The position numbers and the translations under genes were made by a program. The notes beneath the pieces were generated by a model that saw only the letters and a list, made by a program, of their open reading frames with translations, was not told the origin of the DNA and ran no database searches. A DNA stretch of 64,000 nucleotides from a virus, in the IMG/VR virus record IMGVR_UViG_3300043185_000079, one strand, 5' to 3'. The first letter of the stretch is position 1. The number at the start of each line of letters is the position of its first letter. Positions 1-64,000 of the stretch are shown here, piece by piece.

Positions 1-1
1 C

Positions 2-1183
2 GTCATCCTCGACGAGGTTGCACACTTCGTCGAGCAGGGCGGATCCTCGGCCGAAGAGGTCTATCAGGCGGTGCACGCGTCGACCGGCACGTTCACGCCG
101 AAGGACGACCTCGGTGAGCCGATCGACGGCGCGATGACAGAGTCCGAGGGACGGATGATTCTCATCTCGTCTCCACTGGGTAAGCAGGGACTGTTCTACA
201 AGAAATTCCAGCAGGGGATGAGTGGCGGAGAATCGGCCGGGCACATGCTGTGCATCCAGGCTCCGACATGGGAAGTCAACCCGACAGTCTCCGCGAGCGT
301 GTTCAAGGACGCCTACGCCGAGGACCCGAGGATCTTCTTCACGGAGTGGGGCGGGGAGTTCACGGACCGTACTCTCGGATGGCTGGAGAACCCTGAGGAT
401 CTCCTCGCGTGCATTGACAAGGAACTACGCCCACGGACGCGCGGGCAACCACGACGCCAGTACTTCGTAGGCTTCGACCTCGGGCTCGTCAACGACGCGA
501 GCGCGATCGCAATCACCCACATCGACGAGAACAACAGGATTGTTCTCGACTTCATCGGTCAGATGATGGCGGGTGAAGGAGAGTACGCGGACAAGGAGCG
601 ACTGGAGTTCGATGATGTGGCGGCGTGGATCTACGGCCTATCGCGTCGGTTCCACTTCCACTCGGGACTCTTTGACCAGTGGGGAGCGATCCCACTGGAA
701 CAGGCGCTCGCCAAGAAAGGCTTGACGCAGATCGAGGGAAAGTTGTTCTCGCCGCAGGAGAAGTCGCAGATTTGGCAGAACTTCAAGTCCATGATCTGGG
801 ACAAACGTCTCGTCCTCTTCGACATCACACCGGAAGAGAGGCAGAAGTATCTGTCCCGGGAGGAGATTCCGCCGGACCACCTCGCGTACATCCAGCAGAT
901 GCTCGAGCTGCAGGCGACGTACAAGAGTCGGTACGTCGTCGAGGTCGAAGCGCCGCAGACGGATGGCAAGCACGACGACTTGGCGGACGCGCTCTCCAGG
1001 TCGGTATGGCTCGCGAGTCAGCAGATTGGGAAGCTCAAACACATCGCTCGCAGCGGCCTCAACACTCCAGCACACGTCGTGCGACCCCAGGTTTCGGCCG
1101 CGATTCGCCGGGCCAATCGCAGGCAGTCCCTCCTTGGAGGGTCCGATCCCAAGCGGCAGATCCAGAAACGGAGGCGATGGTAG
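2..1183 (+). CDS. terL: Terminase large subunit (5'-partial)
   Basis: Frame is open from the window start. Walker B VILDEVAHF at nt 2, ISSP coupling motif, RNase H-like nuclease motifs VGFDLG..D and HDDLADAL; lies upstream of the portal. Confidence 0.92.
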   Translation, partial: VILDEVAHFVEQGGSSAEEVYQAVHASTGTFTPKDDLGEPIDGAMTESEGRMILISSPLGKQGLFYKKFQQGMSGGESAGHMLCIQAPTWEVNPTVSASVFKDAYAEDPRIFFTEWGGEFTDRTLGWLENPEDLLACIDKELRPRTRGQPRRQYFVGFDLGLVNDASAIAITHIDENNRIVLDFIGQMMAGEGEYADKERLEFDDVAAWIYGLSRRFHFHSGLFDQWGAIPLEQALAKKGLTQIEGKLFSPQEKSQIWQNFKSMIWDKRLVLFDITPEERQKYLSREEIPPDHLAYIQQMLELQATYKSRYVVEVEAPQTDGKHDDLADALSRSVWLASQQIGKLKHIARSGLNTPAHVVRPQVSAAIRRANRRQSLLGGSDPKRQIQKRRRW

Positions 1184-1444
1184 ATGGTGAAGGGTATCTC
1201 GCCCGACGATCCTTGTCGGGCCGACCATCGGATCATCCGGTTCTTGCTCGACACGTTCTTCAAGAAGAAGAACGCACTGCACGACCCGAAGGAATTCGAC
1301 AAGGTATCGCGAGTATTCGCCAAAGCAGGTGGATCCTGGGAGCGACTGTTCAAGGGGGCGGCCGAGGACCTGAATCTCCTTAAGCGCGTCATCAAAATCG
1401 CCCTCAAGACGGGCCACATCTCCAAGGCACCGCGTCTCCGGTAG
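1184..1444 (+). CDS. Hypothetical protein
   Basis: 86-aa ORF starting immediately after the terL stop. Confidence 0.65.
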   Translation: MVKGISPDDPCRADHRIIRFLLDTFFKKKNALHDPKEFDKVSRVFAKAGGSWERLFKGAAEDLNLLKRVIKIALKTGHISKAPRLR

Positions 1445-1459
1445 GATGAGGACGAGTAG

Positions 1460-1954
1460 ATGCACGAGGACGACGACATCCAGCCCGAGAATCTCAAGGC
1501 TCCCGAGAAAGAGCCCGATGCGAGTCCTGAACTCGCGAAGATCGAGCGGCAGTCGATCCATGAGGCCATCGCATCCCTCAATGATGCCCAGCTTCAAGAG
1601 CGGATCGACGCGGAACGGGCGGCCCGCCGTCGAGAGCACGAAGAGAAGACTCGGGTCTTCAAGGTACGCAGGACGGAAGAGGCCAGGCGTGCCCGTACAC
1701 AACGAGTCCGGGCCCTCGTCAGTGCCGAGGAGAAGGTGCAGGCGCACGTTGCCGCCGCCTCGCGGTCCATCCGGGCCGCTATCCGCGAACTCACGGATCT
1801 CCCCCTACCGCGCCACTCGCGGGAGGCGAGGGAACAGAGGCGAGCCATCACCACGCTGGGAACAGCACTGGGATCTCTCCGGGCAGCCGGTCGCCGCATG
1901 TCCGTGTCCGAAGACGCCGACATTGATCCCGATCTCGATCTTGATGTCGGGTGA
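1460..1954 (+). CDS. Hypothetical coiled-coil protein
   Basis: 164-aa charged helical ORF between terL and the portal. Confidence 0.65.
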   Translation: MHEDDDIQPENLKAPEKEPDASPELAKIERQSIHEAIASLNDAQLQERIDAERAARRREHEEKTRVFKVRRTEEARRARTQRVRALVSAEEKVQAHVAAASRSIRAAIRELTDLPLPRHSREAREQRRAITTLGTALGSLRAAGRRMSVSEDADIDPDLDLDVG

Positions 1955-1995
1955 ACCTACGATGAAGACCATGATCCCACAGACGCGAGGACGCT

Positions 1996-3939
1996 ATGCC
2001 GGCTGAGGGCACGAAGAACGCCATCGCTGGGTCGGCAAGCCCCTCGTCTCTCAAGAAGAACGACGACGAGGTCGTGGTGGGCACGGTCGAGCAGCGAAGA
2101 GGACGGCCCGAACGCGTGGGCGTGGACACCATGAGAACGGCATCGGCCGGGAACGCTCAGGTGGCCGAGGATAGTCGTCGAGGGGTTCAAGTTGGAAAAC
2201 CTTCCCGTGTTGTCACGGGAACCATGCGTGGCCGGGCTGGTCCTCCCAGCTTCCGTGACAAGGTAGCGGCGGCATGTGGCCCTGGATCGGGGAGTTTCGG
2301 TGGCCTTGGCGGCGCTGGGGGCGTTGTCGGCGGGGGAGGAGGGAGCGGCGGGGGAGGAGGGTTCTCTGGCAACTTCGGACCGGGCAGTGTCGCGCAGGCC
2401 AGTTCGGGCAACTTCTACAGTCCCGAACTCAGCACGGACTTCCTGGAGCTTCCACAGTCTCTCAACGAACAGTGGAACTACTACAGGTTTTTCTACAACA
2501 ACGAGCCGTTCGTCGGACAGGCTATCGATCTACACACGGAGCTGCCGCTGTCGAAGGTCCGGCTGGCTCGCCCGAGGGCTCAGACCCGCGAACTCGCCGA
2601 TCAGGCTCTCCGGTTTTGCGAGAAGTGGATCAACCGGATCGGACTCCTGCAGCGGCTTATTGAGATTGTTCACGAGTACTACCTGATCGGCGAGGTGTTC
2701 ATCTTCTGCGAGGACGCGAACCCGGACATGCCGCAGGAGGTCCGACAGAAGGTGGTGCGCGAGGTCAAGCCCGACGGCTCCCTGGTCGAGACATGGGTGG
2801 ACTACGATGACGCCGACGCGCGAGCGGTGCGGTGGATGAAGAAGAACTACAGGGGCTGGACGGCCATCCGCGTGCTGCCACCAGAGCAAGTCCACATCGA
2901 GACATTCCCCTTCACGAGCCAGGCTCTCATCGAGCTAATTCCTGACGCCAAGACGAGGCATGTCATTAACATGGCGGACCAGGGCGACGAAAGGGCCTGG
3001 CGCATTGTCGAATCCATGGACTCCGCCGTCGTGGATGCCGTGCGCGGTGGCGCGAACATCCCCCTGAGCACCGATCCGGACGGGGGCTCTTTTGTCCACT
3101 ACATGGCGAACAAGAAGTCCCAGTATGAGCCCAGGGGCCACAGTATCCTGCAGCGATGTTTGAGGGTCTTGGTATTTTCTGACAAACTGAGACAGGCTCA
3201 GACTCAAATTGCTTCGCGGCACATGACCCCGATCCGTCTCGTCTACGCTGAGGACATGGACGAGACGGACACGGAGGCGCTGCGCGACCAGATTGATCTC
3301 GCCTTGCAGGACCCCGACTACTCGATCGTGACCAACTTCCAGGTCACGTGGGAGGAGATGAACAGTAACGGCCGTTTGCTTGAGCTGTCCTCAGAGTACG
3401 ACCTCATCAACCGCCAGCTCTACGCGGGTCTCGGCGTCACCGAGGCGCTCCTCAACGGCGAGTCGAGCTATTCCGGCGACCGCATCAACCTGGAAGTCAT
3501 CAACACGAGGTACATGCTCCTCCGCGAGAACATCCAGAACCTCGTGGAGGAGAACTTCTTCAAGCCCATGTGTCGACGCATGGGGTTCGTCGAGGAGGAT
3601 GAGGACGGCAACCTGGAAGTCATCTACCCTCGCCTGTCCTTCACGCGGCTCGCTCTCCGGGACAACCAGGACACCTTCGACGCGCTGTTCCAGCTCTACC
3701 AGAAGGGCTCGCTGGACGTGGAGACCATCCTGGATCTACTGAACATCGACCCCGTGACCGTGCGCGAGCGCCTGGAGCGGGATTTTGCGACGTATAACGA
3801 CGCGAACTTCAACGAGGTTCTTCGGTCGATGTACGGACGAGTCGGTGACCAGATCGTGGAGGGGTCGGACCTGGTGGAGAGGATCGCCAAGACCCTCGGG
3901 CTCGAGTACAAGAAGCCCGAGCAGGCTGGCCGTTTCTAG
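1996..3939 (+). CDS. Portal protein with long Gly-rich N-terminal extension
   Basis: Position after terL; 647 aa; portal-like segments (FVGQAIDLHTELPLSK, YEPRGHSILQRCL, GLGVTEALLNGE). Confidence 0.85.
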   Translation: MPAEGTKNAIAGSASPSSLKKNDDEVVVGTVEQRRGRPERVGVDTMRTASAGNAQVAEDSRRGVQVGKPSRVVTGTMRGRAGPPSFRDKVAAACGPGSGSFGGLGGAGGVVGGGGGSGGGGGFSGNFGPGSVAQASSGNFYSPELSTDFLELPQSLNEQWNYYRFFYNNEPFVGQAIDLHTELPLSKVRLARPRAQTRELADQALRFCEKWINRIGLLQRLIEIVHEYYLIGEVFIFCEDANPDMPQEVRQKVVREVKPDGSLVETWVDYDDADARAVRWMKKNYRGWTAIRVLPPEQVHIETFPFTSQALIELIPDAKTRHVINMADQGDERAWRIVESMDSAVVDAVRGGANIPLSTDPDGGSFVHYMANKKSQYEPRGHSILQRCLRVLVFSDKLRQAQTQIASRHMTPIRLVYAEDMDETDTEALRDQIDLALQDPDYSIVTNFQVTWEEMNSNGRLLELSSEYDLINRQLYAGLGVTEALLNGESSYSGDRINLEVINTRYMLLRENIQNLVEENFFKPMCRRMGFVEEDEDGNLEVIYPRLSFTRLALRDNQDTFDALFQLYQKGSLDVETILDLLNIDPVTVRERLERDFATYNDANFNEVLRSMYGRVGDQIVEGSDLVERIAKTLGLEYKKPEQAGRF

Positions 3940-3947
3940 CTCACAGC

Positions 3948-3961
3948 GCTACTCGTTCTAT
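3948..3961 (+). promoter_or_regulatory. Putative phage promoter motif copy (GCTACTCGTTCTAT)
   Basis: Matches the recurring intergenic consensus NNT(A/T)NT-N5-(T/G)AT; lies just upstream of the next ORF. Confidence 0.5.
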
Positions 3962-3981
3962 CCGATACCGTGGGAGAGACC

Positions 3982-6051
3982 ATGGTGCTCCCATCGATCG
4001 ATCTCCCGACTCGCGAGAGTATCGGACATCCTGCGGACACCCCGGCCAGGGTCGGAATTCTCGTCCACATGGCTCGACCCTCCAGGCGCCGCGAGTACAG
4101 CATGTCTCGGTGCATGGGGGAGGGTTGCAAGCGGTCCCCTGAGATCGAGTGCATCTGGGCCGACGGTCGTGGCCGCGCCTGGTTCTGTGAGCGACACTTC
4201 GACGCCTGGGCTGCGAAAGACACGGACGGAGGACTCCCGAAGGCTATCGTCAAGCAGCGCAGGGTTCCTGACGGTGTGGTGGGCGAAAAGTACGGCGAGT
4301 ATCCCGAAGCCAAGACGGCTGCGGGGGCCCAGTTCATCGTCGTGTCCGCGAAGGGCCCTGGACAGTGGCCTACCGACCCCGTCCAAGTCATGTCCCGGGA
4401 AAGGGCCCTCGACTACCAGTCCGCGGGTGTCGTGATAGCCGGGTTTCGCACGGAGCGCGAGGCTGAGGAATTCGCAGACAAGATGCGTGACGCTGCTATC
4501 GACGTGACGGCGCCCGACGGGACGATCGTGTTCTCCGGGCGTCTCCTCGACTTCTCCGATCTGGCTCCGCGCCTCGGACTCAGGTTCGTCGACCGAGGGC
4601 GGCTTTTGCAGATCCTGCACCGTCCCACGACGGTGATCGGATCCGGCAGGCGCCAGATGACGGTCACGCGCCGCGCGGGCAAGACCGCCAAGGCCACCGG
4701 ATGCAAGACAGGCGACGGTCACAGCGTTGGGCTGTTCATCCCGCTCCCGCGAGATTTGGCCAAGAAGTTCCCTTCGCTGGGCGAGAATGACGACTCACCC
4801 TCCCATGTGACATTCCTGTACATCGGAGATTTCAAGGGAAAACGGAAGCAGGAGCGGCTCGTCGCCGTCCTACGAAGCTGCTTGCGTCGTTGGTGGCCCT
4901 CCTGTCGGGCGACACTCGGAGACTTGGCCTACTTCGATCACCACGACAAGGATCGCCGCGTGCCTCACGTCCAGGTCGACTTCGACAAGGACATGAGTGG
5001 ATTCAAGCACCGGCTGCGACAGGAACTTCACGAGGCCGGCATTGATGTTGGCGACACGTTCCCCGAGTACAAGCCCCACGTCACACTCGCTTACATGCCG
5101 GGCATGGATAGCGAGTGGGAAGGCCCTGTTCCGAAGGGGTCGTGGGACTTCGACACAGTCGAGATCTGGGGACTTCCGGAGGTCCACAAGATCAAGCTGG
5201 GGCCGTCGATTCACAAGATCTCGGAGGAGTGGGTTCTCCAAGTGATTGCTCGTCGTGTCGCGATGAAGCATTATGCTGCCGGTTGGCCGGACCGCGGCAG
5301 AGTAGCATCGGTATCCGTGAACGCGACGCACAGGCGCAACGTCACCCTCGTCAAGTGGCTATCCGACTTGGCGCAACATCTCGGCGTCGCAAGGGACACG
5401 TACGTCGTGGGTGGGGCCGTGCGAAATTTCATCCTCGGCGAGCCCATCAAGGACGTGGATGTCGTCATCGACACCATCAAGGCCGGCAGGGATTCTGAAT
5501 GGCTGGCGCAGCAGGTGGCCAAGGCGATCCCGGTCCCGACCAACGTGACAACGAACCAGTACGGAGTGGCCATTCTCACCGTCAAGGGCGACTGGGTCCT
5601 CGACGACGAGAACCTCCGCGGCGAGATCATCGAAATCGCCAACGCGCGCAAGGAGAGCTACGGAGGCGAGACGGGCAAGGGTTATAAGCCGCACATGGTA
5701 GAGCCCGCCACCATCGAGGAGGACCTCAGGCGAAGGGATTTCACGGTTAATACGCTGATGTGGAGGTTGCTCGACTTGGCACACGGACCCGACCGGGCCG
5801 AGGTCGTCGATCTGATGGGATGTGGTCGGCGAGATCTTGAGCAGCGAATACTTCGATGCCCGCAGGATCCAGATATCACTTTTTCGGATGATCCGACAAG
5901 GATGCTACGTCTGGTGCGGTTCATGTCCAGATACAACATGAAAGTATCTCCCGACGTAGCGGCAGCAGTGCGTCGCAACGCGCCCAAGCTCAAGAATGCT
6001 CCTTGGGAGGCCATCGCTTCGGTCCTGATGCAGACTCTGGAGGGACGGTAG
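3982..6051 (+). CDS. Multidomain protein: Cys-rich N-terminus, 2H phosphoesterase, class II CCA-adding/poly(A) polymerase head-neck domain
   Basis: Two HxT motifs (SHVTF 4804, PHVTL 5077); VGGAVR, DVD, EDLRRRDFTVN and DDPTRMLR nucleotidyltransferase motifs. Start uncertain (3970, 3982 or 4069). Confidence 0.88.
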   Translation: MVLPSIDLPTRESIGHPADTPARVGILVHMARPSRRREYSMSRCMGEGCKRSPEIECIWADGRGRAWFCERHFDAWAAKDTDGGLPKAIVKQRRVPDGVVGEKYGEYPEAKTAAGAQFIVVSAKGPGQWPTDPVQVMSRERALDYQSAGVVIAGFRTEREAEEFADKMRDAAIDVTAPDGTIVFSGRLLDFSDLAPRLGLRFVDRGRLLQILHRPTTVIGSGRRQMTVTRRAGKTAKATGCKTGDGHSVGLFIPLPRDLAKKFPSLGENDDSPSHVTFLYIGDFKGKRKQERLVAVLRSCLRRWWPSCRATLGDLAYFDHHDKDRRVPHVQVDFDKDMSGFKHRLRQELHEAGIDVGDTFPEYKPHVTLAYMPGMDSEWEGPVPKGSWDFDTVEIWGLPEVHKIKLGPSIHKISEEWVLQVIARRVAMKHYAAGWPDRGRVASVSVNATHRRNVTLVKWLSDLAQHLGVARDTYVVGGAVRNFILGEPIKDVDVVIDTIKAGRDSEWLAQQVAKAIPVPTNVTTNQYGVAILTVKGDWVLDDENLRGEIIEIANARKESYGGETGKGYKPHMVEPATIEEDLRRRDFTVNTLMWRLLDLAHGPDRAEVVDLMGCGRRDLEQRILRCPQDPDITFSDDPTRMLRLVRFMSRYNMKVSPDVAAAVRRNAPKLKNAPWEAIASVLMQTLEGR

Positions 6052-6102
6052 GCGTGGCGGGCAATTTCGCGAGATTCAATGAGATGTTCGGCTGCAGAGT
6101 CT

Positions 6103-6543
6103 ATGGCTGACCCAAGGAAAGCACTCAAGGAGATGAAGGCACTGGGTCTGCTGGACGTGGTGTCTGAGATGATCCGGGAACAGAAGCCGTTCGCTACCTA
6201 CATGGCCAACCAGCTCAGAGCCGACAGGCGCGTCCAGCTCCTTCTCGACATGATGGACCTTGGCGTCCCGGCCAGTATGCCCCTGTCCTTCCTCGACGCG
6301 GCCGGACGACAGCGCCTGCGCGAGCTGACCGTATCGATGTCTGAGGACGAGGCGTCGAGGCTCGTCGATCTCCTGATTAAGCCGCCCGTGGACAGCATGC
6401 GCGTCATCACAGAGCTTGCCCTGGAGGGGCCGGCGCGGGCCGGGATCCTGCCCGCAGCCAGGCAGCTGATTCTCGCGCACCCGTGGCTGGCTAACGATTC
6501 CCGCCGGCTGACGGAGGAGGTGATCCGGCAGTGGACCAAATGA
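6103..6543 (+). CDS. C-terminal (body/tail) part of the CCA-adding enzyme, split off by an in-frame TAG
   Basis: Same frame as the upstream ORF; begins MADPRKALKEMKALGLL, the expected P..AL..L...GLL continuation of class II CCA enzymes. Alternative start 6079. Confidence 0.7.
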   Translation: MADPRKALKEMKALGLLDVVSEMIREQKPFATYMANQLRADRRVQLLLDMMDLGVPASMPLSFLDAAGRQRLRELTVSMSEDEASRLVDLLIKPPVDSMRVITELALEGPARAGILPAARQLILAHPWLANDSRRLTEEVIRQWTK

Positions 6544-6692
6544 TCACCCGTGTCGCCGCCCGACATGCCGTGCTCCGTTCGGCAACGGGTTACTTCCGCG
6601 AGGGCGAGGACATCCTGTTCGATCGCTACAACAAGGCCGGAAGAGGAACCGGACGATGGGCCTCTTCAACATCTGGAAGTTGTCTGAGGTGA
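6540..6692 (+). CDS. Small ORF (MITRVAARH...), possibly the frameshifted N-terminus of the next gene
   Basis: ATGA overlap with the previous stop; carries the RVAARH motif; overlaps the open upstream frame of the 6656 ORF. Confidence 0.4.
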   Translation: MITRVAARHAVLRSATGYFREGEDILFDRYNKAGRGTGRWASSTSGSCLR

Positions 6693-9600
6693 GAGGCCTG
6701 CCTCCAAAAACCGGACGTGGAGTCGCGTTTCATGGTACGCGGTCGAAGAATCTCGATCACCTGCGGCGTTATGGGCTCGTGCCTGGAGCACGCAGTGCGT
6801 ACACGGACGCCTATAGTAAGTACGACGACGGGCGTCATCTGTTCTTCACAGACAATGAGGACTTGGCGCGCCATTACGGAGACCTGATTCTGCGATTCCC
6901 TTGGCCAAGCGAAGCCAAGCCTGATGTTAACGAATTCGGACGCTATCTTCCTGGACAGTTCGTCTCCTTGCGGAAAATCCCGCCAGACGAGATCGATGTT
7001 TTGCGTGAGGGTACTTGGGAACCTCTCGTTGGAGGCTTGTCGAAGCAGGCCTGCATCATCGTCGGCAAGGACTTCGACGGCCACCTCTGTCTCCTCAAGA
7101 ACCGGGATCGGTCGTACGACGTCAAGCTCCAGATCATGCACATGGAGTTCAACGGCGTCGAGATGGCGTTCGTACTCGATCTCGAGACCGGCTACCTGGA
7201 AGGGGTCAACGAGCACGGGATCGGCGTTGTCAACACGACGCTCATGGTGCTTCATGATGAGGCAGAAGGGCACTCGACCAAAACCAAGGGCAAGACGACG
7301 CTCAAGTCGAAGGATGGCCCGAAGATCTTCCACGCCCTCATACAGGACAATCTCCAAGACGCGGTCGATGTTCTCGTGAGTTTCCGGGGAGGGATCCGCG
7401 GCCACACGTTCGTGGCCGACGGACAGACGCTGCTCAGTATTGAGTGCACTCGAAAGAACCCGGCCCGGGTACATCATCTCGATCCGGGGAGGGTCAACAC
7501 GAGGACCAACCATGGCGTCTCATATCCCGAGGCTGGGTACACGCGCGGCGAGGACTATGTCTCGTCCATCGTCCGTCGATGGGAGGCGCAGAAGCGGATT
7601 CAAGGGGTGAAGCGGCCAGAGGCCGCTGCTCCGGCCCTCGCAACGCTGATCGACGAGGCCGACAGCCCGTTCAATCCTGTCCGAGTGACTGACAAGATGC
7701 GGACGACGAGCCAGCTCCTCATCGATACGAGCACTCCGTCTCTCTACCTCTACCTTATTCCAGGTCACGCGCGCGTCACCAAGATTCTCAATCTCCTTCC
7801 CGGAGGCAGAGCACCGAAGATTCCCGTCCGGGTGTTTCGCTACCGCAAGCGGATGGAAGACCGAGACTTTGAGGACGACGGCCATGAGATGAAGGATGAA
7901 GTGGCAGATCCAGGAGGTGACTTGCTGGAGAAACGAACTGCTCGCTATAAGGACAAGAAGACGGTCAAGACCAAAGACGGCGACGAGCGAGTCATCTACG
8001 AGTACGGCCCGCGACAGGTCCTCAACCGCAACAAGGCCAAGGCGGAGCGTATCGAGAATCTGCGCAAGCAGATGTCGGCTCTCCGTCGGAAGGTCAAGAA
8101 GGACCTGGAGTCGTCCGACGACCAGAAACGCGCTGTTGCTCTCGCCGTCGCGCTGATGGACGAAACCTATGAGCGGCCCGGCAACGAAGCCAGTGCCAGC
8201 GAGGGTCACTACGGCGTGACGACGTGGCAGAACCGGCACGTCAAGTTCCGCAACGGAAAGGCCACGATCACATACGTCGGGAAGTCTGGAGTCGAGCACA
8301 AGAAGGTCGTCGAGACACCGGCAGTCGTGAAGGCTCTCAAGATGCTCTGCAAGGGCCGAGGGAAGGATGATCGCCTCATCGACGTCGAGGCGGCTGACGT
8401 CAACGAGTTCCTACGCTCGTTCGAGATTACGGCCAAGGACATCCGAGGGTTCCACGCGAACCGCGAGATGAAGGACCGTCTCAAGAGGATCCGCCGTGAG
8501 GGGCCGGATCTCCCGCGGCCCCTCAAAGATCGAGACAAGATCCTGAAAGAGGAGTTCAAGCAGGCGCTGGCCGAAACCGCTGAGGCCGTAGGCCATACCG
8601 AATCCACGCTGCGCAGCCAGTACCTCGTCCCCGGGCTCGAGGACGAGTACATGAAGGACGGCACCGTCAGCGACAGCCACGTGAAGTCCGGGGGGGCGGC
8701 CCTTCTAGGCGCTCCTGGGGTCCAGGAGCGCCCAGAAGGCGCGCTGAGGGTCGCCGCCACCCGAGGCACACCGACGGAGCGGAGGATCCTGGCGAACGCC
8801 CTGCTTGCCCCGGTGCTCGTAGTGCGCGATCGCCGCTGGTGGCTCGACGAGGCGCCGTCCCTCTACCGCCTGGCCCGTGACCACGAGCGGCCTAGACCTG
8901 TCATCGACGGTCTCCGGTTCGACCCCGACCTGTTCGCGATGCTCTGGTACGAGGACGAGGACGGGAACAGGTTGCCCGAACCGCCCATTGGGGACCTCGC
9001 AATTCCGGAGGACTCCCATACACAGCATTCGAGGTTCCCCAACGTGCTGCGGCACACCATCCTGTTGCTTAATGACGACGGGACGTCGTCGAGCCTCGCG
9101 GCTGGGGAAAGTTCCTTTCCCTCTGATCTCGTGACGCAGATGGTTCGCAGCGGCGACTGGGACACCGCAGACGCAATCATGGTTGCCGGCCAGGCCTGCG
9201 AGCGATGCCTCAACGTCCTGCTCCACCATTACGGGATCGGGGATGGCTACCCGTTCGGGTCCGAGGACTATTGGCGGGCGAACACAGTCTGTTCGATGTG
9301 CGAGGACATCGGCCGTCGAATGGCGACGAAGTCTCCCGCCGAGAAGGAGGATGAGAACGTCGAGAAGATGCTACGGCCGGAACCGAAGAAGAAGCCTCCG
9401 CGCTACGACCTCCGCAACAACAGAACGCTGGAGGACCGGGACGAGGACCTGGAGGGTATGGGCGCAGGAGATCGTGGGGATCGAGACTTGAGTCTCAAGT
9501 GGAACAAGGTCGCTCATCGGGTGGCGTTCCGGTGGCTGGCCGTTCCCCTCGCGCCCGCTCCTCTGCGTGTGGCAATGCGGCGCATCGCCAGGCAGTTCCC

Positions 9601-11692
9601 CTCCGAGTTCCAGGACGAGGTGGCACACCAGCGGTTCACGCATCCAGAGACGCGCAACTCAGTCGGGTTTGGGTCGTTGCCTAGCGAGGAGCAGTCGAAG
9701 ATCTACAAGCGGTGGAAAAGCAAGGCGCGGGAAGACAAGGCTCCACCAGAGGATGCCGAGAAATCCGAGAAAGGCAAGGAGGATGACGTCGAGCGTGAAC
9801 TCGACGAGGCACGCGATCGGGTCGATTCTCTGGAGGATAAGGTTGATAAGGCCAAGGACCAGATCAAGGAATCGCGCGAAAACATCAAGGGGATCAAGAA
9901 TCTGCTAGAGAAGGCTGGCGAGACGGCCCGAGGACAGCTCGAAGGAAAGCTGCGCGAGGAGGTCTCCAAGATGCGGAAGGCCGAGGACGCGCTGGAGGAA
10001 GTCACCGACGAATTGGAGGCGGCGCGCAAGCGTGTCGATCAGCTCAAGGCGGAGCGTAAGGCTCCCACGAGCCGCGAAGACAAACGACGCGAGGATGAAG
10101 AGAAGCGCCGCAAGGAACGTGCCGAGGAGACTCTGGACGAGGTGCGCGATGCGGTGCGGGGGATGGTGTCGAAGGACTCCGACATCCCCGAGGACGTTCG
10201 GGCACAGATTGAGACCGCCTTCGCCAACTTGAGCGAGGAGCAAGTAGAGGATTTTTCCGAGGCATTCCAGAAGTCGTTGGGGAAGCTCGTCAGAACGGAC
10301 GCTTCGTCCGAGGAGGCTGCGAACCTGGCCAACGCCTCGGTCCGCGCCGATCTGAGTGAGATTGAGGATCCCGCAGAGCTGGCACGCACAGTTGCCGAAG
10401 TCGCGTACGCACGCAACGTGGTGACCAATCCTCTCGTCGTGGGTGGGAAGCCGCTCGGACAGACGAAGATGGACGATGCTGGCTACTCCGGTCGTGCTAT
10501 GGAATCGTTCCGTCAGTTTCAGCGTCTCAGCCCTGCTCTCCGCGAGAGTGCGGCGGAAAAGATCGCGGAAGAGCTTCGCGGTCTCGACGAGGACTCCGAT
10601 AAGGCACAAGAGCTACAGGCGATTCTCACAGGCATCAACACGGCTCATATCGCGGACACAGGCCACGCTTTGCCGGGTCGACCGCAGCCGAACAAAGGTG
10701 CCGCGGCTCTCATCCGTCGCATGGTGGAGAACGGTCAAGCCGAGACGATGTTCAAGCCGGTCGAGGACTTCTTCGCCGACGACAGCCGCGCCGCGATGCA
10801 AAAGGCGCTCTCGGAAATGGACGACGCGGAGGTTGCTGACTTCGTGATCGGAGACGACGGGGATCACCCATTCGGTAAGCTCCGCGAGGCCATGCAGGAG
10901 AAGGGCGCCAGTGAGTACAAGCAGCTCATCAAGGACTTCCTGATCCAAGATTTCATGAGTGACATCTGGGGTGATCGGGCCGTACGCGATTACATGGAGT
11001 CCGCTGGTTTCGCCGACTTCGATAATCCGGAGGCCAGGGCGCAGTTGCTTCGGGACACGAGGTACGCAACTGCACCCGAGGCAGACATGCAGGCGATCGC
11101 CAGGGCGCAGGCGGCGATCGCGGCCGGTCAGAAACCTGATCCAGAGGATGAGGAGCGTGCTCGAAATTTCCTCGATCCAGAGACGGGGGGCGGGATCCGT
11201 GGGAAACTCCGCAAGCTCATGGAGATCTTGCAATCCAAGGTCAAGAAGCGTGTTGTCACCCCCGCGACCGCGGTGATCAACCACTTCCTGGAGACGGGCG
11301 AGGCCGAGGTCCTCCACCAGGAGACCCTTCCACATCCTGACGAGGGCCGGGGCGGGGACACGGAGGCCAAGGAAGACGAGGGACACGGGTTGGGCGACGT
11401 GTGGAAAACTGACGAGGGGAACTGGCGCGCCAAGAATCTCGACGGAGTGCCCAAGACTTTCGATACGCGAGAGAAGGCCCAAGCATACGCCAAGGGCGGC
11501 AAGGACCGCAGGAAGCCATCGCGCGGCAGCGAGGCCCCTGGCGAGGAATTCTCGGCCGAGTTCACCGTGCCCGTCGAAGAACGAGGACCGACGAGGTTTG
11601 CCAACCATGTCGCGAACGCTTGGCTGGCCCAAGTGCGCAAATGCCACCCAGACGATCCGGGGCGTCCGCGAGTGGTTTTTGATACGGCTTGA
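6656..11692 (+). CDS. Polyvalent protein: ART/Tpt1-like domain, Ntn-hydrolase, DNA topoisomerase IB, unknown domains, coiled coil
   Basis: FHGT...GL...FFT..A..YG ART signature (6731); C-IIV...KNRD Ntn-hydrolase start (7052); TopIB catalytic set RPGNE, GKSG, KDIR, GHT, SQY (Tyr 8621); long E/K coiled coil at about 9750-10150. Confidence 0.85.
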   Translation: MGLFNIWKLSEVRGLPPKTGRGVAFHGTRSKNLDHLRRYGLVPGARSAYTDAYSKYDDGRHLFFTDNEDLARHYGDLILRFPWPSEAKPDVNEFGRYLPGQFVSLRKIPPDEIDVLREGTWEPLVGGLSKQACIIVGKDFDGHLCLLKNRDRSYDVKLQIMHMEFNGVEMAFVLDLETGYLEGVNEHGIGVVNTTLMVLHDEAEGHSTKTKGKTTLKSKDGPKIFHALIQDNLQDAVDVLVSFRGGIRGHTFVADGQTLLSIECTRKNPARVHHLDPGRVNTRTNHGVSYPEAGYTRGEDYVSSIVRRWEAQKRIQGVKRPEAAAPALATLIDEADSPFNPVRVTDKMRTTSQLLIDTSTPSLYLYLIPGHARVTKILNLLPGGRAPKIPVRVFRYRKRMEDRDFEDDGHEMKDEVADPGGDLLEKRTARYKDKKTVKTKDGDERVIYEYGPRQVLNRNKAKAERIENLRKQMSALRRKVKKDLESSDDQKRAVALAVALMDETYERPGNEASASEGHYGVTTWQNRHVKFRNGKATITYVGKSGVEHKKVVETPAVVKALKMLCKGRGKDDRLIDVEAADVNEFLRSFEITAKDIRGFHANREMKDRLKRIRREGPDLPRPLKDRDKILKEEFKQALAETAEAVGHTESTLRSQYLVPGLEDEYMKDGTVSDSHVKSGGAALLGAPGVQERPEGALRVAATRGTPTERRILANALLAPVLVVRDRRWWLDEAPSLYRLARDHERPRPVIDGLRFDPDLFAMLWYEDEDGNRLPEPPIGDLAIPEDSHTQHSRFPNVLRHTILLLNDDGTSSSLAAGESSFPSDLVTQMVRSGDWDTADAIMVAGQACERCLNVLLHHYGIGDGYPFGSEDYWRANTVCSMCEDIGRRMATKSPAEKEDENVEKMLRPEPKKKPPRYDLRNNRTLEDRDEDLEGMGAGDRGDRDLSLKWNKVAHRVAFRWLAVPLAPAPLRVAMRRIARQFPSEFQDEVAHQRFTHPETRNSVGFGSLPSEEQSKIYKRWKSKAREDKAPPEDAEKSEKGKEDDVERELDEARDRVDSLEDKVDKAKDQIKESRENIKGIKNLLEKAGETARGQLEGKLREEVSKMRKAEDALEEVTDELEAARKRVDQLKAERKAPTSREDKRREDEEKRRKERAEETLDEVRDAVRGMVSKDSDIPEDVRAQIETAFANLSEEQVEDFSEAFQKSLGKLVRTDASSEEAANLANASVRADLSEIEDPAELARTVAEVAYARNVVTNPLVVGGKPLGQTKMDDAGYSGRAMESFRQFQRLSPALRESAAEKIAEELRGLDEDSDKAQELQAILTGINTAHIADTGHALPGRPQPNKGAAALIRRMVENGQAETMFKPVEDFFADDSRAAMQKALSEMDDAEVADFVIGDDGDHPFGKLREAMQEKGASEYKQLIKDFLIQDFMSDIWGDRAVRDYMESAGFADFDNPEARAQLLRDTRYATAPEADMQAIARAQAAIAAGQKPDPEDEERARNFLDPETGGGIRGKLRKLMEILQSKVKKRVVTPATAVINHFLETGEAEVLHQETLPHPDEGRGGDTEAKEDEGHGLGDVWKTDEGNWRAKNLDGVPKTFDTREKAQAYAKGGKDRRKPSRGSEAPGEEFSAEFTVPVEERGPTRFANHVANAWLAQVRKCHPDDPGRPRVVFDTA

Positions 11693-11915
11693 GGGAGGGC
11701 AAACGTCCCTCGCGACGCTGTAAACCGATTTCTTGTCCTGTCTCGGGGGGTTTTCAATCCCTTCAAAGGCCGTCAGCGAGGAATCAGCACGCGGTTGCGG
11801 TAGGCCATCGATCCCAAAGGGGTGGTGAAGGTGGGTTTGTGTTCCTCGCGGAGGGCATTGAGATCTCGTGGGGATCTCGGGGGTGTTTTTCAGACCCGAA
11901 AACCCACGTTAGGTC

Positions 11916-11929
11916 GGTTTTCCCCTTAT
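11916..11929 (+). promoter_or_regulatory. Putative phage promoter motif copy (GGTTTTCCCCTTAT)
   Basis: Intergenic, upstream of the 12008 ORF; near-identical to copies at 34864, 39512 and 42849. Confidence 0.6.
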
Positions 11930-12007
11930 ATGGGGCGCGAATAAGCGAAGGGCTCTGCCCTCCCGTCCCGAGGACGTTGAAGCCCGCCCGCCAGGAGAAC
12001 CAATCCA

Positions 12008-12484
12008 ATGTCATCCAAACCGATCACGAAGGAAGCGGCCCTCAAGGTGTCCCGCCTCCTGGACCAAGCAGCCACCACGTTCCAGAAGCACCACGTTGCT
12101 CTCGGGATCAAGCCGAAGATCGCGAATGACTTCGCACTTCGGTGTGACATCCTCTCCGACCACGTGGAGAAGCAGGCGGGCATCGACCGTCGCGCGCAGA
12201 TGGATCCCAAGGAAAACTACACCGAGGATGCTCTGGGCCCGGATGACTTCGACCCAGCCGAGATCGGCGAGCAGACTCCCGGCGCGCTGCTGCGGAACGA
12301 GGACGAGCCCTACATGGACACGTTCAACCAGCAGTGGTTCGATCAGCTTCGCGAAGTTCAACAGACGGGTCAGTTCTCCAACGCGAAGACCGCCGCGCAG
12401 CTCATCAAGCACATGGCCGGCCTCCTCCACGCTCACGGCATCCCTCTCGTCGTCCGCAGGAAGAAGAGCCCGAAGGTCGCCTGA
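12008..12484 (+). CDS. Hypothetical protein, probable internal head protein
   Basis: AGGAG SD; KEAA, KQAG, RRAQ and KTAA motifs; head module context. Confidence 0.7.
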   Translation: MSSKPITKEAALKVSRLLDQAATTFQKHHVALGIKPKIANDFALRCDILSDHVEKQAGIDRRAQMDPKENYTEDALGPDDFDPAEIGEQTPGALLRNEDEPYMDTFNQQWFDQLREVQQTGQFSNAKTAAQLIKHMAGLLHAHGIPLVVRRKKSPKVA

Positions 12485-12541
12485 AGATCGCGACGGTCTG
12501 GACTTCCTGACCGTCGTCGTGACGCGCCGACGCGACTCGCT

Positions 12542-13171
12542 ATGAAACGTACAGCAGACGCAGGAAACTGGCAGGCCCGCGGACAAGAGTTCGCGGTGGG
12601 GCAAGCTGTGCGTCTCGTCAATGGCAGCCCAACCGACGAGGGTCGCGTCACCGCTGTCTGGCCTGGAATCGGATGCGTCGATGTGCAGTGGCCACACACG
12701 TCGTATCGCCACTTGGTTGAGGATCTCCAGATTGTCAACCCGGGCGAGGACGAGTTCGTCGCGCCCATGCACGAGGACGTGCCGGGAGGGCCCCCGTCCT
12801 CGGCGTGGGTCTCGCAAGGGGCCCCTCAGACGAACGAGATCACGCACGAGGACCCACGAGTCGAGTTCGTCCACGACATCGCGGGCAAAGTGGCATCTCA
12901 ACCGTCTGCGCAGCGGGTGGCGATCGCGTTCGTGAAGCATTCTCTTTACTGGCACGCTCGGGACCGGAAGTACCGCGTCAGCCGGGACGAACACGCAGAG
13001 GGCCGGTATAGATGCCCCACCCGTGGGTGCGAACAGATGTTGCGCCGTGCAACCTACAAGATGGAGAACGGATCTCCGATCAAGCTGCTCGCCTGCGGCT
13101 CGTGCTTGTTCATGATCCGCGAGCATGACGTACTCTCTGACCACTGCACTCCACATGAGGAGACCTGCTAG
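12542..13171 (+). CDS. Hypothetical protein with C-terminal Zn ribbon, probable head protein
   Basis: CPTRGC...CGSC; KRTA, KVAS and RVAIAF motifs. Confidence 0.7.
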   Translation: MKRTADAGNWQARGQEFAVGQAVRLVNGSPTDEGRVTAVWPGIGCVDVQWPHTSYRHLVEDLQIVNPGEDEFVAPMHEDVPGGPPSSAWVSQGAPQTNEITHEDPRVEFVHDIAGKVASQPSAQRVAIAFVKHSLYWHARDRKYRVSRDEHAEGRYRCPTRGCEQMLRRATYKMENGSPIKLLACGSCLFMIREHDVLSDHCTPHEETC

Positions 13172-13172
13172 C

Positions 13173-16151
13173 GTGGCGTTCCTCAAGCGAGCCAGCGGGG
13201 TCGTCGTTCATCGGGGGTGGTCTCCAGAGAACTGGGGCAACTTCGTCGGCCAGAACAAGGAGCGACTCGCGAATGGGCCGTACCGAACGGCCGCCGGGGC
13301 GCTGAACTTGGTCGCGCAGGCGAGCGAGATCCTCGGCGAAGAGTTCGATCCGAAGAACTTCCTCCTGACGCACGCGACGATCGTGGCCTCGGTCGACACG
13401 GAGGAGGCCGGGAACGTCAAGCTCGGGTCCGTCGTCGAGGACGGACGCAAGATCCTGCGCAAGTTTGGCGACTACAGGATCACGCCCGACACCGAGCAGT
13501 GGATCAACAACAACCACGACAGCTGGTCTCGCGGGGTCCTGCTCAAGAGCTACCGGACGTTCGTCGGTGCCCACAACTTCCTCGAGCACTGCCAGCTCGA
13601 GCACCTGTCGAAGGGTCGAATCGTCGACGCCGTCGCCCGCGACATCGGACCGTCGATCTACGTCGACATCCTCGTCGCCACCAACCGCAAGCACGCGAGC
13701 CTCATCCAGGACATCGAGAACGGCCGGATGGGCACGCTGTCCATGGGGTGCACTTGCGTGCACACGACCTGCACGAAGTGCGGGAACGTGGGCCATGATG
13801 AGACTGAGCTTTGCTTCCCTCCCGGCACTCGTGTACTGCTTGCCGAAGGCAAGTACCGTCCCATTGAGGAGATCGTCGAAGGCGATTTCGTGCTCTCTCA
13901 CACGGGTAGGCGTCGTGCTGTTGTTAGGACCATGCGCCGTGAGTACGAGGGCAACTTGGTGGTCCTCGACGTAGAGGGCGTTCCGGTCTCGGTGAAGGCA
14001 ACGCCCAAGCATCCGTTTTGGACGCTGCGACCAGCACAGATCTGTGCTTGCGGCTGCGGTCAACCCCTTCGACGGACCGTCGAGCACGAACGGGGATCCG
14101 CCAAGGCATTCAAGCGTCGATTTTTGCCACACCATGCCGGCTCTCTACACAACGTAGTATCGATGGACGCGTACCAGCGCATCTTCGATACCGAGATGGA
14201 GTTCGTCGAGGCACAGGATCTCCGTCGAGGAGATTACTTGGCCTTCCCGATTCCGCGCGACGTCGAGAACAGCGCGGATGCCACAGTCAACCGGGCTCGT
14301 TTGATCGGGTTCTTTCTGGCCGAAGGCAGTTTCATTAAGCGAGACGGCAGGAGGGTCGGCATCGCCTTTTCGTTTGGGTACCACGAGTACGACACCCTTG
14401 CGGCCGAGGTCCAGAGGCTTCTGAACCTTGAGTTTGGACGAGACGAGCGTCGGCAAGATTGTCTTGACTGGCAGGATTTGGTTGCTCGCAATCACACGCG
14501 GGCAATCAAAAGGCGCGCCAACAGCCGCGCCGTCCCTCCAGAGGTGACGTGTCCGACATGTGCTGCGCCCTCGCAGTACGCCTACAATGCCCGTTTCAAG
14601 GCGGGGCACGACGACTGTTATCAGTGCAAGGTATGTGGGCGCTCGTGGATCCACCAAGCGGACAGATCCCTTCACGCCACACGATACAAGTGTCCGATTG
14701 ACAGACCTGAGACTGGGTCCGTCGAAGTCCGGCTCATGGACGAAGAGGCGGCGGATTTTTTCTACAGCTACTGCGGCGAATACGCGAACGAGAAGGCGCT
14801 GGATCCATCGGTCCTGCGTTGGGCTCCTGATGTCCAGAGACACGTTTTGTTCGGGTGGCTCGGAGGAGATGGGACCCAGAGTGTGGTTGGTATCCGAGGC
14901 AACACGGCTTCCTTCCATCTCCAGAATCAGATGCACATTCTCGCCGCGCGGTGCGGTCTGTATGCCTACAGAACGGTCGTGTTCGACGGGAGATCAGGGA
15001 CCATCGATCAAGTGGTGAACGGTGACGGCTCTGTCACGGCGCGAGATTGCAGAGGCTGGCTTCCGAGCTTTGGTCTCGTGCTATCTGAGCCGAAGGGGTT
15101 CAATGGCGAGGTCCGGTTTTCCGATCGGGAGCCGCGGACCACCCTCACCGAGATGACAGATAGTTACAAGCGCGTTGGGGACTGGTTCGTCTATCGGATC
15201 CGAGATGTTGGCCGCGAGTCGTACTGCGGAACGGTCCACAATCTGGAAATCTCTGAAGACAACTCCTACGTGGTGGACGGCCTAGCTGTTCACAACTGTA
15301 ATCATGTGCGCTACGAGAAGGGCAACGCGTTCTACGACCAGAACGGAGTCCGCAGGAAGGTCGCCGAGCTGTGTGGCCACGCCAGCGAGGACCCGACCGG
15401 CGGGGTGAACTTCATCGAGGCGAGCTGGGTCGCCGTGCCGGCCTTCGCCGGCGCCGTGATGCGGAACATCTTGCAGCCGGAGGCCGTGAACGTCGCCACG
15501 AACGAGCAGGTGCGTAAGGTTCTTGCGTCACCGCCCCCCGAGTGGACTGATACTGATGACCACATACAGAAGGCAGCTTCAACGGAAGTTGCCAAAGTGG
15601 TGACTCCAGCGCGGCAGCCGAGGACCCAGGTCCACGTTGCTCAGTTCGGTCCGTCCGAGGATGAAAGCAGCGACGACGCTGCGACCGAGAGTACCGACTC
15701 TCTTACCGCGTTGGAGGACGAGATCGAGAAGTATCTTCTCGACAAGGTCAAGAAGCGCATCAAGGACAAGCTGAAGGCCGACGTCCAGGAGGAGGCGGCC
15801 TCTGAGGGTGAGCTGGCGACGTCTACGGGAGACTCCGTGGTCCACCAAGCCGCTCTTCGCATGGCGTTCGGCACGGACACGCTCCTGCGAATTGCTGGTT
15901 CTGACGTCGAGCTGGTCGACGGGCTCGCACGTCTCGCCGCCTCGCTCGGCATCAAAGTTTCGAGGGATCTCTATCGCACAGCACTCCGAGTGGGGCCCGC
16001 TCGGAGCCAGGAGTCCCTCGATGGGTACCTCTCCCGTTGTGGAGAAGTACTCGGTCGTCATCCGACGACAGGAGAAGCCAAGACCCTTGTACGTCTTGGG
16101 CGGATCCTTTCGATGCGGGCCCGCCGCTCCTCCGCACGGGGCGGAGATTGA
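13173..16151 (+). CDS. Prohead (maturation) protease precursor containing an intein
   Basis: GTG start with GAGGAG SD; HNFLEH...KGRIVDA...LSMGC serine-protease-like core, CTKC Zn motif, FIEASWVAVPAF; lies between portal and scaffold. Confidence 0.8.
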   Translation: MAFLKRASGVVVHRGWSPENWGNFVGQNKERLANGPYRTAAGALNLVAQASEILGEEFDPKNFLLTHATIVASVDTEEAGNVKLGSVVEDGRKILRKFGDYRITPDTEQWINNNHDSWSRGVLLKSYRTFVGAHNFLEHCQLEHLSKGRIVDAVARDIGPSIYVDILVATNRKHASLIQDIENGRMGTLSMGCTCVHTTCTKCGNVGHDETELCFPPGTRVLLAEGKYRPIEEIVEGDFVLSHTGRRRAVVRTMRREYEGNLVVLDVEGVPVSVKATPKHPFWTLRPAQICACGCGQPLRRTVEHERGSAKAFKRRFLPHHAGSLHNVVSMDAYQRIFDTEMEFVEAQDLRRGDYLAFPIPRDVENSADATVNRARLIGFFLAEGSFIKRDGRRVGIAFSFGYHEYDTLAAEVQRLLNLEFGRDERRQDCLDWQDLVARNHTRAIKRRANSRAVPPEVTCPTCAAPSQYAYNARFKAGHDDCYQCKVCGRSWIHQADRSLHATRYKCPIDRPETGSVEVRLMDEEAADFFYSYCGEYANEKALDPSVLRWAPDVQRHVLFGWLGGDGTQSVVGIRGNTASFHLQNQMHILAARCGLYAYRTVVFDGRSGTIDQVVNGDGSVTARDCRGWLPSFGLVLSEPKGFNGEVRFSDREPRTTLTEMTDSYKRVGDWFVYRIRDVGRESYCGTVHNLEISEDNSYVVDGLAVHNCNHVRYEKGNAFYDQNGVRRKVAELCGHASEDPTGGVNFIEASWVAVPAFAGAVMRNILQPEAVNVATNEQVRKVLASPPPEWTDTDDHIQKAASTEVAKVVTPARQPRTQVHVAQFGPSEDESSDDAATESTDSLTALEDEIEKYLLDKVKKRIKDKLKADVQEEAASEGELATSTGDSVVHQAALRMAFGTDTLLRIAGSDVELVDGLARLAASLGIKVSRDLYRTALRVGPARSQESLDGYLSRCGEVLGRHPTTGEAKTLVRLGRILSMRARRSSARGGD
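13812..15296 (+). mobile_element. Intein (495 aa) with LAGLIDADG homing endonuclease
   Basis: Starts CFPPGTRV; block B TPKHPF; LAGLIDADG-like LIGFFLAEGS and FGWLGGDG; ends VHNLEI..DNSYVVDGLAVHN followed by Cys +1. Confidence 0.95.
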
Positions 16152-16198
16152 ACGGAATACCCACCCAAGCACGTCAAGGACTCAAAGGAGAACTCATC

Positions 16199-17632
16199 AT
16201 GTCGTCACGCACGCGACTCACCTGGACCAAGGGAGGCACACAGAAGAAGGCTTCGCCCCCACCGCAAATGCCCGCTGTCGATCGTACGGAGGGGCCCGAT
16301 CATCCGGCCTATTACCCCGATCCCGAGGCGGACCAGTACGAGAAGGGGGACACCTCTGCATGGGCCGAGGACCCGCACATTCCGACGGACCCTGAAAGTC
16401 CGCCGCCCGCGATGCCCGGCAACCTCACCACCGAGCCGTTGGATCACCCGGCGACATCGGATTTTCAGAAGAAGCCTGAGAGTCCCGCGGCCGCGGCCGG
16501 TGGCGGGGCGGGCAAGGCTGCTGCCTCGCGGATGACCCTCAGAGAACAGGCTGAGCAACGTGCCACGCTGTGTGTCCGCATCGCCAGCGCTATGCTGAAG
16601 AACGCCTCCGTGCGCGAGATCGAGGACAAGGCATTCCAGCTGATGGATCTCGATGACGCGCAACTCCGCGCGACCCTCGCCACACTCAAGTTGGTCGCTG
16701 GCGAGGAAGGAGACAAGGAATTCGAGGAGGGCGAGGAGTCCGAAGGCACCAAGGACTCCGACGAAGGCAAGACGGCCACCCTCGATGTCACCGCTCGTGT
16801 CGATCGACTGGAGCAGTCGGTCGGTCGTCTCATCCAGGCCATGAGCCACTTCTTTGGCATGGATGACGAGCCCCAGGAGACAACAGCGGGAGAGGACATG
16901 AGCGACGACGACCTCATGGCCTACCTCATGGCCGAGGACACGGACGGCGACGGCATCGACCAGTCACAGAACGACTTCCCGCAAGGCTACGACATCGACA
17001 AGCTCTCCCAGGGCGACGAGGAGGAGATGCTCCGCGCCATGCTCGAGGAGATGGAAGTCGAGGAAAAGATGGCGAGTCACGCCGAAGATGTCGTCGATCC
17101 CCTCGCCAAGGGCCCCTCCATCCAGAGCGGTGAGGGCGGCAATGTCGATCCCGCGCCGGAACCCGAGACCCCGCAGGTCGCGGGTCCGCAGACGGGCGGC
17201 ACCGCCGTCACGGCCACCGAACAGGCCAACCCCGCCGACAACGACATCGAGATCACCGCAGGCGCCGATCCGATGGGTCTCATGGAGACCGAGAAGGAAG
17301 CCAGCGACGATCTGATGGCCCTCTACGCCGACATCGATCTGCCCAAGACGGCCGGTGAAGAAGACGAGGAGGAAGACGAGGAGGAAGACGAGGAGGAGGA
17401 AGAAGACGAGGAGGAAGTCGAGGAGGAGGACAAGGCGGCCGCGAAGAAGAATGCGGCAGCGAAAAAGGACGAGCCCAAGCTGCGTCCGCAGCCCAAGGCT
17501 GCCTCCAAGGGCCCCAAGACCCTCGGCAACGTCCCGCAGACCAAGACTGCCAGCAGCGAGATCGCGGAACTCCAGAAGCTCTGGGAAACCGCACCCGACG
17601 TCTCCGAGTACTTCGGAGTTCCACGGAGCTGA
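16199..17632 (+). CDS. Acidic scaffolding protein
   Basis: AAGGAG SD; very D/E-rich; lies between protease and capsid genes; many [KR]xA motifs. Confidence 0.75.
   Translation: MSSRTRLTWTKGGTQKKASPPPQMPAVDRTEGPDHPAYYPDPEADQYEKGDTSAWAEDPHIPTDPESPPPAMPGNLTTEPLDHPATSDFQKKPESPAAAAGGGAGKAAASRMTLREQAEQRATLCVRIASAMLKNASVREIEDKAFQLMDLDDAQLRATLATLKLVAGEEGDKEFEEGEESEGTKDSDEGKTATLDVTARVDRLEQSVGRLIQAMSHFFGMDDEPQETTAGEDMSDDDLMAYLMAEDTDGDGIDQSQNDFPQGYDIDKLSQGDEEEMLRAMLEEMEVEEKMASHAEDVVDPLAKGPSIQSGEGGNVDPAPEPETPQVAGPQTGGTAVTATEQANPADNDIEITAGADPMGLMETEKEASDDLMALYADIDLPKTAGEEDEEEDEEEDEEEEEDEEEVEEEDKAAAKKNAAAKKDEPKLRPQPKAASKGPKTLGNVPQTKTASSEIAELQKLWETAPDVSEYFGVPRS
17360..17395 (+). repeat. 3 x 12-nt tandem repeat (GAAGACGAGGAG) encoding a poly-acidic tract
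   Basis: Directly visible; encodes (EDEE)3. Confidence 0.85.
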
Positions 17633-17645
17633 ACCACTCTCCTCC

Positions 17646-17688
17646 AGGAGAGCGCGGACTTTAGTTCGTCTATAGCTCGCGCTCTCCT
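17646..17688 (+). promoter_or_regulatory. 11-bp inverted repeat enclosing a promoter-motif copy (TTTAGTTCGTCTAT, 17660-17673)
   Basis: AGGAGAGCGCG (17646-17656) pairs with CGCGCTCTCCT (17678-17688). Confidence 0.55.
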
Positions 17689-17819
17689 CGGTAAAACGTA
17701 AATACCAGGGAACATAGATGTGACCCAAGGGATCGGAAGCGGAAACCGAACAGAGTTCACGGTGAACTCGACCGCCCCGATCACCACCTCACGAAGTCTG
17801 TAAACAAGGAGCAAACGAC

Positions 17820-18485
17820 ATGCCGTTGCTTGGACAGGCGAGTGGTGGGTGGACGGAGTCAAGCGCAGCCCTGCGTATTCTCAACGTGGGGATCAGGAAC
17901 GCCGTCGGCGTTCTCACTGCGGATGGCTTCACCCAAACCAACCCGCCGATCGTCACCACCGCAGGCACGATTTCCACGCAGGTCAACACCGGGGTTCTCG
18001 GTGTTCTGAGCGGAAGCGTCGCTTTCACCCGACCCGACCAGGGGTCGAACTTCATCGGAGGTCCGGTCGAACCGGGTGCCCCCGACAACATCCTCGTGCG
18101 TCCGCTCGGCGTGTTCGTGAACACGGCGGTCGGCAACGCGTTCGAGAACCAGCCGGGACCTGCCTCGGGCAAGAACACCTACGTCAGCGCACAGGGGACC
18201 TACGGGAACCAACTGTTCGAGACGCAGGCGCTCGCGGCCTCAGGCGCTATCGCAGCCGGCGATGACCTGATCTACACCACTGGCCAGGAGTTGATCGCGT
18301 CCCGCAACGGGTACCTGATCATGCGTACCACCACGCAGACCGGTGTGGCGATCTCGCTCGACATCGCCGCCATCGCAGCAGACGTCGCCAACGGGGCGGT
18401 TGCTGGAACATCAACCCTCATCGGCATCCTGAAGATGCCCCCGGACTCGGAGCAGTTCGAGCTGGTCTACGACCAGCGCATCTGA
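17820..18485 (+). CDS. Probable capsid decoration/cement protein
   Basis: AAGGAG SD; G/T/A-rich beta-type protein directly upstream of the major capsid gene. Confidence 0.6.
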   Translation: MPLLGQASGGWTESSAALRILNVGIRNAVGVLTADGFTQTNPPIVTTAGTISTQVNTGVLGVLSGSVAFTRPDQGSNFIGGPVEPGAPDNILVRPLGVFVNTAVGNAFENQPGPASGKNTYVSAQGTYGNQLFETQALAASGAIAAGDDLIYTTGQELIASRNGYLIMRTTTQTGVAISLDIAAIAADVANGAVAGTSTLIGILKMPPDSEQFELVYDQRI

Positions 18486-18510
18486 TCCAATCAGAAAGGG
18501 AGCAAAGACG

Positions 18511-19389
18511 ATGTCGAACGGAATCTCCAACGAGGTCAAGCAAAAGCTGATCAGCGAGTACATCAAGACCCCAGCCGGTCGTGCCAAGCTCGCTGCCAGC
18601 CTCACCCAGCCTCTCCGCCTGCGGAGAGACTACACATCGGTCGGCCGCAAGACCTTCCTGGTCGAGCAGCTGCCGGACGGCGCCCTCCCCATCTACGACA
18701 AGGACCCGGATGTCACCGCGTTCATCGTCGGCGAGGAAGGGCAGAACATCGTGGCGGTCACCAAGCCGCGCCGCGTCATCTTCCCGCTGTTCGAGATCGC
18801 CTCGAACCCGGAGATCCCGCTCACCCAGATCAAGGAGCGCCGTTTCGACCTCATCGAGCGCGCCCAGGACCTGGCCCGAGCGCAGATCCAGGCGGCGGAG
18901 GATGAGCGCGTTTTCGCGGTCCTCGATGCCATCGCAACCAACGGCTTCGACTCCGTCCCGGGCGGGACCAACCCCGACATCCCCGTGGTGGCGCCGATCT
19001 CGGGAGCGGTGCTCGCGGATGCCTTCGCCCTGATCGAGCGGCATGATCTCCGGGTCGCACGCGTCTACATGAACGCGCGCGATTACGCGGACATCCGCAA
19101 GTTCGGGCGAGACATCCTCGACATCGAGAGCCAGGCCACGTTGCTCAAGACCGGCCTCCAGGCGACCCTCTGGGGCGCCCAGGTCATCACGAGCCGCATC
19201 GTGCCGGCGGGCACGGTGTACGTGTGCTGCGAGCCTGAGATGTTCGGTCGCATTCCGGTGCGTACCGAACTCACCGTGCTCTCGGCGGACGACCCGAAGG
19301 CGCGAACCATCGGGTTCTCGGTGTTCGAGAATCTCGGCATCGGGGCCTACAACCCGCGTGGTCTGACACGGCTCACCGTCACCCGCTAG
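18511..19389 (+). CDS. Major capsid protein (HK97 fold)
   Basis: Position after scaffold/decoration genes; strongly GC3-biased codons; HK97-like features (IYDKD, EIASNPEI, IQAAEDERVF, TLWGAQVITS, GFSVFENLGIG); followed by a strong hairpin. Confidence 0.88.
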   Translation: MSNGISNEVKQKLISEYIKTPAGRAKLAASLTQPLRLRRDYTSVGRKTFLVEQLPDGALPIYDKDPDVTAFIVGEEGQNIVAVTKPRRVIFPLFEIASNPEIPLTQIKERRFDLIERAQDLARAQIQAAEDERVFAVLDAIATNGFDSVPGGTNPDIPVVAPISGAVLADAFALIERHDLRVARVYMNARDYADIRKFGRDILDIESQATLLKTGLQATLWGAQVITSRIVPAGTVYVCCEPEMFGRIPVRTELTVLSADDPKARTIGFSVFENLGIGAYNPRGLTRLTVTR

Positions 19390-19403
19390 TCTGCGGGAGA
19401 CGT

Positions 19404-19443
19404 GAAGAGGCTCGCTCCATCCGGGGCGAGCCTCTTCTTGATT
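19404..19443 (+). terminator. Probable intrinsic terminator after the capsid gene
   Basis: 15-bp stem GAAGAGGCTCGCTCC/GGGGCGAGCCTCTTC (one G-U), 4-nt loop, short T-rich tail. Confidence 0.7.
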
Positions 19444-19486
19444 CCGAGAGTTTTCGTGTGCTTAGACTTTCGGGTACTGTGGCGGC

Positions 19487-20470
19487 ATGCGTCCCGTTCC
19501 GTGTCCGGTCTCAGAGGAGCGTCTGCGCAGTCTCTACCTCGTCGAGAAGGCCACCGACGCGGAGATCGCTGTCTGCGTCGGTGGTGGAGCGACGCCGGCA
19601 CGCGTGGCTTCGTGGAGGAAGCGACTCGGGATCCGCACTCTCCAGAGGTGGGAGAGGAACTTGGTGTCGTCGATTGAGGGACGCCTGCGCTCCATCCTGC
19701 TGGGTTCGATGCTTGGCGATGGAAGGCTCGTCCGTCGTCCCCACTCGACCTACTACAGCGAGTGTCACGAAGAGGAGCAGCTTCCCTATCTCAAGTGGAA
19801 GATGGAGGAGTGGGGTTCCTGGGTGGCGGTGGAGCCCAAGCTCAACGTCAAGATCAAGGAGGGAAGGACCTACCGCTCATGGCGGTTCCACACCAAGGCT
19901 CACGCCTCTCTGAATGAGTGGCAGGCCCTGTTCTACGAACGGCAGGACAAGGGGTGGAAGCGGCTGGTGCCGGACATCGTGGAGATGGTGGACGACCTCG
20001 CGCTGGCTGTCTGGTACCTGGACGACGGCTTCTGCGGGTGGTGGCCCGACCTCATTTTCGGGGCAGACGCTGGGAGCCGTTCTGTCGCGTGCTCCATCTT
20101 TGAGAAGTTCGGCCTGAAGCCCCGGTGGCATTTGGCGAAGGTTGCCCCCTCCGGGCACGAGACGGGGACCTTTCACATGGAGCGTGAGGACACCGCGGAG
20201 CGGTTCCTTGAGATTGTACGACCGCACGTGCCATCCTGCATGTTGTGGAAAATCGATGGATTCGGGTACGCGTCGGGGCGGAACAACACGATCAAGCGAC
20301 GGCTCGACCGAGGTCTCCTGCGCGAACTTGCATCCGAGGGAGTGTCGCTCCGTCAGATGGCAGAGCGCCTGGGTGTGGGAAGCTCGACGATAGACCGTCA
20401 CCTGCGAAGGTACGGCATCGAGCATCCGCGCTTGAAGGGAAACCCTCGATATCGGGAGGTGGGAGCATGA
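19487..20470 (+). CDS. Free-standing LAGLIDADG homing endonuclease with HTH domains
   Basis: LLGSMLGDG and LAVWYLDDG motifs; C-terminal HTH SLRQMAERLGVGSSTI. Confidence 0.88.
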   Translation: MRPVPCPVSEERLRSLYLVEKATDAEIAVCVGGGATPARVASWRKRLGIRTLQRWERNLVSSIEGRLRSILLGSMLGDGRLVRRPHSTYYSECHEEEQLPYLKWKMEEWGSWVAVEPKLNVKIKEGRTYRSWRFHTKAHASLNEWQALFYERQDKGWKRLVPDIVEMVDDLALAVWYLDDGFCGWWPDLIFGADAGSRSVACSIFEKFGLKPRWHLAKVAPSGHETGTFHMEREDTAERFLEIVRPHVPSCMLWKIDGFGYASGRNNTIKRRLDRGLLRELASEGVSLRQMAERLGVGSSTIDRHLRRYGIEHPRLKGNPRYREVGA

Positions 20471-21396
20471 GCCTCGACGACCTCACCGTCGAGGAGTTCA
20501 AGCGCCTCTACTATGAGGAGCTGTTCACGGAGGCGGAGATCGCCGATCGACTCGGCACTTACCAGGTTGCCATCAACCGTTTTCGGAATCGACACCAGCT
20601 GCCCGCGCTCGGGAAGACAGGCCGTATCGAGCGACAGCTGCCCGATCTCACGGACCTTCAGCGGAACATCCTCGTTGGATCTTTGCTGGGGGACGGCAGC
20701 ATGGCTGCACCGAGCCCGATCACCGCGAGGTTCTCCGAGGGACACAGCTTGGCGCAGAGATCCTACACGGATTGGAAGGCCGAGATCCTGGCTGACTATG
20801 TCTCGCAGAGGTACGAGAGCGTCAAGCACAAGGACGGTCGCACTTACGAGTCGTGGAACTTCGCGACGAGGACGACGACGAGGCTGCGTCCGTACTTCGA
20901 CCTCTTCTACGGATCGGGGGTGCGGGTGTTTCCTGACTCGCTGCCTACGCTGATGAATCCTCTCGTGCTGGCCGTCTGGTACCTTGACGATGGCGGGATC
21001 ATGCAGAAGTTTCATCCGCGGATCGCCTTCGGCCTCGACGATCTGAGCCTCGAGCGCGCGCTGGCCGGGCTCCGAGCGCTAGGATTCCGTCCGACAGTGC
21101 ACGAAGAGCAGAAGTGCCGGACGATCGCCTTCCCGGGCCAGGATCTGCGATTCTACGACATGGTGCGCCCCCACGTCCCACCCTGCATGGCGTACAAGCT
21201 GCCTGTGCTCAGTTCCCGCAAGATCAAGGACGAGAACGCCCGACGGTTGACGGTCGATGTCGCGCAGCACCTCGCCGCGCAGGGCATCTCCGTCACGGAG
21301 ATAGCCAGGCATTTCGGTGTCGGGCGCGCCACGGCCAAGCGTCGCCTCGACGGAGAGATTCCGAAGAGGATGGGACGTCCCGCGAGGAATCGGTGA
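20467..21396 (+). CDS. Second LAGLIDADG homing endonuclease with HTH domains
   Basis: LVGSLLGDG and LAVWYLDDG; ATGA overlap with the previous gene; paralogous to it. Confidence 0.88.
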   Translation: MSLDDLTVEEFKRLYYEELFTEAEIADRLGTYQVAINRFRNRHQLPALGKTGRIERQLPDLTDLQRNILVGSLLGDGSMAAPSPITARFSEGHSLAQRSYTDWKAEILADYVSQRYESVKHKDGRTYESWNFATRTTTRLRPYFDLFYGSGVRVFPDSLPTLMNPLVLAVWYLDDGGIMQKFHPRIAFGLDDLSLERALAGLRALGFRPTVHEEQKCRTIAFPGQDLRFYDMVRPHVPPCMAYKLPVLSSRKIKDENARRLTVDVAQHLAAQGISVTEIARHFGVGRATAKRRLDGEIPKRMGRPARNR

Positions 21397-22610
21397 AATC
21401 GTACCTCGACGTCGACGTCCATGCCGCCGCCATTGAGAGGCTCCGAGAGGTTTTCGCGAACTTCACGAAGGTCTACATCGCCTTCAGCGGCGGCAAGGAC
21501 AGCGGGGTCCTGCTCAACCTGACCGTTGAAGTCGCCAAGGAAGTCGGGAGACTACCGGTCGACGTCCTCTACGTCGACCTTGAGGCACAGTACGCGCACA
21601 CGGCCGACTACGTCCAGCGAACGTTATCCAGGCCCGAGGTGCGTCCGCACTGGATCTGCCTTCCCCTGCATCTTAGGAACGCGGTCAGCCAAGTCCAGCC
21701 TCACTGGCTGTGCTGGGACGAGCAGAAGCGCGACGCGTGGGTACGCGCGATGCCCGAGAACACTGGCGTGGTAAGCGACCCGAGCACGTTCCCGTTCTTC
21801 CGACGGGGCATGGAATTTGAAGAGTTCGTCCCGGAGTTTGGCGAGTGGCTCGCAGCGAGCGAGAACACCGCCTGTCTCGTAGCGATCCGCAGTGATGAGA
21901 GCCTCAACAGGTACAGGACGATCAGGAATGAGGCGAAGGAGACCCTGGAAGGGCGGCCGTGGACGACGCGGGTGACAGACCACGTCTGGAGCTGCTACCC
22001 AATCTATGACTGGAGGACCGAGGACATCTGGACGGCCAACGGTAAGTTCGGGTGGGACTACAATCGGATCTATGACCTGATGCACCTCGCTGGGCTCTCA
22101 TTGCACCAGATGCGGCTTTGTCAGCCGTATGGCGATGACCAACGGAAGGGGTTGTATCTCTTCAAGATGCTCGAGCCGGAAACGTGGTCGAGGGTCGTCG
22201 CGAGGGTCGAGGGAGCGAATTTCGGAAACCGCTACAGCAGGACGCAGTCGCACGTGATGGGGAATTTCAGGGTCTCTCTTCCGCCGGGGCACACCTACGA
22301 GAGCTACGCCAAGTTCCTTCTCGACACCATGCCGCCCTACTTGGCAGCCCACTATCGTCGGAAGATCGACAAGTTCTTGACTTGGTGGTACACGCACGGA
22401 GCCGAGCGGGGTTGTCCGTGTCCGGGGAGGATTCCCGACCAAACGGACCCGAGGCTGGAGAGCAGGCGCGCCGTCCCAAGCTGGCGGAGGATCGCCAAGG
22501 TGCTGCTGAAGAACGACTACTGGTGTAAGGGCTTGAGTTTTGCGCAGACGAAGCGGGAGATGGAGCGACAACTAGCACTGATCGCCAGTTTCTCGGAGGG
22601 GAACGGGTGA
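21393..22610 (+). CDS. ibrA: PAPS-reductase family / DUF3440 protein (IbrA-like)
   Basis: AFSGGKDS PP-loop, IRSDESLNR, YPIYDW, MRLCQPYG, SWRRIAKVLLKNDYWC; GTG start overlaps the previous stop. Confidence 0.88.
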   Translation: MKSYLDVDVHAAAIERLREVFANFTKVYIAFSGGKDSGVLLNLTVEVAKEVGRLPVDVLYVDLEAQYAHTADYVQRTLSRPEVRPHWICLPLHLRNAVSQVQPHWLCWDEQKRDAWVRAMPENTGVVSDPSTFPFFRRGMEFEEFVPEFGEWLAASENTACLVAIRSDESLNRYRTIRNEAKETLEGRPWTTRVTDHVWSCYPIYDWRTEDIWTANGKFGWDYNRIYDLMHLAGLSLHQMRLCQPYGDDQRKGLYLFKMLEPETWSRVVARVEGANFGNRYSRTQSHVMGNFRVSLPPGHTYESYAKFLLDTMPPYLAAHYRRKIDKFLTWWYTHGAERGCPCPGRIPDQTDPRLESRRAVPSWRRIAKVLLKNDYWCKGLSFAQTKREMERQLALIASFSEGNG

Positions 22611-23587
22611 CTTTGAGTCAGGTCGATTTCCTCCGGCGTGCGCAGGCGCGCCATGGCGACCGGTACGACTATTCGGAGAGCCGGTATACGAGGAAAGATC
22701 TGAAGATCGTGATCCGTTGCCCAACGCATGGCAAGTTTGAGCAGCGCCCTGACAATCATTGGAATGGCCATGGGTGTCGCAAATGTGTGCATGATGAGTG
22801 GGCGGCCCATCGTCGGAAGTCGACGGAGAGGTTTATCAAAGATGCCCACACAGTGCATGGAGATAGGTACGATTACGGACTGGTGTGCTATCAGAAGAGC
22901 AACGAGAAGGTTCAGATAGGCTGTATGGTCCACGGGGTTTTCGAGCAGACGCCAAACCAGCACCTGAGGGGAGATGGTTGTCCGCGGTGCGGGGGAACCG
23001 TGAGGCTCACGACGGACGAATTCGTACGACGAGCCCGCTTGTTGCACCGAGATCGCTACGGGTACGATGCAGTCGACTACATCAACATGACCACGAAGGT
23101 GACGGTAACGTGCAAGGAGCACCAGGGATTTTTGGTTACTCCAGCCAACCACCTTTTTGCTAAAAACGGCTGTCCCCTATGTAGGAAATCTAAGGGGGAG
23201 ATGGCTGTCGAGGAGTGGCTGGAGGACCATGGCGTTGTGTACCAGTCCCAGAAGAGGTTCTCTGCCTGTCGACATAAACGGCCCCTCCCTTTCGATTTCT
23301 ACCTCCCTGTGCTCGGTCTTCTGATCGAGTTCGATGGGGATCAACATCGGGGGAATCTTGCTTCGTGGTCCGATTTCTCGCGCGAGGAAGTTCAAAGGCG
23401 AGATGAGATCAAGACTCGATGGTGTAGATTGAACCGGAAACTGCTTCTGCGAATATCGAGAATCAACGCCGTGGCACCGTCTTTGAGGGCGGCGGTTCTG
23501 GGCACTGCTTCAACAAAGGTGGGCTACCGTGTGCTGGAGGATTTTGAGGCGCAGCGGCGTACTTTTGAGAGGCAGGAGAAGGCATGA
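22607..23587 (+). CDS. Putative homing endonuclease (three DUF723-like Zn repeats plus a PD-(D/E)XK/Vsr-like domain)
   Basis: Repeats HGDRYDY..C..HG.F...P..H..G.GC..C; C-terminal PFDFYLP..LIEFDGDQH; lower GC than flanks. Confidence 0.8.
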   Translation: MTLSQVDFLRRAQARHGDRYDYSESRYTRKDLKIVIRCPTHGKFEQRPDNHWNGHGCRKCVHDEWAAHRRKSTERFIKDAHTVHGDRYDYGLVCYQKSNEKVQIGCMVHGVFEQTPNQHLRGDGCPRCGGTVRLTTDEFVRRARLLHRDRYGYDAVDYINMTTKVTVTCKEHQGFLVTPANHLFAKNGCPLCRKSKGEMAVEEWLEDHGVVYQSQKRFSACRHKRPLPFDFYLPVLGLLIEFDGDQHRGNLASWSDFSREEVQRRDEIKTRWCRLNRKLLLRISRINAVAPSLRAAVLGTASTKVGYRVLEDFEAQRRTFERQEKA

Positions 23588-24201
23588 GCGAGATTGTTGA
23601 CAAGCTGCGAGGGCTACTGGCTGCGGCCGGGGAATTGTCCCTGGATGATCGTGTGGAGATCTTCAATGAAGTCTCCCAGACGATGAAGAAATTCCTAGGT
23701 CTTCCACATCCGGTGACTGGCGTGAAATTGGTACGGATTGACACGGTTCGCGGCAACGATTACAACCCGAACGTGGTGGCCCCGCCGGAGATGCGCCTCC
23801 TGCAGCACTCGATCCGCAAGGACGGTGTGACGATGCCGGTGGTCGTCGCGCGGGATCCCGAGACTGGGCAGAACGTAGTGGTGGACGGTTTTCACCGGAC
23901 GACCGTGATCAAGACGTGCCCCGACGTCCACGAGAGTCTGGGGGGTTATGTACCCGTCGTCGACCTCGACAAGACCCTGGAAGATAGAATGACGTCGACG
24001 GTGCGGCACAACTTGGCCAGAGGGACACATCAGGTGGAATTGAGCGCCAAGCTGGTGACGGCGCTGACGAAGCACCACTGGTCCAACGAGAGGATCAGCG
24101 AGGAACTCGGCATGGACCCGGACGAGGTATTGAGGCTCAAGCAGATCACCGGGTTGGCCGAGGCGTTCCGAGATCGCGAGTTTTCCAAGGCATGGGAGTG
24201 A
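23584..24201 (+). CDS. ibrB: ParB N-terminal domain protein (IbrB-like)
   Basis: NDYNPNVVAPPEMRLL..SI..DG.TMPVV, VVDGFHR, TVRHNLARGTH, C-terminal FSKAWE. Confidence 0.88.
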   Translation: MSEIVDKLRGLLAAAGELSLDDRVEIFNEVSQTMKKFLGLPHPVTGVKLVRIDTVRGNDYNPNVVAPPEMRLLQHSIRKDGVTMPVVVARDPETGQNVVVDGFHRTTVIKTCPDVHESLGGYVPVVDLDKTLEDRMTSTVRHNLARGTHQVELSAKLVTALTKHHWSNERISEELGMDPDEVLRLKQITGLAEAFRDREFSKAWE

Positions 24202-24286
24202 CTTGTGTGTTCCTCCCCCCTCGGACCAAGCTTGGAGCGTTGCGGATCTAGTGTGTTGGGTTCCGACCAAGAGAGTAGAAGTGAGG

Positions 24287-24787
24287 ATGCCAGATGCGCT
24301 CGCCCAAATCCGAAAGTTCCGACGTGACGCCGAAAACCCCGACCGCGACCACCTCGCGGGCATCGACATGCTTCGGGGGTGGCTTCGCGGGCTGCACATC
24401 GACGTCGTGATCGGCCACGACACTGCACAGGACATGACGCAGGACGAGATCGCCGCGCGGCTCGGCGAACATCCCCGAGGTCACGAGCGGTTCGCGAAGA
24501 TCGACCCGGCCTGGAGGCCACCGTCGCTCTTCAACCTTCACCGTGATCCGGGAGCGCGATGGGAGCACGGAGTTCCGCATGATCCGAGGTCGCTTGAGTT
24601 GTTCGAGTCCGTCAGCAGGATCGACTTCTCAATGTGCGCCGACTACTTCCATTGGAAGTGGGGAGGCGATGGAGACAACGGGGAGACGCTTATGTACCAG
24701 CTCGATGAGCACTTTCAGCGTCTCGATGAAAGTGTCTATTCAGTCGGTCTACTTGCCCCAAGCAGAGATGGCCATCCTCGTCATTGA
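24287..24787 (+). CDS. Hypothetical phage protein
   Basis: ORF with a WKWGGDGDNGETLMY segment; start uncertain. Confidence 0.55.
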   Translation: MPDALAQIRKFRRDAENPDRDHLAGIDMLRGWLRGLHIDVVIGHDTAQDMTQDEIAARLGEHPRGHERFAKIDPAWRPPSLFNLHRDPGARWEHGVPHDPRSLELFESVSRIDFSMCADYFHWKWGGDGDNGETLMYQLDEHFQRLDESVYSVGLLAPSRDGHPRH

Positions 24788-24965
24788 CCTCATCGACCAT
24801 GTGAAGGACGTGAAGGAACTCGAGAGGATAATCTCGCGCTGGGTCTTCGATCCCGATGCACCGTCCGACGAGGTCCCCGTCGAGGTGGAGACGGCATGGC
24901 GGCTCTTGATCTATCTCAAGGGCGGCAACAGCTACCCAAGTACACGGTCGCGAAACCATAGCTAG
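24768..24965 (+). CDS. Hypothetical protein
   Basis: Short ORF MAILVIDLID... overlapping the previous gene end. Confidence 0.45.
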   Translation: MAILVIDLIDHVKDVKELERIISRWVFDPDAPSDEVPVEVETAWRLLIYLKGGNSYPSTRSRNHS

Positions 24966-25137
24966 GCCGTCCGGAACACCAATCGCCATCTCGCTTGTCG
25001 GCCTGGGTAAGGCGTCGCTCAACGCGGGCCCGGCGAATTGCTGATCCGAACGTGAACTCCTAGCATCCCCTTCAGCCAGCCGACCGTCTTGAGCACCGCC
25101 TCGCGCAGGCCTCTGGAATCGCGGGATGCTGTGAGGC

Positions 25138-25151
25138 CTTAGTCTCTCTAT
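25138..25151 (+). promoter_or_regulatory. Putative phage promoter motif copy (CTTAGTCTCTCTAT)
   Basis: Upstream of AGGAG SD and ATG 25177. Confidence 0.5.
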
Positions 25152-25176
25152 GGGTTTCCGCCGTGCAGGAGACCGC

Positions 25177-26556
25177 ATGCGAGAGGCCCGCCAGAAGGCT
25201 CGGACGCCGGAAAGAGCCAAGCAGCTTTTCGAGGAGTATCGTCGAGAACACCCGGCGACTGAATTATCACCTCGGGACTTCCTGGAGGCCGAGAGGCCCA
25301 AGACGCCCTCCGGGGCGCCCAAGACGCCGGAGGACGCCTTGCTCCGAGAGCGCAGGCAGGACATCCGACAGAGGCGTCCCACTGACCTGCGCGGATACCC
25401 CCCGGACGTCCAGCCCCGCAAGCTCAAGCCCAAACATCGCGAGGAGATCAAGGAATACAACCTTGAGGTCGTCGGCGATGACGCCGTCCAGGCCGTCGAC
25501 ATTGCGAGGAAGGTCCGCGAGGGTATCGAGAGGGGTGCGGACATCTGCAAGTTGTCTCCACCTGTGTGCGTGGGCAACAAGGGCCTCACGCGGGACAAGA
25601 TGCCGCAGATCGAGGGCGGGAAGTCTGTCGCCGAGATGCTGAAATCCGACGATGAGGGCGACAGGGCGAAGGCTCGCGCGATGGTGGAGGCTGGGGCAGA
25701 CCCGGATGATGATCGCCCGATCCTCGCGCAGCTCCTCGCGCACTTGGACCGCAACGGGGTCGGGACGTCCGAGACGAGCGTCTCCGTGGGACGGTTGAAG
25801 GCGACGCAGAAGGAGATTAAGGCTGAGAAGACGTTCAAGATGGCCGATGCCCATCTGCGGGGGAGATTTCCGGGGATCGGTGACACGGTCGTCATATCGC
25901 GCGACGGTTACGTTCTCGACGGCCACCACCGATGGGCGGCCCTGATGACGATCGATCCGTCGCGCAAGATGCGAGTCAAGGTGATCGACATGGACATGGA
26001 TGACCTGCTTGCCGAGGCGGCGGCGTTCCCCGGTGTCTACCGGGCTGACTTCGAGGGTGACCCGCTGGCGAAGGACGAGCAGGAAAAGTACAAGCGAGAG
26101 CACGAGTCTCGGTACAAAGGGCGTAAGAAGTCAGCCTTCGTCGAGCGCGTGCTCGGGCTGGCTCGGCGGAATCCGAAGATCATGGCCGCACTGCATCGCG
26201 AGATGAAGAGAGTGGCTCGCGACGGACGAGATCTCAGGTCTCTGCAGTCGAGAGCCGCAGAGTTCTGGCAGGACCTCCACCACGTGCTCGCGCACAGGTG
26301 GGGGATGGCGACGAAGGTCAAGGAGCGGGCTCCGTATCGCTACGTCGTTGTCCGCAGGGACGGGGAGAGCGTCCTCAGGTACGACCTGGATGGCGACGAG
26401 GACGGCAACTTCGACGTGACCGTGCGGCTCCTCGATCCCTCCGACCGCGGCGGCAACAAGTTCGTCAAGGCTCTGCACGAGGTCCGCATCGGTCCGTCTA
26501 TCGACGGCCTCGTCGATCTCGTAGAGAAGATGACGGAGAAGGTCGTCGCGGGGTAG
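25177..26556 (+). CDS. Multidomain protein with ParB/Srx-like domain
   Basis: LKATQKEI...VVISRDGYVLDGHHRWAA motif; KKSA and KRVA linkers. Confidence 0.75.
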   Translation: MREARQKARTPERAKQLFEEYRREHPATELSPRDFLEAERPKTPSGAPKTPEDALLRERRQDIRQRRPTDLRGYPPDVQPRKLKPKHREEIKEYNLEVVGDDAVQAVDIARKVREGIERGADICKLSPPVCVGNKGLTRDKMPQIEGGKSVAEMLKSDDEGDRAKARAMVEAGADPDDDRPILAQLLAHLDRNGVGTSETSVSVGRLKATQKEIKAEKTFKMADAHLRGRFPGIGDTVVISRDGYVLDGHHRWAALMTIDPSRKMRVKVIDMDMDDLLAEAAAFPGVYRADFEGDPLAKDEQEKYKREHESRYKGRKKSAFVERVLGLARRNPKIMAALHREMKRVARDGRDLRSLQSRAAEFWQDLHHVLAHRWGMATKVKERAPYRYVVVRRDGESVLRYDLDGDEDGNFDVTVRLLDPSDRGGNKFVKALHEVRIGPSIDGLVDLVEKMTEKVVAG

Positions 26557-26824
26557 AACGCCCCGATGGATAGGCTCAAGGGTCCGGCACTCCTACTCGC
26601 GGCTCGCCATACGGCTCCGCGAGATGGCGGCCACGCATGCCGGCTATCGTGTCACGTTCCAGGACGAGGACACGTGCGTGGGACGGGGGGGTCGGTCGGC
26701 CCCCGTTCGCGTCGCCCGCCTGTCCGTGTTCGTCCCGCAGCCGGCCTTCCGCAGGGCTCTGGAGAGCAATCCAGGCTTCGCCATGGCCCTGGAGCAGGGG
26801 CCGTCATCGGACAGGGAGAGCTGA

Positions 26825-26840
26825 CGTTCCACGTGGAACG
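26825..26840. promoter_or_regulatory. parS: parS-like centromere palindrome CGTTCCACGTGGAACG
   Basis: Perfect palindrome (18 bp, 26824-26841) fitting the chromosomal parS consensus GTTNCACGTGNAAC; intergenic. Confidence 0.8.
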
Positions 26841-26882
26841 TGTTTCCCCGTGCTGTCCCGTATTTTCAGGAGAAAGCCTCCG

Positions 26883-27122
26883 ATGAGCTATCGCGTCTGG
26901 GACAAGATCAACAGCGATGAGGAGCACGCCGAGGAGGTCGAGGCCAACTCGCCCGAGGAGGCGGCCGAGCGGTACGCCGAGGACGACGTTGACGGGAACA
27001 TCGACGGAATCTACGTCAACGGCCACGTCCTCCGCGTCCGCGATCCCGAGGGTGTCCTCCATGAGATCGCCGTGACGGTCGAGTTCGACCCTGTCTACTA
27101 CACAAGGAAGGTAGGGGAATGA
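26883..27122 (+). CDS. Hypothetical protein
   Basis: AGGAG SD; 79-aa acidic ORF. Confidence 0.6.
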   Translation: MSYRVWDKINSDEEHAEEVEANSPEEAAERYAEDDVDGNIDGIYVNGHVLRVRDPEGVLHEIAVTVEFDPVYYTRKVGE

Positions 27123-27502
27123 CTGAGCACGGCGCGAGCGTTTCGGTTTTCCGGCGAGCCGTACAGAAGGCACAGGAAAAGCCGGAGGTAGGAGGTTCGG
27201 CCTTCAGGACGCACTTGGCTTGTGTCTTCGGAGAATGTGCCTCGTCATTCTCGAAGGACTTACTGGAGCTGCTGTACGACGTATGGCTGTTGGGAGTCAA
27301 GATCGGGGAGGGCACCGCATGCGAGGCATGCGGGAACATAGGTGACGTGCAGCCTGAGGATTCCCGCACGATGTACGAGTGGAACGGAGACGGCGATAAT
27401 CCAAACAGCCCAATTCGCCTTTGCCGAGACTGTGCCGCAGACCACCACGCGAATTGGGATGAGACGTGGCGAGAGTACAAAGCCAGTCTCCTGTGGCGGT
27501 AG
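27119..27502 (+). CDS. Hypothetical Zn-finger protein
   Basis: CEAC...LCRDC; ATGA overlap. Confidence 0.55.
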   Translation: MTEHGASVSVFRRAVQKAQEKPEVGGSAFRTHLACVFGECASSFSKDLLELLYDVWLLGVKIGEGTACEACGNIGDVQPEDSRTMYEWNGDGDNPNSPIRLCRDCAADHHANWDETWREYKASLLWR

Positions 27503-27503
27503 C

Positions 27504-27728
27504 ATGGCAATCGTGGAGCGCCGCGAAGATGTTCTGTCGAGAATTCGCCGAGACGCCGATCTTGGGTACTGCTACTGTGGGAGTAGATTCGTCGACCACG
27601 ACTTTGACTGCCCACCGCTCGGCGAGAGGCGGTGCGGAGCGTGTGAGGGACGGGGAAAGGTTCGGACCATTGGGACAGGTCAGCATCCGTGGCGGAGATG
27701 TTCGGACTGCGGCGGCCGTGGGTGGTGA
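27504..27728 (+). CDS. Small DnaJ-type Zn-finger protein
   Basis: CGACEGRG...CSDCGGRG repeats. Confidence 0.55.
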   Translation: MAIVERREDVLSRIRRDADLGYCYCGSRFVDHDFDCPPLGERRCGACEGRGKVRTIGTGQHPWRRCSDCGGRGW

Positions 27729-27847
27729 GCCAGCCTATCGGACATCCTCAGCAAGTCATGGATGACGAACTTCCACGATCCTTTCCCCATCGACAACCTC
27801 AACCGAGCGGCATCCGTGGCATCAGGAGGCGCCGTCGCCCGCGGGAG

Positions 27848-28366
27848 ATGCCCAGCAGCCACTTGGCCTCCGGATTGGAGGGCAGGAGCGTGGGAGATAG
27901 GGGTGGGAAGGGCGTGTTTACCGTGCGTCGTGTCGTAGCCGGGGAGACCGTGGTCATCTTCGGTGGCACGGTTCTATTGCTTGAAGATGCGAGGCGAGCC
28001 GGTTCTCGGTGGAGGTCCAGGACGATCCAGATTGACGATGACCGCTTTCTCTATTCGGTCGTCGAGGGTCCGGCCGACTGGATCAACCACTCCTGCAAGC
28101 CCAACTGCGGCATGCAGGGGCCCATCACGGTCGTCGCGATGCGCGACATCTCGCCTGGAGAGGAGCTGACATTCGACTACGCCACGGTCGACGGGGTCGC
28201 TTACGACGAGTTCGATTGTCTGTGTAACGAGCCGTCATGTCGAGGGCGGATCACGGGCGACGATTGGATGCTTCCTGATTTGCAGGCCCGTTATGCCGGG
28301 TGGTTTTCCCCGTATCTCCAGCGGCGCATTGACGCTCTCGGGCGTCTCGGATGCAGCGGCACGTAG
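27848..28366 (+). CDS. SET-domain lysine methyltransferase
   Basis: GKGVF, INHSCKPNC, RDISPGEELTFDY, post-SET CLC...CRG; start uncertain (frame open from 27689). Confidence 0.9.
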   Translation: MPSSHLASGLEGRSVGDRGGKGVFTVRRVVAGETVVIFGGTVLLLEDARRAGSRWRSRTIQIDDDRFLYSVVEGPADWINHSCKPNCGMQGPITVVAMRDISPGEELTFDYATVDGVAYDEFDCLCNEPSCRGRITGDDWMLPDLQARYAGWFSPYLQRRIDALGRLGCSGT

Positions 28367-28374
28367 AAGGAACA

Positions 28375-28908
28375 ATGGGTCCGCGCGTCTTGACGATCGG
28401 CCACAGCAGCCACCCCCTGACGCGGTTCCTGGAACTTCTGCGCATGCACGAGGTCGATCTCCTGCTCGACGTACGGAGCAATCCGTACAGCAAGTTCTCG
28501 CCGCACTTCAACCGAGAGACACTACGCAGAGCCGTTGACGGCGGAATGCTCTTGTACGGCTATGGCGGCGATCGCCTGGGCGGTCGTCCGTTGGACCCAG
28601 CCTTCCTCGACGATCGCGGGAAGCCCTCGTACGCAAAGATCACCGTATCCCGGCCATTTCAAGAGGCGATTGCGGACCTGATTGCTGGCCTCCAAGAACA
28701 GGGTGGCAACCTGTGTCTTATGTGCAGCGAGGAGGATCCGACTGACTGCCACCGAAGGTGTCTCGTGGGTGCTGCACTGGCTCGGCACGGAGTCGTTGTC
28801 TGTCACGTACGGGGTGACGGGACAGTCGAGACCGAGGACGCCGTTGCCCGCAGATCGATCGACGACCAGACTAGCATCCTTGACGTCCTCGGATGGGATG
28901 ATCGGTAG
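28375..28908 (+). CDS. DUF488 family protein
   Basis: TIGHS, DVRSNPYS, LGGRP, LMCSE.DP..CHR. Confidence 0.88.
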   Translation: MGPRVLTIGHSSHPLTRFLELLRMHEVDLLLDVRSNPYSKFSPHFNRETLRRAVDGGMLLYGYGGDRLGGRPLDPAFLDDRGKPSYAKITVSRPFQEAIADLIAGLQEQGGNLCLMCSEEDPTDCHRRCLVGAALARHGVVVCHVRGDGTVETEDAVARRSIDDQTSILDVLGWDDR

Positions 28909-28917
28909 GATCTCCCC

Positions 28918-29106
28918 ATGAACAGGGAAGCGCAGACCGTCTACCGCTATGCGTGGGCCATCATGGCGATCTTCGTGTGCGTCGTCCTGCTTCTCCAGGT
29001 GTTCGGCTTCAAGACGCAGGCCGTGATGTCCTTCGCCAAGGCCGACGTGGTCATATACCTCGGCATTTTCCTGCTCCTGGTCGAGCGCGTGCTGCCGCGG
29101 TCTTGA
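28918..29106 (+). CDS. Small membrane protein (2 TM)
   Basis: Two hydrophobic stretches in 62 aa. Confidence 0.55.
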   Translation: MNREAQTVYRYAWAIMAIFVCVVLLLQVFGFKTQAVMSFAKADVVIYLGIFLLLVERVLPRS

Positions 29107-29124
29107 TCGTCACTCCGAGGGCGC

Positions 29125-29322
29125 ATGAACCCCGATCATTCCAGAGGACTGCCACGGTGTCCCGCCTGCAAGGAGGTTCTCGCGAGAGAGGAGGACGGCT
29201 CGCTGCGATGTCGGAGAGCTGGGTGTGGCCAGGGATACCTGAAGTCGCACCGCGGAGAGGTGTCGATGGCCGTCTCCACCGACGACATCGTCGTCATCTC
29301 CGACCGCCTGCCGCGGGCGTAG
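29125..29322 (+). CDS. Small Zn-ribbon protein
   Basis: CPAC...CRRAGC. Confidence 0.45.
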   Translation: MNPDHSRGLPRCPACKEVLAREEDGSLRCRRAGCGQGYLKSHRGEVSMAVSTDDIVVISDRLPRA

Positions 29323-29329
29323 ATCTGTC

Positions 29330-29563
29330 ATGGAAAGCCCTCCCGTCAATTTCCACGGCACCTCGGACACGGTCTCCGTGCAGCGCACTCTCGTCCTGCG
29401 GAATGATCTGGTCGCGGCGAGAGAGGAGGAGTCCCGTCGTCGCGCCGCCAGCGCGAGCGAGCTAGAGCGCACGCGACAGGACCTGGTCTCTTGCGCTGGC
29501 CGTCAGATGGAGGCCCTCGGCGACATCAGGATGCGGGAGATCCTCGGGGAGTTCTCGGCCTGA
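29330..29563 (+). CDS. Hypothetical protein
   Basis: 77-aa ORF coupled (TGATG) to rnhB. Confidence 0.5.
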   Translation: MESPPVNFHGTSDTVSVQRTLVLRNDLVAAREEESRRRAASASELERTRQDLVSCAGRQMEALGDIRMREILGEFSA

Positions 29564-30225
29564 TGCGTCTCGTGGGCATTGACGAGGCAGGCCGGGGTCC
29601 CGTTCTGGGGCCCCTGGTCATGGCCGTCGTCGTGCTCCTTCCTGAGCACGAGCGCGATCTGGCGGCGGCCGGTGTCCGCGACAGCAAGACGTTCGGAAGC
29701 GGACCCAAAGCCATGAAAGTCCGAAAGGACCTGAACACGATCATCAAGGGCGCCTGCGTTGCGTGGGAGATCGTCTCTTTCGACGCCGACGTCGTCGACT
29801 CCTACGTGGAGCGAGGTGGGCTCGATGACCTTGAGCGGGAAGGCGTCGAGAAGCTCCTGGAGAGGGTAGGCGTTCAGCATGATGATCGCGTCGTCTGTGA
29901 CGGCGAGCCTATCTTCGGGCGTCTGACTCGCAGGTGGCCGAACCTTCTCGCCGAGAACAGGGCCGATGCGCACCACGTGTCGGTGGCCGCCGCCTCGGTG
30001 ATCGCCAAGACTCGTCGAGACGAGGCGATGGACGAGATCCTGCGGAGGTACGAGCCGGAGTTCGGGAGGATCGCTGGCGGCGGCTACGTGAACGACGGAA
30101 CGCGGCGATTCCTGGAGGCGTACGAGGCACGGCACGGGAGCCTGCCTCCCGAGGCCCGGAAGTCCTGGCGCTGGAGACGTCCGGTTGACCAGCCGGACAT
30201 CACCGCCCTTCTGCGAGGGGAGTAG
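29563..30225 (+). CDS. rnhB: Ribonuclease HII
   Basis: GIDEAGRGPVLGP, RDSK, VAAASVIAK..RD, GGGY. Confidence 0.93.
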   Translation: MRLVGIDEAGRGPVLGPLVMAVVVLLPEHERDLAAAGVRDSKTFGSGPKAMKVRKDLNTIIKGACVAWEIVSFDADVVDSYVERGGLDDLEREGVEKLLERVGVQHDDRVVCDGEPIFGRLTRRWPNLLAENRADAHHVSVAAASVIAKTRRDEAMDEILRRYEPEFGRIAGGGYVNDGTRRFLEAYEARHGSLPPEARKSWRWRRPVDQPDITALLRGE

Positions 30226-30385
30226 CCGTGACGGACGATGCGATGCGCCTGATCCTCGAGTTCGACTCGGACGATCCGAGTTCGTACGTGGATTCGAGGC
30301 GGGCCAGCTCTACGGGCTTCTGTCTCGGCAACCTTCCGAGGCGGTCGGCACCTACCATGTTTAGCAAGACCATCCTGACATTGAC

Positions 30386-31084
30386 GTGACCGCTATCCTC
30401 GTCATTCTCGCTATCCTCGTCGGCGCGCCCATCCGGCACGGCCCGCGAGATCGCCGCGAGATCGCCCTGACGTTCGATGCTTGCCCCACGAGCGACGCGG
30501 ACGGGTTCGACGAGGCCGTCGTCGAGGTTCTGCGCCGCGAGGGTGTGGCGGCCACCTTCTTCCTCTCCGGACGGTGGGTGACGAGACATCCCCACGAGGC
30601 CCGCACGCTCTCCGCCTCCTTCGAGATCGCGAATCACGGCCACGTACACGAGGACGGGCGCCAAGCGAGCATGTCCTACGAGGAGGCCCTTGAAGACCTG
30701 TCTCGGGCGCAGCGGGCCATCGAGAAGGTCACGGGTCGTCGGCCGGCTCTCTACCGGCCTCCGGCCGTGAGCTACAACCACGAGATCCTGCGAGCCGCGT
30801 CCGCTCTCGGCCTCACGACAATCCTGTATGACGTAGCGTCTGGCGATCCAGATCCACGGCTTGCAGCGGACCGCATCGTCCGCTACGTGCTCGGCAGGGC
30901 GCGGGCCGGGTCCATCGTGATCTTCCACGTCAACGGTCGAGGGTGGACGACGGCCGAGACGCTCCCGAAGATCATCGCAGCCCTGCGGGATCGAGGGTAT
31001 CGCCTCGTCACCGTGTCGGACCTTCTGAGGGACGAGGCTGCGGCTGCTGAGGCTGGACAAGAAGGCGGTCAAGATCGGCTCTGA
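30386..31084 (+). CDS. Polysaccharide deacetylase (NodB/CE4) with N-terminal hydrophobic anchor
   Basis: ALTFDAC, ATFF, NHGHVH, YRPP, GSIVIFH, LRDRGYRLVTV. Confidence 0.88.
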   Translation: MTAILVILAILVGAPIRHGPRDRREIALTFDACPTSDADGFDEAVVEVLRREGVAATFFLSGRWVTRHPHEARTLSASFEIANHGHVHEDGRQASMSYEEALEDLSRAQRAIEKVTGRRPALYRPPAVSYNHEILRAASALGLTTILYDVASGDPDPRLAADRIVRYVLGRARAGSIVIFHVNGRGWTTAETLPKIIAALRDRGYRLVTVSDLLRDEAAAAEAGQEGGQDRL

Positions 31085-31260
31085 CTTGGCCGACGTACTC
31101 GTGCACGTCCGTGGCCGCGAGGGCACTGTCCTCTTACCAGGAGGCGACGGAGCGCACCGCGCGGATAAGGCACATGTGCTGGATCGAAAGGCCCAAGAGG
31201 AGCAAGGCCGACACTCCCCCCGACGATCTAGCCTATGTTTCCGCGTTGGCAGGATAGACC

Positions 31261-31602
31261 GTGAGCGCTGACCGACAGGAAGACGCAGAACGCCAGGACG
31301 TGGCTGTTCGGTCGCGCTCGTCGCGAGACACGCGTCGACCCAGGATGTGGAAGGTGATCATCATCAACGATGACTTCACGCCCGTCGATTTCGTGATCGC
31401 CCTCGTGAGGGCCGTGTTCAGGCGGGACACGGACGAGGCCACCAGGATCACTATGGAGGTCCACCGCTCGGGCGCGGCCGTGGCAGGCGTCTACACGCGA
31501 GAGATCGCCGAGACCAAGTGCGCCGTCGTGGTTGGTTTGGCGAGGGAAGCAGGACATCCGCTCATGGCCACGATGGAACCCGAAGAGAACGTTGAGGATT
31601 GA
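31261..31602 (+). CDS. clpS: ATP-dependent Clp protease adaptor ClpS
   Basis: WKVIIINDDFTPVDFV...MEVH..G.AVAGVYTREIAETK...GHPL. Confidence 0.93.
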   Translation: MSADRQEDAERQDVAVRSRSSRDTRRPRMWKVIIINDDFTPVDFVIALVRAVFRRDTDEATRITMEVHRSGAAVAGVYTREIAETKCAVVVGLAREAGHPLMATMEPEENVED

Positions 31603-32203
31603 CAGAGCGATCAGGGGCGGACACTCTGCACTGGTGCGCGGCCGTCTACCGGAGGCCATTCTCACAGCTTGTCCCGAATGCGGTCAGACTTATGATCGTT
31701 GGCGTGGGAATCAGCGATTTTGTTCCCGACTGTGCAAGAACAGGTTCTACGATAAACACCGCTCTGTCCGAACAGAGCGTGCGGCAACTTGTGTTGAGTG
31801 TGGTCAAATGTTTCAAACGAGGCGAGGTCGTGCTCGATTCTGCTCTTACTCTTGTTCTGCGAAGAATAAGTGGAGAGAAGGCAAATTTCAGCCGGTCTCT
31901 GGTGCGGGCCATCCCTTGTGGCGCGGGGGTGGTGGGGTGGCCCTCCTTCGACGACGTTGCCGAAGATATGGCATATCGGTCGAAGAGTATGAGGCTCGGT
32001 ATGCACTTTGCGGTGGAGTGTGTGAGATCTGCAAGGAACCGTGTTCGACCGGAAGGGCACTCGCTGTGGATCACGATCATGATTCGGGCGCTGTTCGCGG
32101 GCTTTTGTGTTCAGCCTGCAACTTCGGAGTAGGGATCTTTCGCGAGGCGCCAGATCGTCTAGAAGCCGCGGCCGAGTACCTACGCAAGCACAAGACTCGG
32201 TAA
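31532..32203 (+). CDS. Endonuclease VII-domain protein (putative homing endonuclease)
   Basis: Zn-finger repeats FCS..C; CEIC...LAVDHDH..G.VRGLLC..CN; start uncertain. Confidence 0.82.
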   Translation: MVWRGKQDIRSWPRWNPKRTLRIDRAIRGGHSALVRGRLPEAILTACPECGQTYDRWRGNQRFCSRLCKNRFYDKHRSVRTERAATCVECGQMFQTRRGRARFCSYSCSAKNKWREGKFQPVSGAGHPLWRGGGGVALLRRRCRRYGISVEEYEARYALCGGVCEICKEPCSTGRALAVDHDHDSGAVRGLLCSACNFGVGIFREAPDRLEAAAEYLRKHKTR

Positions 32204-32212
32204 TTGGGGTAT
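32199..32212 (+). promoter_or_regulatory. Putative phage promoter motif copy (GGTAATTGGGGTAT)
   Basis: Lies 15 nt upstream of ATG 32228. Confidence 0.5.
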
Positions 32213-32227
32213 GGCAAAAGGTCAGAC

Positions 32228-32974
32228 ATGACTGAGTCCTTCAGGCTCCGAGACGGCTCAACGGTTCGTGACTCACGGCTTACACGGCTCAAACAGTTCG
32301 ACGAACGGTCGCGCAGGTACCCAGTGAAGGCGACGGTCTCGGCCACCAAGCCGAGAAGCTACACATGGCCCTGCGCGCAGCACCTTGACCAGGGCAAAGA
32401 GGGTGCTTGCGTTGGGGCATCTGTCACGCATGAGTTGATTGCCCGGCCTGTCGAGGTCCAGGGACTCGACATGAAGTTCGCAAAGGAGAAGATCTACTGG
32501 GAGGCCCAGAAGATCGACGAGTGGGAGGGTGGCAGCTATCCAAGCGCGAACCCGGTCTACGAGGGCACGTCCGTTCTCGCCGGAATGAAGGTTGCGAAGA
32601 AACTCGGCTACATCACCGAGTACAGGTGGGCCTTTGGCCTCGACGATCTCGTCATGGCCGTGGGTCATCGAGGGCCTGCCGTCCTGGGCCTGGTCTGGTA
32701 CGACGGGATGTTTGAGCCGTACCCCTGCGGGCACCTCCACGTCGAGGGCGACGTCGCGGGCGGCCACGCCATCCTGTGCAAGGGCGTGAACGTGGAGGAC
32801 CGCTACTTCGTCGTCCACAACTCGTGGGGGCTTGGCTGGGGTCGTGGGGGGGATGCCAGGATCACCTGGGCCGAGATGGACCGGCTCCTTCACGAGGAGG
32901 GCGAAGCTTGCATCCCGACGCAGCGGGGCAAGGGCATCGCGGGCGCCCTCAAGGGTCTCTTCAAGCCTCGCTGA
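32228..32974 (+). CDS. Papain-like (C1) cysteine peptidase
   Basis: LDQGKEGACVG (Gln/Cys), GGHAI (His), HNSWG (Asn). Confidence 0.9.
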   Translation: MTESFRLRDGSTVRDSRLTRLKQFDERSRRYPVKATVSATKPRSYTWPCAQHLDQGKEGACVGASVTHELIARPVEVQGLDMKFAKEKIYWEAQKIDEWEGGSYPSANPVYEGTSVLAGMKVAKKLGYITEYRWAFGLDDLVMAVGHRGPAVLGLVWYDGMFEPYPCGHLHVEGDVAGGHAILCKGVNVEDRYFVVHNSWGLGWGRGGDARITWAEMDRLLHEEGEACIPTQRGKGIAGALKGLFKPR

Positions 32975-33247
32975 CGACGGTGTGCAATCGGGGCATGCTC
33001 CATGACTGGCCATGGGGGATCCGTTCAACCACGGCACGCCGGAGAAGTTCGTCGACCCGGGCCGGCCTTCTCAGGATGAGTCACGCCGTGCACCTGTCTC
33101 CCGACACCGCGATCCCTTGACGGCGGTCTCTGTATCTGGCATGGTCCACACACCGCATCCTCCGTAGGACCGCGGCTGCTGAATCTTACCGACTCCTGCC
33201 GGCCTATCTCCCGCTGCGGAGTGGGACCGCGACGCGGAGATTCAGCG

Positions 33248-33472
33248 ATGTCCGGAACAAGGAAAGTACGACTCACGCCACGCGAGGACGAGCTGTTCGC
33301 CATCGCTTGGTATCTCATTCAGGCCCAGAACGGCTCCGAGAAGGACCGTCACATTCAGTGGGCGCGCTACCACCTGTGGCGCGTTACGCAGGGACTCTTC
33401 GTTCATCAAGATCTGGTGGGCAACATCCACCATGTTTTCTGCGAGGCGTTCGGGGAGGGCTGTGATGACTAG
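33248..33472 (+). CDS. Hypothetical protein
   Basis: Short ORF overlapping the rtcB start. Confidence 0.45.
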   Translation: MSGTRKVRLTPREDELFAIAWYLIQAQNGSEKDRHIQWARYHLWRVTQGLFVHQDLVGNIHHVFCEAFGEGCDD

Positions 33473-34859
33473 CCTTGACCGCATCGCCCGCGCGCTCCGA
33501 CGTGACGGCGTCGAGATCGAGATGGATGGATCAATCTACAGGATCCGGCGAGCAGGGCACGAGGGTCCGTTCGCCGAGGTCCTGCTCCCTAAGGGCTTCC
33601 CGCTCGAGACCAAGGCCGTCGTGCAGCTCGCGGCATTCGCTTCCGCGCGCCATCCAAATGGGGGTCACGTGTGCCATGCCTGTGCCACGCCCGACTTCCA
33701 CCCTGGCAACGGTGTGCCTGTCGGGTCCGTCGTGGCCACCTCGCTCGACTTGGCCATCCCCTCTGCCATAGGGACAGACATTAACTGCGGGATGCGGATG
33801 CACGCGACGGGACTTTCCGTGGATCGGTTCCTCGCGGAGAAGCGCCGTCTCGTGGACGTGCTGCGCGGAGACCTGCTCCTCGGTACGCGCGACTTGCCCA
33901 TGACCGGCGTCTCCATGCGCGCCATGTTCGACGGAGGTGAACCCGATTGGCTGGACGCCGTGCTGGACCGTCCCCTCGGAATGCTGGCCCGTTCCGACCT
34001 CGGCCAGATCGGGAGAGAGATCGGAAACGGCTATCGAGGCCGGTGGAGCTGGGCCCCCGAGGGACTCGTCGACGATGGCAGAGAAATCGTGCGCGACGGA
34101 GCGCTTGGCACGGTGGGTGGAGGGAACCACTTCGTGGAATTCCAGGTGGTCGATGATGTCGCGGACGGCGGTCTCGCCCGCGCATGGGGCCTGAAGAACG
34201 GCGAAGTGGTCTTTATGGTTCACACCGGATCTCGGACCGTCGGGAAAGCAGTCGGGACTCGGTGGTCCGAGATCGCGCGGGAGCACTGGCCGTCAACGGT
34301 AAGACGACCAGACGTCCTCCCTCTGTACGGGGCTGACGTCGACGGGTACGTCGAGGCCATGAATACCGCTGCGAACTACGGCGCGGTCAACCGACTCCTG
34401 ATCGCCGAGATCGTCCGTCTACGGCTGCGGGAGATTCACGGGGACATAGGGGTTACCCTCGTGCACGATGCTCCCCACAATCTCGTCTTCCGCGAGGGAG
34501 ACATGCTCGTCCATCGGAAGGGAGCTACTCCCGCTCACGCCGGACAACCCGTGCTGATCCCTGGATCCATGGGGCAGCCCTCGTACGTTCTTGTCGGTCG
34601 CGGCAACGGGCGATACCTCTCTTCCGCGTCCCACGGGGCTGGTCGCGCGGTCACTCGCTTCGAGATGGGACGGCGCCAGAGAGCCGGAGACGATCTGGGT
34701 CTCGATGGGGTTGATTGCGTGACATTGAGAGAGGAACGGAGGATCGAAGAGGCTCCCTCGGCCTACAAGGACATTGGGCCCGTCGTTTCGGTGCAGGTCG
34801 AGCACGGCCTCGTCGCTCCTGTGGTTCGGACACGGCCGCTGGTGACATTCAAAGCCTAG
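33465..34859 (+). CDS. rtcB: RtcB family RNA ligase
   Basis: PDFH.G, GTDINCG, GGGNHF, HTGSR, HRKGAT, PGSMG, SASHGAGR, EEAP.AYK. Confidence 0.95.
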   Translation: MTSLDRIARALRRDGVEIEMDGSIYRIRRAGHEGPFAEVLLPKGFPLETKAVVQLAAFASARHPNGGHVCHACATPDFHPGNGVPVGSVVATSLDLAIPSAIGTDINCGMRMHATGLSVDRFLAEKRRLVDVLRGDLLLGTRDLPMTGVSMRAMFDGGEPDWLDAVLDRPLGMLARSDLGQIGREIGNGYRGRWSWAPEGLVDDGREIVRDGALGTVGGGNHFVEFQVVDDVADGGLARAWGLKNGEVVFMVHTGSRTVGKAVGTRWSEIAREHWPSTVRRPDVLPLYGADVDGYVEAMNTAANYGAVNRLLIAEIVRLRLREIHGDIGVTLVHDAPHNLVFREGDMLVHRKGATPAHAGQPVLIPGSMGQPSYVLVGRGNGRYLSSASHGAGRAVTRFEMGRRQRAGDDLGLDGVDCVTLREERRIEEAPSAYKDIGPVVSVQVEHGLVAPVVRTRPLVTFKA

Positions 34860-34863
34860 ACAC

Positions 34864-34877
34864 GGTTTTCCTTCTAT
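34864..34877 (+). promoter_or_regulatory. Putative phage promoter motif copy (GGTTTTCCTTCTAT)
   Basis: Intergenic, upstream of ATG 34895. Confidence 0.6.
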
Positions 34878-34894
34878 CCGCGAGGTCTTGGGGG

Positions 34895-35443
34895 ATGGGA
34901 CTCATCATGCTCAGGGATGACGACATCGAGCTGGCATCGTGGACCAGGTTCCATGACGAGGATCTCGAGAAGTTCGGCAGAAACGCCGCGGCTATGCTCG
35001 CGGACGCCGAGAAGTGGGCTCGCGACGCTGGCTACGTCATCAAGCCCAAAACGTCGTTCTTCGGGTCACGCTTCTCGAAGATGACGACCACGTACTACAA
35101 AGAGATCCGAGTCGGTGACGGATGGGCCGGGTACACCCCCCCGAAGAAGGCAAGCATCCTCAAGCATGAGATCGTCCATGCAAAGCAGTGGAGGCACTAC
35201 GGCAGGGGGACCTTCGGTGCGCGTTACATCTTCAGCGCTCGGTTTCGCTGGGCCATGGAAGTGCAGGCGTACCGCGAGAGCGTGAGAGCCTATCGTACGT
35301 TGGGCGCGAAGGAATCGTGGCTGAGGACGTACGCCACCAAGGACGTCCCCGATATCCTGTGGCAGAACTACATGCTCGGCGTGCTCCGCAAGGGAGACGT
35401 CTACGAACACACTGCCAAGATCCTGCTGCGCGAAGCAGCTTGA
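34895..35443 (+). CDS. HExxH zinc metallopeptidase-like protein
   Basis: ILKHEIVHAKQ and downstream MEVQAY. Confidence 0.75.
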   Translation: MGLIMLRDDDIELASWTRFHDEDLEKFGRNAAAMLADAEKWARDAGYVIKPKTSFFGSRFSKMTTTYYKEIRVGDGWAGYTPPKKASILKHEIVHAKQWRHYGRGTFGARYIFSARFRWAMEVQAYRESVRAYRTLGAKESWLRTYATKDVPDILWQNYMLGVLRKGDVYEHTAKILLREAA

Positions 35444-35451
35444 GGAGTTCC

Positions 35452-35856
35452 ATGTTCGACCGCACAGCGAAGAAGATGAGCGTCATTGATCTCCTCGACA
35501 TACCTGCGGCCGGGGAGAAGGTCACGAAACCGTCTGCCCTAACGAAGTCAGGCAGCGCGGTGGCTCGGACGATTCTCGACCAGATGGGAGGCATGCGGCG
35601 CTTGGCCCTGATGCTGGGTATGTCGGCGCATGCCGTGGAGATGGCACCTCGTGGAGTTGCGTTCAAGTGGCCAAACCGGCAGACGTCGCGGGGGAACAAA
35701 GTGCGAATCGACCTGACGCCGGCCGACACCTACACCATGACGTTCCTCAGCTCGACAGCGCATGGCGAGAAGCCCGTCAAGGTGTACCGGGACGTCTACG
35801 CAGAGGACCTAGTTCCGATCTTCGAGAAGCAGACTGGGTGGTACCTGAGGCTGTAA
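35452..35856 (+). CDS. Conserved phage protein (VAxTILxQxGG family)
   Basis: GAGGAG SD; VARTILDQMGG...DTYTMTF...VYAEDL..IFE..TG.YL; RTA and KSG motifs in the leader. Confidence 0.7.
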   Translation: MFDRTAKKMSVIDLLDIPAAGEKVTKPSALTKSGSAVARTILDQMGGMRRLALMLGMSAHAVEMAPRGVAFKWPNRQTSRGNKVRIDLTPADTYTMTFLSSTAHGEKPVKVYRDVYAEDLVPIFEKQTGWYLRL

Positions 35857-36527
35857 TGGCAACCTTCGACCCATCCCGCGCGGCACTCGTCGACGGGAGC
35901 GGAGAAGCGCCCGTATGGCGAGGGAACCTGCCGATCAACGCGCGGAATCAGATCGCGTATCACGAGCTGGTCAACACCCTCGGTCTAGATGTCGGAGATT
36001 CTCTGATCGACGTCAGCCTCATCGACAATGTGGAAGGGTCGGAGAGGGCGCAGTGGCTTGTCGAGATGGCTGCCTTTGGGATCGACGTGGACAGTGAATT
36101 CCCCTCGGGTCCGAACGTGCCTCCGCAGTGGAATCAGTCTTCGTGGAATCCAGGCCGTCTCCTCGGTGATTGTGTGCGGCAGGTAGGGGGGACACCCCCG
36201 GGTCACATCGTCTGGTGGCCCATCGAGGGCGGCACGACACCGGATGTTCTCGGGCCAGACCCGCGGAGCTACAACTTCGTGGGACTCATCGAGTATCTGG
36301 GGATTCTTCGGAACAGGAGAGGCTCGATCGTCTACTTCCACTGCATGAACGGCTCGGATCGTACGGGAGCGGTTGTCGCCGGGTATGCGATGCGATGGAT
36401 GGGAGCCTCCCTGGCGAAGGCCGTTGTTCTTGCGAATCGGGTCGCAGCCGCGGGTCAGATGAGTCATCCATACAGTCAGCTCGTGGAGACGTACGCGAAG
36501 TGGATCTCCGAGAATCCTCCAACGTAG
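35856..36527 (+). CDS. Protein-tyrosine/dual-specificity phosphatase family protein
   Basis: VYFHCMNGSDRTG (CX5R) P-loop. Confidence 0.82.
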   Translation: MATFDPSRAALVDGSGEAPVWRGNLPINARNQIAYHELVNTLGLDVGDSLIDVSLIDNVEGSERAQWLVEMAAFGIDVDSEFPSGPNVPPQWNQSSWNPGRLLGDCVRQVGGTPPGHIVWWPIEGGTTPDVLGPDPRSYNFVGLIEYLGILRNRRGSIVYFHCMNGSDRTGAVVAGYAMRWMGASLAKAVVLANRVAAAGQMSHPYSQLVETYAKWISENPPT

Positions 36528-36620
36528 CCCGCGTGGTGGAGCGCTGGATCGACCGGACGCGTCTGGTCCCAGCCGCGCTACCCGCTAACTGTTGCCCTTA
36601 CCCGAGGGATAGCGTGGGCG

Positions 36621-37190
36621 ATGAGCAGGATTGTCTCGCGGGCTGATCTCGTGAGGAGGTACCCCGCCGCGGTGTTGGAGGACTTCGTCCCTACCCATCG
36701 CGTCGTGCTCCTCGACACGAGGACCAACTGTGTTCTCTGCGAAGACGTCGTTCGACTCGGGCCCGCAGACGACCGTGGGGTGAGATTCGCTGAGACTCCA
36801 GAAGGGCGAGCCGTGTACGCCGTCATCCCCGGTGGAAAATGGCAGTGTCTCGATCAGCACGGTCACGTCCAGGAGGAGGCAATCTTGTACCGGCAGGACT
36901 ACGTGCGACCTGCAGATCGGGATGGCTTCGTCTACTTTGTGCAGGCCGGTCACGAGGGACCGATCAAGATCGGTTGGTCGCAAGACGTTCCTCGGCGGCT
37001 TGGGGAGCTGCAGGTCGCGAACGCAGCGAGGCTTTTTCTGATCGCTGCTGTCCCTGGTAAGAGGAGCGACGAGGCCGCGACTCACGAGCGCTTCGCGCAT
37101 CTCAGGCTCGGTGCGGAGTGGTTCCGCGATGATCCAGAGATCCACGAATATCTCCGCGTGCGCGGTGATCCTCCAATAAGAGATCCCTGA
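36621..37190 (+). CDS. GIY-YIG (T5orf172-like) domain protein
   Basis: FVYFVQ..PIKIGWS..RRL.ELQ..E...H.RF...EWF. Confidence 0.82.
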   Translation: MSRIVSRADLVRRYPAAVLEDFVPTHRVVLLDTRTNCVLCEDVVRLGPADDRGVRFAETPEGRAVYAVIPGGKWQCLDQHGHVQEEAILYRQDYVRPADRDGFVYFVQAGHEGPIKIGWSQDVPRRLGELQVANAARLFLIAAVPGKRSDEAATHERFAHLRLGAEWFRDDPEIHEYLRVRGDPPIRDP

Positions 37191-37199
37191 AGACAGGAC

Positions 37200-37538
37200 A
37201 TGGCGTCCGAGAGAAACGCGGCGTCTCCGAGCGCTGGATGGGTCCCGAGACTGGTCCTTGCCTACTCGACGAATCCCGTGCTTGATGCGAAGGATCCCGT
37301 CGACGTCGAGTTCGACCCGTATTGTCCGTCCAACGGGTGGTCCGCGAACTGGCTTTGGAGACAGGTCGAGTTGACGTCGCCTCCTGGCTCACAGGGCAAC
37401 TTCAAGATTCGTGGAGGCTACGACTACAGGGAGCCGTACCGGAGGCCTTGTCGCGCAGACCCACACAGTATCTGCCCAGGGGATTGGTTCGTGGATGAGG
37501 AGGGCGAGATTCTCATCCGTGGAGAGAAGGGCAGGTAG
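37200..37538 (+). CDS. Hypothetical protein
   Basis: ORF with AGGA SD. Confidence 0.5.
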   Translation: MASERNAASPSAGWVPRLVLAYSTNPVLDAKDPVDVEFDPYCPSNGWSANWLWRQVELTSPPGSQGNFKIRGGYDYREPYRRPCRADPHSICPGDWFVDEEGEILIRGEKGR

Positions 37539-37557
37539 AATGCCACCTCAGAGGCTG

Positions 37558-37866
37558 ATGTCTGATCCACAACACACAACGGTCATGGTCGAGCCCTCCA
37601 TTCGGTTCGGTTCGTTCGCGAACGCGTTCCGTGTGGTTGACGAGGTTGGGCCGGATTGCTTCTTGGATTTCCTCGTGTACTCGGCAGCCGAGCGTGAGGC
37701 GACTGTGGTTGCCAGGATTCGCGTGCGCCGGGACTTTCTGGGAGCGATCCGGGAGAGGCTGGCGGAGGCCATGCTGGAGTTCAACGGCGAGCAGATTGCC
37801 GCCGAAACCAGTATTGCCTTCCGCCAGGGCGGAGACAGCGCTGTACGGGACCGATCGTGCGGGTAA
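37558..37866 (+). CDS. Hypothetical protein (DUF3467-like)
   Basis: GSFANAFRV...LDF...VARIRV pattern; start uncertain. Confidence 0.5.
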   Translation: MSDPQHTTVMVEPSIRFGSFANAFRVVDEVGPDCFLDFLVYSAAEREATVVARIRVRRDFLGAIRERLAEAMLEFNGEQIAAETSIAFRQGGDSAVRDRSCG

Positions 37867-37905
37867 TGTGACGCAGATCGGCTCGCGACGAGCCGGGTGC
37901 GAACC

Positions 37906-39507
37906 ATGTCCGAGAACGATTTCCAGGCCAATCAGTTCCGAACGTACCGGGCGGCCATCGATGGCATCAGCCTCGGGTTTATCGCGACAGGCACGGGGGG
38001 CTACTCTCCACGCAAAGGAGAGGTGCTCCAGTACGACGGCACGACTGTCGTGCTGAGCGATGGGCGTGAGTTCGCCGATGTGCCCCAGCTGCGAGGTGCC
38101 ATCCGTGAGAGGTGGTTCGTGCTCGATGACGATGTAGCCCCCGTCCACCGTCCTCGAGCAGCCGGCATCAAGGTGCGAGGCACGGAGCACCGCGGCGGCG
38201 AGAGGCCCTCGCTCGTGGCTATGGAGACAGAACGCGCGGAGGAGGATGTCGTGGTCACGGTGGAGGCACGGCGGCGCCACCGAGAAAAAACGAACGCCGA
38301 GGCGACAAGACGAGTTCCGTTGGAGTCGGTCGAGGCGCGTCGAGCATTCGACGGCATCATGGACCCCGAGGTCCGGGCCATGATCGCGGAAATGGACGCC
38401 GAGTTCGCGTCGACGCGCACCGACTTTGTCAAGGCGACCCCGGTGTCGACAGACGCCAACGAAGCACAACGTGTGATCGAAGAGGACATCTTGGCACTGC
38501 TCTCGTCGATCACCGATGTCCCTAGCAAGCCCGCGCGATCTCGGCGCGCCGAGAAACAGGTCCAGCCGGCGCCGAGGCAGTATCCCGTCGAACGGCAGGA
38601 AGACATGCACGTGACTCTCGGACAACAAACCGTCGACGATTTCGGACAGCCGGGTTCTGTGGTCGGCACGGTCGGCACCAAGCGCCAGATGACGGTCGAG
38701 CGGCAGCGGGACATCGACATCGCTGGGGTCGCACCTGCGAAGCCTGCCTACGAGAGTCCGCGGCCCACACCCCGTCTTGGTGGCTCTGGGACGATCGTCG
38801 TCGACGAGGAGCGCGATATGGGAGCGATCACTCTCTCGAACGAACAACCGGCCATCCGCATGGGCGAGGCTGCGACGGCGCGTACGAACCACGAGTCGAT
38901 CAGGATGGGAGACGTTGAGGTGGGCCGGCGCGAGGCCCGAGCGGAAGCCTCGGAGAGCGGGCAGGAAGGCCGCCCGGTCGGACGCGTCCTATCTCCGACA
39001 CACCGGACGTTCGTGGCCACCGACAGCAACACATCGAGAACGGCCATCGAGCGGACAGAACAGGGGACGACTCTCAGGGTCGAGAAATACGCTGTCCACG
39101 AAGAGGAGCGAGCGGCCGGGGTTGTTGGTCGGCGGACTTCGGTGGCTACGGGAGACGTACAGGAGGCGCTGGCAGGGGAGGACCTGCCGGACATCTTGCC
39201 GGACGCAGCCACGGGTCCGGCACCGAAGCACGAACTCCCGCCAGACGTCCAGGCCAAGTACGAGGCCGTGCGTGCCATGCTGCCGAACTTCGAGTGGAAC
39301 CGGGATCGGCCGATGCGCGAGCGTGTGCAGGAAGCCCTCAAGCACATCAAGGACCCGATGTTCGTCAAGGGCATCCTCGCCGTCGAGACAGAGATGGCTC
39401 GCGAGGAGATCAAGAAGGCCCTCGCAGACGCCTTGGCCGAGGAGTCGAAAAAGAAGGGCGGCGCTTCGGGTGAGAAAAAGGCCGCGTCAGCAGCCGGAAG
39501 CGATTGA
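37906..39507 (+). CDS. Hypothetical protein
   Basis: About 533-aa ORF with typical codon bias; no recognised motif. Confidence 0.7.
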   Translation: MSENDFQANQFRTYRAAIDGISLGFIATGTGGYSPRKGEVLQYDGTTVVLSDGREFADVPQLRGAIRERWFVLDDDVAPVHRPRAAGIKVRGTEHRGGERPSLVAMETERAEEDVVVTVEARRRHREKTNAEATRRVPLESVEARRAFDGIMDPEVRAMIAEMDAEFASTRTDFVKATPVSTDANEAQRVIEEDILALLSSITDVPSKPARSRRAEKQVQPAPRQYPVERQEDMHVTLGQQTVDDFGQPGSVVGTVGTKRQMTVERQRDIDIAGVAPAKPAYESPRPTPRLGGSGTIVVDEERDMGAITLSNEQPAIRMGEAATARTNHESIRMGDVEVGRREARAEASESGQEGRPVGRVLSPTHRTFVATDSNTSRTAIERTEQGTTLRVEKYAVHEEERAAGVVGRRTSVATGDVQEALAGEDLPDILPDAATGPAPKHELPPDVQAKYEAVRAMLPNFEWNRDRPMRERVQEALKHIKDPMFVKGILAVETEMAREEIKKALADALAEESKKKGGASGEKKAASAAGSD

Positions 39508-39511
39508 TCTC

Positions 39512-39525
39512 GGTTTTCGCTTGAT
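39512..39525 (+). promoter_or_regulatory. Putative phage promoter motif copy (GGTTTTCGCTTGAT)
   Basis: Intergenic, upstream of ATG 39547. Confidence 0.55.
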
Positions 39526-39546
39526 GGCCCCCGCACTGGTGAGGCC

Positions 39547-39957
39547 ATGCCACGTTTGCGAAGAGCTGGAAGCCAGGCAGGGTGGGCTCTGATCTCCGGC
39601 GGGGTGAATGCCGCCAGGGTCGACGTTCACCGCCTCCACCAGATCGTGGGGAAGGTTCTGCGTCTCGTCGAGCAGAGCAAGGATCGCGAGCACATCTATC
39701 AGGTCGCAGGTGACGTCATCCTGGGCATCCCCCAGATTCTCGATCGTCTGGAACAGCAGCTCGACGAGACCGGCTACGCCTTATCAATCATGGGGAAGGA
39801 CCATCTCAAGGACCGCCTCCCTCTTTCTCGTCGCACGCGAGTGGACGAGACCGTCGAGGGAGCGCCAGCGTTCAGCGTGTCAATGTTGAAGGACTCGGCA
39901 CGTCGAGTGGCGGAACGACACATCGCGCGTCGAGTGGATCGACGCGGGAGGTCGTAG
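39547..39957 (+). CDS. Hypothetical protein, probable head-associated protein
   Basis: N-terminal RRAG and C-terminal RVAERH motifs. Confidence 0.65.
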   Translation: MPRLRRAGSQAGWALISGGVNAARVDVHRLHQIVGKVLRLVEQSKDREHIYQVAGDVILGIPQILDRLEQQLDETGYALSIMGKDHLKDRLPLSRRTRVDETVEGAPAFSVSMLKDSARRVAERHIARRVDRRGRS

Positions 39958-41702
39958 TGCCCGACTTCGGGATCCGCAAGCGAGCAATGGCCCAGGACAG
40001 CACGGATCCTGTGCCCGAGGACGTCATCCGCGAGGAGATCCGCGCCGCGGCCGAGATTCTCAGGACGGCTTACCGATCCGGGTGGCAGGAATGGCCCGGG
40101 TGGAAGACCGTTGTCGATGAGAAGAGCGAGAAGGGCATCTTCCCGCGCGACACTGAGGACAGCAGCACGGAACGGGGACAGAGCAGGCTCGATCATGCGT
40201 GGCCTGTCCAGCTTCCGCAGCCTCGGGAGAAGGAACGCGCGTTGCCACTTCCCTCCGACTTCGACAAGAAACGCGAGAAGCGAATTGGCCCGACTTACTA
40301 CAACAAGAACCGAAAGGTCCCGTACCGCACACATCCAGAGAAGGGGGACGAGTACGGCCATCCCGTGAAACTGGATTACAACTATGACAGGCGACGCCAG
40401 GAGGTGACCGCCGGGGATACGCGGGAGGAAGACGGATCTCCGGAGGAGCGAGAGGCCGCCGGGTTGTTTCCCGCCAAGCATCAGCAAAACCAGCGTGGCC
40501 AATCGCGTGTCTACTACAAGCAGTGGTACCTGCGTAACCGCGAGCCCATCAAACGCAGGGAGAGAGTCAAGTACCAGACTAGGCTCAAGCACGATCCGCG
40601 CGACAAGCTCCGTCGGAAGTATCGGCGGCTGTACCCCCACAGATACAAGCGGCGAGGACTCGGGCCGTCGACGCCCGCCGAGCGATCTCGAGAGTGGCGC
40701 GAGGAGAAGGCAAAAGAGCGACAAGCCTCGGTGTATCACGCAGGGCTTAAGGCGCTGGCGAGCGCCATGGAGATCCTTGGGATCGACCGAGTTGCTGCGA
40801 ACTGGCCCGTTGACTGGGGGACACACTACAAGAAGGTCGAGCCGCCCGAACAACTTGACCAGAACCATCCACCAGCACAGCCGCGCAGCACGACGCCGCG
40901 CAGCGATCCGTCCAAACAGAAGGGGGAATCTCTCCGTGCACCCGATCTCGACCGCAAGCACCAAAAGGGCTTGAAGTGGCAGATCGAGCCCAGGGCTCCC
41001 GGGGGCGCCTACCCGATCCGCGAGGTGAACAACCCGGGGAATGGCTCGGGCAAGGTCATCCCGATGTGGGGAGACTTCGTCAACAACACGCAACAGATGC
41101 CGGACGGGCGGCAGGACCGGTATGTCCGAAACGATAACTTCGATGTGAAGACGGCCGCCACGCTCGGTGAAATCCTTGCCCGCGTCGACAGGAAAATCCG
41201 AGCGCGTGCCGTCGGCCTCGATCCCCAGCTTCAGCGGACCGACACGAAGAATTGGATCTGGACGTGGCGTGTTGGGAAGCACGCGGTCAAGGTTCAGGCG
41301 TTCAAGCGCGGCACCGCGTCGAACTTCGACAAGGTGAATCTCAGGGTCTCGTGTAGCTGCCCGTTCTGGCAGTGGTGGGGTCCCGAGCATTGGGGGAAAC
41401 GGGACGACTACCTGCGCGGGGAACCCCGTGGCACGGCAACCCCCCCAATGATTCGCGATCCTTTCCACTGGCGGCCGGTGTGCAAGCACGCCTATGCCGT
41501 TCTCCGTCGTTCGCAGAAATTCTTCGTGAGGCCGGAGAAGTCGCCTCTACGCCATCTGGCTCGGTTTTCAGCCGATAGTCCCGAGTCGGTCGTGATCGAG
41601 TGTTTGCCCACGCCTTCGCCAGAGCAAGTAGCTCTTGCCGCGGTCACGCGCGAGATCGGTCAGAGGGTCGCCCGCAGGTATCTTGGCGAGGAGGGGGTCT
41701 GA
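39957..41702 (+). CDS. Large basic protein with C-terminal SWIM Zn finger
   Basis: VSCSC...VCKH; RTAY, RQAS, RVAA and KTAA linkers; terminal RVARRY. Confidence 0.75.
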   Translation: MPDFGIRKRAMAQDSTDPVPEDVIREEIRAAAEILRTAYRSGWQEWPGWKTVVDEKSEKGIFPRDTEDSSTERGQSRLDHAWPVQLPQPREKERALPLPSDFDKKREKRIGPTYYNKNRKVPYRTHPEKGDEYGHPVKLDYNYDRRRQEVTAGDTREEDGSPEEREAAGLFPAKHQQNQRGQSRVYYKQWYLRNREPIKRRERVKYQTRLKHDPRDKLRRKYRRLYPHRYKRRGLGPSTPAERSREWREEKAKERQASVYHAGLKALASAMEILGIDRVAANWPVDWGTHYKKVEPPEQLDQNHPPAQPRSTTPRSDPSKQKGESLRAPDLDRKHQKGLKWQIEPRAPGGAYPIREVNNPGNGSGKVIPMWGDFVNNTQQMPDGRQDRYVRNDNFDVKTAATLGEILARVDRKIRARAVGLDPQLQRTDTKNWIWTWRVGKHAVKVQAFKRGTASNFDKVNLRVSCSCPFWQWWGPEHWGKRDDYLRGEPRGTATPPMIRDPFHWRPVCKHAYAVLRRSQKFFVRPEKSPLRHLARFSADSPESVVIECLPTPSPEQVALAAVTREIGQRVARRYLGEEGV

Positions 41703-41703
41703 A

Positions 41704-42096
41704 ATGCCGCTCTACTGCTACAGGTGCCCAACTTGCGATCGAGATTTCGACGAGATGGCCCCGCTCGCTGACTATCAGAAACCACAACTGTGCCCCATCT
41801 GTGGAGGCAAGTCTCCGCGAATTCTAGGGACCAAGTTCCCTGGGTTCGTTCTCGTGGGCGACGGGTGGGCCAGCAAGAACCTGCGTGTGGCCAGTCAGAT
41901 GCGCCGCAAGAACGAGCGCTTGGGCGCCCGTGAGCGGGAGATGAAAGGTGACGGTACCGTGCCTCAGCTCGTGCCGAACGTCGGAGGTGAGCGCACTGAA
42001 TCGTGGTCTGACGCGGCCAAGCTCGCCAAGGATCGGGGTCACGACGCCTCGGGCTACGAACACAGAGCCCGCGAGGAGAAGGCGAAGTCCGCATGA
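41704..42096 (+). CDS. FmdB-family zinc-ribbon protein
   Basis: MPLYCYRCPTC...CPICG...GFVLVGDGWAS. Confidence 0.85.
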   Translation: MPLYCYRCPTCDRDFDEMAPLADYQKPQLCPICGGKSPRILGTKFPGFVLVGDGWASKNLRVASQMRRKNERLGAREREMKGDGTVPQLVPNVGGERTESWSDAAKLAKDRGHDASGYEHRAREEKAKSA

Positions 42097-42836
42097 CTTC
42101 CCAGTTCCCCATCCCGAACATCCTGGACAGGGCCGCTGGCTACCTGACGCTCCAATTTCGCAACGACTCCAACATCCTTGGATACCGGATTCGCGTCGCC
42201 AACTCGCTGGACAACGCGTACGGCCCCTTCAACGGGGTTGTTGGCACGGGGACGACGGCGCTGTTCGACGTCAACCGAGGCCAGACGTTTATCTCGCGGC
42301 CGATCAGGATTCGTCGCACGGCCATCATGGGGGACACGACTCGTGGTCAGACCCGGGCCACGTATGATCCGAACGAGTTTTTTGGCCTCTCTCCCGAAGT
42401 CCCGGCCGACTCCCAGATCGCGTTCATGCGTGTCCAGGTGCGCACGGTCGCGTCGCCAACCTTCCCAGGCGCTGCCACGGCGGCGAACCAGAGTGACATC
42501 CTCGTCGTCCAGGACCCGGCCTTCTTCGATGTTCCTCGCCCGGCTATCACACTCGCCGGCACAGCTCCCGACTTGGCCACTGCTGTAGCCGGCCTCCCAG
42601 CCCCGCCCGAGGCGCTGGTCTTTCGCCTGCCAGCCTTCGGTGACGCGATGGTCTTCACGAACACAGGAGGCTCTCCGCTCTTGTTCGCCACGGGACTCGG
42701 CCAGCCGTTGATTTCTGTGCCTGCAGGCGAGGTTGTCCCTCACCAGGGCGGGTTGAAGGATGAACTGGTGATCTGTGCGTCGGGAGCCAACCCGACGTTC
42801 TCCGTCGTGATCGCCTGTGTGTCCGGCATGCGCTAA
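42093..42836 (+). CDS. Putative virion structural protein
   Basis: Beta-rich A/T/G/P composition; structural block context. Confidence 0.55.
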   Translation: MTSQFPIPNILDRAAGYLTLQFRNDSNILGYRIRVANSLDNAYGPFNGVVGTGTTALFDVNRGQTFISRPIRIRRTAIMGDTTRGQTRATYDPNEFFGLSPEVPADSQIAFMRVQVRTVASPTFPGAATAANQSDILVVQDPAFFDVPRPAITLAGTAPDLATAVAGLPAPPEALVFRLPAFGDAMVFTNTGGSPLLFATGLGQPLISVPAGEVVPHQGGLKDELVICASGANPTFSVVIACVSGMR

Positions 42837-42848
42837 AGACGCGCTATC

Positions 42849-42862
42849 GGTTTTCCCTTTAT
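42849..42862 (+). promoter_or_regulatory. Putative phage promoter motif copy (GGTTTTCCCTTTAT)
   Basis: Intergenic, upstream of the three-paralog cluster. Confidence 0.6.
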
Positions 42863-42911
42863 AGGCGAGCCAGATTAGCGAGCGCCTGCTCCGGGACTCG
42901 GAGGAACACAC

Positions 42912-43580
42912 ATGCCGTACATCATCATGCGTCGCGCGGACATCCCGAACGGGGTCCTCCAGATCGACGACCTCTGGCCCAATGACAGCCAGCGCAACTA
43001 CATCTACGATCCTCCAGGTCAGAGCGGGTACGTGCGCCAGGTCCCGGAGAACCAGACCGTGGCGACGACGGGCGCGGGCCCGATCTTGACGGTCCGCGAC
43101 TACTGTGGTCTCGCGGCCTACCTGATCGACAACACCGAGGACCAGGCTGCGGGCCAGGCTTTGACGGCGGCAATCGTGAATACTGCCTCGGCCGAGATCA
43201 TCGGACGGACTCGGGGCGGGCAGTCTGTGACGCTCGCTGATATCGGGGCCGCCCTTGTGACTGCTGGAGCAGGATTGGGTACGAATATCAACGTGGGCAC
43301 CTCGACGGGCAGCCTCGCCGATGTCCTGGCCATCTTGGCCGGCGCCAAGTACATGCTGCCAGGGGGCTCCACGATCGAGAATGGAGCCAACGTGTTCGTG
43401 CCGGGTCCGCATGGGAGTTTCGAGACGCCACCCCACACGCGGCTTGTGCTTCAGACGGGAGCCTTCAACGTCTCCAACGGTGCGGGAGACCTCTTCAACT
43501 GCAAGCGTCCCGACTTCATCTGGAACACCGTGCTCGGACCCGCTGTGACCGTGCTCGCTGACGACGGAACCGTCCTGTAG
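42912..43580 (+). CDS. Putative structural protein, paralog 1
   Basis: GGAGG SD; N-terminus MPYIIMRRADIPNGVLQ shared with the next two genes. Confidence 0.7.
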   Translation: MPYIIMRRADIPNGVLQIDDLWPNDSQRNYIYDPPGQSGYVRQVPENQTVATTGAGPILTVRDYCGLAAYLIDNTEDQAAGQALTAAIVNTASAEIIGRTRGGQSVTLADIGAALVTAGAGLGTNINVGTSTGSLADVLAILAGAKYMLPGGSTIENGANVFVPGPHGSFETPPHTRLVLQTGAFNVSNGAGDLFNCKRPDFIWNTVLGPAVTVLADDGTVL

Positions 43581-43602
43581 GCGATCCCAAGGAGACCAAA
43601 AG

Positions 43603-44667
43603 ATGCCGTACATCATCCTCAAGCGCGACGACATCCCGGCGGGGACGCTTCAGGTGCTCGATCTTGAGCCGAACACCTCCCTGCGCAACTACGTGGTCGA
43701 TCCTCCGGGTCAGACGAAGTACGTTAACCCGGTCATCAACGAGCCGGTCGTCGTCTACACTCCGTCGGGCCCGGCGGGACCGTCGATTTTCCGAGCTGTC
43801 AGCGGCCTTGCCGCGTGGCTCATCACCAACGTCAGTGACGGGACGGGTGCCTTGGCGACGGCGGCATTCGTGTTTGGACCCGCGGCCGTGCTCGACGGAG
43901 AGACGATCACCGTTGGGACCGGGCCCGTGGGTGGCCCGACCGTGACGTTCACGTTCCGCGATACCCCGACGCTGCCGACGGAGGTCTTGATTGGGCCAAC
44001 GAACTCGGCGACGGCAGGCAACTTCAACGTCATCCTGAACAACCCCGCTCTGGGGCTCACGCCGTACGTCACGAGCACCGTCGCAGCCGAGATCGTGACG
44101 ATCACGGCGGTGGAGCCTGGTACGGCGTCCAACGCGATCACCCTCGCCGATACGTCGGCGAACATCACTCCCTCCGGCGCGACACTTGCCGGAGGCGCGG
44201 ACGCCGCGGCTCTCACGGCCGTGCAGGCGAACACGATCGCAGCCGACATCCTGAGCGACATCGTCCGTTTCGGAGATCTCGCGCTGCCGGCGCTCGCCGC
44301 GGACCTGGTTGCCATCAACGTCGTGATCTCGGGGGTCGTCGCCACTGCCTCCATCACCGCTGGCCAGCTCCCCGATCTCCTTGACGTGCTCGCCGGACGG
44401 ATTTACCAAGTGCCGAAGGACGTGCAGGTCGAGACGGCTCTCGGCGTGTTCGACGTTGTTCCCAACGTCGGTGCACCCGATGGTCCCGGATTCGTGGACG
44501 GGACCCTTCGCGACATCTTCCAGACCGGTGCCCTCAATCTCTCCGTGGCAGGAGGCGAACTCGCTGGGTTTCTTGACTCAAAATTCGTCTACGCGGGCGT
44601 CGCGGGGAGCCCCAACGGCGAGGCCGTGGTCGTCTACAACGACGACGGAACCATCTTCACCCCGTAA
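43603..44667 (+). CDS. Putative structural protein, paralog 2 (with internal insertion)
   Basis: MPYIILKRDDIPAGTLQ...VVYNDDGT; about 130 aa longer than its paralogs. Confidence 0.7.
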   Translation: MPYIILKRDDIPAGTLQVLDLEPNTSLRNYVVDPPGQTKYVNPVINEPVVVYTPSGPAGPSIFRAVSGLAAWLITNVSDGTGALATAAFVFGPAAVLDGETITVGTGPVGGPTVTFTFRDTPTLPTEVLIGPTNSATAGNFNVILNNPALGLTPYVTSTVAAEIVTITAVEPGTASNAITLADTSANITPSGATLAGGADAAALTAVQANTIAADILSDIVRFGDLALPALAADLVAINVVISGVVATASITAGQLPDLLDVLAGRIYQVPKDVQVETALGVFDVVPNVGAPDGPGFVDGTLRDIFQTGALNLSVAGGELAGFLDSKFVYAGVAGSPNGEAVVVYNDDGTIFTP

Positions 44668-44687
44668 CCCCGTAAGGAGACCGGACC

Positions 44688-45374
44688 ATGCAAGTCTTCC
44701 TCGTGATGCGCCGCACCGACATCCCTGACGGGGTGCTCCAGCAAGTTGACCTCAAGCCGAACACGTCGAACCGCAACTACATCTACACACCGAGCACACA
44801 AGGAGGCCAGACGGGCTACATCCGCAACATCGCCCCGTCCCCGGCGATCACGCCTTTTGTCCTCCCTGGCCCACCGTTCGTTGCGACGGCTGCCCTCACC
44901 GGCCTCGCCGCCTACTACATGGGCAATGTCGATCAGGGTCCAGCACCTGGTGGACCGGTGCTGATCCCGCCTATGGCTGATCTGGCTGCGGCGACGACGA
45001 TCACTGCGGCGCAAGCTGGGACCATTCTGGATTCTCCCACCATTGCGGCCCTCTTGGTCGCTGCTGGGGCTATTCCCGGCACGACCATTGACGCAGGCGG
45101 ATCCACCGGCTCTGTCGCCGAGGTGCTGAGCATTCTCTCCGGGCGTGTCTACGACATCGCGGCTGGCTCGCTCCTCTCTGATGGTGCGGGAGCATTCGCG
45201 GGCCGTGTGGGGACCTTCGATGATACGACGTATCGTCATCTTTACGATAACGACGGGTTCGTCGTGTCGAATACGTATGGGAACCTCTCGCTCATGAAGA
45301 GCGCGGACTTCACGTACGACGGGACGACAGGCGCGGCCATCGTGGTGTACTCGGCGACGGGTACGGTGATGTAG
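44688..45374 (+). CDS. Putative structural protein, paralog 3
   Basis: MQVFLVMRRTDIPDGVLQ...VVYSATGT. Confidence 0.7.
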   Translation: MQVFLVMRRTDIPDGVLQQVDLKPNTSNRNYIYTPSTQGGQTGYIRNIAPSPAITPFVLPGPPFVATAALTGLAAYYMGNVDQGPAPGGPVLIPPMADLAAATTITAAQAGTILDSPTIAALLVAAGAIPGTTIDAGGSTGSVAEVLSILSGRVYDIAAGSLLSDGAGAFAGRVGTFDDTTYRHLYDNDGFVVSNTYGNLSLMKSADFTYDGTTGAAIVVYSATGTVM

Positions 45375-45439
45375 CATCGCGATTGCCCGCTTCCTCCCCC
45401 CTGGGGACGGTCAGAATCCACAGACAAAGGAGACGTGAC

Positions 45440-45697
45440 GTGTCAGACAACAATCTGAGCGGGTACCGAACATCCGACATGTACTACGCCGCATACCTGA
45501 AGGTCGCCGGGATGAAGCTGCTCGGGACTCAGCGAGAGGGCGGCAGGGTGTTTTTCGTCTTCGAGGAGAACGAGGGAAACGGGATCCGCGATCTTCGAGA
45601 TCAGTACTACAACCGCTCAAGCAAGGTTCCCGCGCTCACGTACGCCGACGAGATCAAGGTCATGAAGGCTCTCACGCACGAGGGACGAGGGGACTGA
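45440..45697 (+). CDS. DUF5659-like small protein
   Basis: AAGGAG SD; TSDMYYAAYL..G..L...GRVFFVF. Confidence 0.65.
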   Translation: MSDNNLSGYRTSDMYYAAYLKVAGMKLLGTQREGGRVFFVFEENEGNGIRDLRDQYYNRSSKVPALTYADEIKVMKALTHEGRGD

Positions 45698-45702
45698 AGA
45701 CG

Positions 45703-46284
45703 TTGCGCCTGGACGAGATTATAGCGGGGAACGACGTCGTTCAGCGCCATCTCGCCCAGGAGAGGCAGGCGTTGCTCGCCATCTCACCCATGGCTCGCTC
45801 CGCCATCGAACGCGAGATTCTGCCCCAGATCGAGAGCGGCGTCACGGGACCCGCGGCGGTGGACAGTCTGCGCGACTCGACGAAGGCCGAGATCGAGCGT
45901 GCTTTCCGGGCCAAGGACCCGGTCTACACGCGTCTGATCAGCTACAAGTCGATCGATCAGAGCGACACGCAGTATCTCAGCGATCTCCTCACGGTGATGG
46001 ACGAGTGGGCGACCAAGACACGGGACACGCTTGGTGACGACGACGCGGTGAAGCTCAAGATCGAGGTCGAGAGCGAGGTCGAGAGCGAGGTCAAGGTCAA
46101 GAGCGATGGCGGAGTCGACGTGGAGGTGAAAGAGATCCAGCGCGAGGTATCGCCGCCCCCTCTCGACAGCGTCTCCTTCGAGCCTCCTCTCAATGGTCTT
46201 CGCAATCTTGGGGCCCCGTCCGGCGAGGAGGAAATCCCTCTCGCTGACGAGGACGACTTCGACTTCGGGGACGTGAGGCTGTGA
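45703..46284 (+). CDS. Hypothetical acidic protein
   Basis: 193-aa ORF, TTG start. Confidence 0.6.
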   Translation: MRLDEIIAGNDVVQRHLAQERQALLAISPMARSAIEREILPQIESGVTGPAAVDSLRDSTKAEIERAFRAKDPVYTRLISYKSIDQSDTQYLSDLLTVMDEWATKTRDTLGDDDAVKLKIEVESEVESEVKVKSDGGVDVEVKEIQREVSPPPLDSVSFEPPLNGLRNLGAPSGEEEIPLADEDDFDFGDVRL

Positions 46285-46288
46285 AACC

Positions 46289-46795
46289 ATGGCCGTCTGC
46301 TTTCCGGTCGGAACCGAACTCGGTCGCAACGACCTGAAGATCTTTCTGGTCGACGAACTCGGTGTTCCCCTGAACGCCGCGGAGATCTACTACACGATCT
46401 TCTTCGTGGACCAGAGCATGGGCCCTCCGGGGGTTGAGGTGCAGATCGGGCCCACCGACCGTATCCCGGTCAATCCCTCCGTGGGGGAGTACTACGCTTC
46501 ACTGCTCGTTCCTCCAGGGGCGTCTCCAGGACAGTATCGGATCCGCTGGAGGTTCCGACGGACGCTCGCCGACGAGTTCCAGGAGGTCGTGCAAGAGTTC
46601 GGCGTCGACGATCCCGGGTCATGCGTCGACGGTCAGCCATTGATGTCGACATGCGAGGCCGGTCTCGTCGACAAGCTCCGCGTGCTGCTCCGGGACAACT
46701 GTGTGGGCGCCGAGGAGACCGTCGAGTTGGACGTGGACGGTAAACGGATGGTGGTGCGCATGGACGATCTGTGGGAGGCTCTGAAGGATGCGTGA
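46289..46795 (+). CDS. Fractured gene, N-half: N-extein plus 31-aa N-intein
   Basis: Ends LRVLLRDN|CVGAEETVELDVDGKRMVVRMDDLWEALKDA*; Cys-initiated intein block A at 46700. Confidence 0.8.
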   Translation: MAVCFPVGTELGRNDLKIFLVDELGVPLNAAEIYYTIFFVDQSMGPPGVEVQIGPTDRIPVNPSVGEYYASLLVPPGASPGQYRIRWRFRRTLADEFQEVVQEFGVDDPGSCVDGQPLMSTCEAGLVDKLRVLLRDNCVGAEETVELDVDGKRMVVRMDDLWEALKDA

Positions 46796-47624
46796 CTTCG
46801 ACCCTGTAAAGGCCACACTCGGGACGTTGTGTCGTAATGGGCATGACTACGACGGTACTGGTCAGAGCTTGCGTCGACTGAAGGAAAGGCGTGGGGTTGT
46901 TGTTCCTGCGGATTGTCTGCAATGTCAGCGCGAAGACAGAAAGAGACGATACGCCAGTGATCCCGAGCAGGCAAAGGCGTCTGCCAAACAGTGGTATGCC
47001 CAGAATCGGGAGCGAGTAGCAGATACCTTTCGCTCCTACTACCGGGAACACCGGCAAAAGCTACTCGAGTATCAGACCAGATACCGAGAAGAGAACGCGG
47101 ACCTCGTAAAGACCAGGAGATCTGTTTACTATCTTCGCGAGCGCGAGCAGATCAGGGCCAAGAGTCGTGCGTGGTATGTACTGAACAAACTGCGGGCGAA
47201 GGAATCCAGAGCAGCGTGGCGGCTCAGAAATCTCGTCAAAGTACGGGCATGGAACAGGTGGTATTCCGCTACCTCTCGGGGCCAAGAGCGTGCTCGAAGA
47301 GCCGCCACAAAGTACAGGATGCACAAGGTGACCCAACACGGCTCAGTGACCGTCGCATACAAGGAGGCGATGCTCGCAGCTCTAGGAGGTCGATGTCCTC
47401 ATTGTGGCGTCGTCTTGACGGTGTCTGGCCGACTGTCTCCGTCCTCCCTTACGTGGGATCATGTAGTGCCCCTCTCACACAACGGGCGCGACGACAACGG
47501 CAATCTCCTTCCTCTCTGTCATTCCTGCAACGCGAGTAAGGGGGATAGAACTCCCGAGCAATGGCTAGGACGTCCTGTCACTTGCGTTGCCGATTTGTTC
47601 GAGGATCTGAAGCATGCTCAATGA
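46788..47624 (+). CDS. HNH homing endonuclease between the split-intein halves
   Basis: CPHC...TWDHVVPLSHNGRDDNGNLLPLCHSCNASKG; overlaps both flanking genes; lower GC. Confidence 0.9.
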   Translation: MRDFDPVKATLGTLCRNGHDYDGTGQSLRRLKERRGVVVPADCLQCQREDRKRRYASDPEQAKASAKQWYAQNRERVADTFRSYYREHRQKLLEYQTRYREENADLVKTRRSVYYLREREQIRAKSRAWYVLNKLRAKESRAAWRLRNLVKVRAWNRWYSATSRGQERARRAATKYRMHKVTQHGSVTVAYKEAMLAALGGRCPHCGVVLTVSGRLSPSSLTWDHVVPLSHNGRDDNGNLLPLCHSCNASKGDRTPEQWLGRPVTCVADLFEDLKHAQ

Positions 47625-48507
47625 GGAGTCCAAGCGTAGGCTCAGAAGAGCTTTCCAGGAGGGACGGCTTCGTATCCTTTCGGTGTCTCCTGAAGGGCAA
47701 CAGCAGTGGAAACGTGTTTTAGCCGTTCACCGTGCCGAGGTAGGCCAGGAATCGATCTGGGAAGCCCTCACGGAACACGGGCCTATGGTACTCACGGGAG
47801 GTCACAGGGTTTTTGTCTCTCCGACCGAGAAGACGGAGATGGAAAACCTCCGTTCTGGCCAGAAGGTGCTCGGCGTCCTTGCGGATCAAGTCGGTGCCCC
47901 TACTCTCTTAGCCCTTAGGCGCGTTGAAGACCGCAAGTTCATGTACGACTTGACCGCCGAGGACTGGCATAACTTCGTTTTGCACAAGTCGAAGGTCGTA
48001 GTCAGCAACTCCCCGGATCGCAACTACCACTTTCGGCCGCCGGAACAGGAAGGCGTCATCAAGAAGTACAACCGTGTATTCGGATACATCTGGGAGGACT
48101 ACGAGCTGCTCTGCTATCTCCAGATGGGCTTGGATTGGTTTAACTCCTTCCCGCCGGAGACGGAGAGTATCCGGACCCTCAATGACCTCTGTGCCCGTAA
48201 GCCTGTGTGGCGGACGTTCATCCTCTGGGCTGCCGCCGTACATGCGCTGTTCGCATTGAGTGCGAATTGGGTGGCGGACGAATTTTCGTACTCCATCGGA
48301 GGTATCTCGCTCGACATCGAGAAGTCGTCGAAGTACGAGTCGCTCAAGAACAACGCCGAACAGCAGCTCGACAAGGCCACGGAGGCCAAGTCGAGGACCG
48401 TCAAGTTCATTCGAGGCCTACAGCAGCCGAAGTTCGGATTCGGCGTGCGTTCGGCTTTTGGCCCCGCGGTCGGCCGGGGGGTTCTTTCTCCTAGGAGTTT
48501 TGTGTAA
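47614..48507 (+). CDS. Fractured gene, C-half: 132-aa C-intein plus C-extein (probable neck/head-completion protein)
   Basis: Block B LTGGHRVF, block F MYDLTAEDWHNF, terminal SN|S at 48009/48010; extein FSYSIGGISLDIEKSSKY. Confidence 0.8.
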   Translation: MLNEESKRRLRRAFQEGRLRILSVSPEGQQQWKRVLAVHRAEVGQESIWEALTEHGPMVLTGGHRVFVSPTEKTEMENLRSGQKVLGVLADQVGAPTLLALRRVEDRKFMYDLTAEDWHNFVLHKSKVVVSNSPDRNYHFRPPEQEGVIKKYNRVFGYIWEDYELLCYLQMGLDWFNSFPPETESIRTLNDLCARKPVWRTFILWAAAVHALFALSANWVADEFSYSIGGISLDIEKSSKYESLKNNAEQQLDKATEAKSRTVKFIRGLQQPKFGFGVRSAFGPAVGRGVLSPRSFV

Positions 48508-48510
48508 AAT

Positions 48511-50190
48511 GTGAGTTTTCTCACGTCCACGGCCCTCCCGAAGCACACGAACGGCTGCTCCAAGTGGGAGGCGGTGATCGGGGTTCCTCCTTCCGAGTTC
48601 GACTTTGACAGGCACTTCCAACGGGGCCTGTGGGCCTCTGGGGCGGTCGAGGGGACCGACTACGTCCGATGCCTCCTCTGTGCCAAAGAGGGGACAGAGG
48701 CCCGTGTGAAGCGTCTGGCGGACCACCTCAAGCGGCTGCATGGCGGCATGTCACGGGCACAGTACGGGGCTCAATTTCCAGGGGCTCCCGTTGTCGCTCG
48801 ATCTTCGGGGGCCAAGCGTCAGGAGACCACCCAGTTGCGGTACGGAGTGGACAACGTCGGGCAGACCGATGAGGTCAAGGCGAAGACGCGTCGAGCTGCA
48901 CAGGCCAAGTACGGGGTCAGTCATCATCTCCAAGCGACAGAGGTGATCGCCCGTCGGGCTGAGACCAATTTGGAGAAGTATGGAACAGAGAACGTGTTCG
49001 CCTCCGAGGAAATCAAGGCCAAGATCCGAGCGACGAACCTAGAACGTTATGGCGCGGAGAATCCTCAACAAGCAGCAGAGATCAGAAGGCGTACGGAACA
49101 GACAACCCTCGCACGCCACGGAGCCTCGTCCTTCCTCCACTCTCCTGCGTGGTGCTTAGAGTTGGCGAGGAAGCGCGCCGAACGGGAACGACGGCAGCGT
49201 GAGGAGTTGATCAGGTCGGCTAACTACCAAATCTGCCCGCACTGCGACGAGGCGTTCACCAGGATCACGAGCCGCCACAAGGCGATCTGCGATGGCTGGC
49301 CCGACACAGAGATACCGGAGCCGTGTCTGTGCGGTCACGAGAGTACGAGCCTCACGCAGATGAAACGGCATCGACAGATCTGTGTTGTCTGGACGCTGCG
49401 CGATGCGGGCGCGGTGGCTCGTGCACGGTATCTACAGACTATGTTGGAGCGGCATGGAGTAGTACATCCGCTTCAATCGGAAGAGATCCAATCACGGATG
49501 GCGGCGACCAATCGAGAACGATACGGCGTAGACAATGTGTTTGAAGGAGACTCTCCCTTCTATGCTGAAATTCAAGCGGCTCTTGTGGGGAAACGTCCTG
49601 TTCTCCGAGGCGATGACAACCCGTTCGCTTGGCCGCAGGTGAAGGAGAAGATCTTGCGCGAGTGTCTCGCCAAGGTAGGCCACGAGTTCCCAGACTTCCC
49701 GGAGGCGGCCACTACGGTGGAGGATCTCGTCGAGCGTTACGGCATGACGCATCCAATGCAGGATCGGGATTTCGCGCGGACGATACTGCTCGCGCAGGGC
49801 ACGAACCGCGAACCGAACGGTCCTGAGCGGATGGTTCAGGTGTTGGAACCTCGACTGATGTACACAGGTGATCGGAAGTTCTGGAGGTGGCTTCCCCGGC
49901 TCGGACGGCACAAGAACCCCGACTTCGTGCTCCCCGGACCCGTGCCAGACCATCCTTTCCGCGACTTGCGTAAGGTGGTGGAGGTCAACGGAGACTGGTG
50001 GCACAGCGAGAAGTTCACGGACATGTGGCCCTTTGAGCACGAGTCTGAACTCGTGGCGGCTTACGCCGAGGTCGGTCTAGAGTGCTTGGTGGTCTGGGAG
50101 TCCGAGGTCAAGAGCGACCCTGAGGGAGTGCGTGCGCGGCTGCGCGCGTTTCTCGGAGGTAGCCTGCCTACGCCCGTTGCTTCGGCATGA
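48511..50190 (+). CDS. Putative homing endonuclease (TxLExYGV repeats plus Vsr/PD-(D/E)XK-like domain)
   Basis: Repeated T..E(R/K)YG..N motifs; C-terminal PDFV...VEVNGDWWH...LVVWESE. Confidence 0.75.
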   Translation: MSFLTSTALPKHTNGCSKWEAVIGVPPSEFDFDRHFQRGLWASGAVEGTDYVRCLLCAKEGTEARVKRLADHLKRLHGGMSRAQYGAQFPGAPVVARSSGAKRQETTQLRYGVDNVGQTDEVKAKTRRAAQAKYGVSHHLQATEVIARRAETNLEKYGTENVFASEEIKAKIRATNLERYGAENPQQAAEIRRRTEQTTLARHGASSFLHSPAWCLELARKRAERERRQREELIRSANYQICPHCDEAFTRITSRHKAICDGWPDTEIPEPCLCGHESTSLTQMKRHRQICVVWTLRDAGAVARARYLQTMLERHGVVHPLQSEEIQSRMAATNRERYGVDNVFEGDSPFYAEIQAALVGKRPVLRGDDNPFAWPQVKEKILRECLAKVGHEFPDFPEAATTVEDLVERYGMTHPMQDRDFARTILLAQGTNREPNGPERMVQVLEPRLMYTGDRKFWRWLPRLGRHKNPDFVLPGPVPDHPFRDLRKVVEVNGDWWHSEKFTDMWPFEHESELVAAYAEVGLECLVVWESEVKSDPEGVRARLRAFLGGSLPTPVASA

Positions 50191-50290
50191 TCTCGAGCGC
50201 GAGGAGAGTCACCCACGACGCGGTCTTGGTCGCGGCATTGGGGCGACGGGGAATGGTTTCGCCCGGCTCGTGGTAGCGGTTCTGTCGCCT

Positions 50291-50304
50291 GGTAGTTCGA
50301 CTAT
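50291..50304 (+). promoter_or_regulatory. Putative phage promoter motif copy (GGTAGTTCGACTAT)
   Basis: Intergenic, upstream of ATG 50322. Confidence 0.5.
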
Positions 50305-50321
50305 TGGTTGTCCAACATCAA

Positions 50322-53198
50322 ATGGTCCCGGGCTCCATCCTTGTTCTGCGTGCGATCCACACGGGAGTTCTCCCGGACGGACGGCCGAACTTGGCGTCGG
50401 TGTTGATCGATGATGCGGATTTTGGGTTTGAGCAGCAACATCGAAAAACTGCGGTGTACGTCCCGGTTGGTGGCTTCATCGATCTCGCTTTGACCTCGAG
50501 GACTTTGTTCTCGTTGACAGACGGGAACATCGCAGGGCACGTCCGCACGGGTGTCTTGCGGGTCGACATGTTCATCCGTCTCCGCAACCCTGCGGATCTC
50601 GGCGGTCCGCTCGGGGCTGGTGTCCCTCTTGCGGGAGCGGTCCCGAACCTTCAGCGTGTGGGCGGAGTTCTCCAACTGGTGATCGATGCTGCGACTGCCC
50701 AAGGGTACATCCTGGGCGAGTCCCTGACGGTAGCCGGGCTGGTGGGTGCTCTGCGTCCCCTCAATGGGACGTACACGATCTCTGCGGTTGCCAAGGGGGA
50801 GAATTTTGCCGGGGTGTCTCCGGTCCATTTTCTCCTCTCTGTCCCGTCTGCCGGTCCCGACATTGCAGCAGTGACACTTGCGGGGGTCACCCTGACTCTC
50901 CCCGATGGGAAGGTTCGTATTGAGTTATCCGGTTCAGGAAACGCGGGTGGGATTTCGGCTGAGTCTGCGCTCTACGTTGGCGGCGACGCGAACGTAGTGG
51001 GGGCGATTGATCCGACCTCACAGCAGATGACTCCGGTGCCTTCTGCTGGTGTTGCTCCTGTGTCGTTCTTCGTCCAGGACATCGACGGGGTTCCCTACTT
51101 CAAGGATGCTGCCGGAGTTCTCCACGCCATGGTGGGTGGGGGTGGAGGAGGTGGTGGTGGGAATGACGTGGTGTACCGGCCAGGGGGGACGGCGGGAGGG
51201 AACGTCTACACGACCTGGGCCACGGCGTACGCGGCGGCGCTCACGGTTTTGCCGGCACGGATTATCGTCGACAGCTCGTTGGTGAGTCCTGCTCCGCTGG
51301 ATGCAGGGGCGTGGGACATGGCGGGGATGTCCTTGGCGGGGACATTCAACAGCATCGTCCCAAGCTGGCTGGAGATCCAGGACGGGGCAACGATCACGAA
51401 CCTCTTCTACGTCACGAACTTGTTGCAGATTTCAAGCGTTAGCTCGCTGCCTGCAATCACGCCTCTTCCCTTCATCGCATTCCTCCTGGATTACGGGGCT
51501 TCGTTGTTGGGAACTGGGCCGGCTCCCATCATTGAGTTTTCCAGCTCCTCGGGGTTCGTCCTTCAATTTCTCGGATCACAGATCATCGGTCCCAACGCCA
51601 TCGGTGTGGTGGCTCCGAACGTGGTAGGAATTGCTCTGTATGCTTCGACGTTTCTGAGCAACGACAGCATCACGGGGACCGGAAGTCTCGATATCTTCAT
51701 TCGAGATGCCACGTCGAGCATTGGTGACGTACAGACGGGGTTGACGGGAGGGGTTTCTGTCAATCTTGACCTGGCTTCTTCCCAAATCGGGTTCAGTACA
51801 AGCAGTTTCCTGGCGTCTACGGATGTCCAATCCGCGATCAACGAGTTGGCGAACTTGTCCGGGGTTCCGGTTTTCGTGTTCCGGCCAAGCGCTGGTACTT
51901 CAGGGAACATCTACGACGACTGGTTCGCTCTGATGGGCACCGTGGTGCAGGTTCTTCCGCATCGGCCCATGATCGTGTTCGACGACACCTTCGCGCCATG
52001 CACAGTCCCGGCAGGCGTTTGGGACCTGACGGGGGTGACCTTGGCGGGTCGGTCAACGCTCCTTTTTGGAGGACCTACCGGCACGTCAGTGACCTTGGCT
52101 GACGGGTGCGTGTTCTTGAATCTGGAGAGGGTCACGGGCCATCTGGACCTCATTTCGATCAGCATGGCGCCCGTCTTTTCGTGTATCGGTACACAGAACT
52201 ATCTGGTGATTGAGGAGGGGTCGAGTCTTCGGGCTACGGGGACGGACTCGTTTCTCAGTGTGGCTTCCGCAACTTTGACCGTTGAGTTGCGGGACGGAGC
52301 GAAGTTCCTTGCCGGGCCTTCTCCTGTTCTACAGAATGATCCCCCAGGTGGGACCGCTGTTCTCATCATCAATGATGGGGCAGTGGTAGAGGCGGACACG
52401 TTGGGTGGGACGATTGGGGGGACTTGGACAGTCATCTTCCGGTCCCCTGCCCACCAATTCTCCGGCACTCAAACGGGCCTGACTGACGTCTTGACACGTC
52501 GGTACGAGTATCCGCTTGGACCTGGATCCGGGGGATTTGGGTACTTCTTCGACGACTTCACCTCCACCGTGGTAGCCAGCTCGCTGCAGTGGAGCGCAAC
52601 CGCCAACGGAGCGGGCAGTGGCGTGTTCGTGGATACGACCTTGGCCACTGCCGCGAACCCAGGGATCAGGCGTCTGGATACCGGGACCACGGCTGCGGGT
52701 CGAGGACTACTTCGGCAGAGCCCCACGATGGCGTACTTGGGGATGAGTGGGGAGTCGTTTGTTGAATGGGTTGTCCGAATCCCGACGTTGTCCACAGTGG
52801 GTGTCGAGGACTATTTCGTGAATGTTGGGTGGAACAACAACACAACCGGAACACAAGGGACGCAAGCGATTGCTTTCCGCTACGATGACGGGAATTGGAT
52901 CGCGTATGCCCGGGCTGGTGCTGCGGTCGACACCTCGACCATCGACACGGGTATTGCTCCTGTTGCGGGGGCCTGGACGAAGCTGCGCATTGAGACGACC
53001 CCCGCAGGGGCGTTTTTCTACATCGGGACGAGCCCGGGGACCTTGACTCTCGCAGCGACAATGCTCCCAGCCGTCTTGCCGACCACCCTTGGGCTCCTGG
53101 CCCCCATGGCGATCATCCAAAAACAGGCTGGATTGCTGAGTCGGACCATGTTCGTGGACTACTGCCACTTCGGCTACACGCTGTACACGTCGAGGTAA
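50322..53198 (+). CDS. Fibre/appendage-like structural protein
   Basis: N-terminal ~230 aa paralogous to the 55070 gene; poly-Gly hinge; duplicated central beta-rich unit; lectin-like C-terminal domain (FFDDF...W...). Confidence 0.65.
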   Translation: MVPGSILVLRAIHTGVLPDGRPNLASVLIDDADFGFEQQHRKTAVYVPVGGFIDLALTSRTLFSLTDGNIAGHVRTGVLRVDMFIRLRNPADLGGPLGAGVPLAGAVPNLQRVGGVLQLVIDAATAQGYILGESLTVAGLVGALRPLNGTYTISAVAKGENFAGVSPVHFLLSVPSAGPDIAAVTLAGVTLTLPDGKVRIELSGSGNAGGISAESALYVGGDANVVGAIDPTSQQMTPVPSAGVAPVSFFVQDIDGVPYFKDAAGVLHAMVGGGGGGGGGNDVVYRPGGTAGGNVYTTWATAYAAALTVLPARIIVDSSLVSPAPLDAGAWDMAGMSLAGTFNSIVPSWLEIQDGATITNLFYVTNLLQISSVSSLPAITPLPFIAFLLDYGASLLGTGPAPIIEFSSSSGFVLQFLGSQIIGPNAIGVVAPNVVGIALYASTFLSNDSITGTGSLDIFIRDATSSIGDVQTGLTGGVSVNLDLASSQIGFSTSSFLASTDVQSAINELANLSGVPVFVFRPSAGTSGNIYDDWFALMGTVVQVLPHRPMIVFDDTFAPCTVPAGVWDLTGVTLAGRSTLLFGGPTGTSVTLADGCVFLNLERVTGHLDLISISMAPVFSCIGTQNYLVIEEGSSLRATGTDSFLSVASATLTVELRDGAKFLAGPSPVLQNDPPGGTAVLIINDGAVVEADTLGGTIGGTWTVIFRSPAHQFSGTQTGLTDVLTRRYEYPLGPGSGGFGYFFDDFTSTVVASSLQWSATANGAGSGVFVDTTLATAANPGIRRLDTGTTAAGRGLLRQSPTMAYLGMSGESFVEWVVRIPTLSTVGVEDYFVNVGWNNNTTGTQGTQAIAFRYDDGNWIAYARAGAAVDTSTIDTGIAPVAGAWTKLRIETTPAGAFFYIGTSPGTLTLAATMLPAVLPTTLGLLAPMAIIQKQAGLLSRTMFVDYCHFGYTLYTSR

Positions 53199-53201
53199 CC
53201 C

Positions 53202-53510
53202 ATGACCGGAGAGTATCAAGCAGCGATTTCGTTCAAGGGAGATGGGACCGTCCGACTCAACGATGGGTTTTCAGCCACCTCGAAAACAGGAACGGGGGTC
53301 TACGAGGCAGTCCTCGAGAACGGGATGGGCACCGCGGAAGCGTGCATCCTGGTCACTCCGTGGTTCCCTGCGGCCGCAACTCAAGTGCCTCGGTATGCCT
53401 CGGTGACGTTGCTTGACGACGGCGTCACGGTTCGTATCTCGGTCTTTGATTCCGCAGGTGTTGCGGTTGATGGCGCGACCTGTGTGCTCGTCTACAGGAT
53501 AGCCGTATGA
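53202..53510 (+). CDS. Small structural/fibre-associated protein
   Basis: KTGTGVYE motif typical of fibre tip domains. Confidence 0.5.
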   Translation: MTGEYQAAISFKGDGTVRLNDGFSATSKTGTGVYEAVLENGMGTAEACILVTPWFPAAATQVPRYASVTLLDDGVTVRISVFDSAGVAVDGATCVLVYRIAV

Positions 53511-53745
53511 TGTGGCTCTGCGCCTCTCCTGCGCCCTACCTGTGCCATGTCTTACCGGTGGTGGGGTGCTCGGTGTTTCGTCTTCCTGATGGTCGTGTCA
53601 TGCGGTTCTGCATCGCCCGGACGGAACCCCCAGTTCGCGAGAGAGAGGTGACTCCTACTTGTGGCAAAGGCACGGGTTCCAGGGCGTTTGGAATTCCGGG
53701 GTAGGCATCGGAACTTGACGACATGAGTTTTACAGGAACGTCCTC

Positions 53746-53934
53746 GTGGCCTGCATCCACAAGTCGAAGCCTGGCCAGCCATCCAAGGTCGTTGTCCCGA
53801 TCCCGATCAGGCAGATCGGAGCTGGTGACGTCGTCAAGAAGGTGACGACGGCCTTTGGCATGAGGACGTGCGGGCTCTGCGAGCAGAGGCGCAGGTGGCT
53901 GAACTCCAAGCTCGTCTTCGGCGTACGTAGATAG
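53746..53934 (+). CDS. Small Cys protein (GAGD.V...T...G...C..C..R...LN family)
   Basis: Motif visible in the translation. Confidence 0.55.
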   Translation: MACIHKSKPGQPSKVVVPIPIRQIGAGDVVKKVTTAFGMRTCGLCEQRRRWLNSKLVFGVRR

Positions 53935-53938
53935 GGCC

Positions 53939-54172
53939 ATGAATGACGAGGATCCCGATCCCGGTCCCTGCCCCGTCCGAGGCAGGTGCTCGCTGTTTCC
54001 CATCCTGAGAGAGCGAGAGGCCCTCGGGTACTGGCTGGGGGCCTACTGTTTGTCGGAATTCGTCCGCTGCGCCAGGTACGAGGAGACGAGACGAGGCGGG
54101 GTTGTTTCGTCTCTTCTTCTCCCGAACGGGCGGCACATGGGAGCCGACGACGCGGGGGACGAATCACAGTAG
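53939..54172 (+). CDS. Small Cys-rich protein
   Basis: CP...C.LF...YC...CARY...LLPNG. Confidence 0.55.
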   Translation: MNDEDPDPGPCPVRGRCSLFPILREREALGYWLGAYCLSEFVRCARYEETRRGGVVSSLLLPNGRHMGADDAGDESQ

Positions 54173-54430
54173 CGGCGCGAGGCCGTGCATCTTCCGCGCG
54201 TCATTGCACGTCGAGGACCCGGGCAGGAAGTCCCTGCACGCCTCCGGGCGCTGCGCGTAAATCGAGCACGACACGTGGACTCCTACGTTCCCGCGCAGCC
54301 CCGAGCACATGACGCGGCCACGGTGGGTGACGCATGGTTCTCCGTCCTGGCGCAGCATGCCTCGCACCTGGAGCACAGGTCCGCAGCATGCGCCGCAAGC
54401 CAGGCAGGGATTGTCCGCGGCCTCCTCCAT
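54164..54430 (-). CDS. YkgJ-family cysteine-cluster (putative Fe-S/Zn) protein
   Basis: CLACGACC...C..L.G.VG..VSCSIY..RP.ACRDF.PGS..C..AR...GL. Confidence 0.85.
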   Translation of the reverse strand: MEEAADNPCLACGACCGPVLQVRGMLRQDGEPCVTHRGRVMCSGLRGNVGVHVSCSIYAQRPEACRDFLPGSSTCNDARKMHGLAPLL

Positions 54431-54493
54431 GCTCGTTGTACCCGTATCGGGTCTCTCGCGTCGCTTGTCTGTTTATCTCCATCCCGTCCTGAG

Positions 54494-54754
54494 ATGGTCA
54501 CGATCCCTGCGCCGTGCCCCACGTGCCGCGGGTCTGGCACTGTGATGGTCGTGCCCGCCGGCTGCCCACGATGGCTGGAGCCCACGCTGCTCTCTCTAGC
54601 GAGATGCCTAGCGTGTCGCGGGGAGGGTCGAGCAGACTGGCGAGAACCGACCGACGTCGAGCTGGTTGAGGCGTGGGACGCGGGAGGAGGATTTGCCAGC
54701 CGGGAGATGGCGGCGGCGATGTCCGCTCCGGGAGACGGCCCGACGACGAGGTAG
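54494..54754 (+). CDS. Small DnaJ-type Zn-finger protein
   Basis: CPTCRGSG...CLACRGEG; promoter-like motif at 54463-54476. Confidence 0.5.
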   Translation: MVTIPAPCPTCRGSGTVMVVPAGCPRWLEPTLLSLARCLACRGEGRADWREPTDVELVEAWDAGGGFASREMAAAMSAPGDGPTTR

Positions 54755-54759
54755 GGCCC

Positions 54760-54980
54760 ATGGATCCGCCGGCGAGTCCCCATCGCCACGCTCAAGATCG
54801 CGTATGTCGAGGAACAGGAACGACGATAGTTCCCCCCGGCTGCTCCAGGCAGCTGGAGCCCTTCTTTCTCTCGCGATACGCCATGGTTGTCATGGGTGAG
54901 CCAACTGGGAAAGTCTGACCGATGTCGAGCTGGTTGAGGCATGGGACGCCTGCGGCGGTTTGTGCCTTTCCGCGATGATA
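54760..54980 (+). pseudogene. Decayed tandem duplicate of the 54494 gene
   Basis: Frameshifted remnants CRGTG...PPGC..LEP and TDVELVEAWDA; 33-nt repeat with 2 mismatches (54649-54681 vs 54917-54949). Confidence 0.6.
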
Positions 54981-55010
54981 CAGCGGCGTCTTCGCGCATC
55001 CTCGGTTCCC

Positions 55011-55024
55011 GATAATCACTCGAT
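55011..55024 (+). promoter_or_regulatory. Putative phage promoter motif copy (GATAATCACTCGAT)
   Basis: Intergenic, upstream of ATG 55070. Confidence 0.4.
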
Positions 55025-55069
55025 AAGTGGGACTCGACAGAAGCCGTACACCGGCAGCTTGTTCACGCC

Positions 55070-56656
55070 ATGACCAACATCGTCGCCGTCCTGATTGTGC
55101 GCTGCACCCACACGGGGGTGTACGCCGACGGGCGCCCGAACACGGCTTCCGTCACGATCTACGATCTCGACGAGATCACGATCCAGAAGAACCGGACGCG
55201 CTACGTCCCGATCCCTCCTGGTACAACAGTGGACATCCCGATGTCCACACGGACGTTCGTGTCGTGGCACAACGGCGACATCTGCAAGTTCACGATGCTG
55301 GGGCTGATCCGCACAGAGGTCATCCTCCAGCTCCGTGACAAGAACAACTGTGGGGGTCCGGCGGGCACGGGGCAGACTCTCCGTCCCGCGGTTCTCAACA
55401 TCGAGCGTGTTGGCAACGTGCTGCGGCTCGTTCTCCCCGACAACGTCATCCCGACGACCTTGGACTCGGTCGGGTTTATGCAGGGAGAGCCGGTCGAGAT
55501 CACCGGGCTCACAGGCGCCTTCCGCAAGCTCAACGGGGTCTACACGATCTTGAGCGCGAGCCCGGCCACGGGGCTGGCCGGAGCCGCTGTGGGTTCCTAC
55601 CTTGTCGAGGTGCCTTCCGTGGGCTCGGACATAGCTGCCGCGACCTTGGCTGGCGTGAATCTGTGTCTTGCCGAGGGTCGGGTCGTCGCGCAGTTCAGCA
55701 GCGCTGGCAACGTCGGAGGGTTCGGAGCCAACGTCATAGGCTATATTGGGGGTCAGTTCTTCCCGAACGCAGGAGGAGGAGGATCGGCTCTCGCCGTAGA
55801 GGATGAGGGGGTCCTGGTCGATCCTGCCGTCACGCTCCTCAACTTCGTGGGCGCGGGCGTCACGGCCTCAAGCACGGGTCCTGGATCGGTGGACGTAACC
55901 ATCCCTGGAGGAGGTGGGGCGCCAGCCGACGCTCAGTACGTCGTGATGGCCCTCAACGCGGCGCTTACAGACGAGCGCGTCCTGACGGCTGGGACGGGGA
56001 TCTCCATCGTCGATGGAGGAGCCGGGGGGGCCGTCACCATCTCGGTCACCATCACGCTGGCGCAACTCCTCGCCAATGGGAACACGACGGGTGGCACGGA
56101 CATCGTCATCTCGACGGGTGATGAGATTGTTGGCGCAACTGACCTCGTGCTCAACCCGGGGGGTGCCGCAGGCGACAACGTCATCATCGACGGCCTCACG
56201 TGGCCGGACACGGATGGGAATGACGGTGACGTTCTCACGACGGACGGGGCCGGGAACCTGACCTTCACGGCGCCCCCGTCGGCTGTGCTAACGTGGGGCG
56301 ATGGTTCGGTTGCGCCGAGCACGACAACTCGCTATCTGGAACCGGGTTGGGAGGCAGGCACCGCGCCGCTGGCTCCTATTCAGTGGCGTAGTCCGCGAGC
56401 GGGGACGCTTCGGAATATGCGGGTGCGGCACAACTCGCTGGTCGGGAACGGCAACACGATCGTCTACACACTGCGGGTCAACGGTGTAGCCACAGCGTTG
56501 TCGGTCAGTCTCGCATCAACTACGGCAGACGGGTCAGATCTGGTTAATTCAGTGACGGTAGCGGCCGGTGATCTTCTCGATATTGAGGTCACGAAGACGC
56601 TTGTCATTGGTGCTGGTGGCGTGGACGTGGTGGCCAGCATGGAGTTCGCCGCGTGA
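55070..56656 (+). CDS. Fibre/appendage-like structural protein
   Basis: N-terminus paralogous to the 50322 gene; VEDEG...LNFVGAGVTA, ERVLTAGTGISI and DGDVLTTDGAGNL fibre motifs. Confidence 0.7.
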   Translation: MTNIVAVLIVRCTHTGVYADGRPNTASVTIYDLDEITIQKNRTRYVPIPPGTTVDIPMSTRTFVSWHNGDICKFTMLGLIRTEVILQLRDKNNCGGPAGTGQTLRPAVLNIERVGNVLRLVLPDNVIPTTLDSVGFMQGEPVEITGLTGAFRKLNGVYTILSASPATGLAGAAVGSYLVEVPSVGSDIAAATLAGVNLCLAEGRVVAQFSSAGNVGGFGANVIGYIGGQFFPNAGGGGSALAVEDEGVLVDPAVTLLNFVGAGVTASSTGPGSVDVTIPGGGGAPADAQYVVMALNAALTDERVLTAGTGISIVDGGAGGAVTISVTITLAQLLANGNTTGGTDIVISTGDEIVGATDLVLNPGGAAGDNVIIDGLTWPDTDGNDGDVLTTDGAGNLTFTAPPSAVLTWGDGSVAPSTTTRYLEPGWEAGTAPLAPIQWRSPRAGTLRNMRVRHNSLVGNGNTIVYTLRVNGVATALSVSLASTTADGSDLVNSVTVAAGDLLDIEVTKTLVIGAGGVDVVASMEFAA

Positions 56657-57624
56657 GCACTTTCCGCTACAGACTCGCGGGCGTCTCGCCGGAAGGACTC
56701 GACACCTACATCGAGGCTGGATCTGGCGCTTCGACTGAGCTGTTTGCCAGGCCCCCTTGGACTACGGTCACGCTCGTGGATGACACGCGCGAGCCTGATC
56801 TCGACGAATGGATGAGCAGGTTCGGGTACGTGCCGGACAGTACGGGCCCCGTGGTCGTTGTCTCCGCGGACCACACGATGGGCACGGAATCGATCGTGCT
56901 TGTCAACGCCACTGGCGGTCCCGTCCAGGTCGATATTCCTCTCACTGCTGGGCGACTCGGCGACGAGTTAGTGGTGATGAAGATTGATGGTTCTGCCAAC
57001 GCCGTTACGGTCACGCGAACCGGGGCAGACACTATCGACGGGGCCGTTACGCAGGTCCTCGGCCAACAGGGGGATTCTCTTCGCCTGTTGGCTGATGAGA
57101 TTTCGACGAATTGGCATATCTCGGCTAGTCGACGCGCGCGGGACATTACGTTCGACAGTAGTGGGCTCCCTACTCTCACCGCCGTCAATGTTCAGGATGC
57201 CATCGGCGACGTTATCTCGGGGGATCTCACATCGATCCAAGTTTTCACGTCGGGGGAGGCACTTACTGCAGGGGATCTCCTTACGCTGAACAGTTCGGGG
57301 GACGTGGTTCGCGCGGTTTCGTCTATCGGCTCGGCCAGTTACGAGGTGATCGGCGTATCCAGTCAAACCGTGGGCAGCGGCGTGTCCGTCCAAGTCGTTA
57401 CGCATACGGGTGCGATGCCTAACGTGCGTTTTACGGTCGCTCCAGCAGCCGCGTTCAACGGGCGTCTCGTATTTCTCAGTGCATCCACGGGGCTCGCTAG
57501 CACTTCTCCTCCTGTGACCGGAGGCAACGTCATTTTCACAATCGGGACTCTCCAAGGAGCCGACGGCGCTACCTCGACTCCTGTGGTGGTGTTCCGTCCA
57601 CAACTCATCGCCCTTCGCTCGTAA
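56653..57624 (+). CDS. Structural protein with C-terminal DUF2190/cement-like domain
   Basis: KIDGSANAVTV..GADTIDG motif; C-terminal domain shared with the 57636 gene. Confidence 0.65.
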   Translation: MSTFRYRLAGVSPEGLDTYIEAGSGASTELFARPPWTTVTLVDDTREPDLDEWMSRFGYVPDSTGPVVVVSADHTMGTESIVLVNATGGPVQVDIPLTAGRLGDELVVMKIDGSANAVTVTRTGADTIDGAVTQVLGQQGDSLRLLADEISTNWHISASRRARDITFDSSGLPTLTAVNVQDAIGDVISGDLTSIQVFTSGEALTAGDLLTLNSSGDVVRAVSSIGSASYEVIGVSSQTVGSGVSVQVVTHTGAMPNVRFTVAPAAAFNGRLVFLSASTGLASTSPPVTGGNVIFTIGTLQGADGATSTPVVVFRPQLIALRS

Positions 57625-57635
57625 GGAACCGAGAC

Positions 57636-60152
57636 ATGGCCGGACCTCAGACCGATAACCTACTGTTACTCGATCTCACCACGGGGCTTCCCCGGACCAA
57701 CGAGACTGGAGGCACTCCAGATACCATCCGGCTCTCGACGGATTTTCAGCTTATCTCGGGAGCGAACATGCTCATCGATGGTGACCTCGTGGTCAACGGA
57801 ACGACTACGACGATCCACAGCGAGCAAGTCAACGTCCGTGACAATCACCTGTACCTTAACGCCGACTACACGACGGTGCTCGCACAGACAGGCGGCCTCG
57901 TCATCAACGTGTTGCCCACGGCAACGGCGGACACCGTCGCGGCGGGAGGATTCACCGCCGGCGTTCCAGCAGTCAGCAACCCGACGGTGGTGACAGCGGG
58001 GACCGCCACGTTCGCTGCTGGCGACGTCATCCAGATCGCGGGTGCGAACAACCAAGACAACGACGGGATCTTCGAGGTGCTGAGCCACGTTGGCACCACG
58101 CTGACGATCCGGGGCGTCGGGGTCACCGGCGCGACGGTCCCGTGGGTCACGAATCAGTTCACCACGGACGCGACCGGCGGCGGTGACATCCGCATCGTCA
58201 CGGTCAACGTCCTCGAGGGAGACTCGAGCGGCAACTGGAACACCGCGACGGTCACCACCACCACTGGCATCGTCTACAACACATTCACGACTCAGGGGGT
58301 CGTGGATCTCCAGGAAGCGTACGAACAAGGGAACACGATCACGACTTCGGCCGGTGAGGGAAACGTTGCCATCACTGGCACCGAACTTCTGCTCATCTCG
58401 GCTACAGGAGGCCTGGATCTCAACACCGTCTTCGACTTCGATGGGACCTCCTTCGATGTCCAGATGACGGGAACCAATGGTTTCTCGATTGACGGCACCG
58501 CTGCGTCGAACGTGTCTGTTACGAGCGGAAGCTTGACCCTGTCCACGGTGACGACTGGATCGGTATTGATCGATGGGGTGGGCGGGGTCGAAATCAATTC
58601 GACCGGAGGCTCCCTCCAGATTGGCAATGACGCGAACACCGGGGCGATCAACATCGGGACCGGAGCTGCCGTACGCACGATCACGATGGGCAACGCCACA
58701 GGAGCGACCTCGGTCAATTTCGATGCGGGTACCGGGGCTTACACGTTCGACTCGACAGTCCCTCAGACTACGGCGTTGATGACGTGGTCTACGACCGGAG
58801 CTAGTGGCGATTCGGTCCAGATGTTCGTAGGCGACAGTGACCCGAGCGGATCTGTCACAGGTCTCGCGGGTTCTCTGTTCTTTCGAGATACCGGTACCGG
58901 CGCGGAACTCTACCTCAACACCTCGGCCGGATCGGGCACGACGTGGACCGCCCTTTCGACGGCCGCGGGTGCAACCCTTCAGACCGCCTACGAGGCAGGC
59001 AACACAATCACGACCTCGGCGGCCGAGGGCAACGTCACGTTCACGGGGACGGAGGATTTCATTGTCACGCTGAGTGACATGCTGGTGGACACCACTGCCT
59101 CCATCAGCCTCGACGCCGACACCGCGTCGAACTTCACGGTTGACGGGGCGAACCTCACTCTCAGTACCACGACTTCGGGCACGTTGCTCATCGACGCGGT
59201 GGCTCTTCTCGACATCAATGCCGGGGCTAACCTCGATGTGGACGTCACGGGAACGATGGATTTCCTGTCCACGGGGGCCTTCTCGCTCGATGGTACGGGA
59301 GCCTCCAACGTCACGGCGACCAGCGGAAGCTTGACCCTGTCCACGGTGACGACTGGATCGGTATTGATCGATGGGGCGGACGGGGTCGAGATCAACTCTA
59401 CTGCGGGGGCTCTTCAGATCGGCAACGATGCCAACGCTTTTGCGATCAACATCGGGACTGGGGCGGCGGCACGCACGATCACGATGGGTAATGCGACCGG
59501 AGCGACCTCGGTCAATTTCGATTCCGGCTCCGGAGCGTTCACGTTCGACTCGACGGTTGGCGAAACTGCCGCGTTGATGACGTTGACCACGACGGGAACC
59601 AGCGGGGATTCGGTCAATTTCTTCGTAGGCGACAACGATCCAAGCGGGTCTGTCACAGGTCTTGCGGGTTCTCTGTTCTTTCGAGATACGGGAACGGGGG
59701 CTGAGCTTTACCTTAACACCTCGGCCGGATCGGGCACGACTTGGTCGGCTCTGGCGGCCGGGAGTCGGGTCACCCTCACGGCAGCGGTCGCCATTGCTGT
59801 GGGCGATGTGGTGGCTCTGAACACCGCCGGGTCTGTCATTTTGGCGGACACAGACACTGGCACCGACACGTTTGCCTATGTCATCGGAGTTGCAGCGACG
59901 GCGGCAGCGGCAGCATCTCCGGTCCAGATCATTACGACTGGCCCGGCACCGGTCGCTTTTTCGGTTGCGCCTGGTGCAGCTACCAACGGCTCCATCGTCT
60001 TTGCAAGCGCCACCCCAGGACGAGGAACGCTGACTGCCCCTACGGGCATGGGCAACGTGGTCTACAAGATCGGCATTCTCCAAGGCGCTGACGGGGCGGA
60101 CACAACTCCAGTGGTCATGTTGCAACCCCAGTTCCTGGCGAAACGCCCGTAA
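57636..60152 (+). CDS. Long fibre-like protein with internal duplication
   Basis: GDLVVNGTTTTI..V.DN motif; T/G-rich repeats; C-terminal cement-like domain. Confidence 0.75.
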   Translation: MAGPQTDNLLLLDLTTGLPRTNETGGTPDTIRLSTDFQLISGANMLIDGDLVVNGTTTTIHSEQVNVRDNHLYLNADYTTVLAQTGGLVINVLPTATADTVAAGGFTAGVPAVSNPTVVTAGTATFAAGDVIQIAGANNQDNDGIFEVLSHVGTTLTIRGVGVTGATVPWVTNQFTTDATGGGDIRIVTVNVLEGDSSGNWNTATVTTTTGIVYNTFTTQGVVDLQEAYEQGNTITTSAGEGNVAITGTELLLISATGGLDLNTVFDFDGTSFDVQMTGTNGFSIDGTAASNVSVTSGSLTLSTVTTGSVLIDGVGGVEINSTGGSLQIGNDANTGAINIGTGAAVRTITMGNATGATSVNFDAGTGAYTFDSTVPQTTALMTWSTTGASGDSVQMFVGDSDPSGSVTGLAGSLFFRDTGTGAELYLNTSAGSGTTWTALSTAAGATLQTAYEAGNTITTSAAEGNVTFTGTEDFIVTLSDMLVDTTASISLDADTASNFTVDGANLTLSTTTSGTLLIDAVALLDINAGANLDVDVTGTMDFLSTGAFSLDGTGASNVTATSGSLTLSTVTTGSVLIDGADGVEINSTAGALQIGNDANAFAINIGTGAAARTITMGNATGATSVNFDSGSGAFTFDSTVGETAALMTLTTTGTSGDSVNFFVGDNDPSGSVTGLAGSLFFRDTGTGAELYLNTSAGSGTTWSALAAGSRVTLTAAVAIAVGDVVALNTAGSVILADTDTGTDTFAYVIGVAATAAAAASPVQIITTGPAPVAFSVAPGAATNGSIVFASATPGRGTLTAPTGMGNVVYKIGILQGADGADTTPVVMLQPQFLAKRP
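58524..59740 (+). repeat. Internal direct repeat, two ~420-nt copies offset by 798 nt
   Basis: Identical 50+ nt blocks at 58524/59322 and CCTCGGCCGGATCGGGCACGAC at 58921/59719. Confidence 0.9.
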
Positions 60153-60161
60153 GGAGACCCC

Positions 60162-60377
60162 ATGAAGGTCAAGATCACTGTCGAGTACGAAGTGGAACCG
60201 GAGGAGGGTAAAGAACTCTCTCCCAAGGAGCACTCCAACATGGTTGGGATGCTTCAACGGATCACTCGGAATCGTGTGCTGGGGTATCGCGGACAACAGA
60301 TGGGAAACGAACACGTGAGCACGGGGTGGGGAGTCACTATCACGGACGTCATCGTCCTTCCCGTGACCAAGACCTGA
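60162..60377 (+). CDS. Hypothetical protein
   Basis: AAGGAG SD; 71 aa. Confidence 0.6.
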   Translation: MKVKITVEYEVEPEEGKELSPKEHSNMVGMLQRITRNRVLGYRGQQMGNEHVSTGWGVTITDVIVLPVTKT

Positions 60378-60384
60378 AGCTCAT

Positions 60385-61470
60385 ATGGCCAACCAGATCG
60401 ACAACGTCCTTTTGGACGACGACACGACGGGGCTCCCACGTACAATCGACGTGGGCAATGATGCCCTGTTTTTGTCGACCGATCTGACGCTTCAAGCTGG
60501 CGGAATCCTCACCGCTGACAACATCAAGCGGGGAACCGCCGACCCTAATGCCGGAGGTGGGACACCGGGGAATGAGGGGGATCTCTACGAACGTACGTTG
60601 GCGGCTACCGGTGAACTTTACGTCAATGTGGACGGGACCAACTTCGGGTGGCGAGTCGTTGCTGCGCTAACAAGCACTGCGCCCGTAGATGTGACGAAGG
60701 CGGCTGCGGTTGTGGGTGTTGGGACAACCGCAGCTCGACACGACCACAAGCATGATGTTTCGACGGCTGCTGCGGTCTCCGTGGGCACCGCGAACGCTGA
60801 GGGAGTCGCGACCAGCTTGGCTCGGTCCGACCACACGCACGCGGTCACTGGGTTCTCGATTGCGGGTCAAGTCCAGGGGGACATCCTCTACTTCAACGGC
60901 ACGTCGTGGGTGCGGTTGCCTCCCGGTACGTCCGGGCAGGTGCTGACTACGGCGGGCTCGGGGGCTAACCCATCGTGGTTGGGTCCCAAGAGATACCCCA
61001 ACTCCGCGACGGATCCTGTGACCCCAGCACCGGCTGCGGGGGACACATACTACAACACCACGCTGCTCATGACGATGGAGTACGACGCCACACGAGGGAA
61101 GTGGTTGAGCCTGGATAGCTGGGGTCTTCAGTTTGGGCGCAACGGAGACCTGACGCCTGCAGGCACGTATTTGCGAGCAATCAATGGCATGGTTATGTCA
61201 GCCACGCTGGGGTACGACGCCCTGTACAACGGGACGGTTGTTGGGATCAGTATTCGTCGCAGCACTATGAGCGATGCCTCCTACGCAGTTACGGCCTCTG
61301 GAGTAGATATCGCATCTCTTGCTTTTGTGTCGCCTGCGATGGGGGTACGGACTACGACTGCTGACGGAGATTTTGTGGCTGGTGACGTGCTGGCTGCGCG
61401 ACTTGTGTCGGATGCTGTGGATCCTGAGTCGAATGTGCAAATGTTCGTCCGAATCAAGTGGAAGGTCTGA
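60385..61470 (+). CDS. Fibre-like structural protein
   Basis: N-terminus shared with the 57636 gene (QxDNxLL.D.TTGLPRT); AR.DH.H metal-binding fibre repeats; GDILYFNGTSWVRL..GTSGQVLT. Confidence 0.72.
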   Translation: MANQIDNVLLDDDTTGLPRTIDVGNDALFLSTDLTLQAGGILTADNIKRGTADPNAGGGTPGNEGDLYERTLAATGELYVNVDGTNFGWRVVAALTSTAPVDVTKAAAVVGVGTTAARHDHKHDVSTAAAVSVGTANAEGVATSLARSDHTHAVTGFSIAGQVQGDILYFNGTSWVRLPPGTSGQVLTTAGSGANPSWLGPKRYPNSATDPVTPAPAAGDTYYNTTLLMTMEYDATRGKWLSLDSWGLQFGRNGDLTPAGTYLRAINGMVMSATLGYDALYNGTVVGISIRRSTMSDASYAVTASGVDIASLAFVSPAMGVRTTTADGDFVAGDVLAARLVSDAVDPESNVQMFVRIKWKV

Positions 61471-61472
61471 AC

Positions 61473-62501
61473 ATGGCACTCCCAGTTATCATCGCAAAGA
61501 ATCAAACAGCTTCTCCAGTCACCCTGACGGATGTGGGCGTCATCGTCCCCGCCAGTGGGCAGGTCACTTTGACCGATGCGTTGTTTGTCTACGAGATTCT
61601 AAACTCCAAGAGTGTCCACGCGGCTATTACCGCGGCTGAGATCACCCTTAACGTGGAGGGAGTCGATCTGAACGGAGCACAGTCCGCAGTCTACGTCAAC
61701 CCGGCTGCTCCTTCGATCGAGATCTTGCACAACCTGAGCGCTACCACGAATCCGACAGTGTCCGACGGGGAGTTGCTCGGATATTCGCGCGGATCATTCT
61801 GGATGAACACGTCCACGAACGTCCTCTGGTCGTGCTATGCGGCTACTGCCGGAGCGGCTGTTTGGTCCACTATTGGCGTCAATGGTGTTGATCCGGCTGC
61901 CCATGCTCCTCGGCATCTTCCGAGTGGCGCTGATCCCCTGACGACAGCCACCGCCATTTCGATCACGGACTCTACGAACGGGATCGGGACCGCAAACTCT
62001 CTTGCTCGTTCGGACCATTCCCACGCCCACGGTGACAGGGGAGGAGGATCCCTCCATGCCTTGGTGACCACGAGCGTTGACGGGTTCATGGCTGCGACTG
62101 ACAAGATCAAGTTAGACAGCCTGGGCCAAGCGGTTGCCTCCTCGGTGATCACCTCTTCCACCGCGTCGACAACCTCGTCCACTTTTCAGGATGGGTTTCC
62201 ATCGCAGAACATCACGCTGACCGTCCCCGGGGATTACCTGGTCTTGTTCGACACCAACGTGTCGAGTTCGACGGCATCCGGTGTGCCTGAGATTGGAATT
62301 GCCCTCAACGGGACTGTCCAGGCCAATTCGCAGAGGTTCGTTCAGGGTAATGGTGGTGCAAGCGTTTCCGGTTTCACGCATACCATCCTTATCGGTTTGA
62401 TCATTGGAGATGTTCTCACGGGGATGTTTCGGAAATCTTCTGGATCGGGCACGACCTCGATCGCGAATCGCCGACTTACTGCCCTTCTGGTGAACCGGTG
62501 A
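61473..62501 (+). CDS. Fibre-like structural protein
   Basis: PTVSD...GYSRGSFW, H...H..GADP, LARSDHSH, GFM...DK.KLD motifs; C1q/BclA-like C-terminus. Confidence 0.72.
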   Translation: MALPVIIAKNQTASPVTLTDVGVIVPASGQVTLTDALFVYEILNSKSVHAAITAAEITLNVEGVDLNGAQSAVYVNPAAPSIEILHNLSATTNPTVSDGELLGYSRGSFWMNTSTNVLWSCYAATAGAAVWSTIGVNGVDPAAHAPRHLPSGADPLTTATAISITDSTNGIGTANSLARSDHSHAHGDRGGGSLHALVTTSVDGFMAATDKIKLDSLGQAVASSVITSSTASTTSSTFQDGFPSQNITLTVPGDYLVLFDTNVSSSTASGVPEIGIALNGTVQANSQRFVQGNGGASVSGFTHTILIGLIIGDVLTGMFRKSSGSGTTSIANRRLTALLVNR

Positions 62502-62512
62502 GGAGCTGAATC

Positions 62513-63520
62513 ATGTCCGCTACATACACCTACTCGGTCTCTGGCGACTTCCCGAATGGGGTGGTTTCGATCCCGTCTCTGACGATGCAGATCGATGATT
62601 CCACGATCACGTCGTCCGCTTTGGAGTACATCAACGTCGGGGTCTCGGCCCCTGACAACTGCGATATCGTGTTCGCAGCAGCCCTCTCCGGTGCCGAGGT
62701 GACGACCCTCAATGGCATTGTAGCCACGCACACAGGGGTTCCCCCATACACCCCTCCAGCTTCCGAGTTCGGGTGGACTACGGTGGTGATCTCAGCCTCG
62801 GTGGGGACGCCCCCATCCTCACCGGCTACGGGAGATACCTATGTCATTCCCGCGGGAGCCACGGGGGTGTGGGCCGGACATGCCCAACAGTTCACGTCTT
62901 GGAATGGTTCCGCGTGGGAGTTCATGCTTCCGCCCAACGGGTACGCCACGTGGGTTGATGATGTGAATCAGGTTTACGTTTTCAACAACTCGACGTGGGA
63001 ACCTCTCGATCATTTCCTTCCCCTTGCGACGGAGACGGACTCTGGTTTGATGTCCGCGGCCGACAAAGTCAAACTCGACGGGACCACCAAGAACGACGTT
63101 GTTTCTGTGTATGACAACACGGGAGGCATCTCGTTCACGGGGACTGCCGTCACGGTTGCGTTCGACACCACACAGACTAATACCAACGAAACCCTTTACA
63201 CGTTCGCTTCCAATCAGATCACTGTCAATGCGACGGGCACTTACCTTCTCACCTACAACGTTTCCCTCGATGCGGTCAGTTCAAGCGCACGTTCTTCTTC
63301 TCGGGTTTGGCTTGAGCGCAACACTGTCCTCGTCCCTGGCACTGCTGCCTTCGGGTATCACCGTCAATCCTCTCAAGGCGAGGATACCCCGTCTTGTACG
63401 ACGGTGTTGTCTATCACAGCGGGAGATGTTTTTCGGGTGCGTGCGCAGGTAGAGAGTGGGACAAGTGCTCTGATAACCATCGCAGATGCTTCAAGGCTCA
63501 CAATCACGCGCCTCGCGTGA
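62513..63520 (+). CDS. DUF2793-containing fibre-like protein
   Basis: PPSSPATGDTYVIPAGATGVWAGH...W.F..P..G...WV.D; GLMSAADKVKLDG; C1q-like C-terminus. Confidence 0.75.
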   Translation: MSATYTYSVSGDFPNGVVSIPSLTMQIDDSTITSSALEYINVGVSAPDNCDIVFAAALSGAEVTTLNGIVATHTGVPPYTPPASEFGWTTVVISASVGTPPSSPATGDTYVIPAGATGVWAGHAQQFTSWNGSAWEFMLPPNGYATWVDDVNQVYVFNNSTWEPLDHFLPLATETDSGLMSAADKVKLDGTTKNDVVSVYDNTGGISFTGTAVTVAFDTTQTNTNETLYTFASNQITVNATGTYLLTYNVSLDAVSSSARSSSRVWLERNTVLVPGTAAFGYHRQSSQGEDTPSCTTVLSITAGDVFRVRAQVESGTSALITIADASRLTITRLA

Positions 63521-63530
63521 GGAGATAACC

Positions 63531-64000
63531 ATGCCACAGGCCACCTACAATTTCACGATCTCCACTGACACGGCAAACGGAAAGGTTGCCCTCACCGCAC
63601 TGGAGAAGGAGATCCGTGCGAGTAGCATCGTCTACGCCCTCGCTGGATCGTCGGCCGTGGGCAACACGCTCTCGATTACGTTCAAAGATGTACTGGGGTC
63701 ATCCGATCAGACGACGTTGGGAGCTGTTGTGGGGGCCCATCAGGGAATCCCTCTCCCCGATCCCATGACGTCTGACGGGTATCCAATCCTCATTGCTGAG
63801 CCCCGTTCTGACACGAGTACGCCGACCATCCTGACTCCTAATTGGTGTGACCCAACGACATGGTACTACACGTCCGCGCGGGTGACGAACGAAGTGCTTA
63901 CGGATTCGGGAGACCATCTCACGTACACCAGCGCCAACGAGAATTGGATCGATTTGCGTGATGGTGCCTTGACTCAGGGCCACACTCTCTGGTCCACGTA
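63531..64000 (+). CDS. Structural protein (3'-partial)
   Basis: GAGGAG SD; N-terminus (ATY...IS.D..NG.V...L...I..S.I) paralogous to the 62513 gene; runs off the window. Confidence 0.65.
   Translation, partial: MPQATYNFTISTDTANGKVALTALEKEIRASSIVYALAGSSAVGNTLSITFKDVLGSSDQTTLGAVVGAHQGIPLPDPMTSDGYPILIAEPRSDTSTPTILTPNWCDPTTWYYTSARVTNEVLTDSGDHLTYTSANENWIDLRDGALTQGHTLWST

What the first reader, a model, noticed from the sequence alone, without database searches (positions are those of the whole stretch)
1460..41702. Two short peptide signals pervade head-region proteins: a candidate system for packaging and maturing enzyme polyproteins in the virion
Seen: a [KR]-x-A-(S/G/A/T) motif recurs densely in the scaffold (KKAS, KAAA, RIAS, KTAT, KMAS, KEAS, KTAG, KNAA, KAAS, KTAS), the portal leader (RTAS, KVAA), the protease (KRAS, RTAA, KAAS) and the 12008/12542 proteins. 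It also sits at domain junctions of the multidomain proteins: KTAA, KTAKA and RVAS in 3982; KQAC, RTAR, RVAA and RMAT in 6656; KSA and RVA in 25177; RTAY, RQAS, RVAA and KTAA in 39957. A second motif, (R/H)-V-A-x-x-(H/W/Y/F), lies near termini or linkers: RVAMKH 5254, RVAARH 6549, RVAFRW 9518, HVANAW 11606, RVAIAF 12914, RVAERH 39904, RVARRY 41664. Known: T4 gp21 and phiKZ gp175 prohead proteases cut internal head proteins at short x-x-E motifs, and T4 uses a capsid-targeting peptide. Inference: this phage uses an Ala-specific protease ([KR]xA|) and an RVAxxW/H-type targeting helix to load enzyme polyproteins into the head, cut them into free enzymes and inject them at infection.
Basis: partly seen in the sequence, partly recalled or inferred. 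Interest (0 to 1): 0.88.

Follow-up and report, generated by a model that had tools for sequence, protein, structure and literature searches.

The report
Huge-phage capsid cargo tag-and-cut code
An uncultured huge phage and its many relatives mark head-associated proteins with a short Lys/Arg-x-Ala motif that looks like the cut site of the phage's own head-maturation protease, and with a separate portable "RVAxxY" helix that looks like an address label, so the proteins (RNA-repair enzymes, a topoisomerase, an amidase) that this phage lineage probably loads into its capsid may be predictable from sequence alone; nothing has yet been measured.

Summary
Both motifs are real but not as "pervasive" as claimed. 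[KR]-x-A-[SGAT] is 7-fold over-represented in the scaffold (12 vs 1.7), and over-represented in all 59 scaffold relatives. The refined motif is [KR]-x-A, with Ser preferred next. It is invariant on both sides of the protease catalytic domain, and it precedes the N-terminal nucleophile Cys of an Ntn hydrolase in 49 of 51 homologues. In a phage with a T4-type protease that leader ends in L-N-E instead, so the leader end follows the protease lineage. This argues for cutting by the prohead protease after [KR]-x-A. By count the motif is at chance in the multidomain enzymes 3970, 6656 and 25150; only particular junction sites there are conserved.

The second motif extends to [SM]-[AP]-x-[RK]-V-A-x-[RA]-[YFHW]-[LM]. 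It occurs 9 times vs 1.4 expected in the window and 20 vs 5.9 in a complete 45%-GC relative. It sits mostly at extreme N- or C-termini or in linkers of mosaic proteins (topoisomerase IB, 2H phosphoesterase, CCA-type nucleotidyltransferase, HAD, ART, Ntn amidase), often next to a [KR]-x-A site.

Best reading: an address-and-cut system like T4 CTS/gp21, with a herpesvirus-like Ala specificity. Packaging and injection remain inferred. This scan noted the same system in adjacent windows of this genome and in other phages.

The parts
13173..16151 (+). Prohead protease gene (GTG start). Catalytic domain, then an acidic linker, then a conserved C-terminal helical domain; interrupted by an intein.
   Evidence: PHROG 18299 head maturation protease. 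Relatives align from this start. Model of an intein-free relative: VIA Z 8.7 to T4 gp21 (rmsd 3.0, 127 aligned) and Z 7.8-7.4 to herpesvirus proteases.
13812..15296 (+). 495-aa LAGLIDADG intein inside the protease (starts with Cys, ends His-Asn, +1 Cys).
   Evidence: Hint/intein/LAGLIDADG Pfam hits. Relatives such as L002 and L006 join the flanks without it. Boundaries.
13284..13295 (+). RTAA: conserved R-x-A site in the disordered N-terminal leader of the protease.
   Evidence: R and A are invariant in 24 relatives, consensus R-V-A-S-G. Model pLDDT is below 50 for residues 1-34.
15570..15581 (+). KAAS: predicted release site directly after the protease catalytic domain.
   Evidence: The K-x-A column is kept in about 33 relatives, at the border with a hypervariable acidic linker.
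16199..17632 (+). Scaffold protein (ATG 16199). It has 12 [KR]xA[SGAT] sites at 16244, 16514, 16577, 16598, 16769, 17066, 17294, 17345, 17432, 17447, 17495 and 17543. The last lies 25 aa before the C-terminus, ahead of a highly conserved tail.
   Evidence: 12 vs 1.7 expected. All 59 relatives are enriched. Sites are conserved in register. Coordinates.
6656..11692 (+). 1678-aa multi-enzyme (polyvalent-type) protein: N-terminal 132 aa unassigned, Ntn hydrolase (7052-7855), topoisomerase IB (8024-8608), CxxC module, coiled coil, C-terminal tag.
   Evidence: Pfam Topoisom_I E 7e-27. Ntn fold shown by AF2 pLDDT 93 and Foldseek hits to IAT, BSH and PVA. Modules are shuffled among relatives.
7043..7054 (+). 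KQA followed by Cys133, the predicted N-terminal nucleophile of the Ntn hydrolase.
   Evidence: In 51 non-redundant homologues, P3 is K/R in 49 and P1 is A 41, G 6, S 2. Cys is invariant.
9518..9583 (+). Two tag copies in a linker (RVAFRWL at 9518, RVAMRRI at 9566), preceded by K-V-A.
   Evidence: PSSM scores 15.2 and 13.8. Homologous block after TopoIB in relatives.
11606..11623 (+). C-terminal tag HVANAW(L), 28 aa from the end, preceded by R-F-A.
6540..6692 (+). 50-aa ORF starting M-I-T-RVAARH: the N-terminal tag region of the polyprotein, -1 out of frame with 6656.
   Evidence: tblastn to the N-termini of P0001 and P0002. Frames shown.
3970..6051 (+). 693-aa protein with a 2H phosphoesterase (4723-5175) and a PolyA_pol/CCA-type nucleotidyltransferase (5395-6018). 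A weak tag, RVAMKHY, lies at 5254 in the linker.
   Evidence: Pfam and PHROG hits. PSSM 9.7. The same modules are fused differently in relatives.
12542..13171 (+). 209-aa protein: variable N-terminal part, KVAS site (12887), tag RVAIAF (12914), then a conserved Zn-ribbon-like C-terminal domain.
   Evidence: Alignment of 32 relatives. In some relatives it is fused to the C-terminus of 900-1340-aa proteins.
12008..12484 (+). 158-aa head-module protein enriched in [KR]xA sites. Relatives carry a KVAMDF element.
   Evidence: 3 vs 0.59. L002 paralogue 6 vs 1.2. The module is fused into a giant protein in L049.
39547..39957 (+). 136-aa protein: conserved 115-aa domain, K-D-S site (39889), C-terminal tag RVAERHI (39904).
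   Evidence: PSSM 20.9.
39957..41702 (+). 581-aa protein with a C-terminal tag RVARRYL (41664), an internal RVAANW (40788), and 5 [KR]xA[SGAT] sites.
1996..3939 (+). Portal. The KVAA site (2260) is in the non-conserved leader, ahead of the conserved core that starts at 2407.
   Evidence: PHROG portal. K-V-A is kept in the leaders of L076 and L002.
18511..19389 (+). HK97-fold major capsid protein, unusually conserved. Candidate (untested) receptor of the tag.

Best explanation
This huge-phage lineage appears to use a two-part peptide code for its head proteins.

(1) The cut site. The prohead protease has the fold of T4 gp21 and herpesvirus assemblin and is interrupted here by an intein. It cuts after [KR]-x-A (P3 basic; P1 Ala, sometimes Gly or Ser; Ser preferred at P1'). 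This would dismantle the scaffold, detach the scaffold's conserved C-terminal tail, free the protease domain from its own leader and C-terminal domain, trim the portal leader, and separate the modules of multi-enzyme proteins.

(2) The tag. A separate amphipathic helix of about 11 residues, [SM]-[AP]-x-[RK]-V-A-x-[RA]-[YFHW]-[LM], is placed at an N-terminus, a C-terminus or a linker, often right next to a cut site. It acts as a portable docking tag that recruits cargo into the assembling procapsid and is then cut off.

The tagged cargo is topoisomerase IB, a Cys-Ntn amidase, 2H phosphoesterase, a CCA-type nucleotidyltransferase, and in relatives HAD phosphatase and ADP-ribosyltransferase. The Ntn amidase would be switched on only by the cut that exposes its Cys.

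Shown: that the motifs exist, are conserved, and where they sit. Inferred: cleavage, docking, packaging and delivery to the host.
For: Cut site.
- The window scaffold has 12 vs 1.7 sites. All 59 scaffold relatives are enriched.
- An unbiased k-mer scan of 25 non-redundant scaffolds gives K.AS 76 vs 9 and R.AS 59 vs 5.5. Ser is 4.2-fold enriched after [KR]xA.
- Sites are conserved in register within otherwise variable acidic sequence. The last site lies 21-27 aa before the C-terminus in nearly all, ahead of an ultra-conserved tail.
- K-x-A is invariant after the protease catalytic domain and R-x-A is invariant in its leader.
- The Ntn-hydrolase fold is confirmed (pLDDT 93; IAT, BSH, PVA hits at E 3e-8). 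Its invariant Cys follows [KR]-x-[AGS] in 49 of 51 contexts.
- The exceptions end in I/L-N-E. Chryseobacterium phage MA9V-1 has the leader ...L-N-E before the Cys and encodes a Peptidase_S77 (T4 gp21-type) protease. Four large relatives of the window have no S77 match. So the leader end tracks the protease lineage, not Ntn chemistry.
- In a complete relative at 45% GC, [KR]xAS occurs 150 times vs 59 expected, so this is not a GC effect.

Tag.
- 9 vs 1.4 in the window and 20 vs 5.9 in the complete relative.
- Positions outside the search pattern carry information: -3 S/M 1.26 bit, +4 R 0.92, +6 L 1.10.
- 24 of 71 non-redundant copies lie within 30 aa of the C-terminus, against 7.7% expected.
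- The tag is kept at homologous places at 30-45% identity.
- It is found on different modules and in different orders.
- [KR]xA is 5-7-fold enriched at offsets -4 to -2 and +9/+10 from the tag.
- There are no tags in the tail genes or the accessory island of the window.

Protease fold: VIA Z 8.7 to T4 gp21 and 7.8-5.6 to herpesvirus proteases.
Against: - No proteomic, biochemical or structural data exist for this clade. The phage G virion proteomics paper reports no cleavage sites.
- Ntn hydrolases usually process themselves, so the site before the Cys is indirect evidence.
- By count the cut motif is at chance in the 3970, 6656 and 25150 proteins.
- Several tags (RVAS, KVAS, RVAA) also satisfy the cut motif, so the tag and the site may not be independent signals.
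- Single-linkage clustering joins most tagged proteins into two mosaic networks, giving 8 groups in all. The number of independent acquisitions is therefore smaller than the raw counts suggest.
- The tag was not found in the head regions of phage G or Tunturi_5.
- In the complete relative, tagged genes are scattered over the genome, not confined to the head module.
Confidence: 0.55

Rival explanations
1. The RVAxx-aromatic element is not an address label. It is an extended, high-affinity recognition or cleavage element of the protease itself (a substrate or exosite motif), and cargo recruitment, if any, occurs through other parts of the proteins.
For: The tag core R-V-A fits [KR]-x-A. About 40% of tags have Ser or Ala at the next position. 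The protease's own leader site has the consensus R-V-A-S-G.
Against: Copies only 3-12 residues from an N-terminus, or 11 residues from a C-terminus, would give a pointless cut. Conservation extends over about 11 residues with a helical hydrophobic face, unlike the 3-residue scaffold sites. Separate [KR]xA sites flank the tags.
Confidence: 0.15
2. The tag serves another step than capsid loading. Examples: an ejection or translocation signal through the tail, binding to packaged DNA, oligomerisation, or recognition by a phage chaperone. The K-x-A cuts are ordinary head maturation.
For: The tag is basic and amphipathic. Tagged genes in the complete relative are scattered over the genome. No receptor was identified.
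Against: Tags are concentrated in genes between portal and protease and just after the capsid gene in the window and in 80 relatives. Tags are adjacent to prohead-type cut sites. The cargo set matches enzyme types predicted to be virion-packaged in polyvalent proteins (PMC5512222; ART-PolyVal hit).
Confidence: 0.12
3. The [KR]-x-A-S elements are not cleavage sites but structural or regulatory repeats of disordered scaffold-like proteins. The Ntn hydrolases process themselves, and the basic P3 residue is a family quirk.
For: Autoproteolysis at a small residue before Cys is the norm for this enzyme class (established knowledge on IAT and PVA; structures hit). No cleavage has been measured.
Against: The leader end switches to I/L-N-E, chemically unlike Ala, in a phage with a T4-type protease. 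The same K-x-A brackets the protease domain and lies 21-27 aa before the scaffold C-terminus in nearly all relatives, the layout of the herpesvirus release and maturation sites.
Confidence: 0.08
4. Both motifs are by-products of an Ala/Arg-rich, high-GC proteome and of post-hoc pattern choice.
For: The window is 61% GC. Motif 1 is at chance in most proteins. The patterns were defined after looking at the sequence.
Against: Composition-matched shuffles. Replication in 80 loci and in a 45%-GC complete genome. Information at positions not used to define the pattern. Conservation in register.
Confidence: 0.02

Closest known systems
Phage T4 capsid-targeting sequence of internal proteins and Alt, removed by prohead protease gp21 (Mullaney and Black 1996, as cited in PMC10052503; PMC9026906)
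   Same: A short peptide addresses cargo to the prohead, and the head protease then removes it. Cargo enzymes are delivered with the DNA. The protease fold is shared (VIA Z 8.7 to gp21).
   Different: T4 cuts after (L/I)-x-E, whereas here the cut follows [KR]-x-A. The T4 tag is only N-terminal, whereas here it is N-terminal, C-terminal or internal and can be tandem. Here the modules are strung into polyproteins. The Peptidase_S77 model does not match.
phiKZ gp175 / SPN3US gp245 prohead proteases and their propeptide-bearing ejection proteins (PMC10052503, PMC7411985)
   Same: Jumbo phage with many internal or ejection proteins processed by one protease at a short motif. Multiple sites occur in propeptides, and the protease cleaves itself.
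   Different: The motif there ends in Glu and the propeptides are N-terminal. No portable helix tag has been defined there.
Herpesvirus assemblin with its release and maturation sites, consensus (V/L/I)-x-A then S (established knowledge; structures hit)
   Same: Ala at P1 and Ser at P1'. One site lies directly after the protease domain, and one lies about 25 residues before the scaffold C-terminus, releasing the capsid-binding tail. The fold is related.
   Different: P3 is basic here, not hydrophobic. Protease and scaffold are separate genes here. No cargo tags are known in herpesviruses.
Encapsulin cargo-loading peptides (established knowledge)
   Same: A short terminal peptide on unrelated enzymes docks them inside an HK97-fold shell. 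It is portable between cargo proteins.
   Different: Encapsulin peptides are not cut off and have a different consensus. Binding of the present tag to the capsid protein is untested.
Polyvalent proteins of phages and conjugative elements (Iyer et al. 2017, PMC5512222)
   Same: Giant multi-enzyme proteins encoded next to portal and head genes, predicted to be packaged and injected. The ART-PolyVal domain occurs in tagged relatives.
   Different: That work proposes embedded metallopeptidases for processing. Here the junctions carry the prohead-protease motif and a shared tag. Topoisomerase IB is mentioned once in that paper and Ntn not at all.

Membership tests
T4-type prohead protease (Peptidase_S77) with CTS system | Protease matches the Peptidase_S77 profile | tested here: not met
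   No Pfam hit for the window protease or for an intein-free relative. No S77 match in four large relatives, while the positive control MA9V-1 matched.
T4-type prohead protease (Peptidase_S77) with CTS system | Cleavage after (L/I)-x-E | tested here: not met
   Conserved sites are [KR]-x-A.
Assemblin / gp21 / HK97-type prohead protease fold | Shared protease fold | tested here: inconclusive
   Model pLDDT 72. VIA Z 8.7 to T4 gp21 (rmsd 3.0, 127 aligned) and Z 7.8-5.6 to herpesvirus proteases. Unrelated MCE-domain rows reach Z 6.8. Foldseek E is only 5e-3.
Assemblin / gp21 / HK97-type prohead protease fold | His-Ser-His catalytic triad in register | not tested
   Invariant His and Ser residues exist in the alignment but were not mapped onto the structures.
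Cys N-terminal nucleophile hydrolases (AAT/C45, choloylglycine hydrolase clan) | Four-layer Ntn fold beginning with the nucleophile on the first strand | tested here: met
   AF2 pLDDT 93, with a strand from residue 2. Foldseek E 3e-8 to IAT 2x1e/2x1d, CV2077, bile salt hydrolases and PVA. PF03417 is precomputed on homologues.
Cys N-terminal nucleophile hydrolases (AAT/C45, choloylglycine hydrolase clan) | Invariant Cys that must become residue 1 | tested here: met
   Cys is invariant in 32 sequences. It is always preceded by a leader of 1-280 residues.
Cys N-terminal nucleophile hydrolases (AAT/C45, choloylglycine hydrolase clan) | Self-processing of the precursor | not testable with these tools
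   Needs an enzyme assay. The covariation of the leader end with protease type argues for cleavage in trans.
Type IB topoisomerase | Match to the catalytic core profile | tested here: met
   PF01028 E 7e-27, 94.7 bits vs cut-off 23.7, residues 457-651.
Polyvalent proteins (Iyer 2017) | Several unrelated effector or enzyme domains in one polypeptide, encoded among head genes | tested here: met
   Ntn hydrolase plus TopoIB plus further modules, between portal and protease. Modules are shuffled among relatives.
Encapsulin-type cargo-loading peptide | Terminal peptide that binds the inner face of the HK97-fold shell protein | not tested
   The terminal position is met. Binding has not been shown by any result here.
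Intein | Insertion with Hint and LAGLIDADG blocks, a Cys start, a His-Asn end, a +1 Cys, and absence from orthologues | tested here: met

The most novel reading that the evidence does not exclude
A sequence-readable 'address and cut' code, consisting of a portable RVAxxY helix plus a [KR]-x-A protease site, defines the complete injected cargo of a very large, uncultivated huge-phage lineage (over 2000 capsid-protein clusters). The cargo includes RNA-repair enzymes, a topoisomerase IB and an amidase zymogen that is activated only by capsid maturation. Gene fusion and fission of cargo modules is neutral because the protease re-separates them. The leader in front of the Ntn nucleophile co-evolves with the specificity of the prohead protease across phage lineages (K-x-A here, L-x-E in T4-type phages), which would give a general way to read protease specificity from genomes.
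Probability: 0.45. Interest if true: 0.82.

Novelty: new variant of a known kind. Interest (0 to 1): 0.72.

Why it matters
If the code holds, three things follow.

1. The set of proteins that a whole lineage of uncultivated huge phages carries into the cell could be listed from sequence alone. It points to an early-infection toolkit of RNA repair, DNA topology and host modification.

2. It gives a second, independent example of the T4 logic, but with a herpesvirus-like Ala/Ser specificity. This links phage and herpesvirus maturation more closely.

3. It explains why the same enzyme modules appear fused in one genome and separate in the next.

The Ntn-hydrolase leader also offers a natural reporter of prohead-protease specificity. 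A short portable tag could be used to load foreign proteins into capsids.

Tried and rejected
- Megablast of 10 kb against cultured phages found nothing.
- No whole genome is held for the window. A complete relative was used instead.
- Sequence search of the protease and of the Ntn domain against PDB sequences gave only chance hits.
- Pfam gave no annotation for 6656 residues 1-132, the CxxC module, the N-terminus of 3970, or the 12008, 12542 and 25150 proteins. The ART assignment for the first module, proposed by another reader, was therefore not confirmed here.
- Complex prediction with capsid protein, scaffold residues 118-200 and the tag segment of the 39547 protein returned no verdict (score 0.30, mark 0.32). 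It says nothing either way.
- The phage G proteomics paper reports no cleavage sites. Literature searches found no description of this motif pair.
- Phage G's head region shows no tag, and its scaffold-like gp21 shows no K-x-A-S enrichment.
- A DNA-level repeat was rejected as an explanation of motif 2 because the codons differ between copies.
- The MCP match (19051) was rejected as a tag. It lies inside the conserved fold at 89-98% identity and scores only 8.0 on the PSSM.
- Counting independent tagged families by single linkage collapsed to 8 groups because of domain shuffling. No claim about the number of independent origins is made.
Full report
**What the window is.** All genes run on the + strand of a 61%-GC segment. 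The order is: terminase large subunit C-terminus, portal (1996-3939), a 2H-phosphoesterase/nucleotidyltransferase protein (3970-6051), a 1678-aa protein with a topoisomerase IB core (6656-11692), two small proteins (12008, 12542), a prohead protease interrupted by an intein (13173-16151), scaffold (16199-17632), a decoration-like protein, and an HK97-type major capsid protein (18511-19389). The capsid protein is 89% identical to that of the 485-kb uncultured phage LR745208.1, 48% to Tunturiibacter phage Tunturi_5 and 39% to Bacillus phage G. It has more than 2000 homologues, and the best 120 clusters are all at least 88% identical. From 19487 to 37538 lies an island of accessory genes: homing endonucleases, PAPS reductase/ParB-like, SET, DUF488, RNase HII, deacetylase, RtcB, phosphatase.

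**Motif 1, statistics.** Against 1000 shuffles of each protein, [KR]xA[SGAT] is strongly over-represented in the scaffold (12 vs 1.72, z 8.5). It is moderately over-represented in the 12008, 12542, protease and 39957 proteins. It is at chance in the 3970 (4 vs 2.3), 6656 (5 vs 6.7) and 25150 (2 vs 2.0) proteins and in the portal. The claim that the motif pervades the multidomain enzymes is therefore not borne out by counts.

**Motif 1, relatives.** I fetched 80 related loci through the capsid protein.
- All 59 scaffold homologues, at 30-65% identity, show the excess (z 1.6-8.1).
- An unbiased gapped k-mer scan of 25 non-redundant scaffolds returns K.AS (76 vs 9.1) and R.AS (59 vs 5.5). These rank among the top words that are not simply conserved blocks.
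- After [KR]xA the next residue is Ser 4.2-fold more often than composition predicts, while Gly and Ala are not enriched. The motif is therefore [KR]-x-A with Ser preferred next.
- The sites are kept in register inside otherwise hypervariable acidic sequence. One lies about 15 residues from the N-terminus, and three lie in the last 60 residues. The last is 21-27 residues before the C-terminus in nearly all relatives, in front of an almost invariant tail.
- Tunturi_5's scaffold-position protein and its annotated DNA ejection protein show the same excess. Phage G's scaffold-like protein does not.

**Motif 1 around the protease.** An alignment of about 33 protease relatives shows an invariant K-x-A immediately after the catalytic domain, where conservation otherwise collapses into an acidic linker (KAAS at 15570 in the window). 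In the disordered N-terminal leader, R and A of R-x-A are invariant (RTAA at 13284). The portal leader keeps K-V-A in the three relatives for which the leader is available.

The model of an intein-free relative has moderate confidence (pLDDT 72). It aligns best to T4 gp21 (VIA Z 8.7, rmsd 3.0, 127 residues) and to herpesvirus proteases (Z 7.8-5.6). Some unrelated rows score near Z 6.5. A site after the protease domain and a site about 25 residues before the scaffold C-terminus is the layout of the release and maturation sites of herpesvirus assemblin, which also cuts between Ala and Ser (established knowledge).

**A natural reporter of the cut.** This test followed a lead from another window's reader. 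Residues 133-400 of the 6656 protein fold with pLDDT 93 into a Cys-Ntn hydrolase. Foldseek E is 3e-8 to isopenicillin-N acyltransferase, CV2077, bile salt hydrolases and penicillin V acylase. Homologues carry PF03417. Such enzymes need the Cys as residue 1.

In 51 non-redundant homologues the Cys is preceded by K or R at P3 in 49, and by Ala (41), Gly (6) or Ser (2) at P1, with P2 variable. Ntn hydrolases normally process themselves, so this alone would not prove cleavage in trans. The exceptions are informative: the leaders of P0057 and P0058 end in I-N-E and L-N-E. The only cultured-phage homologue, from Chryseobacterium phage MA9V-1, has a leader ending L-N-E before the Cys, and that phage encodes a Peptidase_S77 (T4 gp21-type) protease. 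Four large relatives of the window, three of them 92-100% complete, have no S77 match. The residue set before the nucleophile thus follows the lineage of the prohead protease: Glu with T4-type, Ala with this type. It does not follow any requirement of the hydrolase. This is the strongest argument here for cleavage after [KR]-x-A.

**Motif 2, statistics.** [RH]VAxx[HWYF] occurs 9 times in the window against 1.42 expected, and none of 1000 shuffles reaches 9. Codons differ between copies.

In relatives the motif is kept at the homologous positions of the 12542, 39547 and 39957 proteins at 30-46% identity. It recurs in many other proteins. In 71 non-redundant copies, positions that were not part of the search pattern carry information: -3 is Ser or Met (1.26 bit), -2 is Ala/Pro, +4 is Arg (0.92) and +6 is Leu/Met (1.10). 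The extended consensus is [SM]-[AP]-x-[RK]-V-A-x-[RA]-[YFHW]-[LM]. By spacing this is compatible with an N-capped amphipathic helix, which is inference.

Twenty-four of the 71 copies lie within 30 residues of a C-terminus, against 7.7% expected. Others lie 3-16 residues from an N-terminus. A matrix trained only on relatives finds, in the window, the copies in 12542, 39547, 6656 (three), 39957 and, weakly, 3970. It finds none in the tail genes or the accessory island. The matches in the capsid protein and in an HNH protein score lowest and look unrelated.

**The 6549 instance.** It is not in the 6656 ORF. It lies in a 50-aa ORF (6540-6692) starting M-I-T-RVAARH. This ORF is homologous to the tagged N-terminus of related polyproteins P0001 and P0002, and it is -1 out of frame with the main ORF near 6630-6645. 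I cannot tell whether this is a real frameshift, a programmed one or an assembly error.

**Portability and coupling.** The enzyme modules are shuffled among relatives:
- 2H phosphoesterase fused in front of TopoIB (L071, L032, L034).
- A HAD-like module in that position (L022).
- Ntn hydrolase fused to TopoIB (P0001), to 2H (P0025, P0035), to a nucleotidyltransferase (P0041), to GNAT (P0029) or to PAP2 (P0055).
- A stand-alone TopoIB with the tag 28 residues from its end (L037).
- The 12542-type Zn-ribbon module at the end of 900-1340-aa proteins.

Tags sit in the linkers or at the ends, and P0043 has three in tandem.

[KR]xA is enriched 5-7-fold at fixed offsets from the tag. Its Ala falls at -4 to -2 in 20 of 94 cases, and at +9/+10 in 21 of 96, against a background of 1.5% per position. 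Typical arrangements are an N-terminal tag followed by R-E-A and then the Ntn Cys, or K-K-A-S, two residues, and then a C-terminal tag. In the window, K-V-A-S precedes the 12542 tag, K-V-A and R-F-A precede two 6656 tags, and K-D-S precedes the 39547 tag. The tag is thus placed so that it can be cut away from the module.

**Replication in a complete relative of different composition.** G003 (375,691 bp, 45% GC, judged complete) has 20 pattern matches vs 5.9 expected, with a maximum of 14 in 200 shuffles. About a dozen have the full consensus (RVAxRYM) at residue 6-17 or 11 residues from the end. Their carriers include an ART-PolyVal ADP-ribosyltransferase, a 2H/CPD-like protein, a HAD domain of RNA-repair proteins and a PolyA_pol-type nucleotidyltransferase. 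These are the same enzyme kinds that are fused in the window. They are scattered over the genome rather than confined to the head module. [KR]xAS occurs 150 times vs 58.8 expected genome-wide, and the protease, scaffold and several tagged proteins are among the most enriched. High GC therefore does not explain either motif.

**Interpretation.** The most economical reading is an address-and-cut system. The tag docks cargo in the procapsid. The protease then cuts after [KR]-x-A, dismantling the scaffold, freeing itself, separating polyprotein modules, removing tags and unmasking the amidase. The cargo travels with the DNA. This works like T4 CTS/gp21 and the phiKZ/SPN3US system (PMC10052503), with a cut-site chemistry and site layout like herpesvirus assemblin, and with cargo of the polyvalent-protein kind (PMC5512222).

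It is not a member of the T4 system: the S77 profile and the Glu motif both fail. The receptor of the tag is unknown. The extreme conservation of the capsid protein makes it a candidate, but that is speculation.

The tag core also satisfies the cut motif, so a rival reading is that the tag is an extended protease recognition element. Tags three residues from an N-terminus argue against a purely proteolytic role. No measurement of cleavage, packaging or injection exists for this clade.

**Relation to earlier notes of this scan.** Adjacent windows of the same genome were already read as carrying portable tags and [KR]-x-A junctions. Ntn hydrolases masked by a head-protease site were noted in several other phage genomes. 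I used two of these notes as leads and tested them myself. They are not counted as evidence.

Noticed in passing
window 13812-15296: The prohead protease gene carries a 495-aa LAGLIDADG intein. Relatives lack it (L002, L006), have it at the same site (L008, L032, L050), or have an insertion at a different site (L007, L015).
   Followed up: partly
window 6540-6692: A 50-aa ORF encodes the tagged N-terminus of the 6656 polyprotein but is -1 out of frame with it near 6630-6645. This could be a frameshift mutation, programmed frameshifting or an assembly error.
   Followed up: partly
window 18511-19389: The capsid protein is extraordinarily conserved: over 2000 homologues, the best 120 clusters at least 88% identical. 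The neighbouring scaffold and protease are 30-60% identical in the same relatives.
   Followed up: partly
window 19487-21396: Two LAGLIDADG_2 homing-endonuclease genes with C-terminal HTH domains lie directly after the capsid gene. LR745208.1 has a similar pair at the same place.
   Followed up: no
window 21393-24201: A PAPS-reductase/DUF3440 protein, a zinc-finger protein and a ParB-like protein. The arrangement recalls IbrA/IbrB; this is from memory and was not tested.
   Followed up: no
window 27689-36527: Untagged accessory enzymes: SET domain, DUF488, RNase HII, polysaccharide deacetylase, RtcB RNA ligase (E 1e-94) and a PTP-like phosphatase. RtcB is not tagged although other RNA-repair enzymes are.
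   Followed up: partly
L084 5965-6789 (Chryseobacterium phage MA9V-1): The Ntn-hydrolase homologue has a 12-residue leader ending L-N-E before the Cys. The phage has a Peptidase_S77 match inside a 1349-aa open frame (L085).
   Followed up: partly
L003 12779-15262 and 17611-19197 (Tunturi_5): The annotated DNA ejection protein gp328 (15 vs 4.2) and the scaffold-position protein gp332 (9 vs 2.6) are enriched in [KR]xA[SGAT], with a K-V-A-S site 15 residues before the end of gp332. The cut motif therefore reaches beyond the clade, while the tag was not seen there.
   Followed up: partly
G003 8726-11338 (L086): An 870-aa protein of the complete relative has the strongest [KR]xAS excess in that genome (9 vs 0.9). 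Its identity was not examined.
   Followed up: no
window 46289-48507: Another reader noted a possible split intein with an HNH gene here. I only saw that the HNH-region protein (46788-47624) has a low-scoring RVADTF match that looks like chance.
   Followed up: no

Follow-up and report, generated by a model that had tools for sequence, protein, structure and literature searches.

In the window, a 64,000-nucleotide stretch of viral DNA (IMG/VR record IMGVR_UViG_3300043185_000079), the gene for a probable neck protein of a large freshwater phage, with a genome of at least 145 kb, is fractured into two open reading frames with an HNH endonuclease gene in the break. We consider it very probable (about 0.85) that a class-1 intein split at the S2 site rejoins the two halves of the host protein by trans-splicing. 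The anatomy of the locus, its homology, the fold of the intein family, conservation, purifying selection and the turnover of nucleases in the break are all documented below.

In the scheme that we propose, a roughly 302-aa adaptor would be encoded as two polypeptides, ExtN–IntN (168 aa) and IntC–ExtC (297 aa), from overlapping + strand ORFs that would be co-transcribed. The acidic 31-aa N-intein (beta1-beta2-alpha1) would dock on the 132-aa C-intein, which bears a basic N-terminus, and so complete the Hint fold. Cys138 of gene 1 would then form a thioester, Ser133 of gene 3 would attack it, and cyclisation of Asn132 would be followed by ligation of the exteins to give ...LRVLLRDN-SPDRNYHFRPP.... 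The HNH gene would be a free-standing homing endonuclease.

Organization of the locus

The locus consists of three + strand ORFs in three different frames, the HNH gene overlapping gene 1 by 8 nt at its 5' end and gene 3 by 11 nt at its 3' end (Table 1). The ORFs, coordinates and motifs of an earlier note on this DNA agree exactly with the ORF calls and translations made here. The position of the intein Cys1 nucleophile is occupied by Cys138 of gene 1 (codon at 46700), and Ser133 of gene 3 (codon at 48010) is the +1 residue. A Shine–Dalgarno-like GAGGA motif precedes the start codon of gene 3 by 8 nt. Scanning for promoters and terminators revealed none between the genes, nor any + strand terminator-like site there, and a repeat scan of the break returned short repeats at chance level only. 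As judged from sequence comparison, the layout is not a product of chance, because many diverged relatives show the same division into two pieces.

Table 1. Features of the fractured locus (positions are those of the window)
Feature	Position	Strand	Description
Gene 1	46289-46795	+	168 aa; N-extein + N-intein; ends ...LRVLLRDN/CVGAEETVELDVDGKRMVVRMDDLWEALKDA, then stop
N-extein	46289..46699	+	residues 1-137 of the probable neck protein; Ig-like beta-sandwich + first helix; ends ...LRVLLRDN
N-intein	46700..46795 incl. stop (coding 46700-46792)	+	31 aa, CVGAEETVELDVDGKRMVVRMDDLWEALKDA; beta1, beta2, alpha1
Gene 2, free-standing HNH endonuclease	46788..47624	+	278 aa; Pfam HNH, PHROG HNH/endonuclease VII families
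Gene 3	47614-48507	+	297 aa; C-intein then C-extein
C-intein	47614..48009	+	132 aa; alpha2 + remainder of Hint horseshoe; terminal VVVSN
C-extein	48010..48507	+	165 aa + stop; Ser+1 (SPDRNYHFRPP...), putative helical adaptor core, conserved C-terminal arm

Free-standing endonuclease genes are often found in group I introns, and the ORFs overlap; it could be argued that the HNH region is lost before translation or skipped in its course, through an intron, two frameshifts or bypassing, so that the product is either an uninterrupted intein or a maxi-intein that contains an HNH domain. We give this almost no credence. RNA-level removal of the HNH region, raised in the earlier note, finds no counterpart in Rfam, which gave no intron and no other RNA family for 45500-50500 at any E value up to 1. 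Moreover, each of the three ORFs, besides lying in its own frame, has its own start codon, and even where a relative contains no nuclease, a stop codon is followed by a gap of 80-270 bp and a fresh Met start.

A contiguous junction and a probable neck protein host

Intein-less homologues that are contiguous across the predicted junction (LRDN-[NSD]PDRNYHF) had been proposed as a check on the splicing model, and such proteins exist. Two of them (P0092 and P0098) read ...LRDN-NPDRNYHFRPPEQEG (LRDN-NPDRNYHF), a third (P0131) has LRDN-SPDRNYHF, the same as the predicted spliced junction, and gp319 of Tunturiibacter phage Tunturi_5, an annotated contiguous homologue, has LLSDE-DPDRNYHF. The intein-less homologues are 84–89% identical to the exteins of the window, and residues 1-137 of the N-extein align with intein-less homologues of 297-304 aa.

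The host is probably a head-to-tail adaptor (neck) protein, as indicated by structural scores of middling strength and a single weak PHROG match; the suggestion of a neck or head-completion protein made earlier is thus upheld as neck-like. The gene 3 C-extein matches PHROG 17327 'head-tail connector' weakly (E 0.0037), and the Tunturi_5 homologue is annotated as a head-to-tail adaptor/neck-type protein. When residues 123-276 of the extein model were compared using VIA-align, Z scores of 8.0-9.6 were obtained to more than 12 adaptor/neck chains, values that are middling for helical folds and lie within the range where such folds can match by common arrangement. In the PDB, Foldseek matched only the N-domain of the extein model, to Ig-like proteins, and returned nothing clear for the adaptor, while matches in BFVD are unnamed viral proteins. 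At these scores the helical core and extended C-terminal arm of the extein model align to adaptor and neck chains (T4 gp13/gp14; Pa223, A4, GP4, SU10, P1, 812 and Mu chains). In contrast to the solved adaptors, with which it has no significant sequence similarity, the window protein carries an additional N-terminal Ig/macroglobulin-like beta-sandwich; the AF2 model of an intein-less relative shows a beta-sandwich at residues 1-107, predicted with high pLDDT.

Fold, split site and predicted docking of the intein halves

Profile comparison of joined halves, a check that the earlier note had recommended, gave matches to solved inteins: the profile of the joined intein family matches the KlbA intein (6.1e-11), the Pol II intein (5.8e-8) and NrdJ-1 (3e-4) among PDB sequences. 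The C-intein of the window alone reaches Pfam Intein_splicing at E 0.02, under the Pfam cut-off, and matches solved inteins weakly; strong matches are seen only with the joined profile. Uninterrupted mini-intein relatives occur at the same site (P0008, P0020 and L021), and the window N-intein aligns with their residues 1-34. The AF2 model of the uninterrupted L021 intein (pLDDT 97, pTM 0.91) places alpha1 at 21-30, a loop at 31-36 and alpha2 at 37-45, and split alleles stop and resume at alignment columns 32-41, in the short linker of the uninterrupted relatives. The best 50 Foldseek rows listed for this model are all Hint-fold (top TM about 0.75-0.8), the non-intein rows among them being two intein-like (BIL) domains and two Hedgehog autoprocessing domains.

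From model and alignment, the pair in the window can be assigned to the class-1 inteins, with an atypical split of the S2 type: the break lies between helix alpha1 and block B, in the loop that directly follows the helix. An N-intein of about 15-37 aa has been used to define atypical splits (PMC13014065), and the 31 aa of the window fit this range. The likeness to an AceL-TerL-type S2 split drawn in the earlier note is borne out by the L021 model and the alignment; this particular split, which that note placed among a rare type, is widespread among large phage metagenome contigs. An echo of 'WEAL' in the two halves (DDLWEAL in the N-intein, SIWEAL in the C-intein) was considered as a duplication scar and rejected, as both segments are also present in uninterrupted relatives.

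Complex prediction with residues 118-168 of gene 1 and residues 1-150 of gene 3 gave a score of 0.89, the best of 3 controls scoring 0.00; solved complexes reach the mark for this score in 58 of 80 cases and mismatched pairs in 2 of 110 (rough counts, with custom alignments). The runs showed at least 89% contact agreement with a partner pLDDT of at least 79, and residues 135-168 of gene 1 are predicted to contact C-intein blocks B, F and G and the +1 residue. The prediction supports docking of the halves, with the qualification that solved split-intein complexes exist and the score may partly reflect likeness to them.

Conservation and selection

The C-intein carries block B TGGH (T61 and H64), block F MYDLTAEDWH (D112 and H119) and a terminal S131-N132, and has zero Cys residues. 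We compared it with 54 C-fragments, and its partner with 65 N-fragments, all 45-86% identical to the window. The equivalent of Cys138 is invariant in 65 of 65 N-fragments; T61, H64, D112 and N132 are invariant in the C-fragments, H119 is at least 90% conserved, and the +1 residue, Ser in the window, is Ser or Cys across the family. N-inteins of the 65 alleles range from 29 to 44 aa (median 34). The net charge is -5 for the N-intein and +4 for the C-intein over its first 22 residues; the opposition of an acidic N-intein and a basic C-intein start, first pointed out for the window, extends across the family.

Two features previously listed as oddities look different against this background. The penultimate Ser proved to be the family norm, with SN/S at the C-terminal junction in 37 of 54 alleles; at the level of sequence, Ser in place of the more common His is no sign of decay, because most alleles have it. 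The C-intein is indeed Cys-free by translation, as had been stated, but the combination with Ser+1 is less unusual than was supposed, Cys1/Ser+1 being ordinary in phage split inteins.

Against L003, a reference that is 82% identical and from which synonymous divergence is near saturation, dN/dS is 0.10 for ExtN, 0.06 for IntN, 0.11 for IntC and 0.06 for ExtC. These sequence-based ratios show that both intein halves are under purifying selection.

It might be supposed that the halves merely associate, or are two separate subunits, forming a non-covalent two-chain neck protein with no peptide bond between the chains. The penultimate His is absent, and complex prediction bears on docking rather than chemistry, both of which would suit such an arrangement. 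We nevertheless regard it as unlikely, since the residues of the splicing chemistry that are dispensable for docking (Cys1, the block B Thr/His, the block F Asp, the terminal Asn and the +1 Ser/Cys) are invariant in dozens of diverged alleles, and since, in relatives where the same intein is uninterrupted, the host protein can be freed only by splicing. Trans-splicing is accordingly the reading that we retain.

Turnover of the nuclease in the break

The ORF in the break matches Pfam PF01844 at E 1.6e-9 (38.2 bits; cut-off 21.4). Residues 203-258 of the protein match Pfam HNH, HNH_5 and HNH_4, and many PHROG HNH families also match; C203, C206, D224, H225, N239, C244, C247 and N248, which include Cys-rich zinc knuckles, are invariant in 6 relatives. 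Only 5 relatives of this HNH protein were found in a set of 5.8 billion proteins, and none was found in viral contigs. A metagenome scan using the HNH alignment returned generic HNH motifs, its long matches being at most about 31% identical and none adjoining adaptor-gene halves. Two of the relatives, P0223 (60% identical) and P0225 (46%), have largest contigs of 13,597 and 15,096 bp, as do gene 1 and gene 3 relatives, which suggests that these HNH genes may lie in the same break.

At 9 of 10 other loci tested, the break contains a TnsA-like ORF. By sequence assignment, a TnsA-like nuclease is thus the usual occupant; the break was most likely created by a gene of this type, and the HNH gene is probably a rarer, secondary occupant. 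L003 is the closest relative verified at the DNA level. It retains the split and has no HNH gene: its homology with the window ends at the start codon of that gene, and the L003 break is not cleanly empty but holds a TnsA-like remnant. Persistence of the split with a nuclease decayed to a remnant is seen in L003, L042 and L093, and in the comparison of L025 with L026. Contigs from a freshwater metagenome DNA run, which may be the source of the window DNA and is in that respect non-independent, showed a single uninterrupted form and no joint that lacks the HNH gene. We infer homing by the HNH gene from its position and from its absence in relatives.

These data also bear on whether the gene was recently broken and is decaying, the HNH insertion having killed the adaptor gene so that the phage copy is defective or another gene substitutes for it. 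The rarity of HNH as an occupant would fit this, as would the origin of the window contig in one metagenome sample, possibly its own source. Even so, such decay appears highly unlikely. Both ORFs are intact and show the low dN/dS (0.06-0.11) reported above, and the start/stop overlaps and the GAGGA motif upstream of gene 3 are preserved. Furthermore, sequence comparison places the split before the HNH gene, because L003 and many alleles that are about 50-60% identical share it.

Discussion

The arrangement described here, a gene rejoined by a split intein with a nuclease gene in the break, is not itself new, and the locus adds one more well-supported case to those known. A terminase gene broken at an unusual N-terminal position, with a free-standing endonuclease and a 122-residue C-intein, has already been described (Dassa, London, Stoddard, Schueler-Furman and Pietrokovski, 2009; PMC2677866). 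As in that locus, the C-intein of the window has all motifs except N1; as in the fractured genes of that study, the intein halves are oppositely charged, and split inteins that are alleles at a single insertion point resemble each other. In contrast to those genes, the host here is probably a virion neck/adaptor protein rather than an enzyme of DNA metabolism or a terminase, the occupants of the break are HNH (window) or TnsA-like (relatives) rather than members of the Vsr-like family, and intein-less, uninterrupted, nuclease-occupied and nuclease-decayed states are all found in one gene family.

Split inteins with short N-inteins are likewise a known class (PMC13014065), which includes AceL TerL and GOS TerL, split at S2 after helix alpha1 with N-inteins of 25-37 aa (PMC13014065). 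The intein in the window resembles these two in its short N-intein, the break after alpha1, Cys at position 1 and a metagenomic phage source. It differs from them in host protein, in insertion site and in having a penultimate Ser with Ser+1; the likeness drawn here is one of split site and size. VidaL and PolB16 are also naturally split with a very short N-intein (15-16 aa), and Foldseek lists the VidaL structure (6vgv) among its matches to the L021 model; their split, however, is at S1, after beta2, whereas that of the intein in the window is at S2, one secondary-structure element later, and PolB16 is cysteine-less while the present intein uses Cys1.

The gene family, with 269 viral loci, includes empty sites, cis mini-inteins, fractures occupied by nucleases of two families, decaying nucleases and nuclease-free splits. 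Some relatives, such as the three-piece loci L049, L061 and L093, have a second atypically split intein, with Ser1/Ser+1; the second intein site known from relatives (ADEF/SYSIGG) is empty in the C-extein of the window. We incline, with some reserve, to the view that the neck genes of large phages form a natural collection in which atypically split inteins of the S2 type are numerous, their N-inteins about 30 aa long, and in which every stage of the proposed route from uninterrupted to split intein is represented, and that in some relatives two presumably orthogonal trans-splicing reactions build one protein from three pieces.

Natural split inteins with an N-intein that can be synthesized are few (AceL and GOS TerL, VidaL, PolB16) and are wanted for protein semisynthesis and labelling. 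The present locus and its alleles are a large, diverse and evidently selected addition to the short-N-intein set, with a Cys-free C-intein and Ser+1 in the window. The family also offers a rare side-by-side series in which the 'gene-breaking' model of split-intein origin and the turnover of homing endonucleases can be tested. If trans-splicing does occur here, an essential virion assembly protein, and not only replication enzymes, can depend on it.

Organization of the split locus

Three plus-strand ORFs, each in a different frame, make up the split locus (see table), and re-reading them bore out all the coordinates and motifs that the earlier note had given for a three-gene arrangement. Among sequencing runs, the locus was present in one alone, which is probably the source of the window. 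The Cys codon of the gene 1 tail lies at 46700. Gene 2 shares 8 nt with gene 1 and 11 nt with gene 3; it also matches many PHROG HNH families, in agreement with the HNH endonuclease first read between the two outer genes. The first 132 residues of gene 3 carry the motifs TGGH and MYDLTAEDWH and end in VVVSN; Ser133 (48010) and then PDRNYHFRPP follow.

Genes of the split locus in the window
Gene	Position	Strand	Description
Gene 1	46289-46795	+	168 aa; ends ...LRVLLRDN, then a 31-aa tail, CVGAEETVELDVDGKRMVVRMDDLWEALKDA
Gene 2	46788-47624	+	278 aa; HNH nuclease by Pfam PF01844 (E 1.6e-9)
Gene 3	47614-48507	+	297 aa; first 132 residues are the C-intein (IntC)

The host protein

A large protein search returned 1559 relatives of gene 3. 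Two of these, P0092 and P0098 (302-304 aa), are intein-less, 84-89% identical to the window exteins and unbroken across the junction (...LRDN-NPDRNYHFRPPEQEG...), while a third, P0131, has Ser at the junction position, as in the predicted spliced product of the window. By tblastn against phage records, gp319 of Tunturiibacter phage Tunturi_5, annotated 'head-tail connector protein', is a contiguous 283-aa homologue that reads ...LLSDE-DPDRNYHFRPP... across the predicted junction. The contiguous intein-less homologues sought by the earlier note therefore exist, and sequence comparison indicates that genes 1 and 3 are the two halves of one host protein.

Modelled with AlphaFold2 (mean pLDDT 71), an intein-less relative shows an Ig-like sandwich at the N-terminus, then a helical core and, with low confidence, a C-terminal arm. 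VIA-align placed its residues 123-276 on head-to-tail adaptor or neck chains of many phages, including those of Pa223, A4, T4 gp13/gp14, GP4, SU10, P1, 812 and Mu, with Z of 8.0-9.6, which is middling for helical folds. The identification of the host as a putative neck/adaptor protein rests on this one recurring protein class, a weak PHROG match and the Tunturi_5 annotation; it agrees with the likely neck/head-completion host of the earlier note.

NPDRNYHFRPP and DEFDYSIGG, the two best conserved motifs, each hold an intein site. The second site, empty in the window, is occupied in the neck gene of relatives at ...ADEF|S/DYSIGG... by an intein with Ser1 and Ser+1, either uninterrupted or atypically split, the split form again having an N-intein of ~30 aa. 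Carriers are L015:3590-4381 and 5321-5947, L049:2128-5849, L061:2086-5865, L093:2903-5019 and L075:2456-5018, and the proteins P0010, P0042, P0130 and P0131. L049, L061, L093 and L075 each have the neck gene divided into three, with both inteins split, and in L093 neither break contains a nuclease gene.

Identity of the intein and position of the break

Several relatives (P0008, P0020, P0068, P0072, L021, L024 and L041) carry the same intein uninterrupted at the same site, as mini-inteins of 154-177 aa in which a short linker connects sequences of the window's IntN and IntC types. The L021 intein, modelled by AlphaFold2 from an alignment that took in the window's IntN and IntC, gave a pLDDT of 97 and a pTM of 0.91. 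The best 50 Foldseek matches listed for this model all had the Hint fold: two were intein-like (BIL) domains, two were Hedgehog autoprocessing domains and the rest were inteins, NrdJ-1, Npu DnaB, TFIIB, VidaL and Aes123 PolB1 among them, with TM ~0.75-0.8 for the best. By sequence, the family profile matched the solved inteins KlbA (6.1e-11) and Pol II (5.8e-8), while the window IntC alone gave weak intein matches, as expected of a diverged fragment. The Hint fold anticipated for the joined fragments is thus recovered from both the family profile and the L021 model, and the intervening parts of genes 1 and 3 are, on this evidence, one intein.

In the L021 model, beta1 (7-12), beta2 (15-20) and alpha1 (21-30) precede a loop at 31-36, followed by alpha2 (37-45). 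Split alleles end and resume within this loop, which places the window break, as modelled, at the S2 position of AceL TerL and GOS TerL, as the AceL-TerL-type split with a 31-aa IntN had suggested.

Elsewhere in the window, a 1008-aa ORF at 13125-16151 matches Hint and Intein_splicing and has a LAGLIDADG-like domain; it probably encodes an uninterrupted maxi-intein lodged in a host protein. Also present, at 3970-6051, 6656-11692, 21114-22610 and 33432-34859, are genes for RNA and DNA handling of the kind typical for very large phages; they include one with a poly(A)-polymerase/CCA-adding head domain and a 2'-5' RNA ligase-like domain, one for a 1678-aa protein that has the core of a eukaryotic-type topoisomerase I, and genes for a PAPS-reductase/DUF3440 protein and an RtcB RNA ligase (E 1e-94).

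Evidence for a functional split intein

Cys1 is invariant in 65 N-fragments. All of the 54 C-fragments, which share 52-82% identity with the window, keep T61, H64, D112 and N132, and nearly all keep H119. Non-covalent association of the gene 1 and gene 3 products without splicing would leave this invariance of residues needed only for the chemistry unexplained, and we consider it improbable. Against L003, the closest relative with DNA (82% amino-acid identity, synonymous sites near saturation), dN/dS was 0.10 for ExtN, 0.06 for IntN, 0.11 for IntC and 0.06 for ExtC, and in more distant pairs IntN changes less than ExtN. These values, together with the age of the split, contradict a neck gene that is dead at this locus.

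Predicted as a complex, residues 118-168 of gene 1 and 1-150 of gene 3 scored 0.89 (best of three controls, 0.00); solved split-intein complexes are present in the PDB, so this score measures likeness to these and is not independent proof. Of solved complexes, 58 of 80 reach the mark applied, as do 2 of 110 mismatched pairs; both counts are only rough, because the alignments were our own. At least 89% of contacts agreed between runs, partner pLDDT was at least 79, and blocks B, F and G and the +1 residue are among the predicted contacts. The acidic IntN and basic IntC start noticed earlier prove to be family-wide: IntN has a mean charge of -7 over 30 residues (window, -5) and the first 22 residues of IntC a mean of +2.7 (window, +4), the same opposite-charge pattern as in other fractured genes (Dassa et al., PMC2677866). 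Conservation, selection, predicted docking and charge are together evidence that the intein is functional as a split pair.

The nuclease in the break

Viral contig scans found 269 loci with a gene 3 relative, and the best 80 of these, on contigs of up to 619 kb, include forms without the intein as well as uninterrupted and split ones. In nine of ten split loci tested, the break holds not an HNH gene but a TnsA-like PD-(D/E)xK ORF (Pfam PF08722). In L003 the break is only a 119-bp gap, in which the 'RWSFHVWTE' signature from the C-terminus of these ORFs can still be read; only their 'W.F.[VI]WTE' end remains at L003:3882-4000, L042:3228-3500 and L093:3404-3482. L025 equals L026 minus 771 bp within the nuclease ORF (L026:2623-3393), with flanks 99-100% identical. 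The nuclease in the break is decaying in several relatives. In relatives without a nuclease gene the split remains, with a stop codon, then a gap, then a fresh Met start, and this persistence of the split after nuclease loss argues that the predicted trans-splicing works. It also makes removal of the HNH region at the RNA level, or fusion by frameshift, unlikely, as do the three frames of the three ORFs; RNA-level splicing, which the earlier note had raised, is not indicated, no Rfam family being matched at E up to 1 over 45500-50500.

Homology between window and L003 DNA stops exactly at the HNH start codon, and the window HNH has only five relatives among 5.8 billion proteins. The largest contigs of two of them, P0223 (60% identical) and P0225 (46%), are 13,597 and 15,096 bp, sizes also seen for the gene 1 and gene 3 relatives P0124, P0004 and P0155; from these matching sizes, at least two other phages may have an HNH of this lineage in the same break. 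The most economical reading of the sequences is that a TnsA-like gene would have broken the intein in an ancestor, that the nucleases would since have decayed, disappeared or given way to others, and that the window HNH would be a later occupant.

Four nucleotides after gene 3 starts a 559-aa DUF7487/PHROG 'homing endonuclease' gene (48511-50190), apparently a second selfish nuclease adjoining the neck gene; LR745208 (L001:5023-6456) has a relative in the corresponding position, as does L070 (5082-7871), where it is longer.

Relation to known fractured genes

The arrangement of the window locus is that of 'fractured genes', among which a terminase locus is broken at an unusual N-terminal point and has a 122-residue C-intein (PMC2677866). 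Natural atypical N-inteins span 15-37 aa, and the S2 position has been described for AceL TerL and GOS TerL (PMC13014065); the short-N-intein class is already established. The literature searched yielded no account of a neck/adaptor protein with an intein, nor of this family. The window stands out for its structural host protein, the HNH occupant of the break and the evolutionary series around the locus, which is unusually complete.
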